Of a stretch of 64,000 nucleotides of DNA, positions 1 to 64,000 are shown in pieces. The translations under genes and the position numbers were made by a program. Within the stretch, counting starts at the first letter, position 1. Every line of letters starts with the position of its first letter. The DNA comes from Nitrospirota bacterium (GTDB lineage: Bacteria; Nitrospirota; UBA9217): positions 96,001-160,000 of the forward strand of contig CAWIYV010000011.1 of assembly GCA_963840455.1 (NCBI GenBank), in the 5' to 3' direction. A model generated the notes under the pieces. It was not told where the DNA came from. It worked only from the letters and a program-made list of their open reading frames with translations, and ran no database searches.

Positions 1-1
1 A

Positions 2-448
2 GAGGTCTTCCGGGAAGACCTCCTGTATCGCATCAACTCCATCCTGATTAAGGTCCCGCCCCTGCGGGAACGGGTGGAGGACATTCCTGTGATAACGTTC
101 CATTACTTGAAGAAGATATCCCATATCAACAACAAGGACATCCGGAGGATCAGCCCGGACGCCTTGGATATTATCACGAACTATCGCTGGCCGGGCAATG
201 TTCGTCAGCTGATCAATACCATCGAGCATTGCGCCATCACTTGCAAGGGTGATACCGTTGAGGTCTCGGACCTGCCGGAGTACGTCTTTCATGAGAAAAA
301 GGTAGAGGGGAACAACAAGAGCACCGACCGTGATCAATTGCTCTCGGCCCTGTCGCAGTACAAAGGGAACCGCACGCTGACAGCGAAACACCTCGGCATC
401 AGCAGGGTCACCTTGTGGAAAAGGCTGAAGGATCTCGGCATCGAATGA
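2..448 (+). CDS. Sigma54-dependent Fis-family transcriptional regulator, C-terminal part (5' end outside window)
   Basis: Frame open from the window edge: FREDLLYRIN...PPLRERVEDIP, WPGNVRQL, and Fis HTH GNRTLTAKHLGISRVTLWKRLK. Confidence 0.9.
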   Translation, partial: EVFREDLLYRINSILIKVPPLRERVEDIPVITFHYLKKISHINNKDIRRISPDALDIITNYRWPGNVRQLINTIEHCAITCKGDTVEVSDLPEYVFHEKKVEGNNKSTDRDQLLSALSQYKGNRTLTAKHLGISRVTLWKRLKDLGIE

Positions 449-556
449 CCGGGGGCCGCAACAGCGGCGATAAAGGGCCCAACCGGGCCCCGGCCCTCTT
501 CCGGCGCACGATGCCCTGAGAAGCGTCGTCAGGCGTAGCGTCATGAGAAGGTTGCC

Positions 557-2059
557 ATGTCTCTAATGAAGCCCAGCATCAGAAGGAAAATTGCATTCGG
601 CTATCTTACTATCATCCTCATGGTCATGGGCGTGTCGGTGGTCACCCTTGCCGAAATGGAGTATGTCAAGCAGAAGATGCTGTTCGGCGGGGCGGTTCAC
701 GCGTTCCTCGATACCATCAATGAGCTCAAGAGGTTCGAAAAAAATTACCTTCTCTATGAACGGCGGGCTGATTACCCGGAGATCGTCCGGTACATCGATC
801 AGGCAGATGACCTCCTCGGGATCAAGAGCAACAGATTCGACGCCATCGCCTCGTCCGACCAGATCAACAACCTCCAGTCACTTCTTCATCAGTACCGGGA
901 CTTCCTGGCTCAGTTCACCTCCCTCCTAGATCGACGGATGTCCCTGATGAACCCGGCCGATGAGGCGCGCAAGGGCATGATAGAGTTCAGGCTCCGCACG
1001 GTCGGAGACGCCATCGTGGCCTCCGCCTTCAACATCGAGAGGGACTATCGCCACAGCATCATCGAGGCCAGCAACGAAACGCGTCGGGTCCTTCTCTACT
1101 CGATCGCCGCGCTGATCCTCGTCGCGATCATAGCAGGACGTGTCCTTTCCCGCATCGTTTTGAAACCGCTCCGCCGCATCGAGACCACAATGGACGAGAT
1201 CGCGGGCGGGCAGATCGTCACCATCGGAATCGATTCCCGCGACCAGGAGATCGTTTCCCTGGCCCAGGCGTTCAACAGGATGATCCGAGAACTGGAACTC
1301 CGGCAGCGCCACCTTATCCAGTCGGAAAAACTGTCTTCCCTCGGCACCCTCCTTTCAGGGGTGGCCCATGAGTTGAACAATCCCCTGTGGAACATTTCGT
1401 CCTCGAACCAGATACTCATGGAAAAGGGAGAAGACGGCACCCCCGAATTCAGGAAGATCCATCTCGCCCAGATCGAAGAACAGACCGACCGGGCCAGGAA
1501 CATCGTGCAATCTCTCCTGGAATTCTCCCGGAGCGGTGATTTCAAAAAGCAGGCCCTGCCCCTCGGGAACGTGATCGAAGATACGCTGCGGCTTGTGAGG
1601 GGACAACTGCCGCCGGGAGTCACCGTTCAGGTCGATGTCCCCGCCAGCCTGTCGATCACGGCCGACAAGCAGCGGATTCAGCAGGTCTTCATAAACCTCG
1701 TCAAGAACGCCGGCCAGGCCATCGAAGGAGAAGGAGCAATTTCCATCAAGGCATGGAAACATCGCGCCATCGACAAGACGGAAGACAATACTGCCATTGT
1801 CAACTATCTCAAATACAGGGGGAAATGCACGCTGGAGGTCGACACTGTGGACATCGAGGTCCATGATACCGGCCAGGGAATCCCGCACGAAGATCTCTCG
1901 AAGATCTTCGACCCCTTTTTCACAACCAAGGATGTAGGCAAGGGATCGGGCCTCGGGCTGTATATCGTCCATGAGATCATCGAGGAACATGACGGTTGCA
2001 TTGCCGTCGACAGCTCGCCGGACAGGGGGACGTCGTTCCTGCTGCGGCTGCCGGCGTAG
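557..2059 (+). CDS. HAMP-domain sensor histidine kinase (NtrB-like)
   Basis: Two TM segments, HAMP, H-box GVAHELNNPL, N-box QVFINLVKNA, DTGQGI, FDPFFTTK, GSGLGL. Confidence 0.95.
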   Translation: MSLMKPSIRRKIAFGYLTIILMVMGVSVVTLAEMEYVKQKMLFGGAVHAFLDTINELKRFEKNYLLYERRADYPEIVRYIDQADDLLGIKSNRFDAIASSDQINNLQSLLHQYRDFLAQFTSLLDRRMSLMNPADEARKGMIEFRLRTVGDAIVASAFNIERDYRHSIIEASNETRRVLLYSIAALILVAIIAGRVLSRIVLKPLRRIETTMDEIAGGQIVTIGIDSRDQEIVSLAQAFNRMIRELELRQRHLIQSEKLSSLGTLLSGVAHELNNPLWNISSSNQILMEKGEDGTPEFRKIHLAQIEEQTDRARNIVQSLLEFSRSGDFKKQALPLGNVIEDTLRLVRGQLPPGVTVQVDVPASLSITADKQRIQQVFINLVKNAGQAIEGEGAISIKAWKHRAIDKTEDNTAIVNYLKYRGKCTLEVDTVDIEVHDTGQGIPHEDLSKIFDPFFTTKDVGKGSGLGLYIVHEIIEEHDGCIAVDSSPDRGTSFLLRLPA

Positions 2060-2239
2060 TTCAGGACAAACGCCGGTCCAGGGACATGAGTGAACAAGAG
2101 CTAGGATGCGGTATACAGGAGAAGAGGCGTAAAGATCGCAAGGACATCCACTGGTTTTGCTTTCTTATACGCCTTGCGTTCTCTGTTTTCTTCGCAGGAA
2201 ACAGTTTTTCGACTAGCTTCTGGATACCGGGGTACGAGA

Positions 2240-3670
2240 ATGGAAAACCGCGTGAAACTATTGATCGTCGATGACGAGCGCGTGGCGCTCAGAAACCTCG
2301 AGTATGTCATGAAGAACGAGGGCTACGATGTTGTGGCCACGCAGAGCGGGTCGAATGCCATCCGCCATCTTGATGAACAGGAGTTCGACGTGGTATTGAC
2401 GGATATGCGCATGGAGAAGGTCGATGGCATGCAGGTCCTGAAAAAGTGCCGCGAGCGCCATCCCGATACCGAGATCATCATGATCACCGCCCACGCCACG
2501 CTGGAGTCGGCAGTGGATACCATGAAGCTGGGCGCCTATAACTATATTGCAAAACCGGCAAAGCTCGACGAACTGAGGAAAGCCGTCCGTGAGGCCGTTA
2601 AAAAAGTGGCGATGAAAAAAGAGCAGCGCCACCTGAAGGAGCAGCTTAAGGGCTATCGGGGAGCGGCCAAGATCATCACCCAGGACCTTGCCGTGCGGAA
2701 ACCCTTGGAGACCGCTCGCCAGATCGCTCTCGCCGATACGAACGTGTTCATCACAGGAGAGCGCGGTACGGGGAAGAAACTCTTCGCCCGCTATATCCAT
2801 GACAACAGCAGGCGCTCAGAAGGTCCCTTTTACACCATAAACTGCGGGGCGCTCCCCGAGGAGCTTCTCGCCTACGAACTGTTCGGACACGAGAAGGACA
2901 TGCTCGGGGATCCTTCGCCGAGAAAAAAAGGGATCATCGAAGCGGCGTCGGGAGGCACAATCCTTCTGTGCGATGTGATGGCGATGCCGCCGTCCTTGCA
3001 GGTGAAGCTTCTGCAGGTGCTCGAGGACAAGGAAGGCATGCGCATCGGCGGCATCAAGCCGTTCAAGGTCGACGTACGGTTCATCGCTACGGCGAACCAC
3101 GTTCCCGTCGAAACTGCGCGGGAAGAGCCGTTCAGGCAGGACCTCTATTTCCGGTTGAACGTGGTTTCCCTCCATCTTCCCCCGCTCGCTGAGCGGAGGG
3201 ACGATATTCCCCTCCTTTCCTATTTTTTTCTGCAAAAGCATGCCGCGGGAATGAACAGGTCCGTATCCGAACTTTCCACGGACGCTCTCTCGCTCCTCAT
3301 GAACTATAACTTCCCCGGCAACGTCCGGGAACTGGAGAACATCATCGAGCGGGGCGTCGCCCTTACCAATGACGGCACCATCGAACCGGCCCACCTGCCC
3401 GACAACCTGCGGGAGCTGGACATCAGGACGTTCAAAAAGAAAGAAGGGAAGATCCCTTCGCTCGAAGAGCAGGAAATAGCTTATATTAAATGGGTCTTGA
3501 ATGAGGTCGCGGGCAACAAGACCCTTGCCGCCCAGGTCTTGGGCATCGACCGCGTATCCCTTTGGAGGAAGCTGAAGAAATACGGGCTTGAAGGATCGCG
3601 CGAGGATCTTCTTACCGGGGCCGGAGGAGCAGGCACTCCTCCGGCAGGACCGGAGACAACCGGGGATTGA
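2240..3670 (+). CDS. NtrC-family response regulator (REC-AAA+-Fis HTH) with degenerate GAFTGA and Walker B motifs
   Basis: ATG at 2240 (MENRVKLLIVDDE), receiver D in LTDMRM, GERGTGKK, FRQDLYFRLNV, FPGNVRELEN, C-terminal HTH. Confidence 0.92.
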   Translation: MENRVKLLIVDDERVALRNLEYVMKNEGYDVVATQSGSNAIRHLDEQEFDVVLTDMRMEKVDGMQVLKKCRERHPDTEIIMITAHATLESAVDTMKLGAYNYIAKPAKLDELRKAVREAVKKVAMKKEQRHLKEQLKGYRGAAKIITQDLAVRKPLETARQIALADTNVFITGERGTGKKLFARYIHDNSRRSEGPFYTINCGALPEELLAYELFGHEKDMLGDPSPRKKGIIEAASGGTILLCDVMAMPPSLQVKLLQVLEDKEGMRIGGIKPFKVDVRFIATANHVPVETAREEPFRQDLYFRLNVVSLHLPPLAERRDDIPLLSYFFLQKHAAGMNRSVSELSTDALSLLMNYNFPGNVRELENIIERGVALTNDGTIEPAHLPDNLRELDIRTFKKKEGKIPSLEEQEIAYIKWVLNEVAGNKTLAAQVLGIDRVSLWRKLKKYGLEGSREDLLTGAGGAGTPPAGPETTGD

Positions 3671-3739
3671 AGAAAATATAGGTGAGAAGATAACATTCGT
3701 GGGTGCAGGATGGGGCCATTCAGCTGCTACGCCCGCTAC

Positions 3740-4210
3740 GATCGGGCGACCTGCCACAGACCGTTCCCGGAGGAGCACACTCCCATCCACTGTCAGAACC
3801 GGGTTGAACCTTCCCGCATAGCACGGGATCTTCCTCGAATGCTCGCGCATCATCCGGTGGATGAGCCGAAGGGAGAATGTCCTGGGCAGCCTTAAGGCGA
3901 CCTTCCCGGAAACGATACACACGCGGCGCCCCTTCCCGCAATTTCATCTCCAGCTTCCGTACAGCGTCATGGCGGGCATCCAGGTCTATGCTGCCACAGC
4001 GCTTGTCCGAAAGCCCCTCTGATCAGCGAGATCGTGTGCATCCTGACGTTCTCCAGCCCGCCGACAAAACTGATGATATCATCCATGGAGCTCTGGTTTT
4101 CGGAACAGAATACCGTATTGATCCCAGTTCGAAATTCGGGTACCGCCCGGCCAGATCGCTTACGGCCCGGTAGTTTTCAAGGGCCTTGACAAAGCAGCCC
4201 GGTGTCCGCC
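3740..4210 (-). pseudogene. Frameshifted remnant of a radical SAM/SPASM protein
   Basis: Pieces in different frames: PGCFVKALENYRAVSDLAGRYPNFELG, NQSSMDDIISFVGGLENVRMHTISLIRG, YRFREGRLKAAQDIL, RLIHR...IPCYAGRFNPVLTVDG (SPASM-like); no CxxxCxxC left. Confidence 0.6.
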
Positions 4211-4213
4211 GAG

Positions 4214-4535
4214 CTATTGACGGACGCGAACGAGGGTGCTTTCCTCCAGGATGCAATCAGCGTCACAAAAGAAAAGTATGCCGCCTTTGCTGTTCATCCC
4301 CCCTGCATTCCGCGAAGCGCCCGCACCTGAGTGTTTCGTCAACTCGACGAGCATGCAGGGAAACTTTCTGATCAGGGCCGGGTGATCCGGCTTCCAAGCA
4401 GTCATCGACGACGATCTCACGACAGTCATCATTAAGCGCAAAGATCTCTCCTGAAAAGCGCTGGTCGTCCGGCTTCCGTTGGGTTGGGGATGATGGATAT
4501 GGAAGGAAGTTACTGATGACACCGCTTTCTGTCAT
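4214..4535 (-). pseudogene. Frameshifted N-terminal remnant of a GT2 glycosyltransferase
   Basis: EIVVDDC in one frame; HSGAGASRNAG...ILFFCDADC (DxD) in another; stops at 4214. Confidence 0.7.
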
Positions 4536-4599
4536 CCGTTCAGAAACGCTGCGGCACGAGAGTGCTCAGTTTACGATGTGCCGACCTGGCAGCCCTGTC

Positions 4600-4989
4600 T
4601 CACAACAAGGCGGCTATCGTCAAGCCGACAACGGCGACCAGCAGGCCGAAGCCAATGACCGCTGCGGTCCTCCTTTGCAAAAGGGCACGTTCCCTGCCGC
4701 TGTCGAGGAAGGGGGCGAGCAAGACAACGCTGAAAGCGAGTCCCGGCAGGAGCACGGCACCCACAAAGGTCCACCGGCCGGGAAAGTACTTGGTGAGCTC
4801 GTAAAGGAACAGGAAGTACCATTCCGGGCGGGGGCTGAACTGCGTGGAAAAGTCGATCTCCCTGCCGATGGCTGGCGGGAACAGGATGGCCAGAAGCAGC
4901 ACCGCTTCGACCGCGAACAGCGCGACCACCGCCACTTCGAAGAAGTAATAGGGAAAGAACGTTTTCTCGTTTTTCGTTGCCTGCATCAC
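4600..4989 (-). CDS. Cytochrome b C-terminal subunit (subunit IV/PetD-like)
   Basis: PRPEWYFLFLY (PEWY Qo motif), three TM helices, directly downstream of cytochrome b N-terminal gene. Confidence 0.9.
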   Translation of the reverse strand: MMQATKNEKTFFPYYFFEVAVVALFAVEAVLLLAILFPPAIGREIDFSTQFSPRPEWYFLFLYELTKYFPGRWTFVGAVLLPGLAFSVVLLAPFLDSGRERALLQRRTAAVIGFGLLVAVVGLTIAALL

Positions 4990-5067
4990 GATGTTGTTCT
5001 CCTGTATCCCTAACCCCGTCTCTGTCTTCGCGTCACCCTGTCCCTGAATCTCCGTGTCCGCTGTATC

Positions 5068-5712
5068 TCACATCCCTCCCGATATCCCGGTCCTGCGGAT
5101 CATGTGGAAATGGAGCCAGAGGAAGATGCCCGTGGACAGTGGCAGCCAGAGGATGTGCATGCTGTAGAACCGGAGGAGCGTCGCGCCCGTCACCTCAGCA
5201 CCGCCGCGGACGAGGCCGGCGAGGAAGCTCCCTGCCAGGGGTACGGACCCGACCATGTTCGTGCCGATCACCGTGGCCCAGTAGGCCTTCTGGTCCCAGG
5301 GCAGGAGGTAGCCCGTGAACCCGAAGGACAGGGTCAGGACCAGGAGGAACGAACCCGCCACCCAGTGCAGCTCGCGCGGGTTCTTGTACGATCCGGTGAC
5401 GAAGACCCTGAGCATGTGGAGCACGATCGTGACGACCATCAGGTTCCCCGCCCAGTGGTGTGCTGCGCGGATGAGACCTCCCAGCGGCACCTCGCGGTGC
5501 AGCTGCTGGATGCTGCGGTAGGCGTCGGACTCCGAAGGGATGTAATAGCTGGAGAGCAGAAGGCCGGTCATGAGGAGCATGACAAAAAGCATGAAGGTGA
5601 TGCCGCCGAAGCAGTAATAATAGTTGATCCATCCCGGAACCGGTTTGTCCAGGATCCTCCGGTGCCTGCCGGTGAAGCCAAGGCGGTCGTTGAGATACTC
5701 GAGGACCTTCAT
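5068..5712 (-). CDS. Cytochrome b6-like N-terminal subunit (PetB/QcrB-like)
   Basis: YYCFGGIT, RAAHHWAG, LHMLRVF, FTGYLLPWDQKAYWA, RFYSMH...LHF heme-ligand histidines. Confidence 0.95.
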   Translation of the reverse strand: MKVLEYLNDRLGFTGRHRRILDKPVPGWINYYYCFGGITFMLFVMLLMTGLLLSSYYIPSESDAYRSIQQLHREVPLGGLIRAAHHWAGNLMVVTIVLHMLRVFVTGSYKNPRELHWVAGSFLLVLTLSFGFTGYLLPWDQKAYWATVIGTNMVGSVPLAGSFLAGLVRGGAEVTGATLLRFYSMHILWLPLSTGIFLWLHFHMIRRTGISGGM

Positions 5713-5740
5713 TGCTTGTCACGCATCACTCGTCGCTGCT

Positions 5741-6193
5741 TCATACTTTCACCCCCACCGTCACCATCCCGTTCCTGACCTCGACGGGATACGCTGTGAG
5801 CGGTATTGGCGGAGGGCCTGCGATGTTCTTCCCGGCGATGTCGTACTTCCCGCCATGGCAGGGGCAGACGAACTCCCTGGACTCTTTTCGGTAGTTCACG
5901 AGGCACCCGAGGTGGCTGCAGACGGCCGACAGCACGGTGAGCCTGTCCGGTGATGAGATGATGAAGACGCGGGCCTTCCGCTCTTTCCCTGCAACGGCGT
6001 AGACTAGCTCGGCCTTCTTGACGCCGGACCGAGGGACCTCGTCCTCGGGGACCAGGGGGAACCAGGCAAGTTCCTTATTCCGCCAGCCCGAGGGCGAAAG
6101 GACCCGCAGGCCTGCGAACAGGGACCCGAGGCCGAGCAATGCGAACACTCCGTACAGGGCCTTTGCAATGAACTCTCTGCGTCCGTGCTCCAT
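5741..6193 (-). CDS. Rieske [2Fe-2S] protein of a Rieske/cytochrome b complex
   Basis: Tat-like GRREFI, CSHLGC and CPCHGG boxes, GPPP. Confidence 0.95.
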   Translation of the reverse strand: MEHGRREFIAKALYGVFALLGLGSLFAGLRVLSPSGWRNKELAWFPLVPEDEVPRSGVKKAELVYAVAGKERKARVFIISSPDRLTVLSAVCSHLGCLVNYRKESREFVCPCHGGKYDIAGKNIAGPPPIPLTAYPVEVRNGMVTVGVKV

Positions 6194-6201
6194 TGTTGAC
6201 T

Positions 6202-6230
6202 ATAGTACGCCAGGGGACTGGGGATGTCAA
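6202..6230 (-). promoter_or_regulatory. Sigma70-type promoter of the Rieske operon (probably leaderless)
   Basis: TTGACA-17 nt-TACTAT, 8 nt before the ATG, no Shine-Dalgarno. Confidence 0.65.
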
Positions 6231-6289
6231 TCCGGGGGAGGAGCGGGGAAGGGACGTCCCGCATTACTGATAATGAAAGAACCGATTGG

Positions 6290-9166
6290 TCAGGGGAAAT
6301 GGTAAACGATGCCGAGATTCCAGGATGTGGCGGTCGCATCGGTATCCTTGTCCAGATGGAGGTCCCCTGAATCGAAGGTGATCTCCCGTCGCGCCACGCC
6401 GCCGGTCAGCGCGACCAGGGGATCGATGGCTACTTCAAGACCGAGGCCCAATTCGTTCCCTGATCCCTTATAATGTGTCCCGCCGCTGTCGCCGATCTCA
6501 TATTTACCGATTCCCAGGTACCCATAGGGTGTGTACCGGCTGTTTGGGATCGGGAGATTCAGCCTGATCGCGAGGATCTGACCGGAAAACATCTGGCGCT
6601 GGAGGTTGGCCATGCCGAGAAAATCGGTGTCATGATAGGTGCGGAACAGGGAACCTTCGATCGCCAGATATTCGTTCAGTCCCCATCCGAGCTGCAGCGT
6701 GATCCCCTGCCCGGGATCGAGGCTGTCGAAATAGGCCTTGTCGACGGTATCGCTGCTTTTCCCTTTGATCGTCGTATTGGTATAGAGGATCCCGGTATAG
6801 AACCCCTCCTTCGCCGACGCGCTTTGAGCAAGGAACGGGCATGATAAGATGATCAGGAGGAAAAAGGATCCGATGGCTGTGATCTTCTTTGAGACGCCTC
6901 TCGACAGCGCGGAGGACCTCCGGCGCAGTGCCTTCATCTTGAGAACGAAGGCCACAGAACAAAGCAGGAGAATCAGGAAAAGGATCTGACCAGGATGTTC
7001 TGCGAAAAAGATGACGGGCCGCAGCATCCAGCGGGCGGCTTCGCGCATCTTTTCATGCCGCTCGATGAATTCGGCGAGGAGCGGTGAAGCGTGGTAATAG
7101 AGCCTGACGAATTTCCTGCCCGCGAAGTTAGTCATCAGATATTTATCTCGAAAGTCCCTCAAGCTCTGTATCCGCGGAGCCAGGTCGCTCCCGGCAACGA
7201 TTCTGGTAATGGAGCATGCGAAGTACGAGCCGCCTCCTCCCCCGCCGCCTCCCGAATAGTCATAGGTGCTTCTGAAGTTGGCAAAACAGATCTTGCTACT
7301 GTCCATGGTCACGGTCGTCGATGTAACCAAACCGCCGTTACAGTTCCCGCCCCAGCCGTCGAATACCGATCCGGATGCCGGCGTTGCCGCAAGGATCACG
7401 ACCATGTCCAAGGGATAGCGCGCCTGGCAGCTTGTGCCGCAATAGATGCTGCCGTCGGTGGTCGAGCTTACTGTTCCTCCGCCGCTTCCCGTCTTCATGA
7501 CGGCAAGAGTGAGCGGCCCGCCGATCTCGCCGACGGCACCGCTGTAGTTGGAGTGGGAAACATAGGCGCGCATGCCGTCAGGGCTCATTGCAATGCCCAT
7601 GGGCCGGGTGCCGGCATTGGTCGTAAAAGACCCCGCGAGCGTGTCCGTCTGCGTGTTGATATATCCGACCGTATCACTGCCCGGCATGTAGCTGGCGGTA
7701 CTATTCGCCACGAACACTCGAGTCCCGTCCGGGCTCACGGCGAGCCCCTGGGGCTCTGCGAAGCCGGTGATGATTGCCGATGAGGCGAGCGTTGCCCCGG
7801 CCGCGTTGTAAACAATGACGCTGTTGCTCTGGCTGCAGCTCACGTAGACCTTCTTGCCGTCAGGCGTCACGGCGATCCCCACGGGGTGTGATCCCGTGGG
7901 CACCGAGTCCACGACCGACAGGGTCGCCAGATCGAAGACCTTGACCTCGTCGGTCCCGGAGAATGCCAGGTACGCATGCTCGCCGTCGGGATTCACCGCG
8001 ATGCCCAAGGGGACCGCGCTCGGATCGGAAACAGACGCGACCGCCGTTTTGTTGGAAAGGTCCATGACCGTCACCGCTCCGCCCAGAGAGTTGTTGGAGA
8101 AGAGCAGGGTCCGGCCGTCGGGAGTGATGGCAATGCCCTGCGGATTGCTGTCCGCGCCTCCCCCCGCGTTGCCGAAGATGGTCTCTATGGTCTCCAGGTT
8201 CGCGGCGTCGAGCACCGTGATCCCGCTGTAGCCCGTCGCCACATAAAGACGTCTGCCCGCGGGATGCACCACCAGGCTTTCCGCATTGTTCATCAGGTAT
8301 TTCGGGGAGAACAGCAGCGTGTTCGTGGCCGTGTTGATCATGTACAGGTAGTAGTTGCAGGCCACGTAGGCCTTCCGGCCGTCAGGATTGAACGCGACAC
8401 CGACGGGCCTGCAATAGTCCAGCGAGATCGATCTGCTCTGCGCCGGCAGAGGAGAAGAGACGACGAGCCCAAACGGAATGGGACTGAATGCCTCGCCAAG
8501 GGGGGTCTGCAGGGAGAGCGGTCCGTTACCAAACCCTGATGGCGCCGTTGCCACGAGCTTCGTCGTCAGCGCCGTCAGGAATCCTGCCGGCGGCGTGGTG
8601 TTGAACCGGAGCTGGTTGTCCGAAGGCGCGGGGCCGAAGCCGGTCCCGCTGACCGTCACGATCGTTCCCGGCAGCCCCGCAGGGGGGCTCACAAAGGAGA
8701 TGCGGGGCCCGCCCGGCTTTGCGATCTGCATGCCCGTGAAGATCCCCTGCGCGCCCGTTCCCGGCTGGGTCCATGCGCCGGTGGCAGACCGTTCGGCCAG
8801 GCTGATCCCGGTCAGAATCCATTCGTTCTGGAAGCACGGTGGACGCGAGACGGTCCCCGAAACGACATTGTTCGGCCCCACAGCCCCTTCAAGCGTGCCG
8901 TTCGCACAATCGACATCGCCGTCGAGCCGGTATGAAGCCCTCACCCGGTACCCCGGCTGGGTCATGTCGGCCTCCCAGGTCCCGCTGACCGGGCCGATGA
9001 CCGGATCGTTCCCCGTCCAGGACCCGGCCCATACGCCCGAAAGGTCGATGGACGGCTTGGGAGAGATGGGGTCGCCTTTTTCACTGCAGGAGATGAGAAG
9101 AAGGAAAGGCAGGAAGATCAAAGCGGAGAGCTGCCGGACGAGCCGGTGAGAACAGTAATGCACCAT
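6290..9166 (-). CDS. Lipoprotein: IPT/TIG + YVTN/YncE beta-propeller + InlB-B-like repeat + CFI-box-CTERM-like domain, fused in frame to an outer-membrane beta-barrel
   Basis: GGAGG before ATG 9166; lipobox-like LLLISC; repeated PxGIAVxPDG blades; LRDFRDKYLMTNFAGRKFVRLYYHASP; ends WNLGIVYHFP. Confidence 0.8.
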   Translation of the reverse strand: MVHYCSHRLVRQLSALIFLPFLLLISCSEKGDPISPKPSIDLSGVWAGSWTGNDPVIGPVSGTWEADMTQPGYRVRASYRLDGDVDCANGTLEGAVGPNNVVSGTVSRPPCFQNEWILTGISLAERSATGAWTQPGTGAQGIFTGMQIAKPGGPRISFVSPPAGLPGTIVTVSGTGFGPAPSDNQLRFNTTPPAGFLTALTTKLVATAPSGFGNGPLSLQTPLGEAFSPIPFGLVVSSPLPAQSRSISLDYCRPVGVAFNPDGRKAYVACNYYLYMINTATNTLLFSPKYLMNNAESLVVHPAGRRLYVATGYSGITVLDAANLETIETIFGNAGGGADSNPQGIAITPDGRTLLFSNNSLGGAVTVMDLSNKTAVASVSDPSAVPLGIAVNPDGEHAYLAFSGTDEVKVFDLATLSVVDSVPTGSHPVGIAVTPDGKKVYVSCSQSNSVIVYNAAGATLASSAIITGFAEPQGLAVSPDGTRVFVANSTASYMPGSDTVGYINTQTDTLAGSFTTNAGTRPMGIAMSPDGMRAYVSHSNYSGAVGEIGGPLTLAVMKTGSGGGTVSSTTDGSIYCGTSCQARYPLDMVVILAATPASGSVFDGWGGNCNGGLVTSTTVTMDSSKICFANFRSTYDYSGGGGGGGGSYFACSITRIVAGSDLAPRIQSLRDFRDKYLMTNFAGRKFVRLYYHASPLLAEFIERHEKMREAARWMLRPVIFFAEHPGQILFLILLLCSVAFVLKMKALRRRSSALSRGVSKKITAIGSFFLLIILSCPFLAQSASAKEGFYTGILYTNTTIKGKSSDTVDKAYFDSLDPGQGITLQLGWGLNEYLAIEGSLFRTYHDTDFLGMANLQRQMFSGQILAIRLNLPIPNSRYTPYGYLGIGKYEIGDSGGTHYKGSGNELGLGLEVAIDPLVALTGGVARREITFDSGDLHLDKDTDATATSWNLGIVYHFP

Positions 9167-9458
9167 GGAAGCACCTCCCCCCGAAAAGGCGGTACTTAGT
9201 GCGTTGACCATCAGACAGGATTTAAGTTTAGCATAAAACACGGCCTATTCAAGTGATAAAGGAGGATGGTTGCCAATGGAGAATGATAGCCGAGGTTAAA
9301 TGACCCTAAATGTTTGTAAAGCAACGGAGGTATCATCGTCCCCACTCGTCACGAGCCATATCTCTGAATCTTATACCCATAAGGTACTATCAATGATCCC
9401 TCTCGGGACTGTTTGAACCTTTGGTGTGACCAGTTCATCCTCGGCTATCCTGCCACCG

Positions 9459-9773
9459 TTACTTCACGAAGGAGCAGCAGTAATCGGAAAACGTCTTGAC
9501 CTTCATCGTGAACTTGGAATTGGCCGGCACCTCGAAGGACTCGCCGCCCTTGACTGGCTTCCAGTCCTTCGACCCGGGGAGTTGCACATCCAGTTCCCCC
9601 GACAGGATCTCCATGATCTCTTTGTCGCCGGTCGAGAACTCGTACTCGCCCGGCTGCATGATGCCGAGGGTCTTTTTGGACCCGTCGGGGAAGAGGACCG
9701 TCCTGCTCACGACCTTGCCGTCGAAATAGACGTTGGCCTTCTTCACGACCGTGACATTTCTGAACTCTGACAT
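9459..9773 (-). CDS. ppnP: Pyrimidine/purine nucleoside phosphorylase (DUF1255)
   Basis: [24 protein letters not shown]...[23 protein letters not shown]...YCCSF. Confidence 0.92.
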
Positions 9774-9792
9774 GTTCGTAGCCTCCACTCCG

Positions 9793-10101
9793 CTAGATGA
9801 CTTCAAAAACGATGATGAGAGCGCTTACGGTCATGATCCCGAGCCCGCTAAGAAAAATGATATCCGCGATCCTCTCCATCTGTTCCGATCTCTGCGACGC
9901 CCTGATCGAGGCATAGGAAAAGATGCTGGCGGCCAGGAACACAACAATGCACAATGAGACCATCTCGTCGATGATCGTTTCCAGGCCCATCTTCGTCACC
10001 TTCATGAAGCTGAGGATGACGAAGCAGATTCCCAGGAGATTTGCCGCCGTCGGGAGAATATGGTGCGAAATGTACTTCCTGCCGTTCCCGTTCTCCGACA
10101 T
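9793..10101 (-). CDS. Small three-TM membrane protein
   Basis: GGGAGAGG RBS before ATG 10101; [14 protein letters not shown]; hydrophobic helices. Confidence 0.75.
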
Positions 10102-10320
10102 TGCCTCTCCCTTAACAATACTGTATATGTCTATCAAACGCCGCTCTGTGTGCACTATGTGAGACCCGCCCCACGCTTTTTTGGTTGAAAGCGCGCTTAC
10201 GATCTTCCCCGGCTGCCCGAACAAGCGTCTGAAAGTGCCGCTACGATCTGCGTTCATTCGCGTCGATGAAATTGCACCTTTTTCAGTGTTCATCAGTGCA
10301 GATCCGTGGTAAATACGTCC

Positions 10321-12003
<1,683 letters not shown>

Positions 12004-12560
12004 GCAGTATGATGACCTCCGATCAAAAGGGTAAGCTCCGTTAGAGGGCGACCCTCGCTCAGCATCAGGGATGACGATATTCCGCCGCCTCCTGATAAGG
12101 AAGCTCACTGCTTCCAGAAGACCGGTTTCCATTACTAACGGAGTAAGCCTTTTTGTACACTTTATTGCGGGGAAGGTCAATACCTAAAAGAGAGATTACC
12201 GCGAGGATGGAACAGGAGGATCGTATTACTGCTGCAAGCAACACTTACAAGCGTGCAACGGTTACCGCTGAACAGGAGATGCAGAAAACTGGTTGAAACT
12301 TATGCATAGGGGCTGTGAACGGTTCAACCGCTCGATCCCAATTTCGGATCGCTTTGTCGGATGTAGCTTACTCAGGCCGTCTTACCTGGTTATACAAGGA
12401 TGTTCGAAACCACGGATAATCTTCCTAACTTTGCCGTGGCCGTTCCATCATACATAGGTATATGGGCGATGTTTGGGATTATAGTGACCTGCGCTAGGAA
12501 CGTATGGGCCCAGCCTGAAGTGCTGAAATGACGCCGCTGATACATCCTATTAGACCGATC

Positions 12561-13022
12561 TCAATCCCTTCTCTTGGTTGCATACATGAAATCCATAAAT
12601 CCCAATATCTGCACCCGGGCCTCATCGGTCACCTGCCGGAACGTTCTCAGCATCGCTATCTCATCACCGCTCATGACCTGCGCAAGATAGTTGGTCTGCT
12701 CTTCGGAAAGAGGATATTTCCGCTTGCCCCGGTTGAATTTGGCGTCTGAAGGAGTGAGGAAGTATCCCTTGACCTCGTTGGGGACTTTCTGCTGATGTGC
12801 AGCAAGCACGAGAATGGACATGTCGAGGTTCAGTTTCTTTGCGATCGTCGTGAGCGTGTTGTCTTTCGGGATATGCCCCTTATTGATCGTTACCCGCAGG
12901 AGCTCCGGGCTGATCCCGAGCGCCTTCGAGGCGTCCTTGAGGTTCTTATATCCCTTCTTGTCCAGTGCATTCTTGATCATCTCAGCCAGTTTCGTAGACA
13001 TAGTGACGGTCTCCGTAGTCAT
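12561..13022 (-). CDS. HTH (XRE-like) DNA-binding protein
   Basis: LKDASKALGISPELLR helix-turn-helix pattern; extended -10 TGaTAGAAT upstream. Confidence 0.7.
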   Translation of the reverse strand: MTTETVTMSTKLAEMIKNALDKKGYKNLKDASKALGISPELLRVTINKGHIPKDNTLTTIAKKLNLDMSILVLAAHQQKVPNEVKGYFLTPSDAKFNRGKRKYPLSEEQTNYLAQVMSGDEIAMLRTFRQVTDEARVQILGFMDFMYATKRRD

Positions 13023-13147
13023 AAAAGATACCCTGAGGTGCGCTCATGGCTCGTGTATCGTTCTGTACAATCTTCCCGCTTATTTATTCTATCATAAATA
13101 TGAGGGTCAGGGCCATTTTTTTTGTTCCCTGCAGCTTGCTCCTAGAT

Positions 13148-14065
13148 TCAGGCCTTCATCATTTCCTCGATCGTGATCTTCAGAGAATCGCACAGGGACG
13201 GGAGGTCGTATCCGCCCTCAAGGACGAAGACCATGGGGACATCGGCGGAGGTCAGGATGCTCCGGACGATGCCGTGGATGCCCTCGTGGGTGACACGGAT
13301 GTTCGCGTGGGGGTCGTTGGCGTGGATGTCGTAGCCCGCGGAGACCAGGATGATGTCCGGCCCGAACCGTTGGACCACACCGGGCAGGATGTCCTGGTAT
13401 ACGGCGAGATAATCCTTGTTGCCCGACCCGGCCAGGATCGGGACGTTGTAGGTATACCCTTCTCCCCTGCCTTTTCCCCGCTCCATGTCCTTGCCGGTCT
13501 CGGGGTAGAAGGGATACTGGTGGGTGCTGAAGTAGAAGACCGTATCGTCCTCTTCGAAGATGTGCTGGGTGCCGTTGCCGTGGTGGGCGTCGAAGTCGAT
13601 GATGAAGACTTTCTGGTAGCCGACACGCTGGGCGTGCCGGGCCCCGACAGCCACGTTGTTGAAGAGGCAGAACCCCATGGAGCGGTCCGCTTCGGCATGA
13701 TGGCCCGGCGGCCGGACCGCGCAGAAGACCCGCCGCATGCCACGGCTCCGGCACTGCTCCACCGCTTCCATCACCGCGCCGGCGGCATAGGACGCTGCAT
13801 CGAAGCTCTCGACGGAGGTATAGGTGTCCGGGTCGATCTCCCCGGCGCCGAGGCTCCTGACCTTTTCGATGTTTTCCGGAGTGTGGACGAGAGCAAGGTC
13901 CTCCGGCGTTGCCTTGCGCGGCTTGATGTGGGTGAGCTTGTCCCAGAGGCCCGCGCCCTTGAGCGTGATGATGATGTTGATCAGACGGTCCCGGGAGTCC
14001 GGATGCCAGACCGGAGGCTCATGGTAGAGGAACACCTCATCGTAGACGAATCCGACCGGTTTCAT
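13148..14065 (-). CDS. Histone deacetylase-family amidohydrolase
   Basis: RPPGHHA, GFCLFNN, DFDAHHGNGTQ, SAGYD, LEGGY. Confidence 0.95.
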   Translation of the reverse strand: MKPVGFVYDEVFLYHEPPVWHPDSRDRLINIIITLKGAGLWDKLTHIKPRKATPEDLALVHTPENIEKVRSLGAGEIDPDTYTSVESFDAASYAAGAVMEAVEQCRSRGMRRVFCAVRPPGHHAEADRSMGFCLFNNVAVGARHAQRVGYQKVFIIDFDAHHGNGTQHIFEEDDTVFYFSTHQYPFYPETGKDMERGKGRGEGYTYNVPILAGSGNKDYLAVYQDILPGVVQRFGPDIILVSAGYDIHANDPHANIRVTHEGIHGIVRSILTSADVPMVFVLEGGYDLPSLCDSLKITIEEMMKA

Positions 14066-14098
14066 AGGGGTAGTATACTGAACGCTCTCCTGTTGGTG

Positions 14099-14686
14099 TT
14101 ATGCGAAACGGCCCTTGATCCGCTCGTAGTCCTCGGGCGTATCCAGGTCGAGGACGACTCCCTCGTCATCGACGTCCACAGTGCGAATACTGCCTGCGCG
14201 GCTTGCGATCACGTCGCGGAGGGTCTCTGCGATAAATATGTCGTCGATGGCCTTTCGCGGGAACAGGGTGGGATGGCCCCGTCTTCCGTGATACAGCGGG
14301 ATCAGGATGCTGTCAGGGCCGGAATGATGGACGTTGACAAGCCCCTTGATGGTTTCCGATGACACGAGGGGATGGTCTGCCAGACAGATCAGCACGCCTG
14401 TCGAAGCCGGATCGATTTGCCGGAGCCCGAGCCGGACGGAGCCTGCCATATCGCTCCGGGGATCGGCATTGACGACGGTCCTCACCGGCATCCCGCTGAT
14501 CGCGCCGGCCATCCCGTCAAGGTCGGCCCCAAGCACGACCACGATATCCCGCAGACCTGAGGCGACAATGCTGTCCAGGCAATGACGGATGACCGGACTA
14601 GGGCCGAGGGGAAGGAGCTGTTTGGAGCGGCCCATCCTCCGAGACGACCCCGCCGCAAGAACGATCGCTGAGACCTGTGGGGGCAT
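14099..14686 (-). CDS. mocA: Molybdenum cofactor cytidylyltransferase (MobA/MocA family)
   Basis: LAAGSSRRMGRSKQLL, LADHP, RRGHPTLF, DLDTPEDY; next to xdhC. Confidence 0.85.
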   Translation of the reverse strand: MPPQVSAIVLAAGSSRRMGRSKQLLPLGPSPVIRHCLDSIVASGLRDIVVVLGADLDGMAGAISGMPVRTVVNADPRSDMAGSVRLGLRQIDPASTGVLICLADHPLVSSETIKGLVNVHHSGPDSILIPLYHGRRGHPTLFPRKAIDDIFIAETLRDVIASRAGSIRTVDVDDEGVVLDLDTPEDYERIKGRFA

Positions 14687-15443
14687 GCTCTCTCCTGTGC
14701 TGGATGATCTGGGCCATGATGCTCACCGCGATCTCCTCGGGCGAGACCGACCCGATGGGAAGGCCCACCGGGATGATGACTCGCCGGATGTCGTCCTGCG
14801 GGAACCCTGCGGCCTTGAGCGTATTGATGAGGATGCCCTTCTTCCTCCTGCTGCCGAGCAGGCCGATGTAGCCTGCGTCGGTCCTGAGCGCGGCCTGGAC
14901 CGCCTCGAAATCGTGGTTGTGCCCCCGCGTCGCCACCACGAGGTAGGTCCCGCGGTTGACAGGAATGCTGGAGAAGACATCGGGGAACTCGCTCACCACG
15001 AGCTCATGGGCGTCGGGGATGTTGTCCCGATTCGCGAACTGCGCCCGGTCGTCGGCGACCGTTACCTGGAACCCTGCAAAGAGCGCAAGCTTCGCCAGGG
15101 CCTTGCCCACATGGCCCGCGCCGAGCACCACCAGCCGCGGGTCCGCGAATACCGGCTCGATGTAGACCGTCAGCGTGCCGCCGCATACCAGGCCGCCCTC
15201 CTTCTCGGTGAGCTCGAAGGGGACCGTGCGCGGCTGTCCGTCCTGCATGGCCATGCGTGCATGGGCGACCACGTCGGCCTCGATGCACCCGCCGCCAAGC
15301 GTGCCCATGATCGTCCCGTCGTCGCGCACCAGCATCTTGGCGCCCTGCTTCTGGGGCGACGAGCCCTTGCTGTCAACGATGGTGGCAAGCGCCGAGATGC
15401 GTCCGAGCTTTTTTAGACGAACAATTTCTTCGTAGATGTCCAT
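14598..15443 (-). CDS. xdhC: XdhC/CoxI-family molybdo-hydroxylase maturation factor
   Basis: GSSPQKQGAKM, GTLGGGCIE, GLVCGG, GAGHVG, YIGLLGSRRK, PVGLPIGSVSPEEIAVSI. Confidence 0.93.
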   Translation of the reverse strand: MDIYEEIVRLKKLGRISALATIVDSKGSSPQKQGAKMLVRDDGTIMGTLGGGCIEADVVAHARMAMQDGQPRTVPFELTEKEGGLVCGGTLTVYIEPVFADPRLVVLGAGHVGKALAKLALFAGFQVTVADDRAQFANRDNIPDAHELVVSEFPDVFSSIPVNRGTYLVVATRGHNHDFEAVQAALRTDAGYIGLLGSRRKKGILINTLKAAGFPQDDIRRVIIPVGLPIGSVSPEEIAVSIMAQIIQHRREHAPTGLSDRSCGGVVSEDGPLQTAPSPRP

Positions 15444-15499
15444 GGTAACCTCGGTCGAGGATCAGTTGGCAGTAGGCAGTCAATAGTCAAAGGGCAAAA

Positions 15500-15879
15500 G
15501 GCAGTCAAGAATCGGTGGGCTCTCAAATACTGGATGAACCCGTTGATCAGCCGAGCTCCTCTGACGCGAGCTCATATAACTCCTCGAATTCTTTGTGCGT
15601 TGCAGCCTTGATCAAGAGCCACATAGGGCTGGCTTTGGACCTCTGCCGCGGGACCGATCGCGTTAGAGAAAAAACGCCCAAACTCCTTATCTCTTCCTCT
15701 CGCAAAAAACCTTCAGCAATATTGCTCGTGACAGATACAGATGCTCTTCGTATCTGCTCCTGGAGGCCGTAATCTTAATTCAGTTTAAATTTCTTGCCGG
15801 TAACATCATAGATGGCCTTGACCAGTGTTCTCGACTTCTGCCATGCTTGTATATCCTCGAATCGTTCGATCTTCGCCAT
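15500..15879 (-). pseudogene. Four-helix-bundle protein (23S rRNA IVP-like) pseudogene
   Basis: MAKIERFEDIQAWQKSR...KLN* then DYGLQEQIRRASVSVTSNIAEGF, frameshift, AEVQSQPYVALDQG, frameshift, EFEELYELA. Confidence 0.85.
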
Positions 15880-15932
15880 TCCATCCACGGCACGAACAAT
15901 CAGGTATCGCTGCCTGTCGACCGTCGGCTGAT

Positions 15933-18104
15933 CTACGCTTTCATCGCCGCTTTGACCGCTGCCGGCGTCATCGGCAGGCTCCTGAGCCTGATCCCCGTTG
16001 CCGCGAAGACCGCGTTCGCCACCGCCGGTGCGATGGGCGGCACGCCGGGCTCGCCGATCCCTCCCAGGGGGTCTTTGCCCGTCGTAATATGCACCTCGAT
16101 CTCCGGAGCCTCGCTCATCCTGAGAAGGTCGTAGTCGCCGAAGTTCGTTGTCTTCACACCGCCGTTCGAAAACTCCATCTTCTCCTTCAGAGCGGCCGAG
16201 AGACCCATGATGATTCCGCTCTCCATCTGGGCCTTCACCGTGTCGGGATTGATTACCGAGCCGCAGTCCACTGCGCAGGTCACCTTGTGCACGGTGATCT
16301 TCCCGGTCGCTTTGTCCACCGAGACCTCGGCGACCTCGGCAACATAGGTGCCGAAGGAGAGATGATAGGCTATCCCCATTGCCTGGCCCTGCTTCGGCTT
16401 CTTGCCCCATCCCGCCTTGGCCGCAGCGGTCTCGAGCACCCGCTTCGCCCGCGGATGCTTAGCCAGGTGCGCCAGCCGGAACTCGAGCGGGTCCTTCCCG
16501 GCAGCAGCTGCAAGCTCGTCGACAAAGGACTCGATGATGAAACCGTTATGCGATGCGCCCACGGAGCGCCAGAACCCGACGGGCACCGGCAGGTCGATGC
16601 GGACATACTCGGCAAGAAGGTTCGGGACCTCGTACTCCAGGTCTGCAACCCCCTCGACCGCGGCATTGTCAATGCCGTTCTTCATCATCGCCGGGAATAC
16701 CCGGGCAAAGATGGACGGGCAGACGATCTTGTGGGACCAGGCGGCGAGCCGTCCCTTGTCGTCAAGGCCCGCTACGATCCGGGTATAGTTCCCCGGCCGG
16801 TAAACATCGTTCTGGATGTCCTCCTCCCGGGTCCAGATGAGCTTCACCGGCCTGCCCGCTGCCTTGGCGATCGACACGGCCTCCTCGACGAAATCGGTCT
16901 CGAAACGCCTGCCGAAGCCGCCGCCGAGGTAGGTCGTATGCACGAAGACCAGCTCGGGCTTGAGGCCCGTGATCTTCGCTGCCGTTGCCTGCACGCCGCC
17001 CTGGTTCTGCGTCGGCGCCCAGACATCGCACCGCTCCGGAGTGACCGAGGCCGTGCAGTTCATGGGCTCCATCGTTGCATGAGAAAGATAGGGAAGGAGG
17101 TAGAAGGATTCGACCTTCTTCACGGCCCCCGCAAGCGCGGCCTTCACATCGCCCTCGGCCTTCGCCGTGACACCGGTCTCCTTCATCCTTACCATCAGGT
17201 CCTGCTCGATGGTCTCGGTGCTGAGCTTCGCCATGGCCGGCTTCTGCCACTTCACGTTCAGCGCTTCTTTTCCCTTCCAGGCCGCGTCGATGCTTTCGGC
17301 GCAGACGGCGATGCCCCGGGAGATCGGGACGACCGCCTTGACCCCGGGGACGCGCTCCGCTGCAGCCTTGTCGTAGGTCGCCGGCTCGGCGCCAAACTGC
17401 GCGGGCCGCGCAACCGTCGCGTAGAGCATGTTCGGAACAAAGGTGTCGATCCCGAAGTTCGCCCTTCCCGTTGACTTGTCCGGTACATCCAGGCGCTGCA
17501 TCGCTTTCCCGATGTACTTGAGCTGGGCGTCCTTCTTGAGCGCCGGGTCCTTCGGCACCGGGAGTCTCGAAGCCTCGAACACCAGCTTGCCGTAGGAAAA
17601 GCCCTTCCCCGACTTCATGTTCCGGACCGTGCCGTTCACTGCCGCGCACTCCCGGAGCGGAGCCTTCAAGGCCTCGGAGCCGGCCAGGACCAGCATCTCC
17701 CGGGCTGCCGCACCGGCCTTCCGGAGCGTATCGTGCATATGCCGGATGCTGGTGCTCCCGCCGGTGGACTGCATGCCCCAGACAGGGTCCTTATACTCCG
17801 CGCCGGCGGGGGCGGGTACGATCTTCACCTTCTTCCAGTCCGCTTCCAGTTCGTCGGCGACGATCATCGGCAGTGACGTGTACACGCCCTGGCCCATCTC
17901 GGACTTGTTCACGATCACGGTGATCGTGTCATCAGGCGCGATGCGGAGGTAGACGTTCGGCTGGAAGGCCATGTCCTTCTCCGCTTCGGCGGCGGACAGG
18001 ATGCGGATGCCGTCGGGTGTGACGACGGCGGCCAGGGTCAGCCCCGCGCCGACCAGGGATGTCTTCAGGAACTCGCGACGGGTATATGTCTTTGCGTTCT
18101 TCAT
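15933..18104 (-). CDS. Xanthine dehydrogenase-family molybdopterin subunit (isoquinoline 1-oxidoreductase beta-like), Tat signal
   Basis: [47 protein letters not shown]; ATGA overlap with upstream gene. Confidence 0.95.
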
Positions 18105-18556
18105 GAACCTTTGCCCTCCTTTGACGCGGCCTTCACGGCAAGTTTGATGCGGGGATAGGTCCCGCACCGGCAGAGGTTGCCGTCCATGGCGCTCACGATC
18201 TTCGCGTCCGAGGGGTTCGGGTCCTCGGCCAGGAGCGCGGCCGCCTGCATGATCTGGCCGGACTGGCAGTAGCCGCACTGGGGCACCTGCTCCTTGATCC
18301 AGGCCTGGACGACGGGATGGCTCTCGGCCAGCCCTTCGATGGTCGTGATCTTCTTCCCTGCCGCGCTTGCCACGGGCGTCTGGCACGACCGCGCGGCCTT
18401 GCCGTCGATATGGACCGTGCAGGAACCGCAGGCGCCGATGCCGCAGCCGAACTTGGTCCCCGTGAGCTTCAGGTGCTCGCGGATCACCCAGAGGAGCGGC
18501 ACCTCGGGCCCCACATCCACCTGGTAGGTTTTCCCGTTGATTTCAAGCGCGATCAT
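18101..18556 (-). CDS. (2Fe-2S)-binding subunit (IorA/CoxS-like)
   Basis: [35 protein letters not shown]. Confidence 0.95.
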
Positions 18557-18745
18557 AGGCTCGTTCTCCTTTCGCTTCGCCGGCACTGGCGGTGATCTGA
18601 CGTTTCAGGAAGTTGCACTCTATTCAACATGTGGGTGTGATCGATACAACTAAGTTAAACAGAATGGAAAGGCATTGTCAAGAAGGGCGAACGGGCGATG
18701 TGACACGATGGATTAAGCACTTTCTTGCTCTTGCCATTTTGTACG

Positions 18746-18905
18746 TTGATGCCGGGAGCGAGCGCATTCCCCACAGCTTGCTGAAGGGTCTTGCCCCCAG
18801 CGTTTACGAGTGGAACCGCGAGTGCAGGGGGTTAGCGGACGGTTAGGATAAACATCCTACCCTGAGGATCGAAGATTCCCTGCAGCATGCTGCGGGGAGC
18901 TTTAA
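18746..18905 (-). repeat. Dispersed hairpin repeat (MITE/REP-like), copy A
   Basis: Shares GGAGCGAGCGCATTCCC and CTACCCTGAGGATCGAAGATTCCCTGCAGC-TGCTGC-GGGAGCTT with the copy at 22222-22337. Confidence 0.85.
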
Positions 18906-19044
18906 CTGTATCACTTGGATATGTGCTCATCGTTCATCTTGCACGTTGATGCTTCACCGTTGAACCTTGAACCGTAGCGATCACGCGTCCTGCCCCGCAG
19001 CCGGGCCCTGCGCAGGCCGCCTTCCCCGGGGTCGGCCGGCCCGT

Positions 19045-20499
19045 TCATGGGGCAGGTGCTGTTCTCTGGGTCACCGGGAGCGTGACGAGGAAGGTCACGC
19101 CCCAGTCACGGTTGTTCATCGCGCGGATGGTCCCGCCGTGCTGTTCGATGAGCCGTTTGGTGATGGCAAGTCCGAGCCCCGTCCCCTTGGCCTTGGTTGT
19201 GTAAAAGGGCTGGAATATCTTGTCCACCATCCCGGGGTCCACGCCCTCACCGGTGTCCGAGACACCTATCTGCAAGGCATGGGAAACGGGATCGTAGGAC
19301 GACCGGACCGTCACCATGCCACCCTGGGGCATGGCCTCGGCGGCATTGACGATGAGGTTCATGAACACCTGCTGGAGCTGGAGCGGGTCGGCCATGATAT
19401 CCCATATCCGGGGATCGAGGAGCTTCACGATCTTGACCCCTTTCCCTTCCGCGGACATGAACACGGGAAGACGCTGGGCAAGGCTGATCGTGGCCTCAAG
19501 GACGCTGTTCACATCCACGGCCATGAACTGCGGCTTCGGCGGGCGGGCGAAGTTGAGCAGGCTCTTCAGGAGTGCCTCGATCTTCTTGATCTGTTCGATC
19601 GATTTCGTCAGCAGGGACCGGTCTTCAGCGGGAATGACCGAATCGGCGACAAGGACCTCCAGTGACGCCTTGACACCGGCAAGGGGGTTCTTGATCTCAT
19701 GTGCCAGCCCGCCCGACATCTCTCCGAGCAGGAAAAGCTGCTCGGCCCATTGCATGTTCAGGTACTGCTCCTTGAGCGACGATGCCATTTCGTTGAACGA
19801 TTCGGCAACCTCGCCGTACTCGTCGTGAAGCTTCGGGATCCGGTAGTCCAGATCACCGCTCTTGATGCGTCTGGTCGCCGTCAAGAGCTCCTTTACCGGC
19901 CTCGTGAAACGCTGCAGGAACACGATGGCCAGGATGAGGACCACGAGCGGAGTCGTGAACAGGAGGGTGTAGAGGATCTGCCGCGTTCTCGTCACCTCGT
20001 CGAAGGCGGCCAGGGTGCGTGCTTCGAGCTTCGAACTGGTCATCGAGACGATGTTGTTCACGTCGTTCAGGAGCTGCAGACCGAGCTGGTAGGCGTTGTC
20101 CTCCTCCTGCTCCATCCGGGCCTTGTTCGCCCGCAGCGTGAAGACCCGGCTCATCGCGGTTTTGAAGGCATCGACCTGCTCTCGAAGGGACACCAGCCGC
20201 TCCTGGATGGCCGGTTCGTGGTGGCACTCAAAGCAGGTGCTCACCGTGCTGCTCATGGAACGCATATGGTTGACGATCGCATCAAGGCTGCGTTCGTATC
20301 GTGTGTTCTTGAGGTACAGGTCCGCCTGCGACCGCTTGATCTCAAGCTGGAGGTGCTCCCTCAGGATCTCGATCTGATGGAGCCGGATAAGGTTGGCCGT
20401 CTTGTCCGAAGCGCTCTCGATCGTGGCGATGATGTAGAGTCCGCTTGCGAGAAAGATGAGGGAGAACAGGATGAGGCTTATGATGATCTTCTTCTTCAT
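19045..20499 (-). CDS. HAMP sensor histidine kinase with a periplasmic CxxCH heme-binding motif
   Basis: TCFECHH between two TM helices; LAHEIKNPL, QVFMNLIVNA, GTGLGL. Confidence 0.93.
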   Translation of the reverse strand: MKKKIIISLILFSLIFLASGLYIIATIESASDKTANLIRLHQIEILREHLQLEIKRSQADLYLKNTRYERSLDAIVNHMRSMSSTVSTCFECHHEPAIQERLVSLREQVDAFKTAMSRVFTLRANKARMEQEEDNAYQLGLQLLNDVNNIVSMTSSKLEARTLAAFDEVTRTRQILYTLLFTTPLVVLILAIVFLQRFTRPVKELLTATRRIKSGDLDYRIPKLHDEYGEVAESFNEMASSLKEQYLNMQWAEQLFLLGEMSGGLAHEIKNPLAGVKASLEVLVADSVIPAEDRSLLTKSIEQIKKIEALLKSLLNFARPPKPQFMAVDVNSVLEATISLAQRLPVFMSAEGKGVKIVKLLDPRIWDIMADPLQLQQVFMNLIVNAAEAMPQGGMVTVRSSYDPVSHALQIGVSDTGEGVDPGMVDKIFQPFYTTKAKGTGLGLAITKRLIEQHGGTIRAMNNRDWGVTFLVTLPVTQRTAPAP

Positions 20500-21446
20500 C
20501 AGTTGTTCAGATAATCGTAGGTGGCGAGGTTGAGTTTGCTGTCCCGCACGTAATCGTAGACCGCGCGGTAGTCGCTGTCCCTGGTCAGAATGAACCTCCG
20601 TGCGCCGAACGCCTTGAGCACCTTGGCGCCCTCCGGATCGCTGTCCATGGTCAGTAGCTCGTTCTGAATTCGGCTCTTCAGAGCGCTATCCAGGCCTTTT
20701 CGCACCGCCAGCGCATTCTCCGGTACCTCGGGAGATTGGGCAAGCACGACCAGTTCTTCACTGATCCGCTTGTCGCTCTGAGCAAGACGGTCGAAGACCG
20801 TGTTCTTTGCAGCCCCCATGTCCGCTTTTTTGTTCAGAACATCGTAGATTGCGTCCTCGTGGGTCCCCGTGAAATAGTATTCGCGGAGGAAGGTCCGGTA
20901 GTTCTTTTTATGCTGTCGAAAATACGCCAGGGGAAGAAGATATCCGGCCGTTGTGGCCTTGTCCACGAACGCGAAGCGCTTGCCCTGCATCTGCTCCAGG
21001 GAACCGATCCCGCTGTCCTTCCGGACGAAGATCAGCCCGTGGTAGGTGGAAGCCCCGTCGAGCCCCTCCGGCCGGGCAAGCACATCGACGCCCAGCTTGA
21101 CATGGGCGAGGGCATAGGTGAAGCTGCCGAAGAATGCTCCGTCCATCTTGGCCGACTGGAAGTTGCTGATGATATTCCCATAGCGGGAGAGTATGACAAG
21201 CTGGATCTCGATGCCGGTCCTGCGGGCCAGGTAGCGGGTGAGCGGTTCATAGCGATCCATCTGCTTGAAGAGGCTCTGCTCGGGAATAAGACCGATGAGC
21301 AGCGGTTTAGCGCGGCTCGGTTCGGCTGCCGTCTTCGGAGCAGGCGGGTCCTCCGTCCCCCGGCAACCGGCACCTGCAATGAGCAGAAGGAACGCAGCGA
21401 GCAGCGAACAAACGGACAGCGGTCTCATCAAACGGGAGTTCAGCAT
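20499..21446 (-). CDS. PhnD-family phosphate/phosphonate-type substrate-binding lipoprotein
   Basis: Lipobox GAGC; IGLIPEQ, FAFVDKATTAGYLLP, GTHEDAI; stop overlaps kinase start. Confidence 0.9.
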   Translation of the reverse strand: MLNSRLMRPLSVCSLLAAFLLLIAGAGCRGTEDPPAPKTAAEPSRAKPLLIGLIPEQSLFKQMDRYEPLTRYLARRTGIEIQLVILSRYGNIISNFQSAKMDGAFFGSFTYALAHVKLGVDVLARPEGLDGASTYHGLIFVRKDSGIGSLEQMQGKRFAFVDKATTAGYLLPLAYFRQHKKNYRTFLREYYFTGTHEDAIYDVLNKKADMGAAKNTVFDRLAQSDKRISEELVVLAQSPEVPENALAVRKGLDSALKSRIQNELLTMDSDPEGAKVLKAFGARRFILTRDSDYRAVYDYVRDSKLNLATYDYLNN

Positions 21447-21454
21447 GGTGCACT

Positions 21455-21483
21455 ATATTATAACTGATCCCCGGCAATGTCAA
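21455..21483 (-). promoter_or_regulatory. Sigma70-type promoter (probably leaderless) of the PhnD-like/kinase operon
   Basis: TTGACA-17 nt-TAATAT, 8 nt before the ATG. Confidence 0.65.
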
Positions 21484-21834
21484 TGCACCATCGATGCGCT
21501 ATTTCCTGGCCTGGTGAATGCGGAACCGTAGTTTTGGGCCTTCCCCTTCGCAAGTGGGTTGAGTATGCACGGCGATGATTTTTTTCTGCACCCCGGCCCA
21601 CAGGTCCGCGCAGGCATGCACTGCCGGTTCTGATACCAGGCTTTTTCAGGAATCGCAGCTCTTCCCCTCGCCCGGCACGGCCGGGCTCGGCCGTGTTTGC
21701 CTGTCTTCGTGGTGGCACTGGCTGTTGTTGCTTCCGCATGCGTGTGCGCGAACCTGTTCACGGGATGCAGGGGCCTTGGGAAGGGCAGAAGCGTGAGGCT
21801 TTACCCAAACTCCGCACGTCTCTGGAGCGGACCT

Positions 21835-21960
21835 ATGCGTTTCTTGGGCACCCATCTTGGCCTAAGGCCGCGTCCCACAGGGCGATGCGCACTGTTTGAG
21901 GCCGAAGGCCGAGTTTGCGCGATCGAGCAGACGTGGCCTTAGATGGGTCAAGAAAGGCAT
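21835..21960. repeat. Imperfect long inverted repeat
   Basis: ATGCGTTTCTTGGGCACCCATCT..AAGGCCGCGTC pairs with GACGTGGCCTTAGATGGGTCAAGAAAGGCAT. Confidence 0.7.
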
Positions 21961-22049
21961 TGTCGCCCCCTGCAACACACTGCAGGGGTCTCCGATCCTC
22001 AAGGAAGTTACTATTCTAACCGCTCGCTATGCGCTCGCTCCTGGATTAA
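21960..22049 (+). repeat. Dispersed hairpin repeat, degenerate copy C
   Basis: CCCCTGCA-ACACAC-TGCAGGGG hairpin, CGATCCTCAAGG, ATGCGCTCGCTCCTGGATT. Confidence 0.75.
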
Positions 22050-22221
22050 GGACGCGAAAGGGATGTGCAAAAGCATCCACCAGCAACCAGGCGCAAATAG
22101 TCAGACACGTGCTGCTCTCACTGACAAAGAGCTGTCATTTCGCCAACTCAATAAGGAAAAGATCCCGTAATTTTGATTGGCCGGTCCAACTGCCCGGCAC
22201 CCGTTGCCCGTCGTGAACACA

Positions 22222-22337
22222 TTGGATCCAGGAGCGAGCGCATTCCCGCAGTTATTTGCGGGTCAGCGAGCGATTATAAATAAACATTCTACCCTGAGGA
22301 TCGAAGATTCCCTGCAGCGTGCTGCAGGGAGCTTCAA
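22222..22337 (-). repeat. Dispersed hairpin repeat, copy B
   Basis: Near-identical ~50-nt block with copy A; inverted relative to copy C. Confidence 0.85.
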
Positions 22338-22416
22338 CGGCAAACGCGCCGTGCTCATGCTGTTCCCATGCACCTTTGACCTCGACCCCTGCACGCTTGA
22401 CCTTGAAACGTGCCTA

Positions 22417-23595
22417 TCATGCGTACTGCCCCGCAGCAAAGCCCGAAGCCCAGGCCCAGTGCAGGTTGTACCCGCCGAGCTCGCCGGTCACGTCCACCAC
22501 CTCGCCGATGAAATAAAGCCCGGGCACCTTCTTCGCCTCCATCGTCTTCGACGACAGCTCGTCCGTGTCCACGCCGCCTGCGGTCACCTCGGCCGTCGCA
22601 TACCCCTCGGTGCCCTTGGGCAGCACCTTCCAAGCGTGGAGCCGTAACGCGGTCTCTTTCAACTCCCGGTCCGAGGTCTGGTCGAGCGGTTTCGACGCCA
22701 CCATCTGGTCGCACCATGCCTCGGCGAACCGTTTCGGGAAGTGTCCGGACAGGAGGTTCCGCAGCTCCATCCTGCTCCTCCGTTTGGCAGTAAGGATTTC
22801 GAGAATGTCCGTGCCGGGCAGAAGATCGATCACGAGCGGTTCTCCGGGCGTCCAGTACAGCGACGCCTGGAGCGCTGCCGGGCCGCTCAGGCCCCGGTGC
22901 GTGAACAGGATGCTCCCCCGGAAACGCTTTGCCCCGCAGGAAACCGCGGCATCGAGGGAGATCCCGGCGAGCTCGTGGAACACCTTCTGGTCCCGTGCCG
23001 AGAAGACAAAGGGCACCAGCGCCGGCCGGGGCGGTACAACAGCAAGGCCGAACTGCCTTGCCACGTCAAGACCGAAGCCGCTCGCGCCGAGGTTGGGATA
23101 GGAGGGCCCGCCGCTGGCGATGACCAGCGCGTCGGACCGGAACACGCCGGCATCCGTCGTCACGGAGAACGCCTCCGCCTTCGCGATATCGGCGACCTTG
23201 ACCCCGAACCGCTCCTCGACCCCCGCCCTACGGCACTCCTGCCCGAGCATGGTCATGATCTCGCGGGAGCTTGTTACACAGAAGATCTGCCCGGCCTCTT
23301 TTTCGTAATAGGCGATGTGGTGCTTTTCGGCGAGGGCCAGGATGTCGCGGGGAGTGAAGCGCGCGAGGGCGGACTTGCAGAAGTGGGGATTGCGGGAACA
23401 ATAGCGGCCGGCGTCCGCGTTCAGGTTCGTGAAATTGCACCGTCCCCCGCCGGAGATGAGGACCTTCGATCCGGCCCGGGGTGCGTGGTCCAGCACCAGA
23501 ACTGACCGGCCGCGTCTGCCGCATTCAGCGGCGCAGAGAAGGCCGGAAGCGCCGGCCCCGATAATGATGACGTCCTTCTGTTTTATTGATGTCAC
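22417..23595 (-). CDS. HI0933/BaiN-like NAD(P)/FAD-dependent oxidoreductase
   Basis: IIGAGASG, KVLISGGGRCNFTN, LFTHRGLSGPA, TAGGV, GELGGYNLHWAWASG. Confidence 0.95.
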   Translation of the reverse strand: MTSIKQKDVIIIGAGASGLLCAAECGRRGRSVLVLDHAPRAGSKVLISGGGRCNFTNLNADAGRYCSRNPHFCKSALARFTPRDILALAEKHHIAYYEKEAGQIFCVTSSREIMTMLGQECRRAGVEERFGVKVADIAKAEAFSVTTDAGVFRSDALVIASGGPSYPNLGASGFGLDVARQFGLAVVPPRPALVPFVFSARDQKVFHELAGISLDAAVSCGAKRFRGSILFTHRGLSGPAALQASLYWTPGEPLVIDLLPGTDILEILTAKRRSRMELRNLLSGHFPKRFAEAWCDQMVASKPLDQTSDRELKETALRLHAWKVLPKGTEGYATAEVTAGGVDTDELSSKTMEAKKVPGLYFIGEVVDVTGELGGYNLHWAWASGFAAGQYA

Positions 23596-23677
23596 AACGG
23601 TCTCGGGGAATGAGGGAGCGGACCGGTGTCTTCAGGCCCTTGTTGAGTTCGATCTTCTTCCCCTGCTTCCGGGAGAA

Positions 23678-24016
23678 CTATTTCTTGGTCTGGTGGCAGC
23701 GCTTGCAGTTGGCGTTGTCGCCCATGGCGAAGGCCTTTTTCCCGTTGTGGCAGAAACCGCAGAACTTTCCCTCTTTCATTGCCGCCATGGTCATCTTGTC
23801 GGCGCCCTTTTTGGTCTGGAACAGTCCGGCCGTATGGCATGTATCGCAGTGGAATCCTCGTTTGGCATGCACCGTACCGTCGAACGTGACCGGGCCTCCG
23901 GCGCCGCCGGGCCAGGTGAGGTTTACACCTTCGGGAACGGCCGACGACACTCCGGGGAACAGGAACAGCACCAGGGAAAGGACCAAATAACAAGTGGAGA
24001 TAATGCTCTTTGACAT
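23678..24016 (-). CDS. c7-type triheme periplasmic cytochrome c
   Basis: Signal peptide; CDTCH, CGFCH, CKRCH; PVTFDGTVH. Confidence 0.9.
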   Translation of the reverse strand: MSKSIISTCYLVLSLVLFLFPGVSSAVPEGVNLTWPGGAGGPVTFDGTVHAKRGFHCDTCHTAGLFQTKKGADKMTMAAMKEGKFCGFCHNGKKAFAMGDNANCKRCHQTKK

Positions 24017-24144
24017 TGTACGCCTCCCGGTAGGACCATGATACTCACGTTCTATTATACCACAGAGTTTTCCGTTGCCAGGATAAAGATGACGCTCCCT
24101 GCTGCAATCCGCGGGAGATGCGCCAGTTCCCGGCTCCGGCCCGG

Positions 24145-25374
24145 TTACTCATACCGCAATGCGTCGATGGGGTTGAGCAGCGATGCCTTGTAGGCCGGGT
24201 AGAATCCGAAGAAGATGCCGATGAATCCGGAAAAGCCGAAGGCCAGCACGATCGACAGCGGGGACACAACCGTGGGCCAGCCGGATATTGATGAAAGGAC
24301 CATGGCCGTGGACACCCCGGTAATGATGCCGATGACGCCTCCGATCAGGGATAGCGTGAGCGCCTCGATGATGAACTGGAGCCGGATGTCCCAGGTCTTG
24401 GCGCCGATCGCCATGCGGATGCCAATCTCCCGCGTCCGCTCGGTGACCGATACAAGCATGATGTTCATGATGCCGATCCCTCCTACCAGCAGCGAGACCG
24501 ACGCGATGGCCCCCAGCAGCAGGGTCATCACCTTGGTGGACTGCTCCGCGGCCTGCATGACCTGGGTGAGGTTCCGCACGGTGAAGTCATTGTCCTGTTT
24601 CTGGCCGATATGGTGGCGCTGCTTCAGCAGTTCGTTGATCTGCCGTTCCGCAGCGGACAGGCTCTCGGCGCTCTTGGCCTTGACCACAATGATCCTGACC
24701 ATGCCCGGGAACTGGGTTCCGAAAAGCTTCTTCTGCGCCGTGGTCACCGGGATCATGATCGTATCGTCCTGGTCCTGCCCCTGGGCGTTCTGCCCTTTTT
24801 TCCCCAGGACGCCGATCACCGTGAAAGGGACGTTCTTGATCCTGATCGTCTGCCCCACGGGGTTCTGGTCCCCGAAGAGATTGTCCACCACGGTCTGCCC
24901 CAGCAGGCAGACCTTGGTCGCGCTCTTGACGTCCTGCGTGGTAAAGGACCGCCCGGCAGCCAGGTCCCATTCCCGTACGACCAGCAGGCTCGGCGTCGTC
25001 CCGATGACGCCGGTAGACCAGTTCAGATGGCCGAACATGACCTGGGCGACGCCGTTGTGGATTGGGGCCGCGTCCGCCACGGCCGGACATTCCTTGATGA
25101 TCGCCTCGGTATCGTTCATGGTGAGCGTGGGCTGCGTGCCCGCCCCCATCCGCACACCGCCGGCGGTCGTGGCCCCCGGCAGGATGATCAACAGGTTGCT
25201 CCCCATGCTCGATATCTGCTCGGCGATCTTGCGGCTCGCGCCGGTGCCCACGGCGACCATGGCGATCACCGCGCCGACGCCGATGATGATGCCGAGCATC
25301 GTGAGCGCCGAGCGCATCTTGTTTACGCGCAGGGCGCGGAATGATATCTTGAATGTGGATGGAATGTTTATCAT
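24145..25374 (-). CDS. MacB-like ABC transporter permease
   Basis: RSALTMLGIIIGV, VGGIGIMNIMLVSVTERTREIGIR, LNPIDALRYE. Confidence 0.95.
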   Translation of the reverse strand: MINIPSTFKISFRALRVNKMRSALTMLGIIIGVGAVIAMVAVGTGASRKIAEQISSMGSNLLIILPGATTAGGVRMGAGTQPTLTMNDTEAIIKECPAVADAAPIHNGVAQVMFGHLNWSTGVIGTTPSLLVVREWDLAAGRSFTTQDVKSATKVCLLGQTVVDNLFGDQNPVGQTIRIKNVPFTVIGVLGKKGQNAQGQDQDDTIMIPVTTAQKKLFGTQFPGMVRIIVVKAKSAESLSAAERQINELLKQRHHIGQKQDNDFTVRNLTQVMQAAEQSTKVMTLLLGAIASVSLLVGGIGIMNIMLVSVTERTREIGIRMAIGAKTWDIRLQFIIEALTLSLIGGVIGIITGVSTAMVLSSISGWPTVVSPLSIVLAFGFSGFIGIFFGFYPAYKASLLNPIDALRYE

Positions 25375-25386
25375 GTCAGTCGATGG

Positions 25387-26091
25387 CTACGTGATCGTCT
25401 CGTCCTTCTTCACTTCCTCGTCGCTGACGATATGTCCATCAAGGAAGCGGATGATACGCTTGCTGAAGGCCGCGATGTCAGGCTCGTGGGTCACCAGGAT
25501 CACCGTGATGTGGGAATCCCGGTTCAACCGGACGAAGAGCTCCATGATCTCGACGCTCGTCTTGGTGTCGAGGTTGCCTGTGGGCTCATCGGCCAGGATG
25601 ATCGGCGCGTCGTTCACCAGCGCCCGGGCGATGGCCACCCGCTGCTGCTGGCCGCCCGAGAGCTGGTTGGGATGGTGGTCTTCCCTCCCTTCGAGTCCTA
25701 CGCTCTTCAGGGCCGCCATGGCCCGTTCGCGCCGCTCCGTGGCCGAATGGCCGTTATAGAGCATGGGCAGCTCCACGTTCTCAAGCGCTGAGGTCCGGGA
25801 AAGCAGGTTGAAGCCCTGGAACACGAAGCCGAGCTTCTTGTTCCGGATCTCGGCGAGCTCATCGCGGGAGAGCACGCCGGTATCGACGCCATCGAGCAGG
25901 TAGTGGCCGTCCGTCGGCGTGTCCAGGCAGCCGAGGACGTTCATGAACGTCGACTTGCCCGAGCCCGACTGCCCCATGATGGCGACGAACTCGCCCTTGT
26001 CGATGGTCGTGGAGATGCCATCGAGCGCACGCAGGTCGATGTCGCCAAGCCGGTACACCTTGCTGATCTTTCGTGCTTCGATAAGGGCCAT
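25387..26091 (-). CDS. ABC ATP-binding protein (MacB/LolD-like)
   Basis: GQSGSGKST, LSGGQQQRVAIAR, ILADEPTGNLD. Confidence 0.95.
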   Translation of the reverse strand: MALIEARKISKVYRLGDIDLRALDGISTTIDKGEFVAIMGQSGSGKSTFMNVLGCLDTPTDGHYLLDGVDTGVLSRDELAEIRNKKLGFVFQGFNLLSRTSALENVELPMLYNGHSATERRERAMAALKSVGLEGREDHHPNQLSGGQQQRVAIARALVNDAPIILADEPTGNLDTKTSVEIMELFVRLNRDSHITVILVTHEPDIAAFSKRIIRFLDGHIVSDEEVKKDETIT

Positions 26092-26133
26092 AATTGCTTT
26101 CCAGCCTGCAAGCTTGCATGCTTGCCAGCCTGT

Positions 26134-27345
26134 TTAGAACATCCGCGGACCGGTCGGGCCGGTCTGCGTCTTGCCCTTTTTCAGTGATTCCACGATGACC
26201 TGCTGGCCTTCCTGCAGGTCGCCCGACACGATCTCCGTATAGTTTCCGTCGCTGACGCCGGGCGTGATGCTGACGCGCTTCGGCGTCCCCTGCATTAGGA
26301 CCCAGACGGAAGGCCCCTTCTTCTCGCCTCCGCCCGCGGTCTTCGATCCTGCCCCGGCGACGGCTCCCGCACCGCCGCCCGCGGGACGGTCGGTCATCCG
26401 GAACCGCAGTGAGGCGTTCGTGATCCTGAGCACGTCGTGCCGTGTCTCGATGATGATCGAGACATTGGCGGTCATCCCGGGCATCAGCCGGAAATCGCTG
26501 TTGTTGACCTGGATCACCACGTCATAGGTCACGACATTCTGCACCGTGATGGGGGCCTGCCGCTTCTGCCAGACCTTGCCCTTGAATGTCGTATCGGGAT
26601 AGGCGTCCACGGTAAAATCCACTTCCTGGCCGACCTTCACCGCGCCGATGTCCGATTCCGCCACGTTCGTGTCGATCTGCATTTTGGTGAGGTCCTGCGC
26701 GATCGTGAAGAGCGTGGGGGTCTGGAAGCTGGCGGCAACGGTCTGCCCCACGTCAACGTTGCGGGAGATGACGATGCCGTCCACCGGCGAGTAGATCTTC
26801 GTGTAGCTCAGGTTCGTCGCCGCGGTCTGGAGAGCGGCCTTCGCCTGGGCCAGCTGTGCCTTGGCGCTGTCATAACCCGTCACCGCGGCATCATAATCGT
26901 TCTTCGCAACGAGGTTCCGCGCAAAGAGGGTCTTGTTCTGGTTCAGGATGCGCTCGGCGTCACGCATCGCCGCGTCGGCGCGGTCCGTATTGGCCTGTGC
27001 TTGAGCGAGTTGGGTCTCGTAGAACGTGGGGTCGATCTGGGCGATGATCTGCCCTTTCTTTACGAGCGAATTGAAGTCCGCATACAGCTCCTTGATCGTT
27101 CCCGATACCTGCGTCCCGACCTGCACGGTGGTGACGGGGTTCACCGTGCCGGTTGCCGTCACGGACTGCTGGACATCACCCCGCGTGACCGGATCGGTCC
27201 GGTATGCAACCTCGTTGCCTCCGCCCCGCAAGACAAAGAAGAGCGCGGTGCCAAGGACGACAAGTGCAACAGTGATGATCGCGAACAGCCGGAACCGGCT
27301 GCTTCCGAGGATCGTGCTGAAATGTGACGGCTTTTCCTTATTCAT
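26134..27345 (-). CDS. MacA-like periplasmic adaptor
   Basis: VQVGTQVSG, SPVDGIV, GQTVAASFQTPTLF, PGMTANV. Confidence 0.93.
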   Translation of the reverse strand: MNKEKPSHFSTILGSSRFRLFAIITVALVVLGTALFFVLRGGGNEVAYRTDPVTRGDVQQSVTATGTVNPVTTVQVGTQVSGTIKELYADFNSLVKKGQIIAQIDPTFYETQLAQAQANTDRADAAMRDAERILNQNKTLFARNLVAKNDYDAAVTGYDSAKAQLAQAKAALQTAATNLSYTKIYSPVDGIVISRNVDVGQTVAASFQTPTLFTIAQDLTKMQIDTNVAESDIGAVKVGQEVDFTVDAYPDTTFKGKVWQKRQAPITVQNVVTYDVVIQVNNSDFRLMPGMTANVSIIIETRHDVLRITNASLRFRMTDRPAGGGAGAVAGAGSKTAGGGEKKGPSVWVLMQGTPKRVSITPGVSDGNYTEIVSGDLQEGQQVIVESLKKGKTQTGPTGPRMF

Positions 27346-30300
27346 GGGAGACCGCCTTTTTCCGAGTCTGGAATATGTGCATTTTGCCCAGCCGTCGCTG
27401 AAGGCTGTCCATATACAGGTACACGACCGGGGTCACGTAGAGCGTCAGCGTCTGCGAGAAGAGCAGCCCGCCGACCACGGCAAGACCGAGGGGCCGCCGC
27501 GACTCGGCGCCGGCGCCGAAACCCAGCGCGATGGGCAGCGTGCCGAGCAGCGCCGCCATCGTGGTCATCATGATGGGGCGGAAGCGGACAATGCATGCCT
27601 TGTAAATCGCATCATGAGGCGACGCGGCCTCCCGGCGCTGGGCGTCCAGGGCAAAGTCGATCATCATGATGCCGTTCTTCTTGACGAGGCCCACGAGCAG
27701 GATGATGCCCACGAAGGCGTAAACGTTCAGGTCAGATCCGAAGAGCAGCAGCGTCACGAGGGCGCCGAATCCCGCGAAGGGCAGCGCCGACAGGATAGTC
27801 AACGGATGGATGAAGCTCTCATACAGGATGCCGAGCACAATGTAGATCACCAGCATCGCGGCGATCAGCAGCAGGCCCAAGCCCTGCATGGACGACTGGA
27901 AGGCCTGGGCCGTTCCCTGGAAGCTCGTGGTGATCGACGCGGGAAGCACCTGACGGGCCATCTTTCTCACGGCATCGACCGCAGTGCCCAGGGACACATC
28001 GGGCCGGGTGTTGAACGAAAGCGTGACCGCGGGAAGCTGGCCCAGGTGGTTCACCGACAGCGGGCCCACGTTCTGGCTGAGCTTCGACACGCTGCTGAGC
28101 GGCACGAGCTGGCCGCTCGACGAGCGGATATACAGCAGCGAGAGCGCTGCCGGGTCCTGCTGGAACTCCGGGAGGACCTGCATGATGACCTGGTACTGGT
28201 TGTTCGGGGCGTAGATGGTCGACACCTGCTGGGCACTGTACGCCATCGAGAGCCCGCTCTCCACCTGGGCGGCGGTGATGCCGAGCGCTGATGCCTTGTC
28301 GCGGTCGATCTCTACGTTTACCTGGGGGTTCTTGATCTGCAGGTCGCTCGTCACGTCCTGGAGCATGGGCAGCTCGCGCAGTTTCGCCTCGAGCTTGGGA
28401 GTATAATTGTAGAGCTCCGCGGTATCGGGGCTCTGAAGCGTCAGCTGGTACAGGCTCTTGGTCAGCGTGCCGCCGATGCGGATGGGCGGCGGGTTCTGGG
28501 GGAATGCCTGGATCCCGGGCACCTGCGCCAGCAGGGGCCGGAACTTCTGGATCACCTGGTCCACATGCAGCTTGCGCTCGGACCGCGGTTTGAGCTTGAT
28601 GAAGATCCGCCCCTGGTTCCCCGACACGCTCGAGCCGCCTGCGCCCATGGCGGACATGAAGCCTTCCACGTTCGGATCTTTCAGGACGATAGCTGCGAGG
28701 GCCTGCTGGTGCTGCTTCATGGAATCGAAGGAGATGCCCTGGGCCGCCTCGGTCGTGATGAACAGCGCCCCCGTGTCCTCGCTGGGGAGGAAGCCCGTGG
28801 GCATGATCTTGAACAGGAACACCGTTGCGACAAGGAGCACACCCGAAACGATCATGGTTGCACGCCGGTGCAGGAGCGCGAATGTCAGGGTCCGCTCATA
28901 GAACTCCAGCATGGCGGTGAAGAACCGTTCCGATGCCTGGTAGAGCTTCCCGTGCTGCTCATTGCCCGCGTGGGGCCGGACGAACCGGCTCGCCAGCATG
29001 GGCGTGAGCGTGAGCGACACAAATCCGGATATTAGGATGGACATGCCGATGGTGACCGCGAACTCATGCAGGAGGCGTCCGATGATGCCGCCCATGAAGA
29101 AGACCGGCAGGAACACGGCGACGAGCGATATGGTCATCGACAGGATGGTGAAGCCGATCTCCTTCGAGCCCTTGAGCGCGGCCTCCATGACGTTCTCCCC
29201 CATCTCCACATGGCGGATGATGTTCTCGAGCATCACGATGGCGTCGTCCACGACGAATCCCACCGACAGGGTGAGCGCCATGAGCGACATGTTGTCCATG
29301 CTGAAGTCCATGACGTACATGACCGCAAAGGTGCCGATGATCGCCATGGGAAGGGCAAGGCTCGGGATGACCGTGGCCGAAAGGTTCCGGAGGAACAGGA
29401 AGATGACCATCACCACGAGACAGACGGTCAGGACCAGCGTGAACTGCACGTCAGATACGGAATCGCGGATAGACTCGGACCGGTCGAACATGACGTTCAG
29501 GTTCATCGACGCGGGCATCTGCTCCTTGAACGTGGGGATGAGCCGCTTGATGGAGTCCACCACCTCGACCGTGTTCGTGCCGGGCTGGCGCTGGATAGCC
29601 AGAATGATGGCGCGCGTGTCACGGTACCAGCTCGCCACCTTGTCGTTCTCGACGCTGTCGATGACGTCGCCGAGCTCTTGGAGCCGTACCGGCGATCCTC
29701 CCCGGTAGGCAACGATGACAGGACGGTACGCCTTCGCGTCGTTTAGCTGTCCCGTGGTCTGCACCGTGAACGCCTGGTTCGCGCCATAAAGCGTCCCCGT
29801 CGGAAGGTTCGTGTTCGCATTGGCGACCGCATTGGCCACTTCGTCGATGCCGATCCCCTTGCCTGCAAGAGCGCGCGGGTTCAGTCGTACCCGCACCGCG
29901 TATTTCTGGGAGCCGAAGACCTGGACCTGCGCGACGCCGCTGATCATCGAAACGCGCTGGGCGATCAGGGTCTGGGCATAATCATCCACGGTCGACAGTG
30001 GCAACGTCGGAGAGCTGAGTGCCAGATAGAGCACCGGCTGGTCGGCCGGGTTCACCTTGCGGTATGACGGCGGGCTCGGCATGTTCTGGGGAAGCTGTTT
30101 CAGTGCGCCGGCGATCGCCGAGTTGACGTCCTGGGCGGCAGCGTCAATGTTGCGGCTCAGGTTGAACTGGATGTTGATCTGCGTGAGCCCCTGGGCGTTG
30201 ACCGACGTCATGGAGTCGATGCCCGCGATGGTCGAGAACTGCTTCTCCAGCGGTGTCGCCACGGCCGAGGCCATGGTCTCGGGGCTCGCCCCCGGCACGT

Positions 30301-30448
30301 TCGCGGTGACCACGATGTTCGGAAAATCGACGTTCGGAAGGTCGGAGACCGGCAGCAGACGGTACCCGGCGATACCCACAAACAGGATGGAGAACATGAC
30401 CAGGGTGGTCATGACGGGACGGCGTATGAAGATCTCGGATATGTTCAT
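27338..30448 (-). CDS. RND efflux permease (MdtB/MdtC-like)
   Basis: FIRRPVMTTL, GFVVDDAIVMLENI, GLVKKNGIMMIDFA, RFRPIMMTT; start MNISE. Confidence 0.95.
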   Translation of the reverse strand: MNISEIFIRRPVMTTLVMFSILFVGIAGYRLLPVSDLPNVDFPNIVVTANVPGASPETMASAVATPLEKQFSTIAGIDSMTSVNAQGLTQINIQFNLSRNIDAAAQDVNSAIAGALKQLPQNMPSPPSYRKVNPADQPVLYLALSSPTLPLSTVDDYAQTLIAQRVSMISGVAQVQVFGSQKYAVRVRLNPRALAGKGIGIDEVANAVANANTNLPTGTLYGANQAFTVQTTGQLNDAKAYRPVIVAYRGGSPVRLQELGDVIDSVENDKVASWYRDTRAIILAIQRQPGTNTVEVVDSIKRLIPTFKEQMPASMNLNVMFDRSESIRDSVSDVQFTLVLTVCLVVMVIFLFLRNLSATVIPSLALPMAIIGTFAVMYVMDFSMDNMSLMALTLSVGFVVDDAIVMLENIIRHVEMGENVMEAALKGSKEIGFTILSMTISLVAVFLPVFFMGGIIGRLLHEFAVTIGMSILISGFVSLTLTPMLASRFVRPHAGNEQHGKLYQASERFFTAMLEFYERTLTFALLHRRATMIVSGVLLVATVFLFKIMPTGFLPSEDTGALFITTEAAQGISFDSMKQHQQALAAIVLKDPNVEGFMSAMGAGGSSVSGNQGRIFIKLKPRSERKLHVDQVIQKFRPLLAQVPGIQAFPQNPPPIRIGGTLTKSLYQLTLQSPDTAELYNYTPKLEAKLRELPMLQDVTSDLQIKNPQVNVEIDRDKASALGITAAQVESGLSMAYSAQQVSTIYAPNNQYQVIMQVLPEFQQDPAALSLLYIRSSSGQLVPLSSVSKLSQNVGPLSVNHLGQLPAVTLSFNTRPDVSLGTAVDAVRKMARQVLPASITTSFQGTAQAFQSSMQGLGLLLIAAMLVIYIVLGILYESFIHPLTILSALPFAGFGALVTLLLFGSDLNVYAFVGIILLVGLVKKNGIMMIDFALDAQRREAASPHDAIYKACIVRFRPIMMTTMAALLGTLPIALGFGAGAESRRPLGLAVVGGLLFSQTLTLYVTPVVYLYMDSLQRRLGKMHIFQTRKKAVSHE

Positions 30449-30783
30449 CGAACCCTTTATTACCGCAGAGACCAACAGAATCTTTGACACAGATAACTGC
30501 GGATTGGTTTATGATATAAGCGGATAAAGAACGTATCGTAACGGATCAGCGTTTTATTCCGCGACATTCCCCTTCAAGGACATTACGTGTTCTTTTCCCG
30601 CAAAGATCGCGGAGAAATCAACATTGTTGACACAGAGAAGGCCGGACATGTTATTGATGTTCATAGACAAGACCTCTTCGATCAGCTCTTACCCAGTTTC
30701 TTTCAGTGTAAATCAGCGTCAAAGAATTCCCTTCAAGGTGCTTCGCTGTCCCCTGCGCTCTCCGCGTGCTCTGCGGTGAAAAA

Positions 30784-31956
30784 CTATTTCTTTTCCCCGG
30801 TCCTGGTCTGCGCCGTGCTCTGTGTACTCTGTGCCTCTGTGGCCGACTCCTGTTTCTTCTGTTCGTTCTTGATCTCAACCTTGGCGCCCGGCACGAGGCG
30901 AAGCTGGCCGTCGGTCACGACCTTCTCTCCCGCCGCGATCCCTTTATCGATGACCGTCCAGTTGCCGTACAACCTCCCCGGCGTCACAACGCGGAGCTCC
31001 ACGGTCATGTCATCCTTGATCACGTAGACATACTGTCCCTGTTGGCCGGTCTGGATCGCCTCGGTCGGGACGATGACGCGGTTCGGCTCCGTGGTCAGCG
31101 TCAGGACAACGTCCACGAACTGCCCGGGCCAGAGCGCCCGGTCCTGGTTCGCGAAGGTGGCCTTCAGCATGATCGTCCCTGTCGTGGTGTTCACCTTGTT
31201 GTCGATGAACGTAAGCGCGCCCTTGATGGGCTTATTGCCGCTCTGCGGGATGCTCACGTCCACGTGGAGATCCCCCGACGCCTGATATTTCTTGATGTTC
31301 GCCAGGTCCTGCTCGGGAACCGAGAAGGTGACATAGATGGGCGTGATCTGGTTGATGGTCACGAGCGGCACGTCATTAGCCTTCACCACGTTCCCCTTCT
31401 GGACCGCAATGGCGCCGGTCCGGCCGTCAATGGGCGACATGATGGCGGTGTACTCCAGCTGGAGCCGGGAGTTCTCCACAGCGGCCTCGTCGGCTGCCAC
31501 CACGGCGTCGAGTGCATTGGAGTTGGTCCGCGCCTTGTCATACTCCTGGATAGATACATAGCCCTTTGATGACAGGGTGGCGTAACGCTTCGCATCCTCC
31601 TGGGCGTTCACGGCCTGGGCGCGGTCGCGGACCAGGGCCGACTGCGCCTGCTGGAGCGCCGCTTCGAAGGGCCGCGGATCGATGCGAAAGAGCAATTTGC
31701 CCTGCCGCACATCCTGCCCTTCACGGAAGAACACCTCGGAGATCTCACCGTTCACCTGGGCCTTGACCGAAACCGTGTTGTAAGCCTCCACGTTCCCTAT
31801 GGCCTTGATCTGGAGCGGGACGTTCTTCTGGTCCGCAGTCGCCGCAACAACCGGCACGATCCGGGGCGGCGGCTGCTTGGCCTTGGAGCAGGAGCTCGCG
31901 AGCGGCGCGGCCAGAAGAAGTGAAATTGCTGTGAAACGAACAATGGATGTGTGCAT
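30784..31956 (-). CDS. MdtA-like RND periplasmic adaptor
   Basis: IDPRPFEAAL, SPIDGRTG, LWPGQFV, VVTDGQLRL. Confidence 0.93.
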   Translation of the reverse strand: MHTSIVRFTAISLLLAAPLASSCSKAKQPPPRIVPVVAATADQKNVPLQIKAIGNVEAYNTVSVKAQVNGEISEVFFREGQDVRQGKLLFRIDPRPFEAALQQAQSALVRDRAQAVNAQEDAKRYATLSSKGYVSIQEYDKARTNSNALDAVVAADEAAVENSRLQLEYTAIMSPIDGRTGAIAVQKGNVVKANDVPLVTINQITPIYVTFSVPEQDLANIKKYQASGDLHVDVSIPQSGNKPIKGALTFIDNKVNTTTGTIMLKATFANQDRALWPGQFVDVVLTLTTEPNRVIVPTEAIQTGQQGQYVYVIKDDMTVELRVVTPGRLYGNWTVIDKGIAAGEKVVTDGQLRLVPGAKVEIKNEQKKQESATEAQSTQSTAQTRTGEKK

Positions 31957-32104
31957 GATGGTCTTTCCGGTTCCTTGAATAGTATAGGTGATCATGGTGT
32001 TTTCTTATCGTCGAATCTTGAATGCCGAATGATGTGTGCTTCTTTCTGCAGTTCTCTTGAATTACGCCGTTCAATCCGCAATCCGAAATCCCCCTCAATT
32101 GTCA

Positions 32105-33478
32105 TCATTCCCCCATTGCCTTTAACAGCGCCGCTTCGGCGATCTTATAGTTCGCCAGGGCGGCAATGTAGTTCGTCTTGGCGTTGGACAGACCCACCAG
32201 GGCGCTCGTCACGTCGAGGGGGCTTCCCACGCCGGCATTGTACCGTCCGTTCACGATGTCGTAGTTCTCCTGCGCCTGCTGGACCGTCAGTTCGGCCACT
32301 GCAACGCCGTCTTCGAGCGCCCGCAGGTTCAAGTAGGACTGCTGCACGTCGAGCAGGATGCTTTGGCGAAGCGTTTCTTCGTTCGACTTCTGGATGTTCA
32401 GGTTCTCCTTCGCTTCCTTCACCTGGTAGTTCGTAAGGAATCCATTGAACAGCGGAATGTCGACGGTCACACCGGCGCTCCACCCGCTCTTTTCGGGAAC
32501 GAACTGATTGTCTGTGCGACCGTAGTTCGCGTTACCCGACAGTGTGGGATAGTAGCCGGTCCGGGCCAGGGATACCGCCTCGTTGGACGCTTCCTTCTTT
32601 GACTGAACGGACTGGAGGTCCGGACGGTTCGCGTAGGCCCGCTGGATCGCGTCTTCGAAGGTAACAGAATGTTTCTGGAAGGCCAACATGTCCTCAATGG
32701 CAAAATCCGGCAGGTCAGGCGCGCCAATGGCGTTCTTGAGCGTGACCTGGGAGACCGAGACCGCGTTATCCGCGCGGATCTTGGCGAGCTTGGCGTTGCT
32801 CAGGTTCACCTCGGCCGACGTCACATCATATTTCGACTTGACGCCCGCATCAAAGAACCCCTTCGCCTGATCGAGCTGGTCCTGCGTCAGTTTCACCGTC
32901 TCGTTCGCCACGTCCCGGTTCTTCAACGCCTGGAGCAGGCCGTAATATGCCTGTTTCACGCCAAAGACCACCTGGCTCACCGTGTTCCGCCGGTCGGAAC
33001 GGCTGGCATCCTCGTTCAGACGCTGGATACGCACCGTGCTGGGGGTCTTGCCAAAGTCGTAGATGTTCTGGGTGAGCGCAGCGTTGCCCTGGTACAGGTT
33101 CTGGGAGCCGTTGGTCGGGTCCGTATAAAGAGAATATTTGTTATAGGCTCCTGACAGACCAACCTGGGGATAGTAGGCTGATCGGGCCTGCCCCACCCGC
33201 GCGGTGGCCGCGTTCACGGAATATTCCGCCGCGGAGATTGTCGGGTTCCGCTGAAGAGCGATATCGATGCACTGCTGCAGCGTCAAAAGGTCGCCGGGCT
33301 TCATATCGCCGGCCGTCGGAGTGACCGTTCGCGGGGACACGACGGCCGATGTCGTGGCCGGTGATGTTGCCAGCGCATCTGCCGCGCGGGATGCCGAGGC
33401 TCCGGACCAGCACAGGAGGGAGCACACCGCGAGCGTCCCGACAGCGTACCGTTTCCCATTTGACCGATGGTTTGTCAT
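32105..33478 (-). CDS. TolC-family outer membrane efflux protein
   Basis: Signal peptide, LTLQQCIDIALQRNP, two OEP repeats, RYNAGVGSPLDV. Confidence 0.93.
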   Translation of the reverse strand: MTNHRSNGKRYAVGTLAVCSLLCWSGASASRAADALATSPATTSAVVSPRTVTPTAGDMKPGDLLTLQQCIDIALQRNPTISAAEYSVNAATARVGQARSAYYPQVGLSGAYNKYSLYTDPTNGSQNLYQGNAALTQNIYDFGKTPSTVRIQRLNEDASRSDRRNTVSQVVFGVKQAYYGLLQALKNRDVANETVKLTQDQLDQAKGFFDAGVKSKYDVTSAEVNLSNAKLAKIRADNAVSVSQVTLKNAIGAPDLPDFAIEDMLAFQKHSVTFEDAIQRAYANRPDLQSVQSKKEASNEAVSLARTGYYPTLSGNANYGRTDNQFVPEKSGWSAGVTVDIPLFNGFLTNYQVKEAKENLNIQKSNEETLRQSILLDVQQSYLNLRALEDGVAVAELTVQQAQENYDIVNGRYNAGVGSPLDVTSALVGLSNAKTNYIAALANYKIAEAALLKAMGE

Positions 33479-33479
33479 G

Positions 33480-34091
33480 CTATTTCCTTTCCTTCATAGT
33501 CCCGTAGACGAAGATGTCCACGATCTCCCGGACCTCGCGGTCCATTTTTCCCTTTTTCGTGATGTCCAGCCCCCGCATGATCTCCTCGGAGCGGAAGTAG
33601 GCCACGAGCATGCTCAGAAAGGTTCGGGCGCCGGCCTCGGGTGATATGTTCCGGAGCCTTCCCTTTTTCCGAAGCGACAGGAAATAGTCCGCCAGGGTCG
33701 CCCGGGTCTCGTCGATGGTATCGTTATAGATCTTCCGGATCTTGCCGGGATAATGGTTCGCCTCGGAGAACATGATCTTGATGAAGGACTTCCGCTCCTT
33801 GAGGGTGAGCAGGAACCGCGTCGCGACGGTCCGCAGAGCCTCATCATAGGGAAGTTCGTCCAGCTGGGGCCGGAGCTCCTTCAGCCGCGGCAGGAAGGTG
33901 TACTGGCCCAGCATGCCCTCGAAGAGCTTTTCCTTGGAGCCGAAGTTCCGGAAGAGCGTCAGCTCCGAGACCCCGGCCTCCCGCGCGATCTCCCGCGTCG
34001 TCGCGCCGAGGTAGCCTTTTTCCGAGACGAGCTTCATGGTGGCCCCGAGCAGGCGCTCCCGGGTGTTCAGTATGGTGGATGTCTTAAGCAT
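33480..34091 (-). CDS. TetR/AcrR-family regulator
   Basis: KGYLGATTREIAREAGVSELTLFRNFGSKEKL; first gene of the efflux operon. Confidence 0.93.
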   Translation of the reverse strand: MLKTSTILNTRERLLGATMKLVSEKGYLGATTREIAREAGVSELTLFRNFGSKEKLFEGMLGQYTFLPRLKELRPQLDELPYDEALRTVATRFLLTLKERKSFIKIMFSEANHYPGKIRKIYNDTIDETRATLADYFLSLRKKGRLRNISPEAGARTFLSMLVAYFRSEEIMRGLDITKKGKMDREVREIVDIFVYGTMKERK

Positions 34092-34134
34092 GTAAGTAGG
34101 CACTTACTATACTGTGACCCCGGATGGTTGTCAA
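34092..34134 (-). promoter_or_regulatory. Sigma70 promoter with overlapping palindromic operator GTAAGT-N4-ACTTAC
   Basis: TTGACA(34134-34129)-17 nt-TATAGT(34111-34106); perfect 6-bp inverted repeat at 34092-34107 over the predicted +1. Confidence 0.75.
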
Positions 34135-34170
34135 GGTTAAATCAAGGGCAAGAGCATCTTCACTAGTATG

Positions 34171-34207
34171 AAAAAAAAACGGGCACCACACCTCGGGGTG
34201 ATGCCCG
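34171..34207 (-). terminator. Intrinsic terminator after the ThiF-family fragment
   Basis: CGGGCATCAC...GTGGTGCCCG stem followed by T9 on the minus strand. Confidence 0.8.
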
Positions 34208-34238
34208 CCTGACTACAATATATAGAGGCCCCCGCGGT

Positions 34239-34772
34239 CTACATTGCGCCGTTCCCGCAGGTCGGGCAGTCGGGGTCCTTGCGGATCTTGTTCTTCTTGA
34301 AGTCAGTGGACGCCCCTTCCCGGACGAGAAGCTGCCCTTTCAGGGGCGATCCCGTGCCCGAGAGGTATTTGAGCGTTTCGAGCGCCTGGAGCGAGCCGAT
34401 GACCGCGGGCGTCGCACCGATGACGGGAAAGACCCCCTTCGGCGGCGCCTCGGGGAAGATGCAGCGCAGGCAGGGCGTCTCCGGCGACTGGATGAACCAG
34501 TTCCGTCCGTCGATGCCCCAGATGCTGCCGTAGACCAGCGGGATCTTCTTGCGCCGGGCCGATTCGTTCAGGAGATACCGTGTCGGGAAGTTGGCCATGC
34601 AGTCGAGGATGATGTCCGCGTCGCCCACCAGTTCGTCAACGTTCTCGGCTACGATCTTGTCGGCGAAGGCCGTGATCATGATGTCCGGGTTCAGCCGTTC
34701 GAGCGTCATCTTGCCCGAGACAGCCTTGTTCGTGCCGATGCGCGTGTGATCATGCAGGATCTGGCGGTTCAG
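34239..34772 (-). pseudogene. 5'-truncated ThiF/MoeB/HesA-family adenylyltransferase
   Basis: Homology starts abruptly at LNRQILH; GxGxxG N-terminus missing; PCLRC and CPTC zinc motifs kept. Confidence 0.8.
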
Positions 34773-34930
34773 GGGGATATTTTTTCACTTGACTGCGCCC
34801 TTTAAATGGGTGACCTCTAAATGGGTGTACATGAACGCGCGGGTAAGCTCCATGCTTCTCTAGGAAGAAACTATCAAGATACCAAAGCCTTGAGCAATTA
34901 GAATGGAACGGCCCTCCCATGACGTTTTGG

Positions 34931-35827
34931 TCAGAACGACCGAGGACATGTCTGGCCCATGCAAATCAATCGCTCCTTCCCTATGACGGTGAGCGCAACA
35001 CCTCCGATTATGAGGACCGTGGCAATTACAAGACGTAGCGAGATGCTTTCTGAAAGAAAAATCGCCCCTCCGAAGGCTGCAAAGACAGGGACGGACAGTT
35101 GCACGGCAGCAGCCCGCGTTGCTGTGAGTCCCTGCAGTGCAGCATACCAGACCAGATAACCCACGCCCGAGGTAAGTGAGCCCGAGATGAAGGCCAACAA
35201 AAAACCCTTCGGCGATACATGCATCTGAGAAAGCATAGCAAGACTGACAACAAGCACGAACGGCACTGTACGGAGAAAATTACCCGCTGTCATGGCAGCA
35301 GGGTCCTTGATGCCCCGGCCTCGTAAAGAGTAAACGCCCCATCCGATCCCGGCAATAGCCATAAGAGCCGAACCTCCTGGTGACGGTGCTGCAAGCCCCG
35401 GTACGACGAGGTAAATAAGGCCTCCCAGCGCGAGGGACAGTCCCATCCACTGCAAAGCATGTGGTCGTTCACCAGACCAAAGCCCGTAGAGTATCATGGT
35501 CAATTGGACGGAGCAAAAGAGAATGAGCGCTCCAGTTCCCGCGCTGAGCCTAAGGTACGCGAAAGAGAATGCAGCAGCATAAAGAAACAGCATGGAGGCC
35601 GACAACCATGTACCACCACGGTGATTTGATGCTGGGCGGTTTTTTGCAATGCGTATCAGCGCCCAAAGAACCACGGCGCCGGAGATCAGGCGGACAGCAG
35701 TAAAACTTGCCGCATCTATCGCTGCGGCCCCAAGAGCCTTTCGACACAAAATCGAGTTTGCCGCGAAGGCCACAAGAGCGGAAAGCGTAAAGACTATGGT
35801 CCGAGAATTGTCGTTCATAGCAAACAT
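34931..35827 (-). CDS. DMT/EamA-family transporter
   Basis: AFAANSILCR, AGTGALILF, SGVGYLVWY, VQLSVPV; about 10 TM. Confidence 0.92.
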   Translation of the reverse strand: MFAMNDNSRTIVFTLSALVAFAANSILCRKALGAAAIDAASFTAVRLISGAVVLWALIRIAKNRPASNHRGGTWLSASMLFLYAAAFSFAYLRLSAGTGALILFCSVQLTMILYGLWSGERPHALQWMGLSLALGGLIYLVVPGLAAPSPGGSALMAIAGIGWGVYSLRGRGIKDPAAMTAGNFLRTVPFVLVVSLAMLSQMHVSPKGFLLAFISGSLTSGVGYLVWYAALQGLTATRAAAVQLSVPVFAAFGGAIFLSESISLRLVIATVLIIGGVALTVIGKERLICMGQTCPRSF

Positions 35828-35989
35828 ACCACAGAACTTCCGTTGCGTTTATTTCCTCTGCTTCTCATTACAGCAGAAGGGGATTTATGAAGGCACGACA
35901 ACAGATTCAACATGAAACATGCATCTCGATATGTCAGTCAAAGACAATAATTCCAGGAAGTTGTATGCGCTCGTATCATTACATGATGA

Positions 35990-36139
35990 TCAGGTCTTTT
36001 TTCTTCGGTCCTTGTTGGTCCTTCTCTCATTGCCGCTTCTCCGCTCCGGGCCCTTGTAGTTCGGATCGCTGCACACCCGCCGGTCACTGCCTAATCTAAT
36101 CATGTCGATGTTGCAGGCCCTGCGTTCATTCGAAGCCAT
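35990..36139 (-). CDS. 49-aa arginine-rich microprotein with ERR/DRR repeats and a YKGPERR motif
   Basis: GGAGGGG RBS before ATG 36139; NERR, SDRR, YKGPERR, NERR, KDRR. Confidence 0.6.
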   Translation of the reverse strand: MASNERRACNIDMIRLGSDRRVCSDPNYKGPERRSGNERRTNKDRRKKT

Positions 36140-36363
36140 GGTCCCCTCCACCCATGCCGCCGTTTTTTTAGATTGAGGAAATCGCATATTTGGGGTCACC
36201 TGGAATGCTGATATATTCGCATATCCAGGTTGAAATATGCATTTTTTAATAATTTCATCGCCTCACAAGTTCACGAAGTACATTTCATCGCGACCGGGAA
36301 AAATATATCCGAAGTTACTATTACGATAAAGAACACTGGGTGCATATCTTCCCGATATGGCCA

Positions 36364-36525
36364 TTGAAGCTCCCCGCAGCAAGCGGCGGGGAATGCGCTC
36401 GCTCCTGGATTTAAGCTCCCTACAACGAACTGCATGGAGCTTCGATCCTCAAGGTTGAACTAATTATCCTAATCGCTCACTAACCCCGCAGCAAGCGGCG
36501 GGGAATGCGCTCGCTCCTGGATTCA
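36364..36525 (+). repeat. Dispersed hairpin repeat, composite copy D with an internal 40-bp direct repeat
   Basis: CCCCGCAGCAAGCGGCGGGGAATGCGCTCGCTCCTGGATT at 36372-36411 and 36484-36523. Confidence 0.88.
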
Positions 36526-37386
36526 TTACCGGCGCAGTTTCACCCGCGCCTTTTTCACCATGGCATCGGGGACATAGGATGACTTGAAGATGCGCAGGTT
36601 CTCCTTGTCCAGGTCCTGCTCCAGGTTCAGGTACTTGTACTTGGGCGGCAATATCTTCGCGAAGTTGTTGAACATGAACTGGTAGACGCCTTTGAACTTC
36701 GTGAGCGCCTTGGCGAAGTGAAGGACATAGGTCTCGTCATTGACCTCCTCACCCAGCACGAACCCCGCGGGCTCGCCCTCGGCGTAGTACATGCCGCCGC
36801 ACAGGACGAGCTCTTCATACCGGTCGATCGCTTCGCGGCAGGGGCCGTAGTCCGTCTGCTCCGCATCGAGGCCCGTCTCCACAAGCCATCCCTCGAGCAC
36901 GGCGCGCGCCTGGTCCAGATGCTCGTTGGTCAGCGGACGCGCTTCGCTGGTGTACAGTTCGTTGAACTGCTTCAGCAGGTTCCTTTTCTTGTGGAGTCTC
37001 CGCCCGGCATAGGTGCTCATCTTCTCGACCGTATAGAGATAGTCCGCATCGCCTTCCGCGAAGGTAATGTCGAACCCCTCGGGGCTGAAGGCCGACAGCC
37101 ACGCTTCCGGGATGGGGAACAGGAAATCGACGCCGTCCATAAGTGCCTTGAGGACCGCGACGTCCAATGTCCGCACGTCCACCGTGGGCATAAGGTAGAC
37201 GTGCCCGTCGTACGTACGGCCCCTGATGAAGACCTCCCCGTCGATCATCACATCGTAATCATGGTTCTTGCGGAACAGATAGAGGTTCGGGAAGGTGTAT
37301 TCCGAGAGAGGGACGGTGATGTTCTTCAGGCGCTGGGGAGAGAAGGTCCTTGTGCTTGAGGCTCGAGCTTTTCGATCTGCATGCAT
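36526..37386 (-). CDS. DUF2156 / phosphatidylglycerol lysyltransferase C-terminal-like protein
   Basis: LSEYTFPNLYLFR, ADYLY, GRRLHKKRN, LHFAKA, LNLEQDL...LRIFKSSYVPD; 5' end may be frameshifted. Confidence 0.85.
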   Translation of the reverse strand: MHADRKARASSTRTFSPQRLKNITVPLSEYTFPNLYLFRKNHDYDVMIDGEVFIRGRTYDGHVYLMPTVDVRTLDVAVLKALMDGVDFLFPIPEAWLSAFSPEGFDITFAEGDADYLYTVEKMSTYAGRRLHKKRNLLKQFNELYTSEARPLTNEHLDQARAVLEGWLVETGLDAEQTDYGPCREAIDRYEELVLCGGMYYAEGEPAGFVLGEEVNDETYVLHFAKALTKFKGVYQFMFNNFAKILPPKYKYLNLEQDLDKENLRIFKSSYVPDAMVKKARVKLRR

Positions 37387-37483
37387 TTACTATAATGGAT
37401 GTCGTCATTTTGTCAAGACCTAACAGGGACGCACCGGGAGTAAGGCATGGACAGGTGAAGGATCACCAGGCATGGTCGCAGAC

Positions 37484-37514
37484 GAAAAACCCACAGGAGC
37501 GGAAACCTGTGGGT
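37484..37514 (-). terminator. Intrinsic terminator at the left edge of the eCIS region
   Basis: ACCCACAGG-tttccgct-CCTGTGGGT followed by TTTT on the minus strand. Confidence 0.75.
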
Positions 37515-37725
37515 CCTATGGTATTGCGAAAATAACTGCAGCCGAAATGTTCAAGGCGCACACTCCTTCTTGATCAATCCGAGTTCTTAGTTTCTCACGA
37601 ACCTGTCCTTGCCGCAAACCAGAATACAAAAACTCACTGCAGTAAAACAAGTCAACCGTCGCCGGCTGTTCATAAATAATATATGGCGTGCTGCAATTAT
37701 GTCATCCTTCATGTATGTCATGCTT

Positions 37726-37983
37726 TTACAGGGGATTCTCAGGGGGATCTTCTTCAATTTTTTTCGGCCTTCCACTTACCTCAATGTTCACCGAGAACCC
37801 TTTCCATGTCTCGGGTACGTGTCGAGTTACGGCGCTCTGCCTGTGCTCCACGTACACTACCAGTGCCGGGCGGCCGCCTTCGTCCGCAGTCACTCCTGCC
37901 CCAATGAAACCGGACTCTTTCGCCAGCAGCTTGACGATCTCCCGTTTTGCACTCAGTATCTGTGAAGCGCTCCTCTTCGGCAC
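37726..37983 (-). CDS. 85-aa protein resembling the N-terminal domain of the adjacent protease
   Basis: GGGGGAG RBS + GTG at 37983; GFIGAGV...ALVVYV...VPETWKGFSVNIEVSGRPKK. Confidence 0.7.
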   Translation of the reverse strand: MPKRSASQILSAKREIVKLLAKESGFIGAGVTADEGGRPALVVYVEHRQSAVTRHVPETWKGFSVNIEVSGRPKKIEEDPPENPL

Positions 37984-37999
37984 TGCGTGTACTCCCCCG

Positions 38000-39037
38000 T
38001 CAGGTAGCGATCCGAACTTTGAATCTTGTGAGAATCCGCTGGATCGGGATTGCGAACGTGACAAGATCGCTTCCGGCAAAAAGAAGCGCAACCACCTTGC
38101 CTTGGGAGTCCACGATGGCCGACCCGGAATCCCCTGCCTTGCTGAAGGCTCCGTCAGTACCCTTGACGACGATCACATCATCCACGCGCACCATCCCCTG
38201 GTCGTATTCAATATCAAATATATCAGAATTCACCGCCCGCACAATGCCTTCGGTCAATCCTGTCGTCCTGCCGGACTTCCGGACTGTCATATTCAATTGC
38301 GGCTTCCCTGCGCCGGAAGGAGTTCCAATGGCAAGTATGCTTCGGTCTACTGCAATTCCCGCACTGAACTCGGCGATTGCCGCGTCCATCCAGTTCCTGC
38401 GGTTATCGTATTTAAGGGTCACGAACCGGGTCAGCGTCGCGACCCGGTCAGCATTCCTGCCGTTGTCAAGGGTTCCCGGCTGGACCACGCCCGCCCCGAT
38501 GGGAGCCAGGTTTTCGTCAGCCAATACGTGGTTGTTGCTCAATGCATACAGTCGTGAGTGGTCCTTCCGATCCATCACAACAGCCCCCAGGGTACCTGCA
38601 AAAGAATAGTCCACGGCATCATAGTCCAGACCAACGGACACACCTCCGGTCACCGGGCGATGGCGATTTCGCTGATCGATCGCGAACTTCTTCGGATATC
38701 CGATGCCTTCCACGTCCGTCGGAAAACCGTTGACCTCTCCGGGTATCTGCTGATTTCGGCCAACGCGTCCTTTCGGATATTTTTTTGCCACAAAGACCTT
38801 GACGCACATCTCGCCCGTGGGCTTCCCTGCGGTCGTCTTCTCCCCAATCCCCAAGCCCACCACGTTCACCCCGACGGCAGGCTGATACCGCTTCGCCTTC
38901 CGGAGCGCGCGGGCCTGAGGCACAGCCTCTTCAATGCGAAGGAATAGCCTGTCACGCAGATTATTTTTTGCTGCGATAAAATCCGCCGAAATCCCCTGAT
39001 GCAGGGGATTTCTCAACTTCTGATCCCTTTTTTTCAC
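38000..39037 (-). CDS. Trypsin-like (Nal1-type) serine protease without a signal peptide
   Basis: Catalytic triad SNNHVL / MDAAIA / GDSGS; KSGRTTGLTEG; GGAGG RBS + GTG. Confidence 0.88.
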   Translation of the reverse strand: MKKRDQKLRNPLHQGISADFIAAKNNLRDRLFLRIEEAVPQARALRKAKRYQPAVGVNVVGLGIGEKTTAGKPTGEMCVKVFVAKKYPKGRVGRNQQIPGEVNGFPTDVEGIGYPKKFAIDQRNRHRPVTGGVSVGLDYDAVDYSFAGTLGAVVMDRKDHSRLYALSNNHVLADENLAPIGAGVVQPGTLDNGRNADRVATLTRFVTLKYDNRRNWMDAAIAEFSAGIAVDRSILAIGTPSGAGKPQLNMTVRKSGRTTGLTEGIVRAVNSDIFDIEYDQGMVRVDDVIVVKGTDGAFSKAGDSGSAIVDSQGKVVALLFAGSDLVTFAIPIQRILTRFKVRIAT

Positions 39038-39079
39038 TATAGCAACCTCCTTTTAGTATCCTGCTTTGCCTGAATCTCC

Positions 39080-39386
39080 CTACTTTCGCGCTTTCTCCAT
39101 AAGCCAGCAAATCAGCGCCCACTGGATACCAAGCGAGCCAAGAGATGACCAGTGCGGTCAGGAAATAGTCCAACAGCCACCATCCACCGAAGAGCCTCGG
39201 ACGATATACGGCAACCAGCTCAAAGGCCACCCAGTAGCCAAAGCAGTAGCCGCAGGAGAGCAGCTCGCCCCAGAATGCGCCTCTCGTTTTCACCCGCTCC
39301 CGCAGCAGCGCCAATAGTTTGGTTTCGGTTATCGTGAACGAGAAAGATGCAGTTACGAGTGATAAATATATTATGCGTTCGATCAT
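39080..39386 (-). pseudogene. DUF1360-like membrane protein with an apparent +1 frameshift near the 3' end
   Basis: GELLSCGYCFGYWVA; removing one T after WLA gives GIQWALICWLMEKARK* with TAG at 39080. Confidence 0.65.
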
Positions 39387-39538
39387 TGCGTCTTCGTCAA
39401 CACCCTCTTCGGCAGTGGACAATGGGCGGAAGCATGTATCGTCGCGTCCAGATCTTAATTATCATCTAACGATCCTGCCCTCTTTTCATTTTTACTGAGA
39501 ATCTTCTAAGGATTTTGAGTGAATAGATTATTTCATCT

Positions 39539-40132
39539 TTATTTCCTCGGATACACTTGTTCCCTGCTTATCAATGTATTAATTACCTTATGATCGCCCG
39601 ACGCCGCTTTAAATGGCTCCTGGTGTTTATAAATAGATCTGCCATCCTTCCCTGTTACAGAAAATATTATTTCCTGGTCTTTTATTTTTTCTAAGCTTTG
39701 CTTATTAAAAGCAACAGCAAAGTATCCGGACGCATCGCTTATGACAGCTTTGTCATAGGCTTTCACCCCTTTCACATTGGAAAAGAACACTTGCATACCC
39801 TCAATGCCACGACCCCATTCATCGGCGATCCTGCCGTGGATGACCATGGTGTCTTCGCTCATATCATGGGGGCTGATAGTCATCAATTCCATCTCCGCTT
39901 CTAATAAATTATCCAATTCGAGGTTTAGTTTTAATCCTAATGTCATTTCCTTTATAGCCGGATGATTTTTATCGATTTTCTTTAACTCGTAAATTTCTTC
40001 TTGTATTTGAATGTGCGAGGCTATATTGAGCGTCTTCAAAAGATTCAAAGCATTTAAATTTATTTCATCGGCTTCGTCGAAGGAGTCTCGCAACTCGTCA
40101 ATATATTTGTTTAGAGCAGTATTTTTTTTCAT
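39539..40132 (-). CDS. Hypothetical protein: helical N-terminus + carboxypeptidase-regulatory-like (Ig/TTR) domain
   Basis: VIHGRIADEWGRGIEGMQV...SDASGYF; starts a few nt after the DUF6519 stop. Confidence 0.75.
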   Translation of the reverse strand: MKKNTALNKYIDELRDSFDEADEINLNALNLLKTLNIASHIQIQEEIYELKKIDKNHPAIKEMTLGLKLNLELDNLLEAEMELMTISPHDMSEDTMVIHGRIADEWGRGIEGMQVFFSNVKGVKAYDKAVISDASGYFAVAFNKQSLEKIKDQEIIFSVTGKDGRSIYKHQEPFKAASGDHKVINTLISREQVYPRK

Positions 40133-40136
40133 AATA

Positions 40137-43100
40137 TTAATCTCCTGACATGGCCATTCTTAAACGAGATATCACAGACAATTTGTTTTCAATTTCCGCT
40201 ATATCTTTTTTTAGCTGTTCACAATACACAGGAAAAAGAACCTGATTTCCGTTATCAATGCGTTTAGTTCCAGTCACAATAATACAATGATCTCCCTGAT
40301 TATGAGTGGTATTATTTACCAGCGCCATCGTCAGCAAAGATATATATATTTCCGCCTCTATTGCCCTGGCCGCAACGAGCCCCACTGTATAAAGGGACAT
40401 AACTTTTGCTGTTCCCGTATCCTGGTCTTTCGCCATACCCTTTATGGCTTCCTTGAAGCGACTGTCAGCTGCTCTGACCGTCAACATCCCTTTCAACCAT
40501 GTATTGCCCTTCATAGTCGAGTCATAATCTAGAACATCGGACTGATTTCCATGGAAACCAATGTCATCAGAGGAGTGAATGATCTGAGAAAAGCGGCATC
40601 TTCGTGCAAGGTCTAGAATTGTATGATTGTTGGCAAAGAGAACATGTCCGCTTTTCCTCGAAGAAGATCGGATAGTTTCGATGTATTCATTGCCATTCAC
40701 TCGTGCAGAAGGGTTTACTGATGATGCTGGCTTCTGCAGAGGAGGTGCATCTGTAGTCGATCTGCCTGCGTTCAGTATAAAAACCGCACCCAGCCCGCCT
40801 GTGCTCGGATCTGACATGACGGTATGTAAATAATTGTCCGTAACGGAGACCGCGCCGATCGCTGTGATCATGAGTGTGCAGCCAATTGGCTGCTGCACGG
40901 TATTATTATGTATACTGATTGCAGGCATTATATCGCTCACTGAGACCTGCGGAACATACGGCAGTTTTTCATCGGGCTTCGTTGGTGCTGATGTGGTCCC
41001 GGCAGCGCTCGCTGCGGCCGCACGATTAGACATTGCTTTTAATTGATAATCCTCTGTTCTTACAGCGAGAGAATCCGATAATTGAGCAGCCGCTGTTTCG
41101 AGGGCAATTGCAATAATCCCCCCTCGGAGGGCCGGGTAATCCAGACGTAATTCTCCGATCAGCGCTCCATTCGCCGCAAGCACATTTCCAACTATATCTA
41201 TGTACGTACCCAGGATCAACATGCCGTATACAGGTTCCTTTGTAGTCGTGCCGTTTTGAAGGATCTGATTGTCCTTCACGATGATGAAAGTGCACCAGCC
41301 CAGAGAAATTGGCCCGAACCCGAAGTTTCGCGGTTTTCTCCGAATATCCATGGTGATCGGCGAATTGACACATCCGGTAATCCTATTTAACGTGATACTA
41401 ATATTGGATAGCCGGGGCAGTATTTTGAGTATTCTTGAATTCGGATTGGAAAGATAGAGCATTGCCAGAGAGTACTTGTTCTGGGGCGTTCCGATCCCAC
41501 AAAGCCCCATATTAGTGATTTCATTGTCAGTGATGTCCACCTTTTGGATTGGGGCCTTGATTTTTTCCGGCTCGTTTTTTCCTTCGCTTCCCTCGAACTT
41601 CTTCAGGGTTATCTTGTATTTGCAGTGAGCTTCATCAATTAGTTTCTTTTCAATGTGTTTAATAACCCAACCTGGAGATAATATGGAGACCGTAAACTCA
41701 CCGTCGGCATTAATAGTATCAAGCCGCCCATCTTCATGAGATAAAAGCGAATGTTGCCCTGCGTCGTTCTTGAACGCAACTGCGATGCTTTCCAAGGGAT
41801 TTCCGCGCTCATCTACTACTTGTACATAGGTGTATTTATAGAGCTTAATTACCTGTTCCGGTGCGCCATCTGTAGTAATCTCAATCTCATGCCCCAACGA
41901 TATGCCGTTTCCCGCTCCGCCGATTATCTTATTTGAGCATATCTTAACGTTTTTGCTTCCGCTGTAGACATGGATGCCCCCTAATGCCTTGTGCATTTTT
42001 TCTTTGGGCAGCACGGCCATCGCTTCGGCATTCCAGAGCGCCTTAGCATATCTTACAGCCCCTCGAATATGTCCATACACATCCTCGACATTGGCGCACG
42101 GGTTTGCAGGGTCTTCTTCACCCGGCTCGATGACGCCAGGCGGTGTACTTTCAGCTGGTATAACGCCAATGTCGTTTCCTTCAATCAAAACATCACGCCC
42201 CATAACATATATGGCAACGCCTGCACCTTCTTTATCAAGCATTCTGATCACATTATGATGAATCTTAATCTGTGAACCACTGAAGGTATGGATGGCACAA
42301 TCAAACGCAAGAATTCTGGTATGACGGATTTCAATATCACGCAAGAATAACCGCATAAATTGTAGTTTCCCTTGTTCGGGTCCTTCCATAAGGACCGCCT
42401 TCCCTCCCATGGCAATCATCTCAACCTGTTCCACCAGGATTCCTTGCGAATCCACGATGTAAATTATTGGTTCCGTAAGGTGTCCACCGCGGGGAATAAT
42501 CGTTGTCCGGTTACCACATCCTCTGATGGTAATATTTCGCTTTCCTTTTATATGAACATTTGCCTCGTGAACCCCTGGCATCAAGCAAATCTCGCCTCCG
42601 GTTGAGGGCAGGTGCTTGAGCGCTTCTTCGATAGAATCAAAGTCTCCATGGCTGGTTTTTCCATCGCCCACGGTGAGACTGCAGCAGCCCTGATACTGCG
42701 TAAGAGGTCTGAACCTCTTACGGCAGTCTCGGGAGACTTCACCAACCATGGTCTTGCCATCTTCCCTCGGCGACCAGTGTATTATTGCAAGAGGCGCATA
42801 GAAGCGGCGGACACCTTGAGGCGACATCCCTTCCTCGAGTCGCCAGGGAACAACCTTATTTGGTGTTTCAGGACGTGCTGCAATGATCCAGTGATCACCG
42901 GGCAATCCACCCCTGCCAGACATGGTGATCATCAAGCCTGTTTTACCGAGACGAACTTTAGTACCGGGTGAATAAGGTATCTTTGGGCTCGATTCCAAGT
43001 CCGCGCCCCGATTCCACACCCTCATGTAGAAATGGTCATTGCGTGAAGATGCGATCCATTTACGATCAAAATTCGATGGTAAAGGAGTTTCGATGACAAA

Positions 43101-44087
43101 TTGCGGCTTTTCAGGATCAGCCACAGGATCATAGGAGCTTTTGATTCTTGATAGATGCCCTGTCAATGTTGCGACCTTCTCACCATTTGGCAACACAGCG
43201 CCCCAGGGGAGGATCTCTACGATCTGACCCGCAAGTGGCCAGTGAGCCTGATCCTTCGGACGGGTGATCATCTGAACGATTGTATTATTATTTTCGTCTT
43301 TATTGATCTGTATCCGATAAATCGGCGAGGCATTATCAAAACCCCATGTAAAATGAGTGGCATCTACAATCTGAACACGGATCGCCTGGTTCTCGGCGCC
43401 CAGGTATCCGCTCAGCAGGGAGGGTCTGCAAAGATCTTCTGCTACGCCGTCTGGCTCATAATCCACTGTTAGCTTTACATATGGTATTAGTTCTCCTTCA
43501 TAATTCAATACCCGAGCTCTGGAAAATGTTTGAACGAATTGTTTCCAAACCTCAATGCAATCATCGGACTTGACTTGTTCTTTAATCAATACTCGACGCA
43601 TCGTGCGAACACGGGTTGACGTGTCAGGCCCTCCGAGGGCTTTCTCAAGAATCTCGTTATCTTCTGTTGCCGTAACAGGCTGCTGCCAGGCTTCAAGATA
43701 AACCAGATCATAACGTTCACCTTCTTTTTTCGTTGGAGCAGGTGGTAAGGGCTCAGGTCGTTGCAGGGCGTCATTTTGCGTGAGAAATACTTCAGGCGCC
43801 GGCTGTTCTTCCATTTCAAGGCGCAGGCCTCCCAGATAGAAACTTCCCGGAAGAATGTCAAAATTAACGGTTCCGTTCTCGATTCGGGGGTTTGCAATAC
43901 GAAACCCGTTATCCGGTGTCCCCTGTGGACCAATGATGTCTACGCGCGTTCTGCGACGGTCTTCGTTGTCGAGCCGCTCGTTCTCGTTCCAGTCGTCGTC
44001 GATGATCACGCGACCCTGCTGCATCCGCACTCCGGCGTAGTGTTTACGGTAATCCGTTGATGATCGGGAGATATCTTCCGCTGCCAT
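40137..44087 (-). CDS. DUF6519 protein with parallel beta-helix repeats (eCIS tail fibre candidate)
   Basis: DISRSS...YAGVRMQQGRVIIDDDWNE, ALGGPDTSTR, GYLGAENQAIRV, GDHWIIAARP, then beta-helix repeats. Confidence 0.88.
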   Translation of the reverse strand: MAAEDISRSSTDYRKHYAGVRMQQGRVIIDDDWNENERLDNEDRRRTRVDIIGPQGTPDNGFRIANPRIENGTVNFDILPGSFYLGGLRLEMEEQPAPEVFLTQNDALQRPEPLPPAPTKKEGERYDLVYLEAWQQPVTATEDNEILEKALGGPDTSTRVRTMRRVLIKEQVKSDDCIEVWKQFVQTFSRARVLNYEGELIPYVKLTVDYEPDGVAEDLCRPSLLSGYLGAENQAIRVQIVDATHFTWGFDNASPIYRIQINKDENNNTIVQMITRPKDQAHWPLAGQIVEILPWGAVLPNGEKVATLTGHLSRIKSSYDPVADPEKPQFVIETPLPSNFDRKWIASSRNDHFYMRVWNRGADLESSPKIPYSPGTKVRLGKTGLMITMSGRGGLPGDHWIIAARPETPNKVVPWRLEEGMSPQGVRRFYAPLAIIHWSPREDGKTMVGEVSRDCRKRFRPLTQYQGCCSLTVGDGKTSHGDFDSIEEALKHLPSTGGEICLMPGVHEANVHIKGKRNITIRGCGNRTTIIPRGGHLTEPIIYIVDSQGILVEQVEMIAMGGKAVLMEGPEQGKLQFMRLFLRDIEIRHTRILAFDCAIHTFSGSQIKIHHNVIRMLDKEGAGVAIYVMGRDVLIEGNDIGVIPAESTPPGVIEPGEEDPANPCANVEDVYGHIRGAVRYAKALWNAEAMAVLPKEKMHKALGGIHVYSGSKNVKICSNKIIGGAGNGISLGHEIEITTDGAPEQVIKLYKYTYVQVVDERGNPLESIAVAFKNDAGQHSLLSHEDGRLDTINADGEFTVSILSPGWVIKHIEKKLIDEAHCKYKITLKKFEGSEGKNEPEKIKAPIQKVDITDNEITNMGLCGIGTPQNKYSLAMLYLSNPNSRILKILPRLSNISITLNRITGCVNSPITMDIRRKPRNFGFGPISLGWCTFIIVKDNQILQNGTTTKEPVYGMLILGTYIDIVGNVLAANGALIGELRLDYPALRGGIIAIALETAAAQLSDSLAVRTEDYQLKAMSNRAAAASAAGTTSAPTKPDEKLPYVPQVSVSDIMPAISIHNNTVQQPIGCTLMITAIGAVSVTDNYLHTVMSDPSTGGLGAVFILNAGRSTTDAPPLQKPASSVNPSARVNGNEYIETIRSSSRKSGHVLFANNHTILDLARRCRFSQIIHSSDDIGFHGNQSDVLDYDSTMKGNTWLKGMLTVRAADSRFKEAIKGMAKDQDTGTAKVMSLYTVGLVAARAIEAEIYISLLTMALVNNTTHNQGDHCIIVTGTKRIDNGNQVLFPVYCEQLKKDIAEIENKLSVISRLRMAMSGD

Positions 44088-44099
44088 GACAATATCCTC

Positions 44100-46409
44100 C
44101 TACGTCTCCTTTATGAACAATGGTATCAACCCGAACGGCATGTATTCTTCAATCTTTGTCCTCAAACCGTCGAGTTTGATAGGATTTATAAGACTACAGA
44201 ATGCCCCGATTTCAGATCCGTTCTCGGCCCCGCGCAGGATATCTTCTGGTGCGGCTTCACTCAGTTGAGCATATCCAGGATCGCCGAAGCGGCACGAAGT
44301 GAAATAATGCTTCCACTCGGTGATCCCGACGGAATGATAGGGCCGCGGTATCCTGCTCGTTTTGGGTGCGGCGCTGAATCGAAAACACCCCTGCTGCGTA
44401 TCCTCCACATCAATGTTTCCGGTTACGAGAATCTCGGACGCCCGCAGACGATGAACGCTCATGGTTCCGAAGACCGTTACACGGTTCATCGCCGTCTCGC
44501 CACTGGACAGAAACAGCGTAACCTCGTCATTAATAGATTGAATAATGGAATCACTCACCTCGCAGGATTCGATCACACCTTTATTCCCGATATGTATCGG
44601 TCCTGTAATGCAATGATCGATGATCAAATGCTTAACATGGCCTTCAATGCTCAGCACAACAGGCTCAAGCTGCTTTCGGTCCGTGGCCTTGCCTCCCGGA
44701 TCGAGCGTGGAATGCCTTATCAATACTTTTTCATAATCACCTCGCAGGATGACGTTCCGGCCTCCACCATTGCCGATCCAGACCCCCTCTATTACCAGCT
44801 CTGCATTTTCTTGATTGCCTGTGTCCAGGACCCAGTTTGTCTCAAGCTGCAAATACGGCCTTTTCCCGCTCGCTGATTGTATGGTTAGCTTGTTTACTTC
44901 CAGCACGTTGTCGATTGATGTGTACGTAGAACTGTCAGAAAGCTGTATTATCCCTTCATTCTTGAAATCCAGGGCAGTAAGTGACCTCTGATCTGATCCG
45001 GCTGTGATATCTTCGATTTGGTAACCCCCGTCGGGTTTGCGAATTTTCCGCTTCTCGCGCGTGCGGATGATGTCCGGTGGACCAGATAGGAATTGCTGGC
45101 GGTCATAGGTCCCTGCGCTGACATTGCCTGAAAAGCCATAATGATACGTAACAATAACAGGGCCGACAGGGGGACCACCTATAAACAGGATGCGCCCCAG
45201 AACGGGATCTATGATGAGACGTTTATCCTTAACAGCATTGTCCCAATTCATGAGATTGCCGGCTACAATCTGGTCAGGGAGAACGATTACGCCAGGCGCC
45301 TCTTCCACGAAGATTGCTTTCACTCTTGTCGCATCGCCTACAAGAGATTTTTTGCCGCAGTCTTCGAGAAGTGCGCCATCAAGGAGTGTATTATATATGG
45401 CAGGATCATGAATATCGCTGCTGTGCGACAGGTTCTTCAGCATTGTTTGGAGAAACATTTCGCTCGAAAACCGTATGTCTCGCAGTGAGCGAAGTTCATC
45501 GGCCGCGGACGCAGAGAGATTGTGATGGTCGCGTAAATGCTGAATAAGGTTCTCGCTGATCTCATATTCAGCATGGTTCAGAACCCGGCACTGCATGGGT
45601 GCCGGCAGTTCCCACTCCCGGGAGAGGCGCCAGCTGTCCCAGTTTTGCAGTCGACGCTCGTCCGGCTCCGCATCCTGCGGACGGTTTCTCGGCATGAAGA
45701 GCTGAATATCGCGGCCGGATGGATCAACGCTGAAGCGCTTCTTGTCCGTCCAAGCATATGGTGTGATACGCTCTGCACGGTATGCCTGCAGCCGAAACAG
45801 ATAAAAAGCCAGCTTCGGGATCCCATATCTGCCGTCACCCCCTCGATGCCGGCGCGTGTCCGCGGAATAGTGAAATTCTTCAAAAGGCCCCCCCGAAAGA
45901 TCACTACCACGCGGGTTTCTGAGATCGGCCCAGCCGCCCGGTAGTGTCCCAGTAAAACGGCCGGCAAAGGGAAGTGGCTCGGGGTCGAGACCGTGCCGCG
46001 TACGCCCTAGCCTACGGAAGTTCTCGACAACTGTACCCTCCCAGTCCGTGATGTCACTGATCAATTCTTCAAGGATCCGGAGGGTCCCTTTTCGCCGCCT
46101 GTAATAGATGGTCTTCGCTACGTCTATCCGCCGTGCACGTGCATTTAACGCCGAGATCAGCCGTGTCCCTACGAGGTCGCCGATATACGGCACAGCCCAG
46201 TCGTCACAGAGCTCTATGAATTGATCGTCCCAAAGCCGATCGTTGCTCTTTCTGAGCAGCGCCGCCTGCTGAGCGATCATCTCTATCAGCGCTCGGAGGA
46301 CACCCCGTTTGTCACCGAGGCCGTCTTCATGGCGGTACACTGCTGGGATCAATTCCCAAAGTTTCTCGGCATAGTACCGCTGATAATCAGCTCTCAGCTC
46401 ATGGGACAT
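44100..46409 (-). CDS. eCIS baseplate/tail protein (P2 gpI-like N-terminus)
   Basis: LWELIPAVYR, LWDDQFIELCDDWAVPYIGDLVG, RRRKGT, FTSCRFGDPGYAQL, EEYMPFG. Confidence 0.88.
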   Translation of the reverse strand: MSHELRADYQRYYAEKLWELIPAVYRHEDGLGDKRGVLRALIEMIAQQAALLRKSNDRLWDDQFIELCDDWAVPYIGDLVGTRLISALNARARRIDVAKTIYYRRRKGTLRILEELISDITDWEGTVVENFRRLGRTRHGLDPEPLPFAGRFTGTLPGGWADLRNPRGSDLSGGPFEEFHYSADTRRHRGGDGRYGIPKLAFYLFRLQAYRAERITPYAWTDKKRFSVDPSGRDIQLFMPRNRPQDAEPDERRLQNWDSWRLSREWELPAPMQCRVLNHAEYEISENLIQHLRDHHNLSASAADELRSLRDIRFSSEMFLQTMLKNLSHSSDIHDPAIYNTLLDGALLEDCGKKSLVGDATRVKAIFVEEAPGVIVLPDQIVAGNLMNWDNAVKDKRLIIDPVLGRILFIGGPPVGPVIVTYHYGFSGNVSAGTYDRQQFLSGPPDIIRTREKRKIRKPDGGYQIEDITAGSDQRSLTALDFKNEGIIQLSDSSTYTSIDNVLEVNKLTIQSASGKRPYLQLETNWVLDTGNQENAELVIEGVWIGNGGGRNVILRGDYEKVLIRHSTLDPGGKATDRKQLEPVVLSIEGHVKHLIIDHCITGPIHIGNKGVIESCEVSDSIIQSINDEVTLFLSSGETAMNRVTVFGTMSVHRLRASEILVTGNIDVEDTQQGCFRFSAAPKTSRIPRPYHSVGITEWKHYFTSCRFGDPGYAQLSEAAPEDILRGAENGSEIGAFCSLINPIKLDGLRTKIEEYMPFGLIPLFIKET

Positions 46410-48906
46410 TGACCGCCTCCTGTCCATTCAGCAGAAGCGCACCGGTCTCAATATCGAAATATTTCCCCGTGCCAGGTGACAGAGCATACTCTTCCCATAA
46501 TGCTCCATTCCACTGTAGGTCGTGAACGGCCACTACGCGGGGATCCGCAATGATCGCCTCATAGACCCTGCTGCGATAGAGCGGCGTCCCGATGCCAATA
46601 TTTTCCGGAGTCAAGATCCCTGTTTTCTTTCCGGTGAGCACGGTCCTTATATCACTCAGTACATCCTGTTCGGAATATCGGGTATCAACAACAACCTGTA
46701 TCGAAAATTCTACCGGCATGCCATGCGCATGCTCGACATCGATCAGAACAGAGGGATCGCTCACGTTCCGGAGCGCCGTCGCGATGCGGCGCTCCAATCC
46801 GCTATCGCCTACGTACCAGATCTGCACCACAGGACACTGCTGTGTCTCATGCCAATGCCACGCTACCCGGACAGCGCGGACGCCGCCCAGCCCCGCGGCG
46901 ACGGCCTCAAAGTCGTTCAGGGAGACGGCGCGCCCGATGATAAGTGCAGAGCGGGGCGCATTCGTGCGCATATTCTTCTCTGATTCGGCGTCATCCCCTC
47001 CGTACGCCGCGAGTGGGTTCTTCACGGCGGTGAGCCCTTTCACGGGCTTGGCAAGCTGGTTTATCGAACCGGCGGGAGGGCTCGCCGCGCCCGCACCGAA
47101 CTGGTAGTCCGCCTTCACATTCTCCGTGCCTGTCGGAAGGCGGGAGCCGTTCCGGCCGTCACCGAACGTGACTATCGTTTCATTATCGTCGGTATGGGTG
47201 ACCGCGTACACACGGTCTTCAGGACGAGCTCGCACAAAACTCTTCACCTCAGACCACCGGATCCCGTTCACCCATATCACGAGCGTGCTGGCAACACCCT
47301 GCTCGTTGTCAGCCGTTGTTGACGAAACATAGCTCAGCGGCTTTTTCTTCAACTTGAACGACTGATTGGATTGTGACGCGTTCCCGTTTCCCAGCACTTC
47401 GTCCTTGACTGTTTCACCGCGCGTAGCGCTGGCCACATTCCCGTATGCCTTTACCGGAAGCCTAAGAGCTGAATCCCAGGATGTTCCCGTCGCCACATCG
47501 AGCTTCGCCTCCGCATAATTGATGCTCCCTTCCGTCTGAACTCCCAGAACATTCTTGTCTTCGAGCAGGAACCGGACCGGGGAAGAAGCGTCTGCCGGCA
47601 GTTCTTCGATGTTTGTGAGTTCCAGGGTATCGTCCCGGGAGACCGAGGTCCCGGCTTCGGCCGTAAGTCGGCCCCCTTCCATGAATCCGAAATGGACTGC
47701 CATCGTGCAGAAATCGACTGATGGTATCGGTTTCCCTGCGACCATAATCTTACTTAGAGATATTTTCGCAGAGGGGATCTCCGGAACACTGTCGGCTCCA
47801 ATCTCCGGTTCCAATGGTTCCCGGGTTTCCATGATTTTGGTGACGGAGTATGGCTCGAATCCGGCATCCCACGTTATGATGACATAACTGCCGGGCCGAA
47901 TCTGGGGATAAAGTCCATCCAAGGTGATCGCAATGTTGCCGTTCTCGCCTTCATTGAAAACGGGAGCTTTTCTCAGATAGGCCTTTTGCGCCGGTTTGAG
48001 CAGCCTGACCTGTGCATAGGGTGTGCCAGCAGGAAAACGCACCGGCCGGTCCATCTCCACGCTGACGTACGGACAACCATCCTTGCCCGTGATTTTCGAA
48101 ACATTCACAGCTGTTGCGGCCTGATGATGGCTGTTCTTACTGTCTGCGCCGCTTCTATACATAAGCATGAGATCGCCGCGTGCTATAGCTGCGTTCTCAG
48201 GCCTGAGAAGAACGGCCTGCTGCTCGCCGTACAGCATCGAGCCGGGAAACGGAATCGGGATGGGAAGCGGCCGAACCATCGGGCCCGGTGTTCTGACAAC
48301 CGGACCGACTGCTGATGTTCTCAGCACATGAGAGGGCACGCTTCCGCCATTGACAATAACGTCTCCGAACGTGGACCTTCGCGGCGGTTTGATTGACCAG
48401 CGATTGAACGCAGGATGTACGATGGTTTGCCGCCGGAGTTCAAAGACCTGGGGTGGCTCTCCATCAAAGGCTCCCGACCGGAAGGCCGTGCCCGGAGGGA
48501 GGATCACGGGCTGGCGGCCTTCCGCTAGGACGGCAAGATCAACGCTCGCGGATACAGCGGGTTTCGGTTTATATCCGAGCAGGCCGATGAGCTTACGCAG
48601 GGACGGGTTCCTTCTCGCGGTGCGCACATAGCATTCGTGTGCGATCACCTCGTCGTAGAACGCGAGCACGTCGCACACATAGGCCCACATTTCCAGCAGC
48701 ATGATGCCGAAGTCGTCTTTTCCCTGCACGCGCCATCCGGCTAGGGCGGGTTTGGTCGGCGTCATTGCCAGCATTGCCCGCCGGAACTCAGGAAAACCGG
48801 CAATTTGTCTCGGTAATCGGTCAAGCCCGGCCGGGATAGTCAAGTTCGGCGGATGAACGAACGTGCCGCAGATACACTCACGATATGGATCACAGGAAGA
48901 CGTCAT
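46399..48906 (-). CDS. Baseplate J/gp47-family protein (Afp12-like)
   Basis: DFGIMLLEMWAYVCDVLAFY, ATRGETV..EVLGNG, VTFGDG..GSRLPTG, RAVSLNDFE. Confidence 0.9.
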   Translation of the reverse strand: MTSSCDPYRECICGTFVHPPNLTIPAGLDRLPRQIAGFPEFRRAMLAMTPTKPALAGWRVQGKDDFGIMLLEMWAYVCDVLAFYDEVIAHECYVRTARRNPSLRKLIGLLGYKPKPAVSASVDLAVLAEGRQPVILPPGTAFRSGAFDGEPPQVFELRRQTIVHPAFNRWSIKPPRRSTFGDVIVNGGSVPSHVLRTSAVGPVVRTPGPMVRPLPIPIPFPGSMLYGEQQAVLLRPENAAIARGDLMLMYRSGADSKNSHHQAATAVNVSKITGKDGCPYVSVEMDRPVRFPAGTPYAQVRLLKPAQKAYLRKAPVFNEGENGNIAITLDGLYPQIRPGSYVIITWDAGFEPYSVTKIMETREPLEPEIGADSVPEIPSAKISLSKIMVAGKPIPSVDFCTMAVHFGFMEGGRLTAEAGTSVSRDDTLELTNIEELPADASSPVRFLLEDKNVLGVQTEGSINYAEAKLDVATGTSWDSALRLPVKAYGNVASATRGETVKDEVLGNGNASQSNQSFKLKKKPLSYVSSTTADNEQGVASTLVIWVNGIRWSEVKSFVRARPEDRVYAVTHTDDNETIVTFGDGRNGSRLPTGTENVKADYQFGAGAASPPAGSINQLAKPVKGLTAVKNPLAAYGGDDAESEKNMRTNAPRSALIIGRAVSLNDFEAVAAGLGGVRAVRVAWHWHETQQCPVVQIWYVGDSGLERRIATALRNVSDPSVLIDVEHAHGMPVEFSIQVVVDTRYSEQDVLSDIRTVLTGKKTGILTPENIGIGTPLYRSRVYEAIIADPRVVAVHDLQWNGALWEEYALSPGTGKYFDIETGALLLNGQEAVNVP

Positions 48907-51416
48907 GCCCCGCCTTTCATGATGAGCTGCAGTGACCCGTGTTCGGGTTTTGACGGATCATTTTCGAGCCGGATCACTTCATCCGAACCCACAGGATAGA
49001 ATGATTCTGTAAATTCGCGCCATTCAAACCAGCCGCTACGCCTGAGCTCCGTACTGACAACGCCCCTTACGCCCGGGGTCTCCTGGATGCGAGCCTCTAA
49101 AACCGAGCGCTCGAGCGGCGTCCCGAAGGTGAAGTTGTCCGGGGAGAAGAAGCCCGGTTGTTGCTGAATCCCGCGTTTTCCAAGAAGGGCCTCCATGACC
49201 CGTTCCTTCACCTGTGTAGCATAGGCGTGCGGCACCACGCAGATGGTGATCCTCAAGTGCAGGTCAGCATACTTGGGATCGAGTACGTACACCTCTCGGC
49301 CTGCCTGGCGGAAACGGTCCATCTGGTCGCAGAGTTCCACACGCTGGACCTCCGAAAGAGTCACCGCGCCAAGCGGGTCCGGCGTCACGAACGCCGAAAG
49401 CCAACTGCCTGTCCAGCGAAAGATGGCCCCGGCCCGCTGGACCCAGGAAAGCCGTTCCGCGGCTTCGGCGTAATCTTCCGGCCGCACTGCCCGTAGAGGA
49501 AGCTCGCTGAACACATGGGGAGCCCGCAGTCGGATCTCTTCCGGCGTTTCAGGGTCTGTTCCGTTGGTTACGGGGAAGGGATTCGTAACCGTTTCGATAA
49601 AAACACCGAACATTCCGTCATCTATATCAAAATGCGTTATTGAATCCGCAGGCACATTCGTTTGCCGTCCGGTTCCGACACGATACATGACCTGGAAAAC
49701 CGTCCCCGGAGAGGGTATCGCACCAAACTCCTGGTCACCGAATCGAAGCGTGGTCCCTCTGCCATCGGCAAAGTCATAATGCACAATTTCCTGGCCATCC
49801 CGTCTGAATCCTACAACGCGCTTCCATGTCCCGTCATCAAGAGTAAAATGTTTTTCCATCGGATCTGATGCAAAGCGTTGGTCGTCCATTAAGGAAGACG
49901 GCATCCCCAGTAGTGAACGCCTCCATGTCCATGCTTCCTTCAGAGGCCATTCACGCTCCTTTTCGTCATACTCGACCTCGGCGATGCTGATCTCCGGGCA
50001 TGCCGTCTGTGGATCGCTGCCGAGCCAGTCCGCCCCCCGCCATACGAGCCCCTTGGCCTCTGCTCCGGACAGGCTGTAGAGATATGCGACCCTTCCGTTC
50101 GGGCCGACACGATTGACGGCCTGCTCAATTTTTTCGCGTTCTGCCACCGGCAGATCTACAGGCTCGGGGGCGTTACCAACAAAGAATTTCTCCTCCTGAG
50201 TCTTTCCCGCTGTAACGGGTACCATATTGGCATGAACTGACATGATACTCATGTCCATCTCAAATGGCAGGGCCTGTGCGTCCTCCCATTTGATCCGGGT
50301 AAGCTCATCACCCGTCAGCCTGTCTCGGATCTTTTTGTTTTTTATCTTGTCTTCGACCTCGATCAGACGTACCATCCACATCCGGGGCAGTGTTCCCGTC
50401 GTCTTAAGGAGCACCCACTTGCCTGGGAGTCTGTCCGGAGTAAGATCATCAAAAGGAAGATCTTTTTTGTATGAACCCTTTATATACAATTCGGTTGTGC
50501 CTGGGCTGAGACAAGGTTTATCGTTGTCCCAAATGTGGGGCTTAAATTCGTTCCGTAGGGCATCAACATCGTACGTTATAACAGATCGCGTCTCTGATAA
50601 ACCTTTCCCGATCTCAAAATCGATCTGCTCACCATTGTCAGCAATGGCCCACACATCCGCTCCTGCCGCTACTGTGGTCTTCTGCCCCTGCTTTACTTGC
50701 ACGTCGAGCCATGTCGATGATCCCAGACCGTCATGGACCGGATAATCCACCAGCCGGGCATGGCGCCGAAGCGATCGCCGCTGAGTTGCTGTTTCGAGAT
50801 AAGCCTCCCTGCCGATCCTGTCCTGATAGTATGCGAACTCGTCCCCCAAGGCGCTCATGACTTCCGCGAGCATCACTCCGGCATCCGCCTCGAGCCGGTC
50901 TTTCCAATCAGGATATCGCTGGGAAGCAAAATCGAGCAGTGCCCGCCGCAGGCTCCAGAAGTCCCGCGCCTGGTATTCTATCGTCACGTCATCTTGCGCT
51001 TCAGAGGGACATTCCGGATTTCTTTTCCTGCAGTCAACATCACTGCGACAGTTGGCCTTGAAGCTGAAGCAGACATCGTTGTAGTAGGGATCGATGCGGT
51101 CATCATCTATGTACAGCTTATAGATTGTAAAATCCCCTCGCATCTTGGTCAGTATTCGCAGCACAGGAATACCGTTCACTTCCGGCCATTCGAGCCCATT
51201 AACGGGGATAGGCGACAAGTTTGTGTCATTCTGCAGGCTGTAAATGCGGATCTTCTCTGGTTTCAAATCATCTATCAAAGGAACATCCAAGTCCGCCGGT
51301 GAAACAAGAAAATGCACTTCGAGCGTCATTTGCGAAGGATGGACATACACAAAATCAATCCCCGTAAGAGAGGTCTGTTGCTGAAGCAATGCAAGACGGC
51401 TCTGTGCATCCATCAC
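48903..51416 (-). CDS. Baseplate assembly protein (Afp11-like, baseplate J)
   Basis: YQARDFWSLRRALLD, EAYLETATQRRSLRRHARLVDY, LRFGDQEFG, RAVRPEDY. Confidence 0.9.
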   Translation of the reverse strand: MMDAQSRLALLQQQTSLTGIDFVYVHPSQMTLEVHFLVSPADLDVPLIDDLKPEKIRIYSLQNDTNLSPIPVNGLEWPEVNGIPVLRILTKMRGDFTIYKLYIDDDRIDPYYNDVCFSFKANCRSDVDCRKRNPECPSEAQDDVTIEYQARDFWSLRRALLDFASQRYPDWKDRLEADAGVMLAEVMSALGDEFAYYQDRIGREAYLETATQRRSLRRHARLVDYPVHDGLGSSTWLDVQVKQGQKTTVAAGADVWAIADNGEQIDFEIGKGLSETRSVITYDVDALRNEFKPHIWDNDKPCLSPGTTELYIKGSYKKDLPFDDLTPDRLPGKWVLLKTTGTLPRMWMVRLIEVEDKIKNKKIRDRLTGDELTRIKWEDAQALPFEMDMSIMSVHANMVPVTAGKTQEEKFFVGNAPEPVDLPVAEREKIEQAVNRVGPNGRVAYLYSLSGAEAKGLVWRGADWLGSDPQTACPEISIAEVEYDEKEREWPLKEAWTWRRSLLGMPSSLMDDQRFASDPMEKHFTLDDGTWKRVVGFRRDGQEIVHYDFADGRGTTLRFGDQEFGAIPSPGTVFQVMYRVGTGRQTNVPADSITHFDIDDGMFGVFIETVTNPFPVTNGTDPETPEEIRLRAPHVFSELPLRAVRPEDYAEAAERLSWVQRAGAIFRWTGSWLSAFVTPDPLGAVTLSEVQRVELCDQMDRFRQAGREVYVLDPKYADLHLRITICVVPHAYATQVKERVMEALLGKRGIQQQPGFFSPDNFTFGTPLERSVLEARIQETPGVRGVVSTELRRSGWFEWREFTESFYPVGSDEVIRLENDPSKPEHGSLQLIMKGGA

Positions 51417-51790
51417 ACTGTTACCTCCACATTGAGGTATCGCCGTTCCTGACGCGACTTCACTACGTAGGCAATTTGCACTATGAGCTTTTCCTCGACG
51501 GCCTCCGCCTTAACCCTATCAACACTGATCACACTGCCCAGCCATTTGTCCAGGGCCTGCAGGATCGTCACCTGCATGAGGCTCGCCGTGACGTCACTAT
51601 TGGGCGCGAAGATCATATTCCTCAGTCCACAGCCGAAATCAGGCCTATTGATCCGCTCACCCGATGAGGTAAGGAGCACCTGTTTGATCATTTGTTCGAC
51701 ATGCTGTGCATAGTCCGTTTCCTGCAGCAGGCGTCCCAGCCCGGTGTCGATCCCTATGGGATAATGAATAGATTGAATGTTCTTGCTCAT
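51413..51790 (-). CDS. GPW/gp25-family baseplate protein (Afp9-like)
   Basis: QVLLTSSGERINRPDFGCGL. Confidence 0.93.
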   Translation of the reverse strand: MSKNIQSIHYPIGIDTGLGRLLQETDYAQHVEQMIKQVLLTSSGERINRPDFGCGLRNMIFAPNSDVTASLMQVTILQALDKWLGSVISVDRVKAEAVEEKLIVQIAYVVKSRQERRYLNVEVTV

Positions 51791-51839
51791 ACACTGTTAC
51801 CGTCAAGCGATCAGGGAGCAAACACCGGCACGGGGCCGT

Positions 51840-52268
51840 TCACGACAAATCCATTACTTCTATTTCCTCGACTTCCGCTTTATGGACATTGCCGACTTGG
51901 TCCTGATATTGTTCCACGCTGATACCATGCCACTTTATCTTCCCGAGTTTTTGCGAAATTCCTCCGAAATTATCCGCAAGATCGTACACATCCACTTCTG
52001 ACTCGTTATTGCTCAAAACTTTGTGCTGGTTCGCCTGACTTTCGTCCTGTTCAACATACACCTTCAGTTTAAAGGCCTCTGATGAGTAGTCCTTCAGATG
52101 TTTAAGCACTCCTTGCGCGATCGCGGAAAATAAGATCCGCCGCTCAACCTGGCCAAGTGCGGTCATGGTTGTCCCGGTATATGCCTCCCATGCTGCCCGA
52201 AAGGCTTCTTCCATGGCCTCTGCCATGCTGCCGGAGTAATCTGATACCGTCCCTGCTTTAAATGCCAT
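51840..52268 (-). CDS. Hypothetical eCIS protein between spike and gp25
   Basis: GGAG RBS; SMAEAMEEAF...RRILFSAIAQGVLKHLK; no PAAR motif. Confidence 0.75.
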   Translation of the reverse strand: MAFKAGTVSDYSGSMAEAMEEAFRAAWEAYTGTTMTALGQVERRILFSAIAQGVLKHLKDYSSEAFKLKVYVEQDESQANQHKVLSNNESEVDVYDLADNFGGISQKLGKIKWHGISVEQYQDQVGNVHKAEVEEIEVMDLS

Positions 52269-52288
52269 GACACAATTCTCCGTTTATG

Positions 52289-52993
52289 CTATCCGGTTTT
52301 GACCCTCATCGATACAAGCTGCAAAGTAGCCGGTGGAAACGGCGGTACGGGAGGCGCCGGCGTGACCGGCAGCACGCCGAGCGCGAGCTGTCCCGGATGG
52401 ATGTGGCTCTGATACAGCGACACGAGCTGGTTCAGATAGGTGATCAGCTCGTCGCCGAACACCACGGGGTGCGTGGAGTTCTCCACCAGCTCGATCTGCG
52501 GCGCTTCTACGACTGCTTTGACAGCCCCTTTCACGGTGATCTTGCTCTGTTGGACCTCGATGGTCAGCATGTTGTTGCCGTTCTCGTCGCTTAAGCTGAT
52601 CTTCTGGCCGTCGTCGTCGAGAGTGACCATCAGACCCTGCCTGGTCCTGATGATCTTGAGCGGCGGCGTGGCTCCGGCGCCTGACTCGTTCTTCGGGAGT
52701 TGGTTATCGGCCCAGAAAAAACCTGTCCAAATGGGATACGACGGGTCACCAGCCTCGAATTCAACAAAAATACCTGTGCCCGTTTCCGGCTGCGCATAAA
52801 ACCCCATGCCGTCCCCTGCATAGGGTGTACACGGCATCGCCCATACCTCGAGGCCGCCCAGTACCGCCGGCACGCGGACCTTGATCCGTCCGCGCGATGT
52901 TGGATCATTATTGTCAGTGACCGTTCCCCGGTACTTTCCAAAATAACGGCTGCGCACCCAGTCAAGCAATTGTTCCTGCGAATCCTCGTTCAT
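52289..52993 (-). CDS. Baseplate assembly protein V / gp5-like spike (OB fold + beta region + HxH tip)
   Basis: RYFGKYRGTVTDNNDP..RGRIKVRVP, WAMPCTPYAG, VEFEAGDPSYPIWTG, C-terminal SHIHP. Confidence 0.9.
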   Translation of the reverse strand: MNEDSQEQLLDWVRSRYFGKYRGTVTDNNDPTSRGRIKVRVPAVLGGLEVWAMPCTPYAGDGMGFYAQPETGTGIFVEFEAGDPSYPIWTGFFWADNQLPKNESGAGATPPLKIIRTRQGLMVTLDDDGQKISLSDENGNNMLTIEVQQSKITVKGAVKAVVEAPQIELVENSTHPVVFGDELITYLNQLVSLYQSHIHPGQLALGVLPVTPAPPVPPFPPATLQLVSMRVKTG

Positions 52994-52994
52994 A

Positions 52995-54053
52995 TCAACT
53001 TCCCCACCCGTTTCGCCACAATTCCATTTCCATGCGGTGCGATTCTGCATCGATGGTGTGCCGCACACCGGCTACGAAATAATCGCCGCTGTGCCTGCTG
53101 CCTGCCCCGCGGACCTTCACGAGCGTATGTGCGCGGACCAGCGTGCCGAGGGTGTCCAAGCTTGTCTGGCACGTGGCCTGGGTGAACCAGTCTGCCTCTA
53201 TCAGCGCCCCCTCACCTCGCGCCGTCAGATCGCCGGTGTCGTCTGCCGGAGCTGCCAGATGAATGGATCGGGTGTCGCCGGTGATCGCCTGTAGGCCCTG
53301 GGTACCCAGAATAGGCTGTGGTGTAGTAGCAACAGCGCCGTTCATCTCGGACAAGGTGTTCAGGTCCAGTTGGGACCCCTCTATGCTCGTTGGCCGCTCT
53401 GCATCCCAGGTGATGTCGAGCGTCTGTATTCTGGGCGAAGCCAGGTTGATCACCAACTCCGCGCTCGGCCCTCCTCTCAATGGCGGGCGCTTGAAGTGTG
53501 CGGTCTCTGTTCCCTGGGCGTCGCAGCTGATCCAGAACAGATAGCCGTTGCGCCGCGCCAGTCGGCGGACGAACCGAAGGTCGCTGTCGCGCTGAACGAG
53601 CGTGTGCTTCGCTTCGTAATGTCCCGCGCTGGTCGTTTGCACATCAGACGTGTACCCATACTTGCTGAGAATCGTCTGCACTGCATCGCTGTCGGTCAGG
53701 TCGGCCCAGATGGCTGACCTCGTCTCCCGGTCCATGATGATCGATGTGTCCGAGCCGAAGACTTCCAGTGTGGAACCCGCGCCTCCGTGCCGGAGCCGGA
53801 CCTGCTGTTTATGGACCGGACCCTTGACCAGGCAGTGGATCTGGCCGTCAATAGGAACCAGGACTGAGAGTTCGGAGCCGGCGTCGAGCCTGCCGTCTGT
53901 AAGGAGCGGGATGTCGCCCTCACTGATATCCAGATCGTATTGAATCTGGAACGTTGTTGCCTCGCTGATCCGTTCGCTTACAATCAATTTTCGCGCTTGA
54001 ATAAGCTCTGGATCCGGTTTGCCTTTGATGGCTATCGCAATGCCCAGTCCCAC
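52995..54053 (-). CDS. Phage late control D / gp27-like hub (N-terminal half of VgrG/Afp8)
   Basis: QRDSDLRFVRRLARRNGY, VRGAGSRHSGDYFVAGVRHTI. Confidence 0.88.
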   Translation of the reverse strand: MGLGIAIAIKGKPDPELIQARKLIVSERISEATTFQIQYDLDISEGDIPLLTDGRLDAGSELSVLVPIDGQIHCLVKGPVHKQQVRLRHGGAGSTLEVFGSDTSIIMDRETRSAIWADLTDSDAVQTILSKYGYTSDVQTTSAGHYEAKHTLVQRDSDLRFVRRLARRNGYLFWISCDAQGTETAHFKRPPLRGGPSAELVINLASPRIQTLDITWDAERPTSIEGSQLDLNTLSEMNGAVATTPQPILGTQGLQAITGDTRSIHLAAPADDTGDLTARGEGALIEADWFTQATCQTSLDTLGTLVRAHTLVKVRGAGSRHSGDYFVAGVRHTIDAESHRMEMELWRNGWGS

Positions 54054-54331
54054 TACCGCACCTTCCTCGGGATCTCAATTTCGCGCTGCTCTGCCAGGGC
54101 ATCAGGGAGCATCACATCGTTCAGCTCGCAGATCCGCCAGAATCCTGCCGCATCATCCAGGTAACCCTTGGCCAGATGGTCCATCCGCTGGCCCTGACGC
54201 ACGAGGTGAGTGCCCAATGCGGTCTGGCCGGGCGTCTCAGGCACTGGAACAACCTTGACCTTCCGGCCCCGCCGGTCAACGACCTCGTAGGGTTCGAGCT
54301 TCGCATAGCGGCTTTTGGGATCGAACAACAT
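54053..54331 (-). CDS. LysM-like small eCIS protein (C-terminal half of Afp7)
   Basis: FDPKSRY...HLVRQGQRMDHLAKGYLDDAAGFWRICELN. Confidence 0.8.
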   Translation of the reverse strand: MLFDPKSRYAKLEPYEVVDRRGRKVKVVPVPETPGQTALGTHLVRQGQRMDHLAKGYLDDAAGFWRICELNDVMLPDALAEQREIEIPRKVR

Positions 54332-54340
54332 AACTACCTC

Positions 54341-55039
54341 CTATAACGGAAGCATGTCCAGGATCGATTCAGCGGTATTTGCAAGGTTCAGCCGGGCCAG
54401 TACCTCTTTCTGCGTCCGGGTGTATTTATAGGCCTTGATCGCAAGCTCCTCGCCCATCGAGAGCTTCCGCCCAAGCTTCTTGAACGAATCCTCGGTGAGC
54501 ACCGTGAGCCCCACCGAGACCGTGGCCCGGATCGGGTAGAGTGTGGGCAGGAACTCCTGCTCGTCCACGGAGAAGCTTGTGACACGCACCGGCAGAACGC
54601 GTCCCGGCCCCCAGATGAAGAGCACGATCGGCACGCTCCCCCGCGGCACTACGTCACCTGAGCCGAAGATCTCGGGAAGCAGTTGACCCAGGAGTGAATC
54701 GCCCACCGGATAGAGCAACATTTCGAGGGCGCTGATCCGGTCAGCAACGCCGGATATCTTCGCCGCCGGGTGTTTCTCCGGTTCTTCCAGGGCGTCCGTG
54801 GCATCGAGCTCAAGCTTCAGCTCGAATGACTCTCCCGGATCATAGGGCTCTGCCGTGGTCTCCTTGGCTTGGCCGCCTCCTTCTTCTGTGGAGGCTGAAG
54901 AGGGTGTCATGGTCCTGCTTATGGTCTCCGGGTTGTATTGGAAAACGATCACGTTCGGGATCGGTCCCAGAAAATCCTCGGATAGCTTCACGAGGGCGCC
55001 TTTCACCAGTTTCGGGCTTCTCGAATATCCATTCGGCAT
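54341..55039 (-). CDS. CIS tube-initiator-like protein (N-terminal half of Afp7)
   Basis: VIVFQYNPETISR, LELDATD, LFIWGPGRVLPVRVTSFSVDE...LYPIRATV. Confidence 0.85.
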   Translation of the reverse strand: MPNGYSRSPKLVKGALVKLSEDFLGPIPNVIVFQYNPETISRTMTPSSASTEEGGGQAKETTAEPYDPGESFELKLELDATDALEEPEKHPAAKISGVADRISALEMLLYPVGDSLLGQLLPEIFGSGDVVPRGSVPIVLFIWGPGRVLPVRVTSFSVDEQEFLPTLYPIRATVSVGLTVLTEDSFKKLGRKLSMGEELAIKAYKYTRTQKEVLARLNLANTAESILDMLPL

Positions 55040-55051
55040 ACTGTAACCTCG

Positions 55052-55645
55052 CTAAGTTCTGGACTTCTTACCGGCCAAGCTCTTTTTTGCGTTATTGATC
55101 TTGTCCGCGGCCGCAGGATGACGCTCAAGGATCAACTTTTCCCATGGAGCATAGAGATCTTCTTGCAGTTTGCCAGGTGTTGGCTCCAAATGTTCAACTA
55201 TATTTATTAGATGGATGCACCACTGACCGCCATATTCACCAATATCTGTCATCTCGCTCTCGGTCAACTTCTCTTTCTTCTTCTCATTGTCGCATCGAGT
55301 CCCTAATGCTTTGTCGAAGTTAATCCAAAGTTGCGCCTCATGATAGGCAAGATCCGGGTTGAGACTGAGGATAAAGTCACGGTTCTCCGACGGATTGCGA
55401 AAGATCTCCTCGTGGATGAATCGCTTCCGAAGATAGTCGGTCCATACTACCTGCTCTTTCTGGTTCTCTGGTTCGTGCGGCTCCATCTCTTGCATCTCAC
55501 GGTAGATTAACTTTTCAAACTCCTTTTTACGCTGTTCAGACTTCAGCTTCTCTATGCGCTTTGGCAACCAAACACCAAGAACAAAGAGGACTGAAGGCAT
55601 GAAAACAACATCGATAAAATCTTTCAAATTATCGAATCCCCCCAT
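55052..55645 (-). CDS. Hypothetical protein with an N-terminal TM helix
   Basis: 197-aa ORF, GGAAGG RBS, TM VVFMPSVLFVLGVWL. Confidence 0.7.
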   Translation of the reverse strand: MGGFDNLKDFIDVVFMPSVLFVLGVWLPKRIEKLKSEQRKKEFEKLIYREMQEMEPHEPENQKEQVVWTDYLRKRFIHEEIFRNPSENRDFILSLNPDLAYHEAQLWINFDKALGTRCDNEKKKEKLTESEMTDIGEYGGQWCIHLINIVEHLEPTPGKLQEDLYAPWEKLILERHPAAADKINNAKKSLAGKKSRT

Positions 55646-55664
55646 AATATTCCTTCCCGTCCGG

Positions 55665-56780
55665 CTACGAAAACACGGGCTTCTTGAAGTTTATGTGAAC
55701 GCAATGATTTGGCGGCTCCGGCTGCGTGCTGTTTATGGAAAATTCACCCTGTTCGCCGAATTCCGGGATCTGCGTTTTCAGGATATCGTCGAGAACCTTG
55801 AGATCGAGCCCGGAAACATCCATCGCTTTCCCGATTAGATGCGGCGAAGCATTCACCGCCTTGCCCTTCCAGGTGGTATTAGCAGGCGCGGCCACAAGCG
55901 GAAGCGTACGCTTATCAGAAGGGACACCCGGCCCTCCCCCGCCCCAGTATAAAGCCAGGAAAAACGGGACCCAAACATCCATATCCGCCACCGTGCACGA
56001 TGCGAATTTCTCCCAGTCAAGCGTACCCTTGAGCCAATCCGTCTTCTCGGCATAGGCATTAACGCTCTTTTTATTCTGTTTACAATACCCCCTGAGAATG
56101 TCGAGCTGTTTTTTCTGGTCTCGCTTTGCAGATCCGACCGTAGCCTTCTTTCCTTTCCCGAAGGTTCCAAGCTCATTGTGTTTCTCAATAACGTCTTTTG
56201 GGTTTTTCGCTGCGGCCGCTGCCGGTGTCTGTACTGCCGGCACCGGAGCTGCTTTTGGTGCTTTACCTTTCTCTTCACCGCCTGTTATAGATTTGATCAA
56301 TTCCCTTGCGTATTCTATGAGATCAGCTCCGAAACCTTTCTCTTTTTTCTCCGCTGCAGTAGGAATAAGGATGGTCTCACTTGCATTAAACCCGATTTTC
56401 TTCCCTTTGGCTGTTGACCAGGTCTTCACCTTTGAAGCATTCTTCTTTATCAAGTCCTCTGCCTTGACGTTGAATTTCGCCGCGATCCGTTCGATCGTAT
56501 CTCCGGACTTGACTTTGTATGTTTGTTCTTTCTGCGCAACGGGTGTCGCATTTGCCGGGCTGCCGCTATCCTTATCATATGCATCACCGACCGAAGCGAT
56601 TTTCTGCCCCGATGGAGCAATGGGACGGTAAGAGCCTTTAATCACACTATGATTGCCTAGACTATCCCGGGAAGTCTGTGCAGTTTGAAGTGACTTGCGT
56701 TGCAGCGTACTTGTCTCGCTTATTTGATAGGCCTTAATTTGACCTTTCGTCTGTTTCTTCTTAGTAGTTAGCTGTTTCAT
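55665..56780 (-). CDS. LysM + M15/LAS-type zinc peptidase with an eCIS-like leader (candidate cargo)
   Basis: LysM YKVKSGDTIERIAAKFNV; SPHLIGKAMD (SxHxxGxAxD) and EPPNHCVH. Confidence 0.8.
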   Translation of the reverse strand: MKQLTTKKKQTKGQIKAYQISETSTLQRKSLQTAQTSRDSLGNHSVIKGSYRPIAPSGQKIASVGDAYDKDSGSPANATPVAQKEQTYKVKSGDTIERIAAKFNVKAEDLIKKNASKVKTWSTAKGKKIGFNASETILIPTAAEKKEKGFGADLIEYARELIKSITGGEEKGKAPKAAPVPAVQTPAAAAAKNPKDVIEKHNELGTFGKGKKATVGSAKRDQKKQLDILRGYCKQNKKSVNAYAEKTDWLKGTLDWEKFASCTVADMDVWVPFFLALYWGGGGPGVPSDKRTLPLVAAPANTTWKGKAVNASPHLIGKAMDVSGLDLKVLDDILKTQIPEFGEQGEFSINSTQPEPPNHCVHINFKKPVFS

Positions 56781-56843
56781 GCGGCTCTACACCTCATCAC
56801 GCACCAAGTCCCATTAACACGAAAGCTCTGAACTTAAGGTGTT

Positions 56844-57269
56844 CTAAAGTGTTTGCGAACCACGCGCAGTGGCTATCAATTCATCTTCCCAAAAATACCG
56901 GACCTCAATCGGCTTTTCAGCCTTGAGAGCAGTCAGTGGCACGACGAACTTCAGTCTGTACTGCTCAGGGCCCACTGCATCCCACCCCTCCTCTCCTTCT
57001 CTGGATATAGTGGTGATCTGACTGCCAGTCACTGACTGTCCGTCTTGAAAGATCTGAACCTTGTTTGTCGTGCCCCGCTCCTTTTCAGATCTCCAGATGT
57101 AATCCCATATGTCTGATTTACCGGTTGGTACAAGCAGATCGAAGACCACATTTGACTTCAAGACACTCAGATTGATCACTCGAAGCTCACCTTCCGGTAA
57201 CCAGTACTTCTTGCTCTGTGCAACCACGGGTGCCCCATTCAGTTGCATGATGATTTCCACAGCTTCCAT
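56844..57269 (-). CDS. Hypothetical 141-aa protein downstream of the toxin
   Basis: AAGGAG RBS before ATG 57269 (MEAVEII). Confidence 0.65.
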   Translation of the reverse strand: MEAVEIIMQLNGAPVVAQSKKYWLPEGELRVINLSVLKSNVVFDLLVPTGKSDIWDYIWRSEKERGTTNKVQIFQDGQSVTGSQITTISREGEEGWDAVGPEQYRLKFVVPLTALKAEKPIEVRYFWEDELIATARGSQTL

Positions 57270-57609
57270 CCCGGTCTCCTTCTGCTGTTGTAACGTCAAC
57301 TCACCTATGCGAATTACCGGCCTGATGTTTATCTTTATGTCGCGGATCCTTCAATAATTCATCGAGTGCTTTCTGCGCAGTTCTTCCGAGCAACTTTTGT
57401 TTTTGCATCCTTTATCGGTTCACGTAGAAATTCTGGAGCTCCTTAAGATTCAAAAGAGTGAAAAACTTATTCACAATATCTTTTTTAGGTTCTTCTTTTA
57501 GTTGTCCAATTCATTTATGAGTGTCAATATGTGCCTAACTGAGCACACCAGCGGGAAACTGGCACGATTCTGCCTGTTCCATTATTTACCGTTCAGCATT
57601 TTCCCCACT

Positions 57610-59829
57610 CTAACGAGTTACTCCAGCCTTCTTTATAAGTTTAGGATCCGCGATAACGCTTGGTGGGCTTCCATCCTTATGAAAGACCCGCCAAATCCGG
57701 CCTTCTTCGTCAAAGACGAAAAGGTCTTGCTTCAGATTCAAAGCCTGCTTCTGAAAGAACTCCACACAATCCTGGCACATCCACTTATCAACGGATATTG
57801 GCTGTCCAGGGTTGGCAACAGCTAACTGCTTCTCTGCATGACTCGCGTTCCATTCGCCGACAAAATTTTTGTCTCGGGGATGTGGTTTCAATTTATGTCC
57901 GATTTTCTCAGCTCGTTCCGCTACTGCCTCAGAACTTACTCTCTTTAATGGTTTTCGGCTGACCGCCCTCCTGTAGATGGTAACTCCTCCAGGTTGCTGT
58001 TCAATGCTCACCGCGACGGTCGCACCTTTCTTTGCTCGTTTCTGCGGTAACTTCTCACGCATTCGAGCAGTCGCTCCTGGTGCTGGTTCCTGCCCCGCAC
58101 CCACTGTTTTTGGTACCCTGCCTTTTTCGACTATTACCTTGGCAGGTTTAACACGTTTGCCTTCGACATAGCTTCCGCCTGTTTCTATTTGTCGGGGGGC
58201 ATCTCCTAGGCGGGCTGTTTTCGCACCTTCTTCTATTTCACCACCGACGCGCGTAACAGTACCGCCAGCCTTCTCAGCCTCACGTATTTTGCCTACGTAG
58301 CGATTGGCCTGTAGGATGCGCCGTAAACCGGGAATGTGCTCCAATAAGTCTATCAATCTCCTCGCGAATCGACTCGTTCTCAATGCTTTGCCAGCCGCCG
58401 ATACTCCGCGCGCCACCCACGCTTCTGGGCCAAGAAACAGCAAGGCGATCTCGAACACCACATAACCCTCTACTCTCCCAACCTTGAAACCCTTCCAAAA
58501 AGGGCTCGCTTTTTTGAAGTCGGTATTATACCAGCGGCCGGCCATTTGCCCAACTTGCTGCCCTATCTCGTATCCAAATTCGATTAGAAACGCTGGATAT
58601 CGACGCATCTGCTCGATGAATTCAGTTAGTCCCCTCTTCACTTCTTGGGCGTAACGTGCTTGCGCCGCCCGCTTAGCTTTATATCCCTGAGGATCCTGCA
58701 AAAACTCGATTCCTTCTTTGATCCCCAATTGGAGCAATCCCTGAGGGGTCAGATATTTAGCAACAAAAGAGGCAAGTTCTGCAATTCCAACGACATTGTC
58801 TTTCAGGCTCTCAAGCGCTCCTACTGGAGCGCCCAACTGAACACCACCGTTGAAAGCCAAAAGGTTCATTGTCTCGCTCAGTTCGTTACTTAGAGTAGCC
58901 CACTCGTCCGCATGAATCGTCTGTCGCGCCCCTATCAAGAAGCCTTGAGCAAAGCCAGTGGTTATTGTGGCTAGCCGATAGGCAGCCTTCAGTTCGCCTG
59001 GCATCCAGGCTGATATCTTTTCCCCGTACTTTCGTTCGTAAGCCACCAACATCCGCTGTGCTGCGGATTGCATCAGTATTCCGAGCTGGTTTTCAAGCTC
59101 TGCTCGTTCTGAACTCTGTCCCGGGTTATCTCGGAGCCATTTTTTGATGAGCTTTATTTCCCGCTGAAGCTTCTCGTCTGACATCAGTTGCACGTTTGGT
59201 GACTGATTAAGCGAGAGTGGTTGTCGCGCCAGTCTAACTCCGGATGAACCCCACACTCGTATCGGCCCTCTCCCTTTTATGGCGGCCCCAGCCGCCCAAT
59301 CAGCCGCCTGTTCCAAGGCACCGCTCTGAGAGAGGGAAAGCGATGTCGTCCCGCCACGTGACTGTTGTATTACGTGTGCCAACTCGTGAGCCACAAGGCG
59401 ATATCCTTCGCTACTTTCGAGTTTGTACCGGCCATATCCAAAGACTAGATCTTGACCCACCGTGTAAGCTGATGCGTTTACCGTTCGCGCCGACTTCGCT
59501 GCCCTCGCATCAGTATGCACCCTCACGTTACTGAAATCATGCCCGAAGCGCGGTTCAAAATGCGCGCGCGTTTTCGGATCAATCGGTTGGCCGGGAGAGC
59601 GCAGGACCTCCTGTATAATGGGCGGTACTGCTTTTGGCCTGTTTTCATTATGCGGCTTGTGTTTCGCAATGTTATTGCCAAAACTTCGCAGCACGCCATG
59701 ATTCCCCATTGTGCCTTGAAGATCATGACCCGAATGCGCAAAGCCCTGCTGCTGCGACGAAATTTCAGCATTCTGCACTTTCCGTGCATTACGCTCTGTC
59801 TGCTTCTTCTTGACTGCGACCTGTTTCAC
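57610..59829 (-). CDS. DUF4157 (eCIS core domain) protein with a C-terminal Zn-dependent deaminase toxin
   Basis: FEPRFGHDFSNVRVHTD...AHELAHVIQQ; hydrophobic middle; WNASHAEKQL...MCQDC. Confidence 0.88.
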   Translation of the reverse strand: MKQVAVKKKQTERNARKVQNAEISSQQQGFAHSGHDLQGTMGNHGVLRSFGNNIAKHKPHNENRPKAVPPIIQEVLRSPGQPIDPKTRAHFEPRFGHDFSNVRVHTDARAAKSARTVNASAYTVGQDLVFGYGRYKLESSEGYRLVAHELAHVIQQSRGGTTSLSLSQSGALEQAADWAAGAAIKGRGPIRVWGSSGVRLARQPLSLNQSPNVQLMSDEKLQREIKLIKKWLRDNPGQSSERAELENQLGILMQSAAQRMLVAYERKYGEKISAWMPGELKAAYRLATITTGFAQGFLIGARQTIHADEWATLSNELSETMNLLAFNGGVQLGAPVGALESLKDNVVGIAELASFVAKYLTPQGLLQLGIKEGIEFLQDPQGYKAKRAAQARYAQEVKRGLTEFIEQMRRYPAFLIEFGYEIGQQVGQMAGRWYNTDFKKASPFWKGFKVGRVEGYVVFEIALLFLGPEAWVARGVSAAGKALRTSRFARRLIDLLEHIPGLRRILQANRYVGKIREAEKAGGTVTRVGGEIEEGAKTARLGDAPRQIETGGSYVEGKRVKPAKVIVEKGRVPKTVGAGQEPAPGATARMREKLPQKRAKKGATVAVSIEQQPGGVTIYRRAVSRKPLKRVSSEAVAERAEKIGHKLKPHPRDKNFVGEWNASHAEKQLAVANPGQPISVDKWMCQDCVEFFQKQALNLKQDLFVFDEEGRIWRVFHKDGSPPSVIADPKLIKKAGVTR

Positions 59830-60062
59830 TTCAAAACCCTCAGGATTGCATCGGAGATCATTGTCACCAGTCGTTCCCGTGTTGCTCCCGTCGTGACGGG
59901 AATTTTCAATTCTATTGCGCCGAGACGGCGGTCCTTTTGCTGTGGAGGGAGTTTATCCGCCACGCGACGCATCACGTCCGCGCCCAGCCTCTGTGCTTCG
60001 CCCTTGCTGTGTCCGGGCAGCCGCAAAATAAAATCTTCTATCTTCACCTCATCCTTTTGCAT
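59826..60062 (-). CDS. Small hypothetical eCIS protein
   Basis: 78 aa; overlaps both the ATPase stop and the toxin start. Confidence 0.7.
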   Translation of the reverse strand: MQKDEVKIEDFILRLPGHSKGEAQRLGADVMRRVADKLPPQQKDRRLGAIELKIPVTTGATRERLVTMISDAILRVLK

Positions 60063-62154
60063 AGCTCCGCAGCCGATCCCGCTCCCGCCCGCTCAGGACC
60101 CGGCCTTCCTTCATGAGCTCTCGCTCCACGCCCCGGAGGAGATGGGTCAGGCCCATGGGTCTACGGTCCCGGCGTGCCACAAACAGGGCCGTGAGTATTG
60201 CGAACTTGATTTGTGCTCCGGTCAGCTCCAGGTGCTCGGCGAGCGCAGTGACCTCGTGTTCCAGCTTTTTAGTGTGCTCCGGCCCCGCCAGTTCTTCGGC
60301 TATCTTCCGCCAGATCTCTCCGCGCTGGGCCGAGTTCGGTTTCGGAAACTCCAGCACATAGCGGATTCGTCTGAGGAAGGCGGGATCGATGTTGCTTTTC
60401 CGATTTGTCGCGAGGATCGCGACGCCGCGGTAGTTCTCAACGGCCTGGAGCAGGTATCCCGTATCGGTATTTGCAAATCGGTCATGGGCGTCTTTAATTT
60501 CCGTCCTCTTGCCGAACAGGGCGTCCGCCTCGTCGAAGAGCAGCACGATGTCCATGGTGGCTGCGCGGGAAAGGATGCGTTCCAGGTTCTGGGAGGTCTC
60601 GCCGACATACTTGCTGACCACTGCGGAAAGGTCCACGCGAAACACATCAAGCCCTAGACTCGCGGCAATGACCTGGGCCGCCATGGTCTTGCCCGTTCCC
60701 GGCGGGCCGCTGAACAAGGTCAGTAGTCCTCTGCCTTGGGGAAAGAGGCGACGTCTTTTCGGCTGCTCCCAGAATTCAACGCGTTCCCGGGCCTCGAAGG
60801 CAAGATCTTCCAGGGTGTCGCGGAGATGGTCCGGAACGACGATGTCGTCCCACGTGAAGGGGCACTCGAGCATCTGGGCGAGACTGTCGAGCTTCTTTCG
60901 GTTGGACTCACGCACGAAGGTAAGAGCGGTCTCAGCGCTCTGGATGTTCTGCCGCGCCGCTGATGCGATTTCACCTATCTGCACCCGGTGCTGGGACACA
61001 AGCGTGTCGAACTCCTCGGATTCCCACGATTCCGATTGGGGCACAAAGTGCCGCCAGAGAAGGCGTCGTTCCTCCTGGGATAGTTCCGGCAGTTCGACAC
61101 GGAGGTCTGCGACTCCCGGAACAGGGGGGACCTGCTGCGCTGCTTCCGCAATGACGAACTGCAGGGGAAAAAGAGGAACCGTTACTGGCCATGCCCTCCG
61201 AAGCGGGTTCTCGCCATGCCACGCAAGGGCGCACCGTTCGAGATACGCTTGCCGCTGCGCATGCAAGAACGCCGTATGCCAGGTCTGATCGTCAACCAGG
61301 TCTGTATCGATCGCGAGCAGCGGAAGGCCGAGTCGCGAGCAGATTCCCGCGGCAAAAGTGCGCCGGCCGCTGCTGGATGGTCCGGTAATGTGCAGCCGCA
61401 CGGTCTGGGGAGCTTTTCCCTGGAGCAGTTCCTTGATCGTCGATGCGGTCTCGCTCATCGGCCAGTTCTTCAGGGGCTCAAGGGGATCTTGGAAACGGCT
61501 GATTCCCGCGAGCCGTTCATCAAGATAATCCTCGCCTGCCAGCCAGTCGCAGATGAAGGGGTCACAGATCAGCCTGGCGGGCTCGCCGGAACCGACCTCG
61601 TATTGCCTTACTAGGCCCCACCGCCTGAGCGCAGACTCAGGGCTCCAATGACTTCGATGAACATGTCCGAAGAGCCGCGCGGCCAGTTCCGCAGTCGCGT
61701 ACCCCCGTCCTGCGTGGTCGTGCAGGTAGGCATAAACGCGGGAGAGCGCGGGATCAAGGGCCGGAGCCAGACAGAGCTGTAAAAGGTCTGATTCCGCTGG
61801 GCTGATGTCGAAAAGGGCATGGAGCTGCGCAAAGCGGGACTTGGTGTCCGCAGCTATGGCTGCTTCGAGTCGATCTATTTCATAGTTCAACTGTTTCATA
61901 CCGGCGTCAGATGCAAACCACGCTGCCTCCGCTTCGGGCGAGTCCCGGTTGTCAAGATAGGTGTCGATCTCGGCATGGGTCACTGCCACCGTGCCACCCG
62001 GCGCTCCTTCCTCTGCCCAGAGTTTCCTGAGCCAGGCGACGCGCCGCTTTGCGAGGAGACGCATCCGCGACAACACCCGATCGAGCGCTGCATCGAGCTT
62101 CTCCTGTCCCCTTTCGAATTCCCTGATGGCATGTTGCTGTCGTGTTCGCGTCAT
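60049..62154 (-). CDS. eCIS AAA+ ATPase (Afp15/Pvc15-like)
   Basis: GPPGTGKTMAA, VVSKYVGETSQNL, LLFDEADALFGKRTEIKDAHDRFAN, IDPAFLRR; ATGA overlap at 62151-62154. Confidence 0.95.
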   Translation of the reverse strand: MTRTRQQHAIREFERGQEKLDAALDRVLSRMRLLAKRRVAWLRKLWAEEGAPGGTVAVTHAEIDTYLDNRDSPEAEAAWFASDAGMKQLNYEIDRLEAAIAADTKSRFAQLHALFDISPAESDLLQLCLAPALDPALSRVYAYLHDHAGRGYATAELAARLFGHVHRSHWSPESALRRWGLVRQYEVGSGEPARLICDPFICDWLAGEDYLDERLAGISRFQDPLEPLKNWPMSETASTIKELLQGKAPQTVRLHITGPSSSGRRTFAAGICSRLGLPLLAIDTDLVDDQTWHTAFLHAQRQAYLERCALAWHGENPLRRAWPVTVPLFPLQFVIAEAAQQVPPVPGVADLRVELPELSQEERRLLWRHFVPQSESWESEEFDTLVSQHRVQIGEIASAARQNIQSAETALTFVRESNRKKLDSLAQMLECPFTWDDIVVPDHLRDTLEDLAFEARERVEFWEQPKRRRLFPQGRGLLTLFSGPPGTGKTMAAQVIAASLGLDVFRVDLSAVVSKYVGETSQNLERILSRAATMDIVLLFDEADALFGKRTEIKDAHDRFANTDTGYLLQAVENYRGVAILATNRKSNIDPAFLRRIRYVLEFPKPNSAQRGEIWRKIAEELAGPEHTKKLEHEVTALAEHLELTGAQIKFAILTALFVARRDRRPMGLTHLLRGVERELMKEGRVLSGRERDRLRSYAKG

Positions 62155-63446
62155 GGCATCTTGATCCACTGCGGAGAAGACTCCGCGCCGTTCACGAAAA
62201 TCCGCAGCGGATAATTTTTACCCGGCTCCAGCGTGGTCGGCAGCTGCACGGTGATCTGGGACGTGGAATCGATTGTGAACTCGCCGCTTGCGAGCGGCCC
62301 GCCAGAGGAGAGCGCCAGTCTTATCTGCCCCACATATACCTGCACGCCCCCCGTGGGAATGTCTGCGTGCCGGAAGAGATATCCGGTTATGACGACCTTA
62401 TGGACAGCATCGGGTGGAGCAACAGAATCAATCCGCGGAGTAATGGTGAAAGGGCAAGCGTTGGATCGATGTTCGATATCCTGCGTCCCCGATGGTGTGG
62501 CCAGTTTTCTGGTGACTTTTGCAATTACAGCGTATACTCCTGGAATCACATCGTTTCCGTTGGCCTTTTCCTGTGCCACGGACGAAAGCTCGATGGCTGT
62601 TGCAGCAAGGCTCCATGAAGCGGTAACGTCAACCGGATCGCTCCAGCGCTGATGACACAGCAATAAAGACGTCCGCTCGCCGGTAAAGCCTGCACCTTTA
62701 AATTTGATCCTGCTCTTTTCGATTGCCGGGTCGTTAGGTGGCAATCCTGTTTTTACAGAAGGCGCCTGGGCGGGTTGAAGCGTCAGGTTTTGTGTTGCTA
62801 ATGTGCCTGGTATTAGGAAGGACATAGTGCTTTGACTGCTGTCTATCCTCGGAGCCCCGTTGACAAAGGTCTGAATCCCGTATGCCAAGACTCGGCCAGC
62901 CCGGGATTTCGACTCCTCCGGCTCAAGCAGAGCGACAGAAACCTGGTAATAGGCGGCAAGACGGAGGGGCGATGATCCGGCTGTCCAGTAGCTCACGGCA
63001 TCATGGTGTGCAACAGGCTGAAGCACGATCCGCAGACGGTTATTATCCCCTTGGAGGTCCGCGGGATAAATGCTCGTTCCGTCAATCGCTGTTGCATCGT
63101 CTATGATCGGATAATCGCGAAGGGCCTTAATAGCAATGCCCATCATCTGCTGTTCAAGAAGACTGTCTTCAGAAGTGCTGCGAGCGGTAAGCTGGTAAAA
63201 GAGATTCAGCCCCATGGGCGTATAACGGACGGGTGGTGTGTCGTTGCCTAGTGCAGGCAGATTTTTGTAATGCGCATCCTCTGCTATGTGATAGAGATAC
63301 AGGCCGATGGAGTCGCCGGTCAGCAGGTTCGGCGGCTGGGGTGAAACAGTAGGAGCAGTAGCACCCCATGCCGGCGATGCTCTGAAATATTCCGAGATCA
63401 GTGTGGTGAGCGCCTGGGTCACCAGGCTGATATTCAGCAATGCCAT
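62151..63446 (-). CDS. DUF4255 / Afp16-Pvc16-like tail terminator with C-terminal IPT-like domains
   Basis: IGLYLYHIAED, PMGLNLFYQLT, LRLAAYYQVSVALL, YPLRIFVNGAES. Confidence 0.88.
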   Translation of the reverse strand: MALLNISLVTQALTTLISEYFRASPAWGATAPTVSPQPPNLLTGDSIGLYLYHIAEDAHYKNLPALGNDTPPVRYTPMGLNLFYQLTARSTSEDSLLEQQMMGIAIKALRDYPIIDDATAIDGTSIYPADLQGDNNRLRIVLQPVAHHDAVSYWTAGSSPLRLAAYYQVSVALLEPEESKSRAGRVLAYGIQTFVNGAPRIDSSQSTMSFLIPGTLATQNLTLQPAQAPSVKTGLPPNDPAIEKSRIKFKGAGFTGERTSLLLCHQRWSDPVDVTASWSLAATAIELSSVAQEKANGNDVIPGVYAVIAKVTRKLATPSGTQDIEHRSNACPFTITPRIDSVAPPDAVHKVVITGYLFRHADIPTGGVQVYVGQIRLALSSGGPLASGEFTIDSTSQITVQLPTTLEPGKNYPLRIFVNGAESSPQWIKMP

Positions 63447-63448
63447 GG

Positions 63449-64000
63449 CTACATTTGCCCCAGACCGAAACGCAGAGGAGAACGTAATCGGCCTTTCTGA
63501 TCAGATGGTTCCGTTTTTGTCATCGACGATCCATCATGTCCATGCCGCCGTTCATGCCGCGGTGACGGCGCTTGTGCAACGACCTCAACCTTCATCTGCT
63601 CGATAATAAGCTTGTTTGTTGCCTTTACTTCCTCTCGCGTGATTGACTGGTGCCGCGTCGTCTCTTGCAGAGCCACCGGTGACAGTGTCGGCACGATCTC
63701 GGTCACTATGCTAATCGATCTGTCTGCATTGTCACGGTCATCGAGCGATCTCCTGGTTTCCTGTGTGTCCTGGGTTGACTTTTCCAGTGTTCGCTGTGTA
63801 ACTTCTTCATGCTCGTTGAAGCTATGTTTCTGAATCAAGTTTGATTTATCATAATCAAAACCCTTTAATTGCTGGAATGTTCGAACTTCTGGAGGTGTTG
63901 TATCTTTTCGCTCGATATTTCCAACGGATGTGTTTACCTGGATAGTATTCATTCTGTCGAGTACCACTGCCGGGGAATCCGACACCTTCTCATGGGATAC
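63449..64000 (-). CDS. Low-complexity hypothetical eCIS protein, C-terminal part (frame open to the window edge)
   Basis: No stop between 63985 and 64000; LIIEQMKVEVV and terminal RFGLGQM; abuts DUF4255. Confidence 0.7.
   Translation of the reverse strand, partial: VSHEKVSDSPAVVLDRMNTIQVNTSVGNIERKDTTPPEVRTFQQLKGFDYDKSNLIQKHSFNEHEEVTQRTLEKSTQDTQETRRSLDDRDNADRSISIVTEIVPTLSPVALQETTRHQSITREEVKATNKLIIEQMKVEVVAQAPSPRHERRHGHDGSSMTKTEPSDQKGRLRSPLRFGLGQM

What the first reader, a model, noticed from the sequence alone, without database searches (positions are those of the whole stretch)
37726..64000. eCIS cluster with split structural genes and a multi-effector cassette in a probable anaerobe
Seen: over 26 kb of co-oriented genes with an apparently intact baseplate, spike, ATPase and terminator set; Afp7 and Afp8 equivalents are each split in two; a variable AT-richer cassette (55.0-59.8 kb) lies between the ATPase and Afp7. 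Established: Afp15 + Afp16/DUF4255 + DUF4157 without capsid or TssJLM genes mark eCIS. Inference: cargo aimed at peptidoglycan and nucleic acid points to an antibacterial or self-directed system, unlike the eukaryote-targeting Afp, PVC and MAC. Sheath and tube genes should lie beyond 64000.
Basis: partly seen in the sequence, partly recalled or inferred. Interest (0 to 1): 0.85.

Follow-up and report, generated by a model that had tools for sequence, protein, structure and literature searches.

The report
Phage-tail-like injection system with toxin cargo
This is a complete gene cluster for a phage-tail-like protein-injection machine of a known type. It carries a DNA-mutating toxin and a probable cell-wall-cutting enzyme as cargo, and its "split" genes are normal for this type.

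Summary
Window 39539-64000 (minus strand), continuing about 4.2 kb beyond the window, encodes an intact contractile injection system (CIS). Sheath and tube genes lie just past base 64000, as predicted. No capsid, terminase or classical T6SS genes were found.

The "split" Afp7 and Afp8 are not damage. They are separate genes in 34 of 34 related loci from about ten phyla. Chen et al. 2019 describe split afp8 plus two afp11 copies as the mark of lineage II subtypes IIa and IIc.

The AT-richer block (55.0-59.8 kb) sits in a conserved cargo slot that ranges from 21 to 7866 nt in relatives. It encodes:
- a DUF4157 protein ending in a complete SsdA-type DNA deaminase domain;
- a LysM protein with a probable zinc peptidase domain, which shares the first protein's N-terminal leader;
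- two orphan genes that may confer immunity.

An antibacterial role is likely. Whether particles are released or stay cell-bound cannot be told from sequence.

Side results: a sigma-54 activator module sits upstream, and a conserved disordered ~300-residue protein is a candidate length ruler. The last three ORFs (37726-39422) are not conserved.

This is a new member of a known kind. The scan has noted similar DUF4157 cargo in other genomes.

The parts
63449..64000 (-). C-terminal 183 codons of a 276-aa disordered protein (the gene runs to window-equivalent 64279). Candidate tape-measure or ruler analogue.
   Evidence: No Pfam or PHROG family. Proteins in the same slot in 6 relatives are 312-339 aa. 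They share the N-terminus M..YLQRL, an IIGxLxVEVV motif and the C-terminus LRFGLGQ. The family has 151 representatives. Median length is 302 aa, and the C-terminal motif is present in 140 of 150.
62151..63446 (-). Tube terminator / cap (Afp16/Pvc16 type), 431 aa
   Evidence: Pvc16_N, E 2.4e-28. It is the only such gene in the genome.
60049..62169 (-). Afp15-type AAA+ ATPase, 706 aa
   Evidence: AAA E 3.3e-27 and WHD E 9.3e-20. GPPGTGKT and DEAD-type Walker motifs are visible in the translation.
59826..60062 (-). Conserved 78-aa protein; overlaps the first cargo gene by 4 nt
   Evidence: Homologues directly after the ATPase were detected in 16 of the 37 loci. In several of them the gene overlaps the next gene by 4 nt. 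No family found.
57610..59829 (-). Cargo toxin, 739 aa: N-terminal leader, DUF4157 (HELAH), about 400-aa linker, SsdA-type cytosine deaminase domain
   Evidence: eCIS_core E 3.1e-31 and SsdA_C E 6e-12. Residues 578-726 align with SsdA 7jtu residues 20-162, E 1.7e-20, with SHAEKQ and MCxDC kept. It is the only DUF4157 gene in the genome.
56844..57299 (-). 151-aa orphan (true start probably 10 or 17 codons in). Candidate immunity protein for the deaminase.
   Evidence: Position only. No family, no PDB relative, no named Atlas cluster, and no homologue in the 37 loci.
55665..56780 (-). Second cargo candidate, 371 aa: the same N-terminal leader, a LysM domain, then a C-terminal domain with a probable LAS-type zinc peptidase fold
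   Evidence: LysM E 1.4e-6. Leader residues 1-48 are 33% identical to those of the 739-aa protein, E 8e-6. Each leader is the other's only significant hit in the whole genome. The C-terminal domain has 10 homologues, 5 of them with DUF4157.
55052..55645 (-). 197-aa orphan with one N-terminal transmembrane segment. Candidate immunity (or lysis-accessory) protein.
   Evidence: It holds the only N-terminal, transmembrane-like hydrophobic segment (residues 7-25) among the 27 proteins scanned; two other proteins have an internal hydrophobic stretch over the same threshold. No family and no homologue in the related loci.
54341..55039 (-). Tube-initiator-like protein (the tube-like half of Afp7/Cis7), 232 aa
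   Evidence: CIS_tube E 1.1e-8. Conserved in 34 loci.
54053..54331 (-). 92-aa protein with a LysM-like beta-alpha-alpha-beta fold (the LysM half of Afp7/Cis7)
   Evidence: AF2 model, pLDDT 78. The weak top Foldseek hits are the S. coelicolor CIS baseplate chain 9gtp_M (E 0.17), LysM domains, and the 7b5h_AK, 7aeb_M and 9qgl_7A chains. It is a separate gene in 34 of 34 loci.
52995..54053 (-). Spike hub, gp27/gpD-like (first half of 'Afp8'), 352 aa
   Evidence: Phage_GPD E 3.7e-8. Of the best 120 database relatives, 119 are 350-367 aa, at 61-72% identity.
52289..52993 (-). Spike, gp5/gpV-like OB fold with its own apex (second half of 'Afp8'), 234 aa from the ATG at 52993
   Evidence: Phage_base_V E 9.4e-23. 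The ATG lies 1 nt after the hub's TGA. It is a separate gene in 34 of 34 loci. An SHIHPG motif sits near the C-terminus.
51840..52268 (-). 142-aa protein in the PAAR (Afp10) position; not PAAR-like by sequence
   Evidence: No family. Homologues occur only in the 5 loci that also have the long spike (L017, L031, L032, L036, L039). Nine of the 10 other loci I examined carry a ~110-aa CPHGG protein here instead (L021's is cut short by my search window; L052's 109-aa ORF lacks the motif); the one I scanned (L020) gives DUF4280 at a weak E 8.4e-4.
51413..51790 (-). gp25-like baseplate wedge protein (Afp9)
   Evidence: GPW_gp25 E 1.9e-15.
48903..51416 (-). Baseplate J / gp6-like protein, copy 1 (Afp11a), 837 aa
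   Evidence: TIGR02243 192.4 bits (cut-off 155.8), Baseplate_J E 4e-5. Best PDB hit is the S. coelicolor CIS baseplate J protein 9gtp_1K, E 1.4e-9.
46399..48906 (-). Baseplate J / gp6-like protein, copy 2 (Afp11b), 835 aa
   Evidence: TIGR02243 154.4 bits, just under the cut-off. phrog_219 baseplate wedge subunit, E 1.5e-18.
44100..46427 (-). 775-aa conserved baseplate-periphery protein (in the Afp12 position)
   Evidence: No family and no PDB relative. Conserved at E 1e-160 to 1e-250 in every locus that reaches it.
40137..44087 (-). Tail fibre, 1316 aa: DUF6519 (eBAP5) baseplate anchor plus a right-handed beta-helix
   Evidence: DUF6519 E 1.5e-10, Beta_helix E 6.4e-5. eBAP5 is described in PMC12923769 (passages).
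39539..40132 (-). 197-aa protein following the fibre (GC 0.386); possible fibre accessory protein. Last conserved gene of the cluster.
   Evidence: Homologues directly after the fibre gene in 2 of 4 relatives, E 3e-15 and 7e-7.
37726..39422 (-). Three co-oriented ORFs (DUF1360-like 153 aa, trypsin-like 345 aa, 121 aa). They are not part of the conserved cluster.
   Evidence: Pfam. No homologue in 0 of 4 relatives' downstream DNA or in the 37 loci. A terminator-like site on the minus strand lies at 37668-37653.

Best explanation
Window 39539-64000 plus the next 4.2 kb is one intact operon-like cluster for a lineage II contractile injection system (CIS). It is of the type with a split spike gene and two baseplate-J genes (subtype IIa or IIc of Chen et al. 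2019).

Structural parts. The sheath, tube, cap, hub, spike, gp25, two J proteins, the 775-aa protein and the DUF6519 fibre build a phage-tail-like particle.

Cargo loading (inferred). The Afp15-type ATPase loads cargo into the tube lumen by recognising a disordered N-terminal leader. Two proteins in the mid-cluster cargo slot carry that leader:
- a DUF4157 protein ending in an SsdA-type single-strand-DNA cytosine deaminase;
- a LysM protein ending in a probable LAS-type zinc peptidase that would cut peptidoglycan peptides.

Immunity (inferred from position only). The orphan gene after each of these is the likely immunity gene.

Action (inferred). Contraction drives the spike and cargo into a neighbouring bacterium.

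Regulation (inferred). Transcription probably starts at a sigma-54 promoter, switched on by the adjacent enhancer-binding protein.

Origin. The cluster was acquired horizontally.

Shown by computation: gene content, intactness, conservation, and the domain identities of the deaminase and LysM domains. Inferred: loading by the leader, the immunity roles, the peptidase activity, sigma-54 control, and release as free particles. I put release at about 55%, against 25% for cell-bound or cytoplasmic action.
For: Gene content and order.

Intactness and conservation:
- The same order, sheath-tube-hub-like-[~300-aa slot]-cap-ATPase-p78-[cargo slot]-tube-like-p92-GPD-baseV-gp25-J-J-775-DUF6519, recurs in the 37 related loci wherever the contig reaches.
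- Those loci come from Chloroflexota, Bacteroidota, Acidobacteriota, Proteobacteria, Desulfobacterota, Myxococcota, Planctomycetota and Verrucomicrobiota.
- Protein lengths there match ours.

Splits are normal: 34 of 34 loci for each pair; 119 of the 120 best hub relatives are 350-367 aa; and Chen 2019 section 10 says the same.

Cargo slot:
- Among 26 loci with both slot edges, the slot is 21 to 7866 nt long.
- 20 of those 26 hold a DUF4157 protein.
- C-terminal domains in the slot vary: Ntox14 in 12 of 37 sequences scanned, Ntox15 in 1, Endonuclea_NS_2 in 1, and SsdA_C only in ours.

Deaminase: E 1.7e-20 to SsdA across the whole domain, with the HAE and CxxC motifs kept. The PDB's Glu-to-Ala SsdA variant marks that Glu.

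Shared leader: E 8e-6; the only significant genome-wide hit, E 7e-5 and 3e-4; the next best is E 0.15 or worse.

The leader as a loading signal, and the ATPase's role in loading, were shown experimentally for AlgoCIS Cgo1/Cgo2 (preprint 10.64898/2026.05.27.728243, passages).

LysM cargo: 5 of 10 homologues of its C-terminal domain carry DUF4157. The leader is disordered in the model: pLDDT is below 50 over residues 1-82 (10-residue block means 26-35 over residues 1-80), while the C-terminal domain is at about 90.

Horizontal origin:
- 15 of 301 genomes of the phylum (own genome included) have any hub match, the best at only 25-29% identity.
- Relatives in other phyla reach 60-72% identity.
- An ISL3 transposase lies 3.5 kb upstream, with a 100% identical copy on another contig.

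Sigma-54 control:
- The activator has Sigma54_activat at E 2.4e-63, and rpoN is present.
- A GG-N10-GC element, CGGCAT-N5-TTGCA, is conserved with the congener G087.
- The activator-p103 pair also precedes the sheath gene in a Pyrinomonadaceae relative.
Against: - No experiment, and no RNA or DNA sequencing run could be listed.
- Nothing shows that particles are released. No holin or endolysin cassette was recognised.
- The closest solved sheaths belong to a membrane-bound haloarchaeal system (9ezm, E 1.6e-64) and the cytoplasmic Streptomyces CIS (8bky, E 8e-61).
- LysM also binds chitin, so the target need not be a bacterium.
- The immunity roles rest on position alone. Neither orphan has relatives in the 37 loci.
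- The sigma-54 motif count in L001 is at chance level (18 found, 17.6 expected). No such element was found in the Pyrinomonadaceae locus.
- The subtype was assigned from published features, not from a tree.
Confidence: 0.75

Rival explanations
1. The machine is not released. It works while attached to the producer's membrane (contact-dependent, like the haloarchaeal clade IIa 'archaeal T6SS'), or it fires inside the cytoplasm as a stress or cell-death device (like Streptomyces CIS).
For: - The best solved sheath relatives are exactly these two systems (9EZM identified).
- The haloarchaeal cluster has the same layout: two structural subclusters split by an interspacing region that holds DUF4157 proteins and toxin plus downstream-immunity pairs.
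- No lysis cassette was recognised here.
Against: - None of the conserved core proteins has a predicted transmembrane segment. The T6SS mode in haloarchaea correlates with a 6-TM anchor gene. I did not search for a relative of that gene.
- A DUF6519/eBAP5 fibre with a beta-helix is of the class catalogued as eCIS receptor-binding fibres.
- A peptidoglycan-directed cargo fits attack on another cell better than cytoplasmic firing.
Confidence: 0.25
2. The LysM/peptidase protein and the 197-aa membrane protein are a lysis module that frees particles from the producer. They are not injected cargo plus immunity.
For: - A LysM domain with a probable cell-wall peptidase fold, followed by a small protein with one N-terminal transmembrane segment, resembles an endolysin plus holin or spanin pair.
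- Geller et al. raise the idea that eCIS toxins may contribute to lysis.
Against: - The protein has no signal peptide or SAR-type N-terminus. It has the same disordered leader as the DUF4157 toxin.
- Half of its homologues (5 of 10) are DUF4157 fusions, the cargo hallmark.
- Neither gene is conserved in the 37 related loci, which would also need a release function.
Confidence: 0.15
3. The cluster is a prophage tail remnant or an R-type tailocin rather than a cargo-injecting CIS.
For: Sheath, tube, gpD, gpV, gp25 and J are phage-tail families.
Against: - It has the Afp15-type ATPase, the Pvc16 cap and DUF4157 cargo.
- No capsid, portal, terminase or integrase family appears in the 19 kb upstream or in the genes downstream.
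- The identical architecture recurs in 37 loci across phyla without phage genes in view.
Confidence: 0.03
4. The cluster is an inactive relic.
For: There is no expression evidence. It is rare in the phylum. It lacks a recognisable PAAR protein.
Against: - Every conserved gene is an open frame of the same length as in relatives.
- Catalytic and Walker motifs are intact.
- The long spike variant carries its own apex, and the same spike plus p142 arrangement recurs in 5 other loci.
Confidence: 0.08

Closest known systems
Lineage II eCIS-like loci, subtypes IIa/IIc (Chen et al. 2019, Cell Rep, PMC6899500; dbeCIS)
   Same: - afp8 is split into gp27-like and gp5-like ORFs.
- There are two afp11 (Baseplate J) copies.
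- The Afp12- and Afp13-position genes are divergent.
- No recognisable afp14.
- Spread across phyla by horizontal transfer.
(Passages of sections 9-11 and 14; my.)
   Different: - Subtype membership was not tested by phylogeny, because no reference sequences were at hand.
- Chen lists afp10 (PAAR) as present in IIa and IIc. Our locus has a non-PAAR 142-aa protein with a long self-capped spike instead.
Haloarchaeal CIS / 'archaeal T6SS' of Halogeometricum borinquense (clade IIa; Sci Adv 2024, PMC11566945; sheath 9EZM)
   Same: - It is the best solved sheath match (E 1.6e-64).
- Structural genes form two blocks separated by a variable region with DUF4157 proteins and toxin plus downstream-partner pairs.
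- No tape measure was recognised.
(Passages.)
   Different: - That system is archaeal, membrane-bound and contact-dependent, with a 6-TM anchor gene.
- Here the host is a bacterium, no TM protein lies in the conserved core, and an eBAP5 fibre is present.
- Our sheath is 848 aa against 574 aa.
AlgoCIS cargo proteins Cgo1/Cgo2 (Algoriphagus machipongonensis; PMC8894135; preprint 10.64898/2026.05.27.728243)
   Same: - Cargo architecture is disordered N-terminal leader, DUF4157, variable C-terminal effector.
- Leaders are similar within one system.
- Loading needs the leader and the Afp15-type ATPase, not DUF4157.
(Passages.) Here two proteins share a leader and one of them lacks DUF4157.
   Different: - AlgoCIS sheath similarity is lower (7adz, E 2.9e-32).
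- The effector domains differ.
- Loading was not tested here.
SsdA, the T6SS single-strand DNA deaminase toxin (PDB 7jtu, 9c63; Pfam SsdA_C)
   Same: Alignment covers the whole toxin domain, E 1.7e-20. The S-H-A-E-K-Q and M-C-x-D-C motifs are conserved.
   Different: - Here the domain is fused to a DUF4157 CIS cargo module rather than to a T6SS delivery domain.
- The neighbouring candidate immunity gene has no detectable relative.
- Geller et al. 2021 already validated a DUF4157-deaminase eCIS toxin, EAT11 (Table 1 passage). I did not compare the two sequences.
Afp / PVC (lineage I eCIS; PDB 6rao, 6j0b)
   Same: The sheath C-terminal domain is similar (E about 1e-40), and the same core parts are present: tube, cap, ATPase, gp25, J.
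   Different: - Lineage I has a single fused Afp8, Afp7 with its LysM in one chain, and three sheath paralogues.
- Its cargo sits at the 3' end without DUF4157, and its ATPase and cap lie at the end of the operon.
- Its known targets are eukaryotic.

Membership tests
Contractile injection system of the Afp/PVC superfamily (eCIS-like) | Sheath and gp19-type tube genes | tested here: met
   Phage_sheath_1/1C and Phage_T4_gp19 (E 1.9e-40), just beyond the window.
Contractile injection system of the Afp/PVC superfamily (eCIS-like) | Pvc16/Afp16 cap and Afp15-type AAA+ ATPase | tested here: met
   Pvc16_N E 2.4e-28. AAA E 3.3e-27 plus WHD.
Contractile injection system of the Afp/PVC superfamily (eCIS-like) | Spike (gp27 + gp5), gp25 and Baseplate J | tested here: met
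Contractile injection system of the Afp/PVC superfamily (eCIS-like) | No capsid, portal or terminase genes adjoining | tested here: met
   No such family among the ORFs scanned in L001 (19 kb upstream) and in window 33.4-37.4 kb. Two upstream ORFs (291 and 309 aa) have no family at all.
Contractile injection system of the Afp/PVC superfamily (eCIS-like) | No classical T6SS sheath or membrane complex | tested here: met
   VipB (PF05943) and IcmF-related (PF06761): 0 matches in the genome, which is rated 100% complete. TssJ and TssL were not searched.
Contractile injection system of the Afp/PVC superfamily (eCIS-like) | Particles are released and act from outside (the 'e' in eCIS) | not testable with these tools
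   Needs EM and killing assays. The closest solved sheaths come from systems that are not released.
Lineage II subtype IIa/IIc (Chen 2019) | afp8 split into gp27 and gp5 ORFs | tested here: met
   definition.
Lineage II subtype IIa/IIc (Chen 2019) | Two afp11 copies | tested here: met
   TIGR02243 hits on both the 837-aa and 835-aa proteins.
Lineage II subtype IIa/IIc (Chen 2019) | afp10 (PAAR) present | tested here: inconclusive
   The 142-aa protein in that position has no PAAR or DUF4280 match. Most relatives carry a CPHGG protein there, with a weak DUF4280 hit.
Lineage II subtype IIa/IIc (Chen 2019) | Placement in the Afp11 tree | not tested
   No dbeCIS or eCIStem reference sequences were available, and supplements are closed.
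DUF4157 CIS cargo (Cgo-like / EAT) | DUF4157 domain with HExxH, N-terminal to a toxin domain | tested here: met
   eCIS_core E 3.1e-31 at residues 82-159. HELAH is visible in the translation.
DUF4157 CIS cargo (Cgo-like / EAT) | Disordered N-terminal leader shared among the cargo of one system | tested here: met
   for similarity. Disorder was modelled only for the 371-aa protein.
DUF4157 CIS cargo (Cgo-like / EAT) | Physically loaded into the tube lumen | not testable with these tools
   Needs particle proteomics.
SsdA-type (BaDTF2) deaminase toxins | Homology across the whole toxin domain, with the H-A-E and C-x-x-C zinc motifs | tested here: met
   The family label BaDTF2 is recalled, not taken from a call.
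SsdA-type (BaDTF2) deaminase toxins | Cognate immunity protein that binds the toxin | tested here: inconclusive
   The only candidate (151 aa) is assigned by position. No relatives were found.
LAS zinc peptidases (M15/VanY, DD-carboxypeptidase, Hedgehog N-domain fold) | H-x6-D ... H zinc triad | tested here: met
   H314, D321 and H362 are invariant in 11 of 11 aligned sequences. That this spacing is the LAS signature is recalled knowledge.
LAS zinc peptidases (M15/VanY, DD-carboxypeptidase, Hedgehog N-domain fold) | Fold similarity clearly above background | tested here: inconclusive

The most novel reading that the evidence does not exclude
The ~300-residue protein encoded between the hub-like gene and the cap gene (here 276 aa; window 63449 to window-equivalent 64279) may be the tape measure that lineage II systems are said to lack.

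It would be an intrinsically disordered, proline/serine/glutamate-rich ruler. Only its two ends (M..YLQRL and LRFGLGQ) and its length are conserved, so it would set tube length as an extended chain rather than as an alpha-helix.

Support:
- It occupies a conserved position in the 8 loci that reach it.
- The termini are conserved in the 6 relatives aligned.
- The family has 151 representatives. Median length is 302 aa and the interquartile range is 278-319 aa for the 138 sequences of 200 aa or more.
- The C-terminal motif is present in 140 of 150.

Chen 2019 and the haloarchaeal study both report no afp14/cis14 homologue.
Probability: 0.35. Interest if true: 0.5.

Novelty: new member of a known kind. 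Interest (0 to 1): 0.3.

Why it matters
The finding adds a complete, well-annotated lineage II injection system from an uncultured sulfite-reductase-bearing Nitrospirota bacterium, a phylum in which such loci are rare. Only 15 of 301 genomes sampled (own genome included) have any hub match.

It also gives three leads that can be tested:
- A natural pair of cargo proteins shares a loading leader, and only one of them has DUF4157. This fits the recent experimental claim that the leader, not DUF4157, directs loading.
- An SsdA-type DNA deaminase is delivered by a CIS instead of a T6SS. Such deaminases interest people who build base editors.
- A conserved-length disordered protein could be the missing length ruler of lineage II systems.

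None of this changes how these systems are understood.

Tried and rejected
- Complex prediction of the deaminase domain (residues 575-739) with the 151-aa neighbour gave no verdict (score 0.00).
- Public sequencing runs: none was listed for window 52001-62000, and no RNA holder was listed.
- The C-terminal domain of the LysM protein had no Pfam or NCBIfam match. A profile search of the PDB found only LysM. Foldseek gave no match at E 0.001 or better.
- The 92-aa protein: a profile search of the PDB found nothing relevant, and all Foldseek matches are weaker than E 0.1.
- The 151-aa protein: the PDB and ESM Atlas searches gave no named relative.
- The 775-aa and 266-aa proteins have no solved relative by sequence. 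The one hit for the 266-aa protein, to an antifreeze-protein repeat, looks spurious.
- The sigma-54 consensus scan of L001 is at chance level overall, and nothing was found in the Pyrinomonadaceae locus.
- I first read the activator-p103 pair as a host-specific switch behind which the CIS had been swapped, because congener G087 has the pair in front of a different CIS. I dropped 'host-specific' after finding the same pair in front of this CIS type in an Acidobacteriota genome.
- I considered a frameshifted single Afp8 and rejected it: the genes are separate in 34 of 34 loci, in all three relative frames.
- Small ORFs in the 310-nt gap after the toxin gene gave nothing convincing.
- Searching the scan's earlier findings by sequence gave no look-alike window.

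Full report
**WHAT IS THERE**

The window is G000:C11:96001-160000 of a 4.03-Mb, 14-contig genome. From 64000 down to 37726, all long ORFs that matter lie on the minus strand.

Family searches give, in transcription order:
- Pvc16_N cap, 62151-63446
- AAA+ ATPase with a winged-helix N-domain, 60049-62169
- a 78-aa ORF
- a 739-aa eCIS_core (DUF4157) + SsdA_C protein, 57610-59829
- a 151-aa orphan
- a 371-aa LysM protein
- a 197-aa orphan
- a CIS_tube protein, 54341-55039
- a 92-aa ORF
- Phage_GPD, 52995-54053
- Phage_base_V, 52289-52993
- a 142-aa ORF
- gp25
- two TIGR02243/Baseplate_J paralogues of 837 and 835 aa
- a 775-aa protein with no family
- a 1316-aa DUF6519 + beta-helix protein
- a 197-aa ORF
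- three further ORFs (DUF1360-like, trypsin-like, 121 aa)

I fetched the next 19 kb (L001). Directly upstream lie:
- the rest of a 276-aa ORF
- a 266-aa T4_baseplate / phrog_150 'baseplate hub' protein
- a gp19 tube protein (E 1.9e-40)
- an 848-aa sheath
- a 103-aa ORF
- a sigma-54 enhancer-binding protein

Further on come an ISL3 transposase, a WD40 protein, a caspase-family and a papain-family peptidase, and an AraC-type response regulator.

The genome has a single DUF4157 gene and a single cap gene. It has no VipB or IcmF-type T6SS genes.

**THE 'SPLIT' GENES**

The hub gene ends in TGA, and the spike ATG follows one base later.

A database search with the 352-aa hub gave 944 relatives at E 1e-10 or better. 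Of the best 120, 119 are 350-367 aa long, at 61-72% identity.

From an alignment of 20 of these, I recovered 37 related loci in named genomes. They come from Chloroflexota, Bacteroidota, Acidobacteriota, Gamma- and Alphaproteobacteria, Desulfobacterota, Myxococcota, Planctomycetota and Verrucomicrobiota, plus one MAG labelled 'archaeon'.

Searching their ORFs with our proteins shows one invariant order wherever the contig reaches.

In all 34 loci that hold both hub and spike, a stop codon ends the hub at query residue 350-352. The spike alignment starts 7 nt before to 85 nt after the end of that stop codon, in any of the three frames. In all 34 loci that hold both the tube-like gene and the 92-aa gene, these too are separate.

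Chen et al. 2019 (PMC6899500, section 10, passages read) state two relevant things. [quoted passage not shown] Second, IIa and IIc have two afp11 copies. The splits are therefore a published hallmark of the lineage, not decay.

That the 92-aa protein is the LysM half of Afp7 is only weakly supported. Its model (pLDDT 78) has a beta-alpha-alpha-beta core. The top Foldseek rows are the S. coelicolor CIS baseplate chain 9gtp_M, LysM domains, and the 7b5h_AK, 7aeb_M and 9qgl_7A chains. All are at E 0.17 or weaker.

**THE CASSETTE**

The four ORFs at 55052-59829 have GC 0.456-0.518. Their neighbours are at 0.589-0.608.

In the 26 related loci where both edges are present, the same slot (after the ATPase and 78-aa gene, before the tube-like gene) is 21 to 7866 nt long. 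In three loci it holds no cargo gene (L030, L037, L052). Twenty of the 26 hold a DUF4157 protein.

I ran a Pfam scan of the last 500 residues or fewer of 36 slot ORFs plus ours. It found Ntox14 in 12 of 37, Ntox15 in 1, Endonuclea_NS_2 in 1, OmpA in 2, and SsdA_C only in ours. This is the behaviour of a polymorphic-toxin slot.

*The 739-aa protein.* It has DUF4157 with HELAH at residues 82-159. Its last 150 residues align with the whole SsdA toxin domain (7jtu, E 1.7e-20), keeping SHAEKQ and MCxDC. The PDB's inactive SsdA variant has Ala at that Glu.

*The 371-aa protein.* It has the following features:
- It begins with a 48-residue stretch that is 33% identical, without gaps and from residue 1, to the start of the 739-aa protein (E 8e-6).
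- In a six-frame search of the whole genome, each leader's only significant hit is the other (E 7e-5 and 3e-4; next best E 0.15 or worse).
- Its C-terminal domain has 10 database homologues at 52-61% identity. Five of them carry DUF4157 and seven carry LysM.
- The model shows a disordered leader (1-82), a confident LysM domain (85-140) and a confident C-terminal domain (190-371, pLDDT about 90).
- H314, D321 and H362 are invariant. From memory, this spacing is that of LAS zinc peptidases.

*The two orphans.* The 151-aa and 197-aa proteins that follow the two cargo genes have no family, no solved relative and no homologue in the 37 loci. The 197-aa protein has one N-terminal hydrophobic segment; no other protein scanned has an N-terminal one, and the two other stretches over the threshold are internal, in the trypsin-like protein and the ATPase. 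Their reading as immunity genes is by position. It is analogous to the 'downstream partner' pairs shown experimentally in the haloarchaeal system.

**HOW IT LIKELY WORKS**

Published work on AlgoCIS shows that cargo has a disordered N-terminal leader that is necessary for loading. It also shows that DUF4157 is dispensable, that leaders resemble each other within a system, and that the Afp15-type ATPase mediates loading (preprint 10.64898/2026.05.27.728243, passages).

Geller et al. 2021 defined DUF4157 as an eCIS core or toxin marker. They also validated a DUF4157-deaminase toxin, EAT11 (PMC8213781, passages).

By analogy, the two leader-bearing proteins here are loaded into the tube and injected on contraction.

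A DNA deaminase would harm any cell. A LysM/peptidase cargo points to a peptidoglycan-bearing target, although LysM also binds chitin.

The 1316-aa protein carries DUF6519. A recent catalogue defines this domain as the eBAP5 baseplate anchor of eCIS fibres, often with C-terminal beta-helix domains (PMC12923769, passages).

**RELEASED OR CELL-BOUND?**

The best solved sheath matches are:
- 9ezm (E 1.6e-64), the contracted sheath of the membrane-bound haloarchaeal clade IIa system;
- 8bky/9gtp (E 8e-61), from the Streptomyces coelicolor CIS (entry title of 9gtp), which a preprint abstract describes as cytoplasmic (search listing).

PVC and Afp score about 1e-40, AlgoCIS 3e-32 and tCIS 2e-29.

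No conserved core protein has a transmembrane segment, and a fibre is present. I therefore lean towards release, at about 55%, but the sequence cannot decide it.

**ORIGIN AND REGULATION**

Within the host's phylum, 15 of 301 sampled genomes (own genome included) have any hub match, the best at 25-29% identity. Of the 5 other genomes of the genus, one (G087) matches, at 26%.

DNA comparison within the genus shows shared flanks up to window 34773 and the LPG-synthase-like gene at 36527-37320. None of the CIS is shared.

G087 has orthologues of the activator (E 1.8e-191) and the 103-aa ORF (E 8e-38). A CIS cluster of a different architecture follows them, and no Afp15 or DUF4157 match was found on that contig.

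The same activator-103-aa pair precedes the sheath of this CIS type in a Pyrinomonadaceae genome (E 2.9e-139 and 1.4e-22). It was not found in the four other relatives I checked. The pair thus looks like a CIS-associated regulatory module.

Between the activator and the 103-aa ORF, G000 and G087 share a GG-N10-GC element: CGGCAT-N5-TTGCA in G000 and CGGCAC-N5-TTGCA in G087. rpoN is present. The motif count is at chance level overall, and the Pyrinomonadaceae locus shows none. I rate sigma-54 control at about 60%.

**HOST**

DsrA is present at 562.6 bits, over the cut-off. Among the best 120 DsrA relatives, the organism-named ones are:
- 11 Nitrospirae, Nitrospirota, Thermodesulfovibrionales or Magnetobacterium-type
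- 4 Chloroflexota or Anaerolineae
- 1 Magnetococcales

All of these are at 66-70% identity.

This agrees with earlier scan notes that call the genome an uncultured Nitrospirota. Four full-length haem-copper oxidase family genes, plus one fragment hit, are also present. 'Probable anaerobe' is therefore plausible but not proven.

**CLUSTER END**

In four relatives I fetched the DNA after the fibre gene. Two have a homologue of the 197-aa ORF at 39539-40132. None has the DUF1360-like, trypsin-like or 121-aa genes. The conserved cluster thus ends at about 39539, not 37726.

**SIDE RESULT: THE 276-aa PROTEIN**

Relatives in the same slot are 312-339 aa long. They share only the two termini and one motif.

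A profile search of 1.84 billion representatives found 151 members at E 0.001 or better. Among the 150 listed, 138 are 200 aa or longer, with a median of 302 aa and an interquartile range of 278-319 aa. The C-terminal motif is present in 140 of 150. The middle region is 12% proline.

Conserved length without conserved sequence, at the position where Afp14 stands relative to Afp15 and Afp16, suggests a ruler.

**VERDICT**

This is a real, complete lineage II CIS with a typical DUF4157 cargo slot: a new member of a known kind.

The papers' supplementary tables (the dbeCIS locus lists, Geller's toxin tables) were closed. They may already list close relatives of this locus or of this cargo type. 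The scan's earlier notes record similar DUF4157 cargo in two other genomes.

Noticed in passing
window 36372-36526: A ~150-bp intergenic element just downstream of the LPG-synthase-like gene has many copies (83-93% identity) across this genome and its congeners. I did not test that.
   Followed up: no
L058/L059 (G087:C70:33001-62740): A same-genus genome has orthologues of the sigma-54 activator and the 103-aa ORF, followed by a different CIS cluster. Its order is 192-aa cap, 660-aa sheath, tube, 1112-aa sheath-like protein, tube, gpD-like, gpV-like, gp25, J. No Afp15 or DUF4157 match was found on that contig.
   Followed up: partly
L064:2444-4407 (G301, Pyrinomonadaceae): The activator plus 103-aa pair also sits directly upstream of the sheath gene of this CIS type in an Acidobacteriota genome. 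It was not found within 4.5 kb upstream in four other relatives. It looks like a CIS-associated regulatory module of unknown signal input.
   Followed up: partly
window 51840-52993, and L020:11639-11983 and others: The spike tip comes in two forms in this CIS lineage. One is a long spike (234-245 aa, with an HxH-type motif) plus a 142-aa-type protein, seen here and in 5 loci. The other is a short spike (about 183-200 aa) plus a ~110-aa CPHGG protein, seen in 9 of the 10 other loci examined; the one scanned (L020) has a weak DUF4280 (PAAR-like) match.
   Followed up: partly
L001:10002-17378 (window-equivalent 73002-80378): A 1158-aa WD40 protein, a 309-aa ORF with no family, a caspase-family (C14) peptidase and a papain-family (C1) protein lie co-oriented upstream of the cluster. 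They may form a conflict or cell-death module.
   Followed up: no
L001:8670-9686: An ISL3-family transposase lies 3.5 kb upstream of the sheath gene. It has a 100% identical 1380-nt copy on contig C7, so the element is recently active.
   Followed up: no
L018 (JABXGY010000140.1): One related locus, with 66% hub identity, sits on a 4.6-kb contig of a MAG labelled 'archaeon'. This could be real transfer or a binning error.
   Followed up: no
window 37726-39422: A trypsin-like serine peptidase (345 aa), a DUF1360-like membrane protein and a 121-aa ORF follow the cluster on the same strand. They are absent from relatives. The DUF1360-like gene has a 71% identical DNA match elsewhere in congener G087.
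   Followed up: partly

Follow-up and report, generated by a model that had tools for sequence, protein, structure and literature searches.

SsdA of Pseudomonas syringae, whose toxin domain (BaDTF2) has been solved (PDB 7jtu, 9c63 and 9c64; PMC7901873, PMC12494967), uses an SGW loop and Tyr334 to clamp ssDNA (PMC12494967), the SGW motif being located in an insertion before the HAE helix (PMC7901873; PMC12494967). Mutation of this enzyme showed that ssDNA deamination is lost or nearly lost in the K289A, S300A, W302A, Y334A and F343A proteins, and that R336A has little or no activity (PMC12494967). Work on SsdA-like enzymes as editing tools has already included both screening and engineering (10.1101/2023.06.29.547047, PMC11789416).

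Fusions of a PVC-metallopeptidase (DUF4157) domain with a deaminase were catalogued in 2012 by Zhang et al. in connection with PVC export (PMC3482391). The catalogue is purely comparative and, in the parts of the article drawn on here, leaves the PVC-linked deaminase clades unnamed. EAT11 of Amycolatopsis nigrescens (IMG gene 2515141031) is described as an eCIS-associated protein with an N-terminal DUF4157 and a C-terminal predicted deaminase domain, and was reported in 2021 to kill both E. coli and yeast (PMC8213781). The AlgoCIS cargos Cgo1 and Cgo2 are described as consisting of a disordered N-terminal domain, DUF4157 and a variable C-terminal effector (PMC8894135; 10.64898/2026.05.27.728243). 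Loading into AlgoCIS is reported to need system-specific N-terminal domains, with DUF4157 being dispensable (10.64898/2026.05.27.728243). A link between SsdA and DUF4157 is not mentioned in the SsdA paper, and our literature search found no paper joining both topics.

We analyzed a 64,000-nucleotide stretch of a Nitrospirota bacterium genome (the window), which encodes a protein combining these elements (Table 1). The GTG start of the cargo gene directly follows the stop codon of an upstream 78-aa ORF, and a genome-wide profile search showed that its product is the only eCIS_core match, as well as the only SsdA_C match, in the 4.03-Mb genome.

Table 1. Features of the cargo gene and its neighborhood (window coordinates).
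Feature	Position	Strand	Details
Whole cargo gene	57610..59829	minus	739 aa plus stop, GTG start
N-terminal leader, residues 1-80	59590..59829	minus	Lys/Gln/Ser-rich; candidate loading sequence
eCIS_core / DUF4157 (PVC-metallopeptidase), residues 82-159	59353..59586	minus	Pfam PF13699
HELAH (intact HExxH), residues 148-152	59374-59388	minus	read in translation
Long linker, residues 160-583	58081..59352	minus	hydrophobic helices and basic Gly/Lys/Arg-rich tail
SsdA-like cytosine deaminase domain, residues 584-739	57613..58080	minus	Pfam, phmmer, AlphaFold2, Foldseek
SsdA-aligned core, residues 587-726	57652-58071	minus	phmmer alignment to 7jtu_A
H664-A665-E666, zinc-ligand His and catalytic Glu	57832..57840	minus	aligned to SsdA H346-A347-E348
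C685-Q-D-C688, two Cys zinc ligands	57766..57777	minus	aligned to SsdA CTDC
ORF371, probable second cargo	55665..56780	minus	common leader and LysM domain, no DUF4157
ORF151, conserved beta-sandwich protein	56844..57299	minus	141 aa from ATG at 57269
AAA+ ATPase, N-terminal winged-helix domain (Afp15/Pvc15-type)	60049..62169	minus	two genes upstream of cargo
Pvc16_N tail terminator/cap protein	62151..63446	minus	Pfam PF14065, E 2.4e-28
Downstream CIS structural block	40137..55039	minus	profile matches

A preliminary description of this DNA had placed a deaminase at 57610-58050, which corresponds to the stop codon of the cargo gene and the 146 codons before it, and had guessed that it belonged to the SsdA clade. 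The peptide quoted there for the HAE and CxxC motifs, GEWNASHAEKQLAVANPGQPISVDKWMCQDCVEFF, was found exactly in the minus-strand ORF at 57610-59829, with HAE and CQDC read in the DNA. The Pfam profile SsdA_C (PF24120, curated cut-off 27 bits) matched the whole cargo protein with an E-value of 6e-12 (46.4 bits) and the deaminase domain alone, taken as the last 156 residues, with 49.2 bits. Alignment of the domain to the solved SsdA chain 7jtu_A using phmmer (E 1.4e-20; domain residues 4-143 on chain residues 29-162) extended over 140 residues and spanned almost the entire solved toxin domain, with HAE and CxxC in register (SsdA numbering from PMC12494967, where the catalytic mutant is E348A).

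An AlphaFold2 model of the domain (pLDDT 84.2, pTM 0.81) was then compared with known structures using Foldseek. Three SsdA chains were found on top, with E-values from 2.6e-12 to 2.5e-11 and superpositions at TM 0.76-0.77 and rmsd 2.1-2.9 Å (9c63_B, E 2.6e-12, TM 0.76, rmsd 2.1 Å; 7jtu_A, E 2.2e-11). The best eight matches were all deaminases, from the SsdA, DYW and DddB groups. In the comparison with SsdA, DddA and DYW that the preliminary description had proposed, SsdA therefore came first; the next family was PPR-DYW (9kfx, E 2.3e-4, TM 0.58), followed by weaker matches (9k3e, E 7.9e-3; 6u08, E 3.4e-2). The DYW deaminases of plants and protists, DddA (BaDTF1) and DddB (BaDTF3) share the superfamily fold and zinc site with the domain, but the structural match to them is far weaker. 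The SsdA guess is thus borne out by three independent tests, namely the Pfam match, the alignment to solved SsdA and the Foldseek search with the model.

The domain has the H/CxE and CxxC motifs of the cytidine deaminase superfamily and, in the predicted model, its fold. As judged by its sequence, it is a homologue of SsdA over the whole toxin domain, and belongs to the zinc-dependent cytosine deaminase family with a predicted catalytic centre (H664, E666, C685 and C688) that is intact. The SsdA-type fold predicted by the model includes, ahead of HAE, the inserted helical segment, which appears as a helix at residues 50-59 of the domain. Membership of the DYW group was rejected, since the protein ends in KKAGVTR and not in DYW and the fold match is weak; DYW_deaminase gave no match to the cargo protein when Pfam was scanned with E-values up to 1. 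Weak fold matches likewise ruled out DddA-like and BaDTF3-like assignments.

The DUF4157 assignment made earlier also held, with eCIS_core matching at an E-value of 3.1e-31 (107.8 bits; cut-off 22). PF13699 with its HExxH motif, the variable C-terminus and the CIS operon indicate that the protein fits the eCIS DUF4157 cargo type represented by EAT and Cgo proteins. Likeness to EAT11 is one of description, in the layout of DUF4157 and deaminase and in eCIS association, the deaminase clade being unstated in the main text of PMC8213781. The order of leader, DUF4157 and C-terminal effector is that described for the AlgoCIS cargos, which also have one leader common to two cargos, as do the toxin and ORF371 here; residues 1-48 of the two proteins were identical at 16 of 48 positions (BLASTP, E 2e-7). 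The AlgoCIS proteins differ in carrying other C-terminal domains, and loading has been reported for them, whereas for the present leader we infer it by analogy with Cgo1/Cgo2 (10.64898/2026.05.27.728243). Since DUF4157 is dispensable for loading in AlgoCIS, the term 'carrier' overstates the role established for this domain. No Pfam match at E-values up to 10 was obtained for the leader or for the C-terminal half of ORF371. The hydrophobic helices and basic linker noted in the preliminary description are present in the translation, but without any family match: residues 161-583 matched nothing in Pfam at E up to 10, and the best score in the ESM Atlas (0.81) is a lead only.

The cargo gene lies between the AAA+ ATPase gene (AAA, E 3.3e-27; WHD, E 9.3e-20) and the tube and baseplate genes of a contractile injection system operon, in line with the eCIS context initially proposed. 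The structural block encodes CIS_tube, Phage_GPD, a VgrG-type OB spike, Baseplate_J, two large proteins without annotation and a fibre-like DUF6519/beta-helix protein of 1316 aa. The sheath and gp19 tube genes are found just outside the window, and a sigma-54 activator gene is seen just upstream of the sheath gene. ORF151, ORF197, ORF78, and ORFs of 142 and 178 aa had no match in Pfam, NCBIfam or PHROGs.

A word-indexed search with the C-terminal region returned only the query's own record and one relative, P0003. With an exhaustive search, 273 representatives were recovered at E-values of 1e-3 or lower, so that the earlier scarcity reflected a limit of sensitivity and not rarity. DUF4157 was present in 31 of the 151 SsdA-like proteins examined (the query's own record counted), and the His, Glu and both Cys were invariant in all 31. 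A tree of the domain with 133 rows placed 25 of these 31 proteins in one 42-row group (support 93), and the DUF4157 label required 17 changes, compared to 28 for shuffled labels. SsdA itself has a PAAR/T6SS carrier in place of DUF4157 in a CIS operon, and the near-SsdA representative P0007 has prePAAR and PAAR.

The query and P0003 are 66% identical in the deaminase domain and 36% identical over the whole protein, indicating that the deaminase end is the best-conserved part. The linker is conserved in P0003 and in a further protein from locus L084, which matches P0003 residues 124-536 at 36% and then continues into a different C-terminal module. The L084 protein thus has the carrier and linker of the query and an equal operon position, but another end module, pointing to a swappable C-terminus. 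The deaminase domain did not turn up in any of the 400 other genomes searched in the phylum sample, or in any of 45 DUF4157-bearing genomes. A contig scan keyed on the DUF4157 motif yielded 80 other DUF4157 loci, with neither the deaminase nor ORF151 in any of the 80 when fetched. A first metagenome scan gave no matches, and a second, with P0003, gave three carrier relatives only and did not recover P0003's own contig.

Taken together, we favor the view that the gene encodes a modular CIS cargo toxin, composed of leader, DUF4157, linker and SsdA-like deaminase, which acts as a mutagenic or lethal injected effector (probability about 0.75). Domain composition, catalytic residues and operon position were read from the sequence, and the SsdA-type fold from the model. 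The leader of about 80 residues would serve to bring the cargo to the AAA+ ATPase and into the lumen of the tube; it would be followed by the zincin-like DUF4157/eCIS_core domain, the linker of about 420 residues and the C-terminal deaminase. The particle would inject this cargo into another cell, where the deaminase may turn cytosines of a nucleic acid, DNA being the most likely one, into uracil and so kill or mutagenize the target cell. Cytoplasmic and membrane-anchored CIS also exist; free-particle delivery, like DNA mutagenesis by the cargo, is a prediction here.

Analysis of the substrate-binding positions showed departures from SsdA. In the phmmer alignment, K289 of SsdA is replaced by Ala, Y334 by Arg652 and F343 by Asn661, R336 is conservatively replaced by Lys, and the isoAsp294 position is Ser. 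The clamp cluster of His332, Tyr334, Tyr342 and Phe343 becomes His, Arg, Trp and Asn and is not kept as a whole, although Thr290, His332 and an aromatic residue (Trp) at the Tyr342 position are retained. The counterpart of SGW is GGV by phmmer, and by MAFFT a Ser (S624) with no Gly-Trp; the AlphaFold2 model is weakest in this region (pLDDT 56-66, domain residues 31-50). The SGW Trp is therefore missing from the query. Of 126 family domains that could be scored, 105 have SG[WYF]; the query, P0003 and P0004 (a fragment of P0003) lack it, which marks an SsdA homologue of an atypical lineage. The query and P0003 have instead a basic loop in common, GGV.IYRR.VSR.P.KRVS, at about residues 614-631 of the query. 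Since the substitutions fall where single SsdA mutants lose activity, the substrate preference of SsdA is not transferable to the query. Lacking both the SG[WYF] loop and an equivalent of Tyr334, this lineage, as far as the alignments indicate, probably grips its substrate differently. The domain could then have the fold and chemistry of SsdA but a groove remodeled to accept dsDNA, RNA or modified cytosines, or to favor a narrow sequence context, and we regard this as possible but less likely than not. It gains from in vitro reports that SsdA-like enzymes vary, some preferring ssDNA, others accepting both ssDNA and dsDNA, and some acting on RNA (10.1101/2023.06.29.547047). However, among solved structures the ssDNA enzyme SsdA is by far the closest, and part of the clamp is kept; the Tyr334 and clamp-aromatic columns also vary across the family, and so may be features of SsdA more than of the family, and not diagnostic. 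The same substitutions could also mean that the domain is a relic, decayed or of weak catalytic power, that travels as inert cargo, but we consider this very unlikely, as none of the four zinc and catalytic residues has changed, the reading frame is unbroken, and conservation of the deaminase domain exceeds that of the whole protein. Conservation of the unusual loop between the query and P0003 also argues for selection and against decay.

The delivery step and the protection of the producer bear on two further readings. CIS that act in the producer, in regulated cell death or development, have been reported for Streptomyces and Anabaena, and the present system might similarly stay unreleased, with the deaminase damaging the producer's own genome. 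DUF4157 effectors are reported in intracellular systems (PMC11126660, PMC8894136), a sigma-54 activator beside the sheath gene suggests regulated expression, and no immunity gene was identified. Such a role is nevertheless improbable in our estimate, since there are genes for a fibre-like protein and for a complete baseplate, and the peptidoglycan-binding LysM domain on the neighboring ORF371 hints at bacterial targets and fits an attack on other bacteria. As to immunity, no SsdAI-like helical gene was recognized near the cargo gene, in which it differs from SsdA, and Imm5, reported as the immunity family for bacterial DYW-type deaminases (PMC3482391), had no match in the genome, the control genomes being equally silent. 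ORF151 is a candidate immunity or accessory protein. That it is the cognate immunity protein, representing a new fold class of deaminase inhibitor, seems doubtful. In its favor, the gene next downstream of the toxin is that of ORF151 (gap 310 bp), its GC content is low like that of the toxin end (0.46-0.51, compared to 0.58-0.61 in the flanking CIS genes), it was absent from the 80 other DUF4157 loci, and with four homologous clusters at 58-69% identity it forms a tiny family of five clusters, about as rare as the query-type toxin. On the other hand, its AlphaFold2 model (pLDDT 82.2) is mostly beta whereas SsdAI is all-helical, it has no Pfam domain and no Foldseek match at E up to 1e-3, and its best VIA-align score (Z 6.5, to a phiKZ baseplate chain) is inside the stated noise range; PVC-type toxins are also described as usually lacking adjacent immunity genes (PMC3482391). 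A combined reading, in which the query and P0003 form a CIS-borne SsdA offshoot whose basic loop replaces the SGW/Tyr334 clamp and confers a new preference (dsDNA, structured DNA, RNA or a defined context), with ORF151 as a beta-sandwich immunity protein, appears unlikely to us.

The carrier-toxin principle and the enzyme family are already known, and the novelty initially estimated for this gene was too high. The modular cargo toxin described here is a clear-cut case, in an environmental bacterium, of a toxin of DNA-deaminase type predicted to travel as CIS cargo, and about one in five of the SsdA-like representatives examined has the DUF4157 carrier too. Should the offshoot and ORF151 reading be true, the two proteins would make a new and compact pair of deaminase and inhibitor, of use in tools for editing or footprinting. 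With its altered substrate loops, this lineage merits consideration in searches for deaminases with new preferences, and if the deaminase is active, CIS particles could mutagenize as well as kill neighboring cells.

The cargo gene was found to be a single minus-strand reading frame carrying, at its C-terminus, the HAE/CxxC peptide reported in the preliminary description, and the codons of both motifs could be read in the DNA. The span first singled out corresponded to the final 146 codons of the gene. The proposal that this domain rides on a DUF4157 carrier was borne out by an eCIS_core/DUF4157 match at residues 82-159 (E 3.1e-31), in which HELAH occupies residues 148-152. For residues 161-583, Pfam gave nothing even with the threshold relaxed to E 10. 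The gene was the sole eCIS_core and the sole SsdA_C match in the 4.03-Mb genome.

Features of the cargo region and related loci (positions in the window unless L003, a locus of the same genome beyond the window, or L084, a metagenome locus, is named)
Feature	Position	Strand	Remarks
Serine protease gene	38000-39037	-	trypsin-like
DUF6519/beta-helix protein	40137-44087	-	1316 aa
Low-GC stretch	55050-58050
197-aa ORF	55052-55645	-
ORF371	55665-56780	-	LysM domain, without DUF4157
AT-rich gap	57300-57609		310 bp
Cargo gene	57610-59829	-	GTG start, 739 aa; HAE/CxxC peptide at its end
CQDC codons	57766-57777		in cargo gene
HAE codons	57832-57840		in cargo gene
Sigma-54-dependent activator and ISL3-family transposase	L003 5782-9687		activator immediately upstream of sheath gene, transposase beyond
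DUF4157 protein	L084 5360-7387	+	675 aa, between ATPase and Pvc16_N

A likeness to SsdA, the deaminase toxin of Pseudomonas syringae, had been put forward, and Pfam, phmmer and Foldseek all agreed with it. Pfam assigned SsdA_C to residues 629-670 (E 6e-12; 46.4 bits against a cut-off of 27), and the score was 49.2 bits with the last 156 residues, the deaminase domain, alone. Among all PDB chains, phmmer ranked SsdA best (7jtu_A, E 1.4e-20; 9c63_A, E 9.9e-20), aligning residues 4-143 of the domain with residues 29-162 of the SsdA chain, almost the full length of the crystallised toxin domain, and bringing the HAE and CxxC motifs of the two into register. The matches ranked after these stood at E of at least 0.47. 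An AlphaFold2 model of the domain (79 sequences, pLDDT 84.2, pTM 0.81) had three SsdA chains as its top Foldseek matches (E 2.6e-12 to 2.5e-11, TM 0.75-0.77, rmsd 2.1-2.9 A), followed by a PPR-DYW protein (E 2.3e-4, TM 0.58). Below these came DYW domains, DddB and DddA, at E 3e-3 or weaker, so that the suggested fold comparison with SsdA, DddA and DYW came out clearly on the side of SsdA. Since the three approaches were concordant, the resemblance is correct; the SsdA-like cargo is real and was rightly interpreted.

[quoted passage not shown] Within the ungapped part of the phmmer alignment to SsdA, His332, Tyr334, Arg336, Tyr342 and Phe343 correspond to His650, Arg652, Lys654, Trp660 and Asn661, respectively. 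Thr290 is matched, farther upstream, by Thr604, while Ala and Ser stand opposite Lys289 and the isoAsp-forming Asn294. Opposite SGW, phmmer placed GGV and MAFFT kept Ser624 with Gly-Trp deleted; the tryptophan is absent from the query in both alignments. Among the 126 domains in which 55 residues or more precede HxE, SG[WYF] was present in 105, SG with another residue in 13, and neither in 8, namely the query, its one close relative (P0003), a fragment of that relative (P0004), P0023, P0028, P0032, P0037 and P0110. P0023, at least, owes its place among the 8 to the search window, its SGW being visible in the family alignment. The columns of Tyr334 and Phe343 are variable in the family, with Asn commonest at the latter; therefore, what firmly sets the query lineage apart is the missing SG-aromatic loop. 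The region replacing SGW is the lowest-confidence part of the AlphaFold2 model (pLDDT 56-66). P0003 shows conservation with the query in this region, and the two are 66% identical over the deaminase end compared to 36% over the whole proteins, which argues against decay.

The operon lies on the minus strand and encodes, in transcription order, a sigma-54 activator, the sheath and a gp19-type tube (all just past the window), followed by Pvc16_N, an AAA+ ATPase with a winged-helix domain, a 78-aa ORF and the cargo gene. Next come ORF151, the LysM-containing ORF371 and the 197-aa ORF, and farther along CIS_tube, Phage_GPD, a VgrG-type OB domain and Baseplate_J. The last listed gene encodes the fibre-like DUF6519/beta-helix protein, likely a fibre or receptor-binding protein. 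Past the CIS block lies the serine protease gene. The sigma-54 activator is a possible CIS regulator, and the transposase a possible mark of a mobile island. Family searches gave no match for the 197-aa ORF, but it aligned with a stretch of a Trueperaceae MAG (locus L024; 36.5% over 104 residues, E 1.6e-14) and is possibly an accessory gene conserved in CIS. The gap between the toxin stop and ORF151 (GC 0.40) holds only ORFs of 20-35 codons and is unusually long in an otherwise tightly packed operon.

GC content drops to 0.40-0.50 over a stretch that takes in the 197-aa ORF, ORF371, ORF151 and the deaminase-encoding end of the cargo gene, compared to 0.58-0.61 in the flanking CIS genes. This drop fits a cargo cassette of recent acquisition, and suggests that the cargo block was acquired apart from the machine. 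The order in L084 is ATPase, a 244-aa ORF, the DUF4157 protein, then Pvc16_N, sheath and tube. Its DUF4157 protein shares the long linker with P0003 (36% identity to residues 124-536) and has a different C-terminal module; this is a direct case of C-terminal cassette swapping on one carrier.

What is directly established is the order of the domains, the integrity of the zinc-binding and catalytic residues, a fold of the SsdA type and the setting within a CIS operon. In the mechanism that we propose, the ∼80 N-terminal residues of the cargo would act as a loading sequence, the neighbouring AAA+ ATPase would feed it into the tube and, following injection, the deaminase would turn cytosine to uracil in the nucleic acid of the target. 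The C-terminal 181 residues of ORF371 have no Pfam match; by eye, they contain SxHxxGxAxD and HxH strings, presumably reminiscent of M15/LAS peptidoglycan peptidases. ORF371 is probably a second, cell-wall-directed cargo, and its LysM domain suggests bacterial targets. The N-termini of ORF371 and the cargo resemble each other (16/48 identical, E 2e-7). This shared leader parallels AlgoCIS, where a system-specific N-terminal domain common to two cargos is needed for loading and DUF4157 is dispensable (10.64898/2026.05.27.728243). According to a proposal of Zhang et al. (PMC3482391), self-cleavage by the zincin domain would set the toxin free.

A candidate for sparing the producer from mutating itself is ORF151, a protein of 141 aa that is conserved, predominantly beta and part of a family of five clusters; family and fold searches gave no match for it. 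Imm5 was not found in the genome, and a control search was equally silent. PVC-type toxins have been reported without adjacent immunity genes (PMC3482391), a puzzle also discussed by Geller et al. (PMC8213781).

When 1.84 billion representatives were searched exhaustively by HMMER with the 156-residue domain, 273 SsdA-like ones scored E 1e-3 or better, and 48 scored E 1e-10 or better. We probed 150 of the 273, together with P0003, with the DUF4157 region of the query and, among the matches listed, DUF4157 was present in 31 of 151 proteins, including the query's own record. All of the 41 long relatives without DUF4157 that were scanned carried SsdA_C by Pfam, on carriers that included PAAR (8), RHS_repeat (4), RHS (4), prePAAR (3), T7SS_signal (2), WXG100-type (2) and Phage_GPD (1); two plasmid records added a HINT-type polymorphic toxin and a hemagglutinin-repeat protein. 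The SsdA-like domain is thus a polymorphic-toxin module of T6SS, T7SS, contact-dependent and CIS carriers. The FastTree phylogeny was built from 133 domain rows, with 18 of the 151 left out (fragments below 110 residues, P0014, and P0004 as a duplicate of P0003). P0014 (286 aa) gave five short matches to the query around the CxxC region and lacks HxE; having the appearance of a Cys-repeat protein rather than of a deaminase, it was also excluded from the structure alignment. One group of 42 rows (support 93) held 25 of the 31 DUF4157 rows, and the label changed 17 times compared to a shuffled mean of 28 (0/500 shuffles as low). Kinship by itself can cluster labels, and we therefore take the tree only to indicate mostly one CIS-associated group with some exchange. 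The query and P0003 paired on a long branch (support 99). The domain is rare in genomes, being found in 0 of 400 others sampled from the phylum and 0 of 45 holding DUF4157 loci; of 63 further genomes in the family, only 2 matched the cargo protein, in the DUF4157 region alone.

Deaminase toxins with PVC export and PVC-metallopeptidase have been catalogued (PMC3482391), and EAT11, a DUF4157-plus-deaminase protein, was validated as toxic to E. coli and yeast (PMC8213781); its deaminase clade is unnamed in the main text. Neither DUF4157 nor 'contractile' occurs in the searched text of PMC7901873, 'deaminase' occurs 0 times in PMC11297309, and a literature search found no paper joining BaDTF2 and 'contractile injection'. 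The sole apparent co-mention of SsdA and eCIS was a broken word in a reference list. The pairing of an SsdA-type domain with DUF4157 therefore appears undiscussed in the literature searched, although the earlier catalogues imply it. Bulk screening of SsdA-like enzymes and their engineering as editors are already in print (10.1101/2023.06.29.547047, PMC11789416, PMC12628173, PMC13067763). The cargo is another instance of a CIS cargo type already known, with a twist of modest interest: an SsdA homologue without the SGW clamp, alongside an unassigned conserved neighbour gene.
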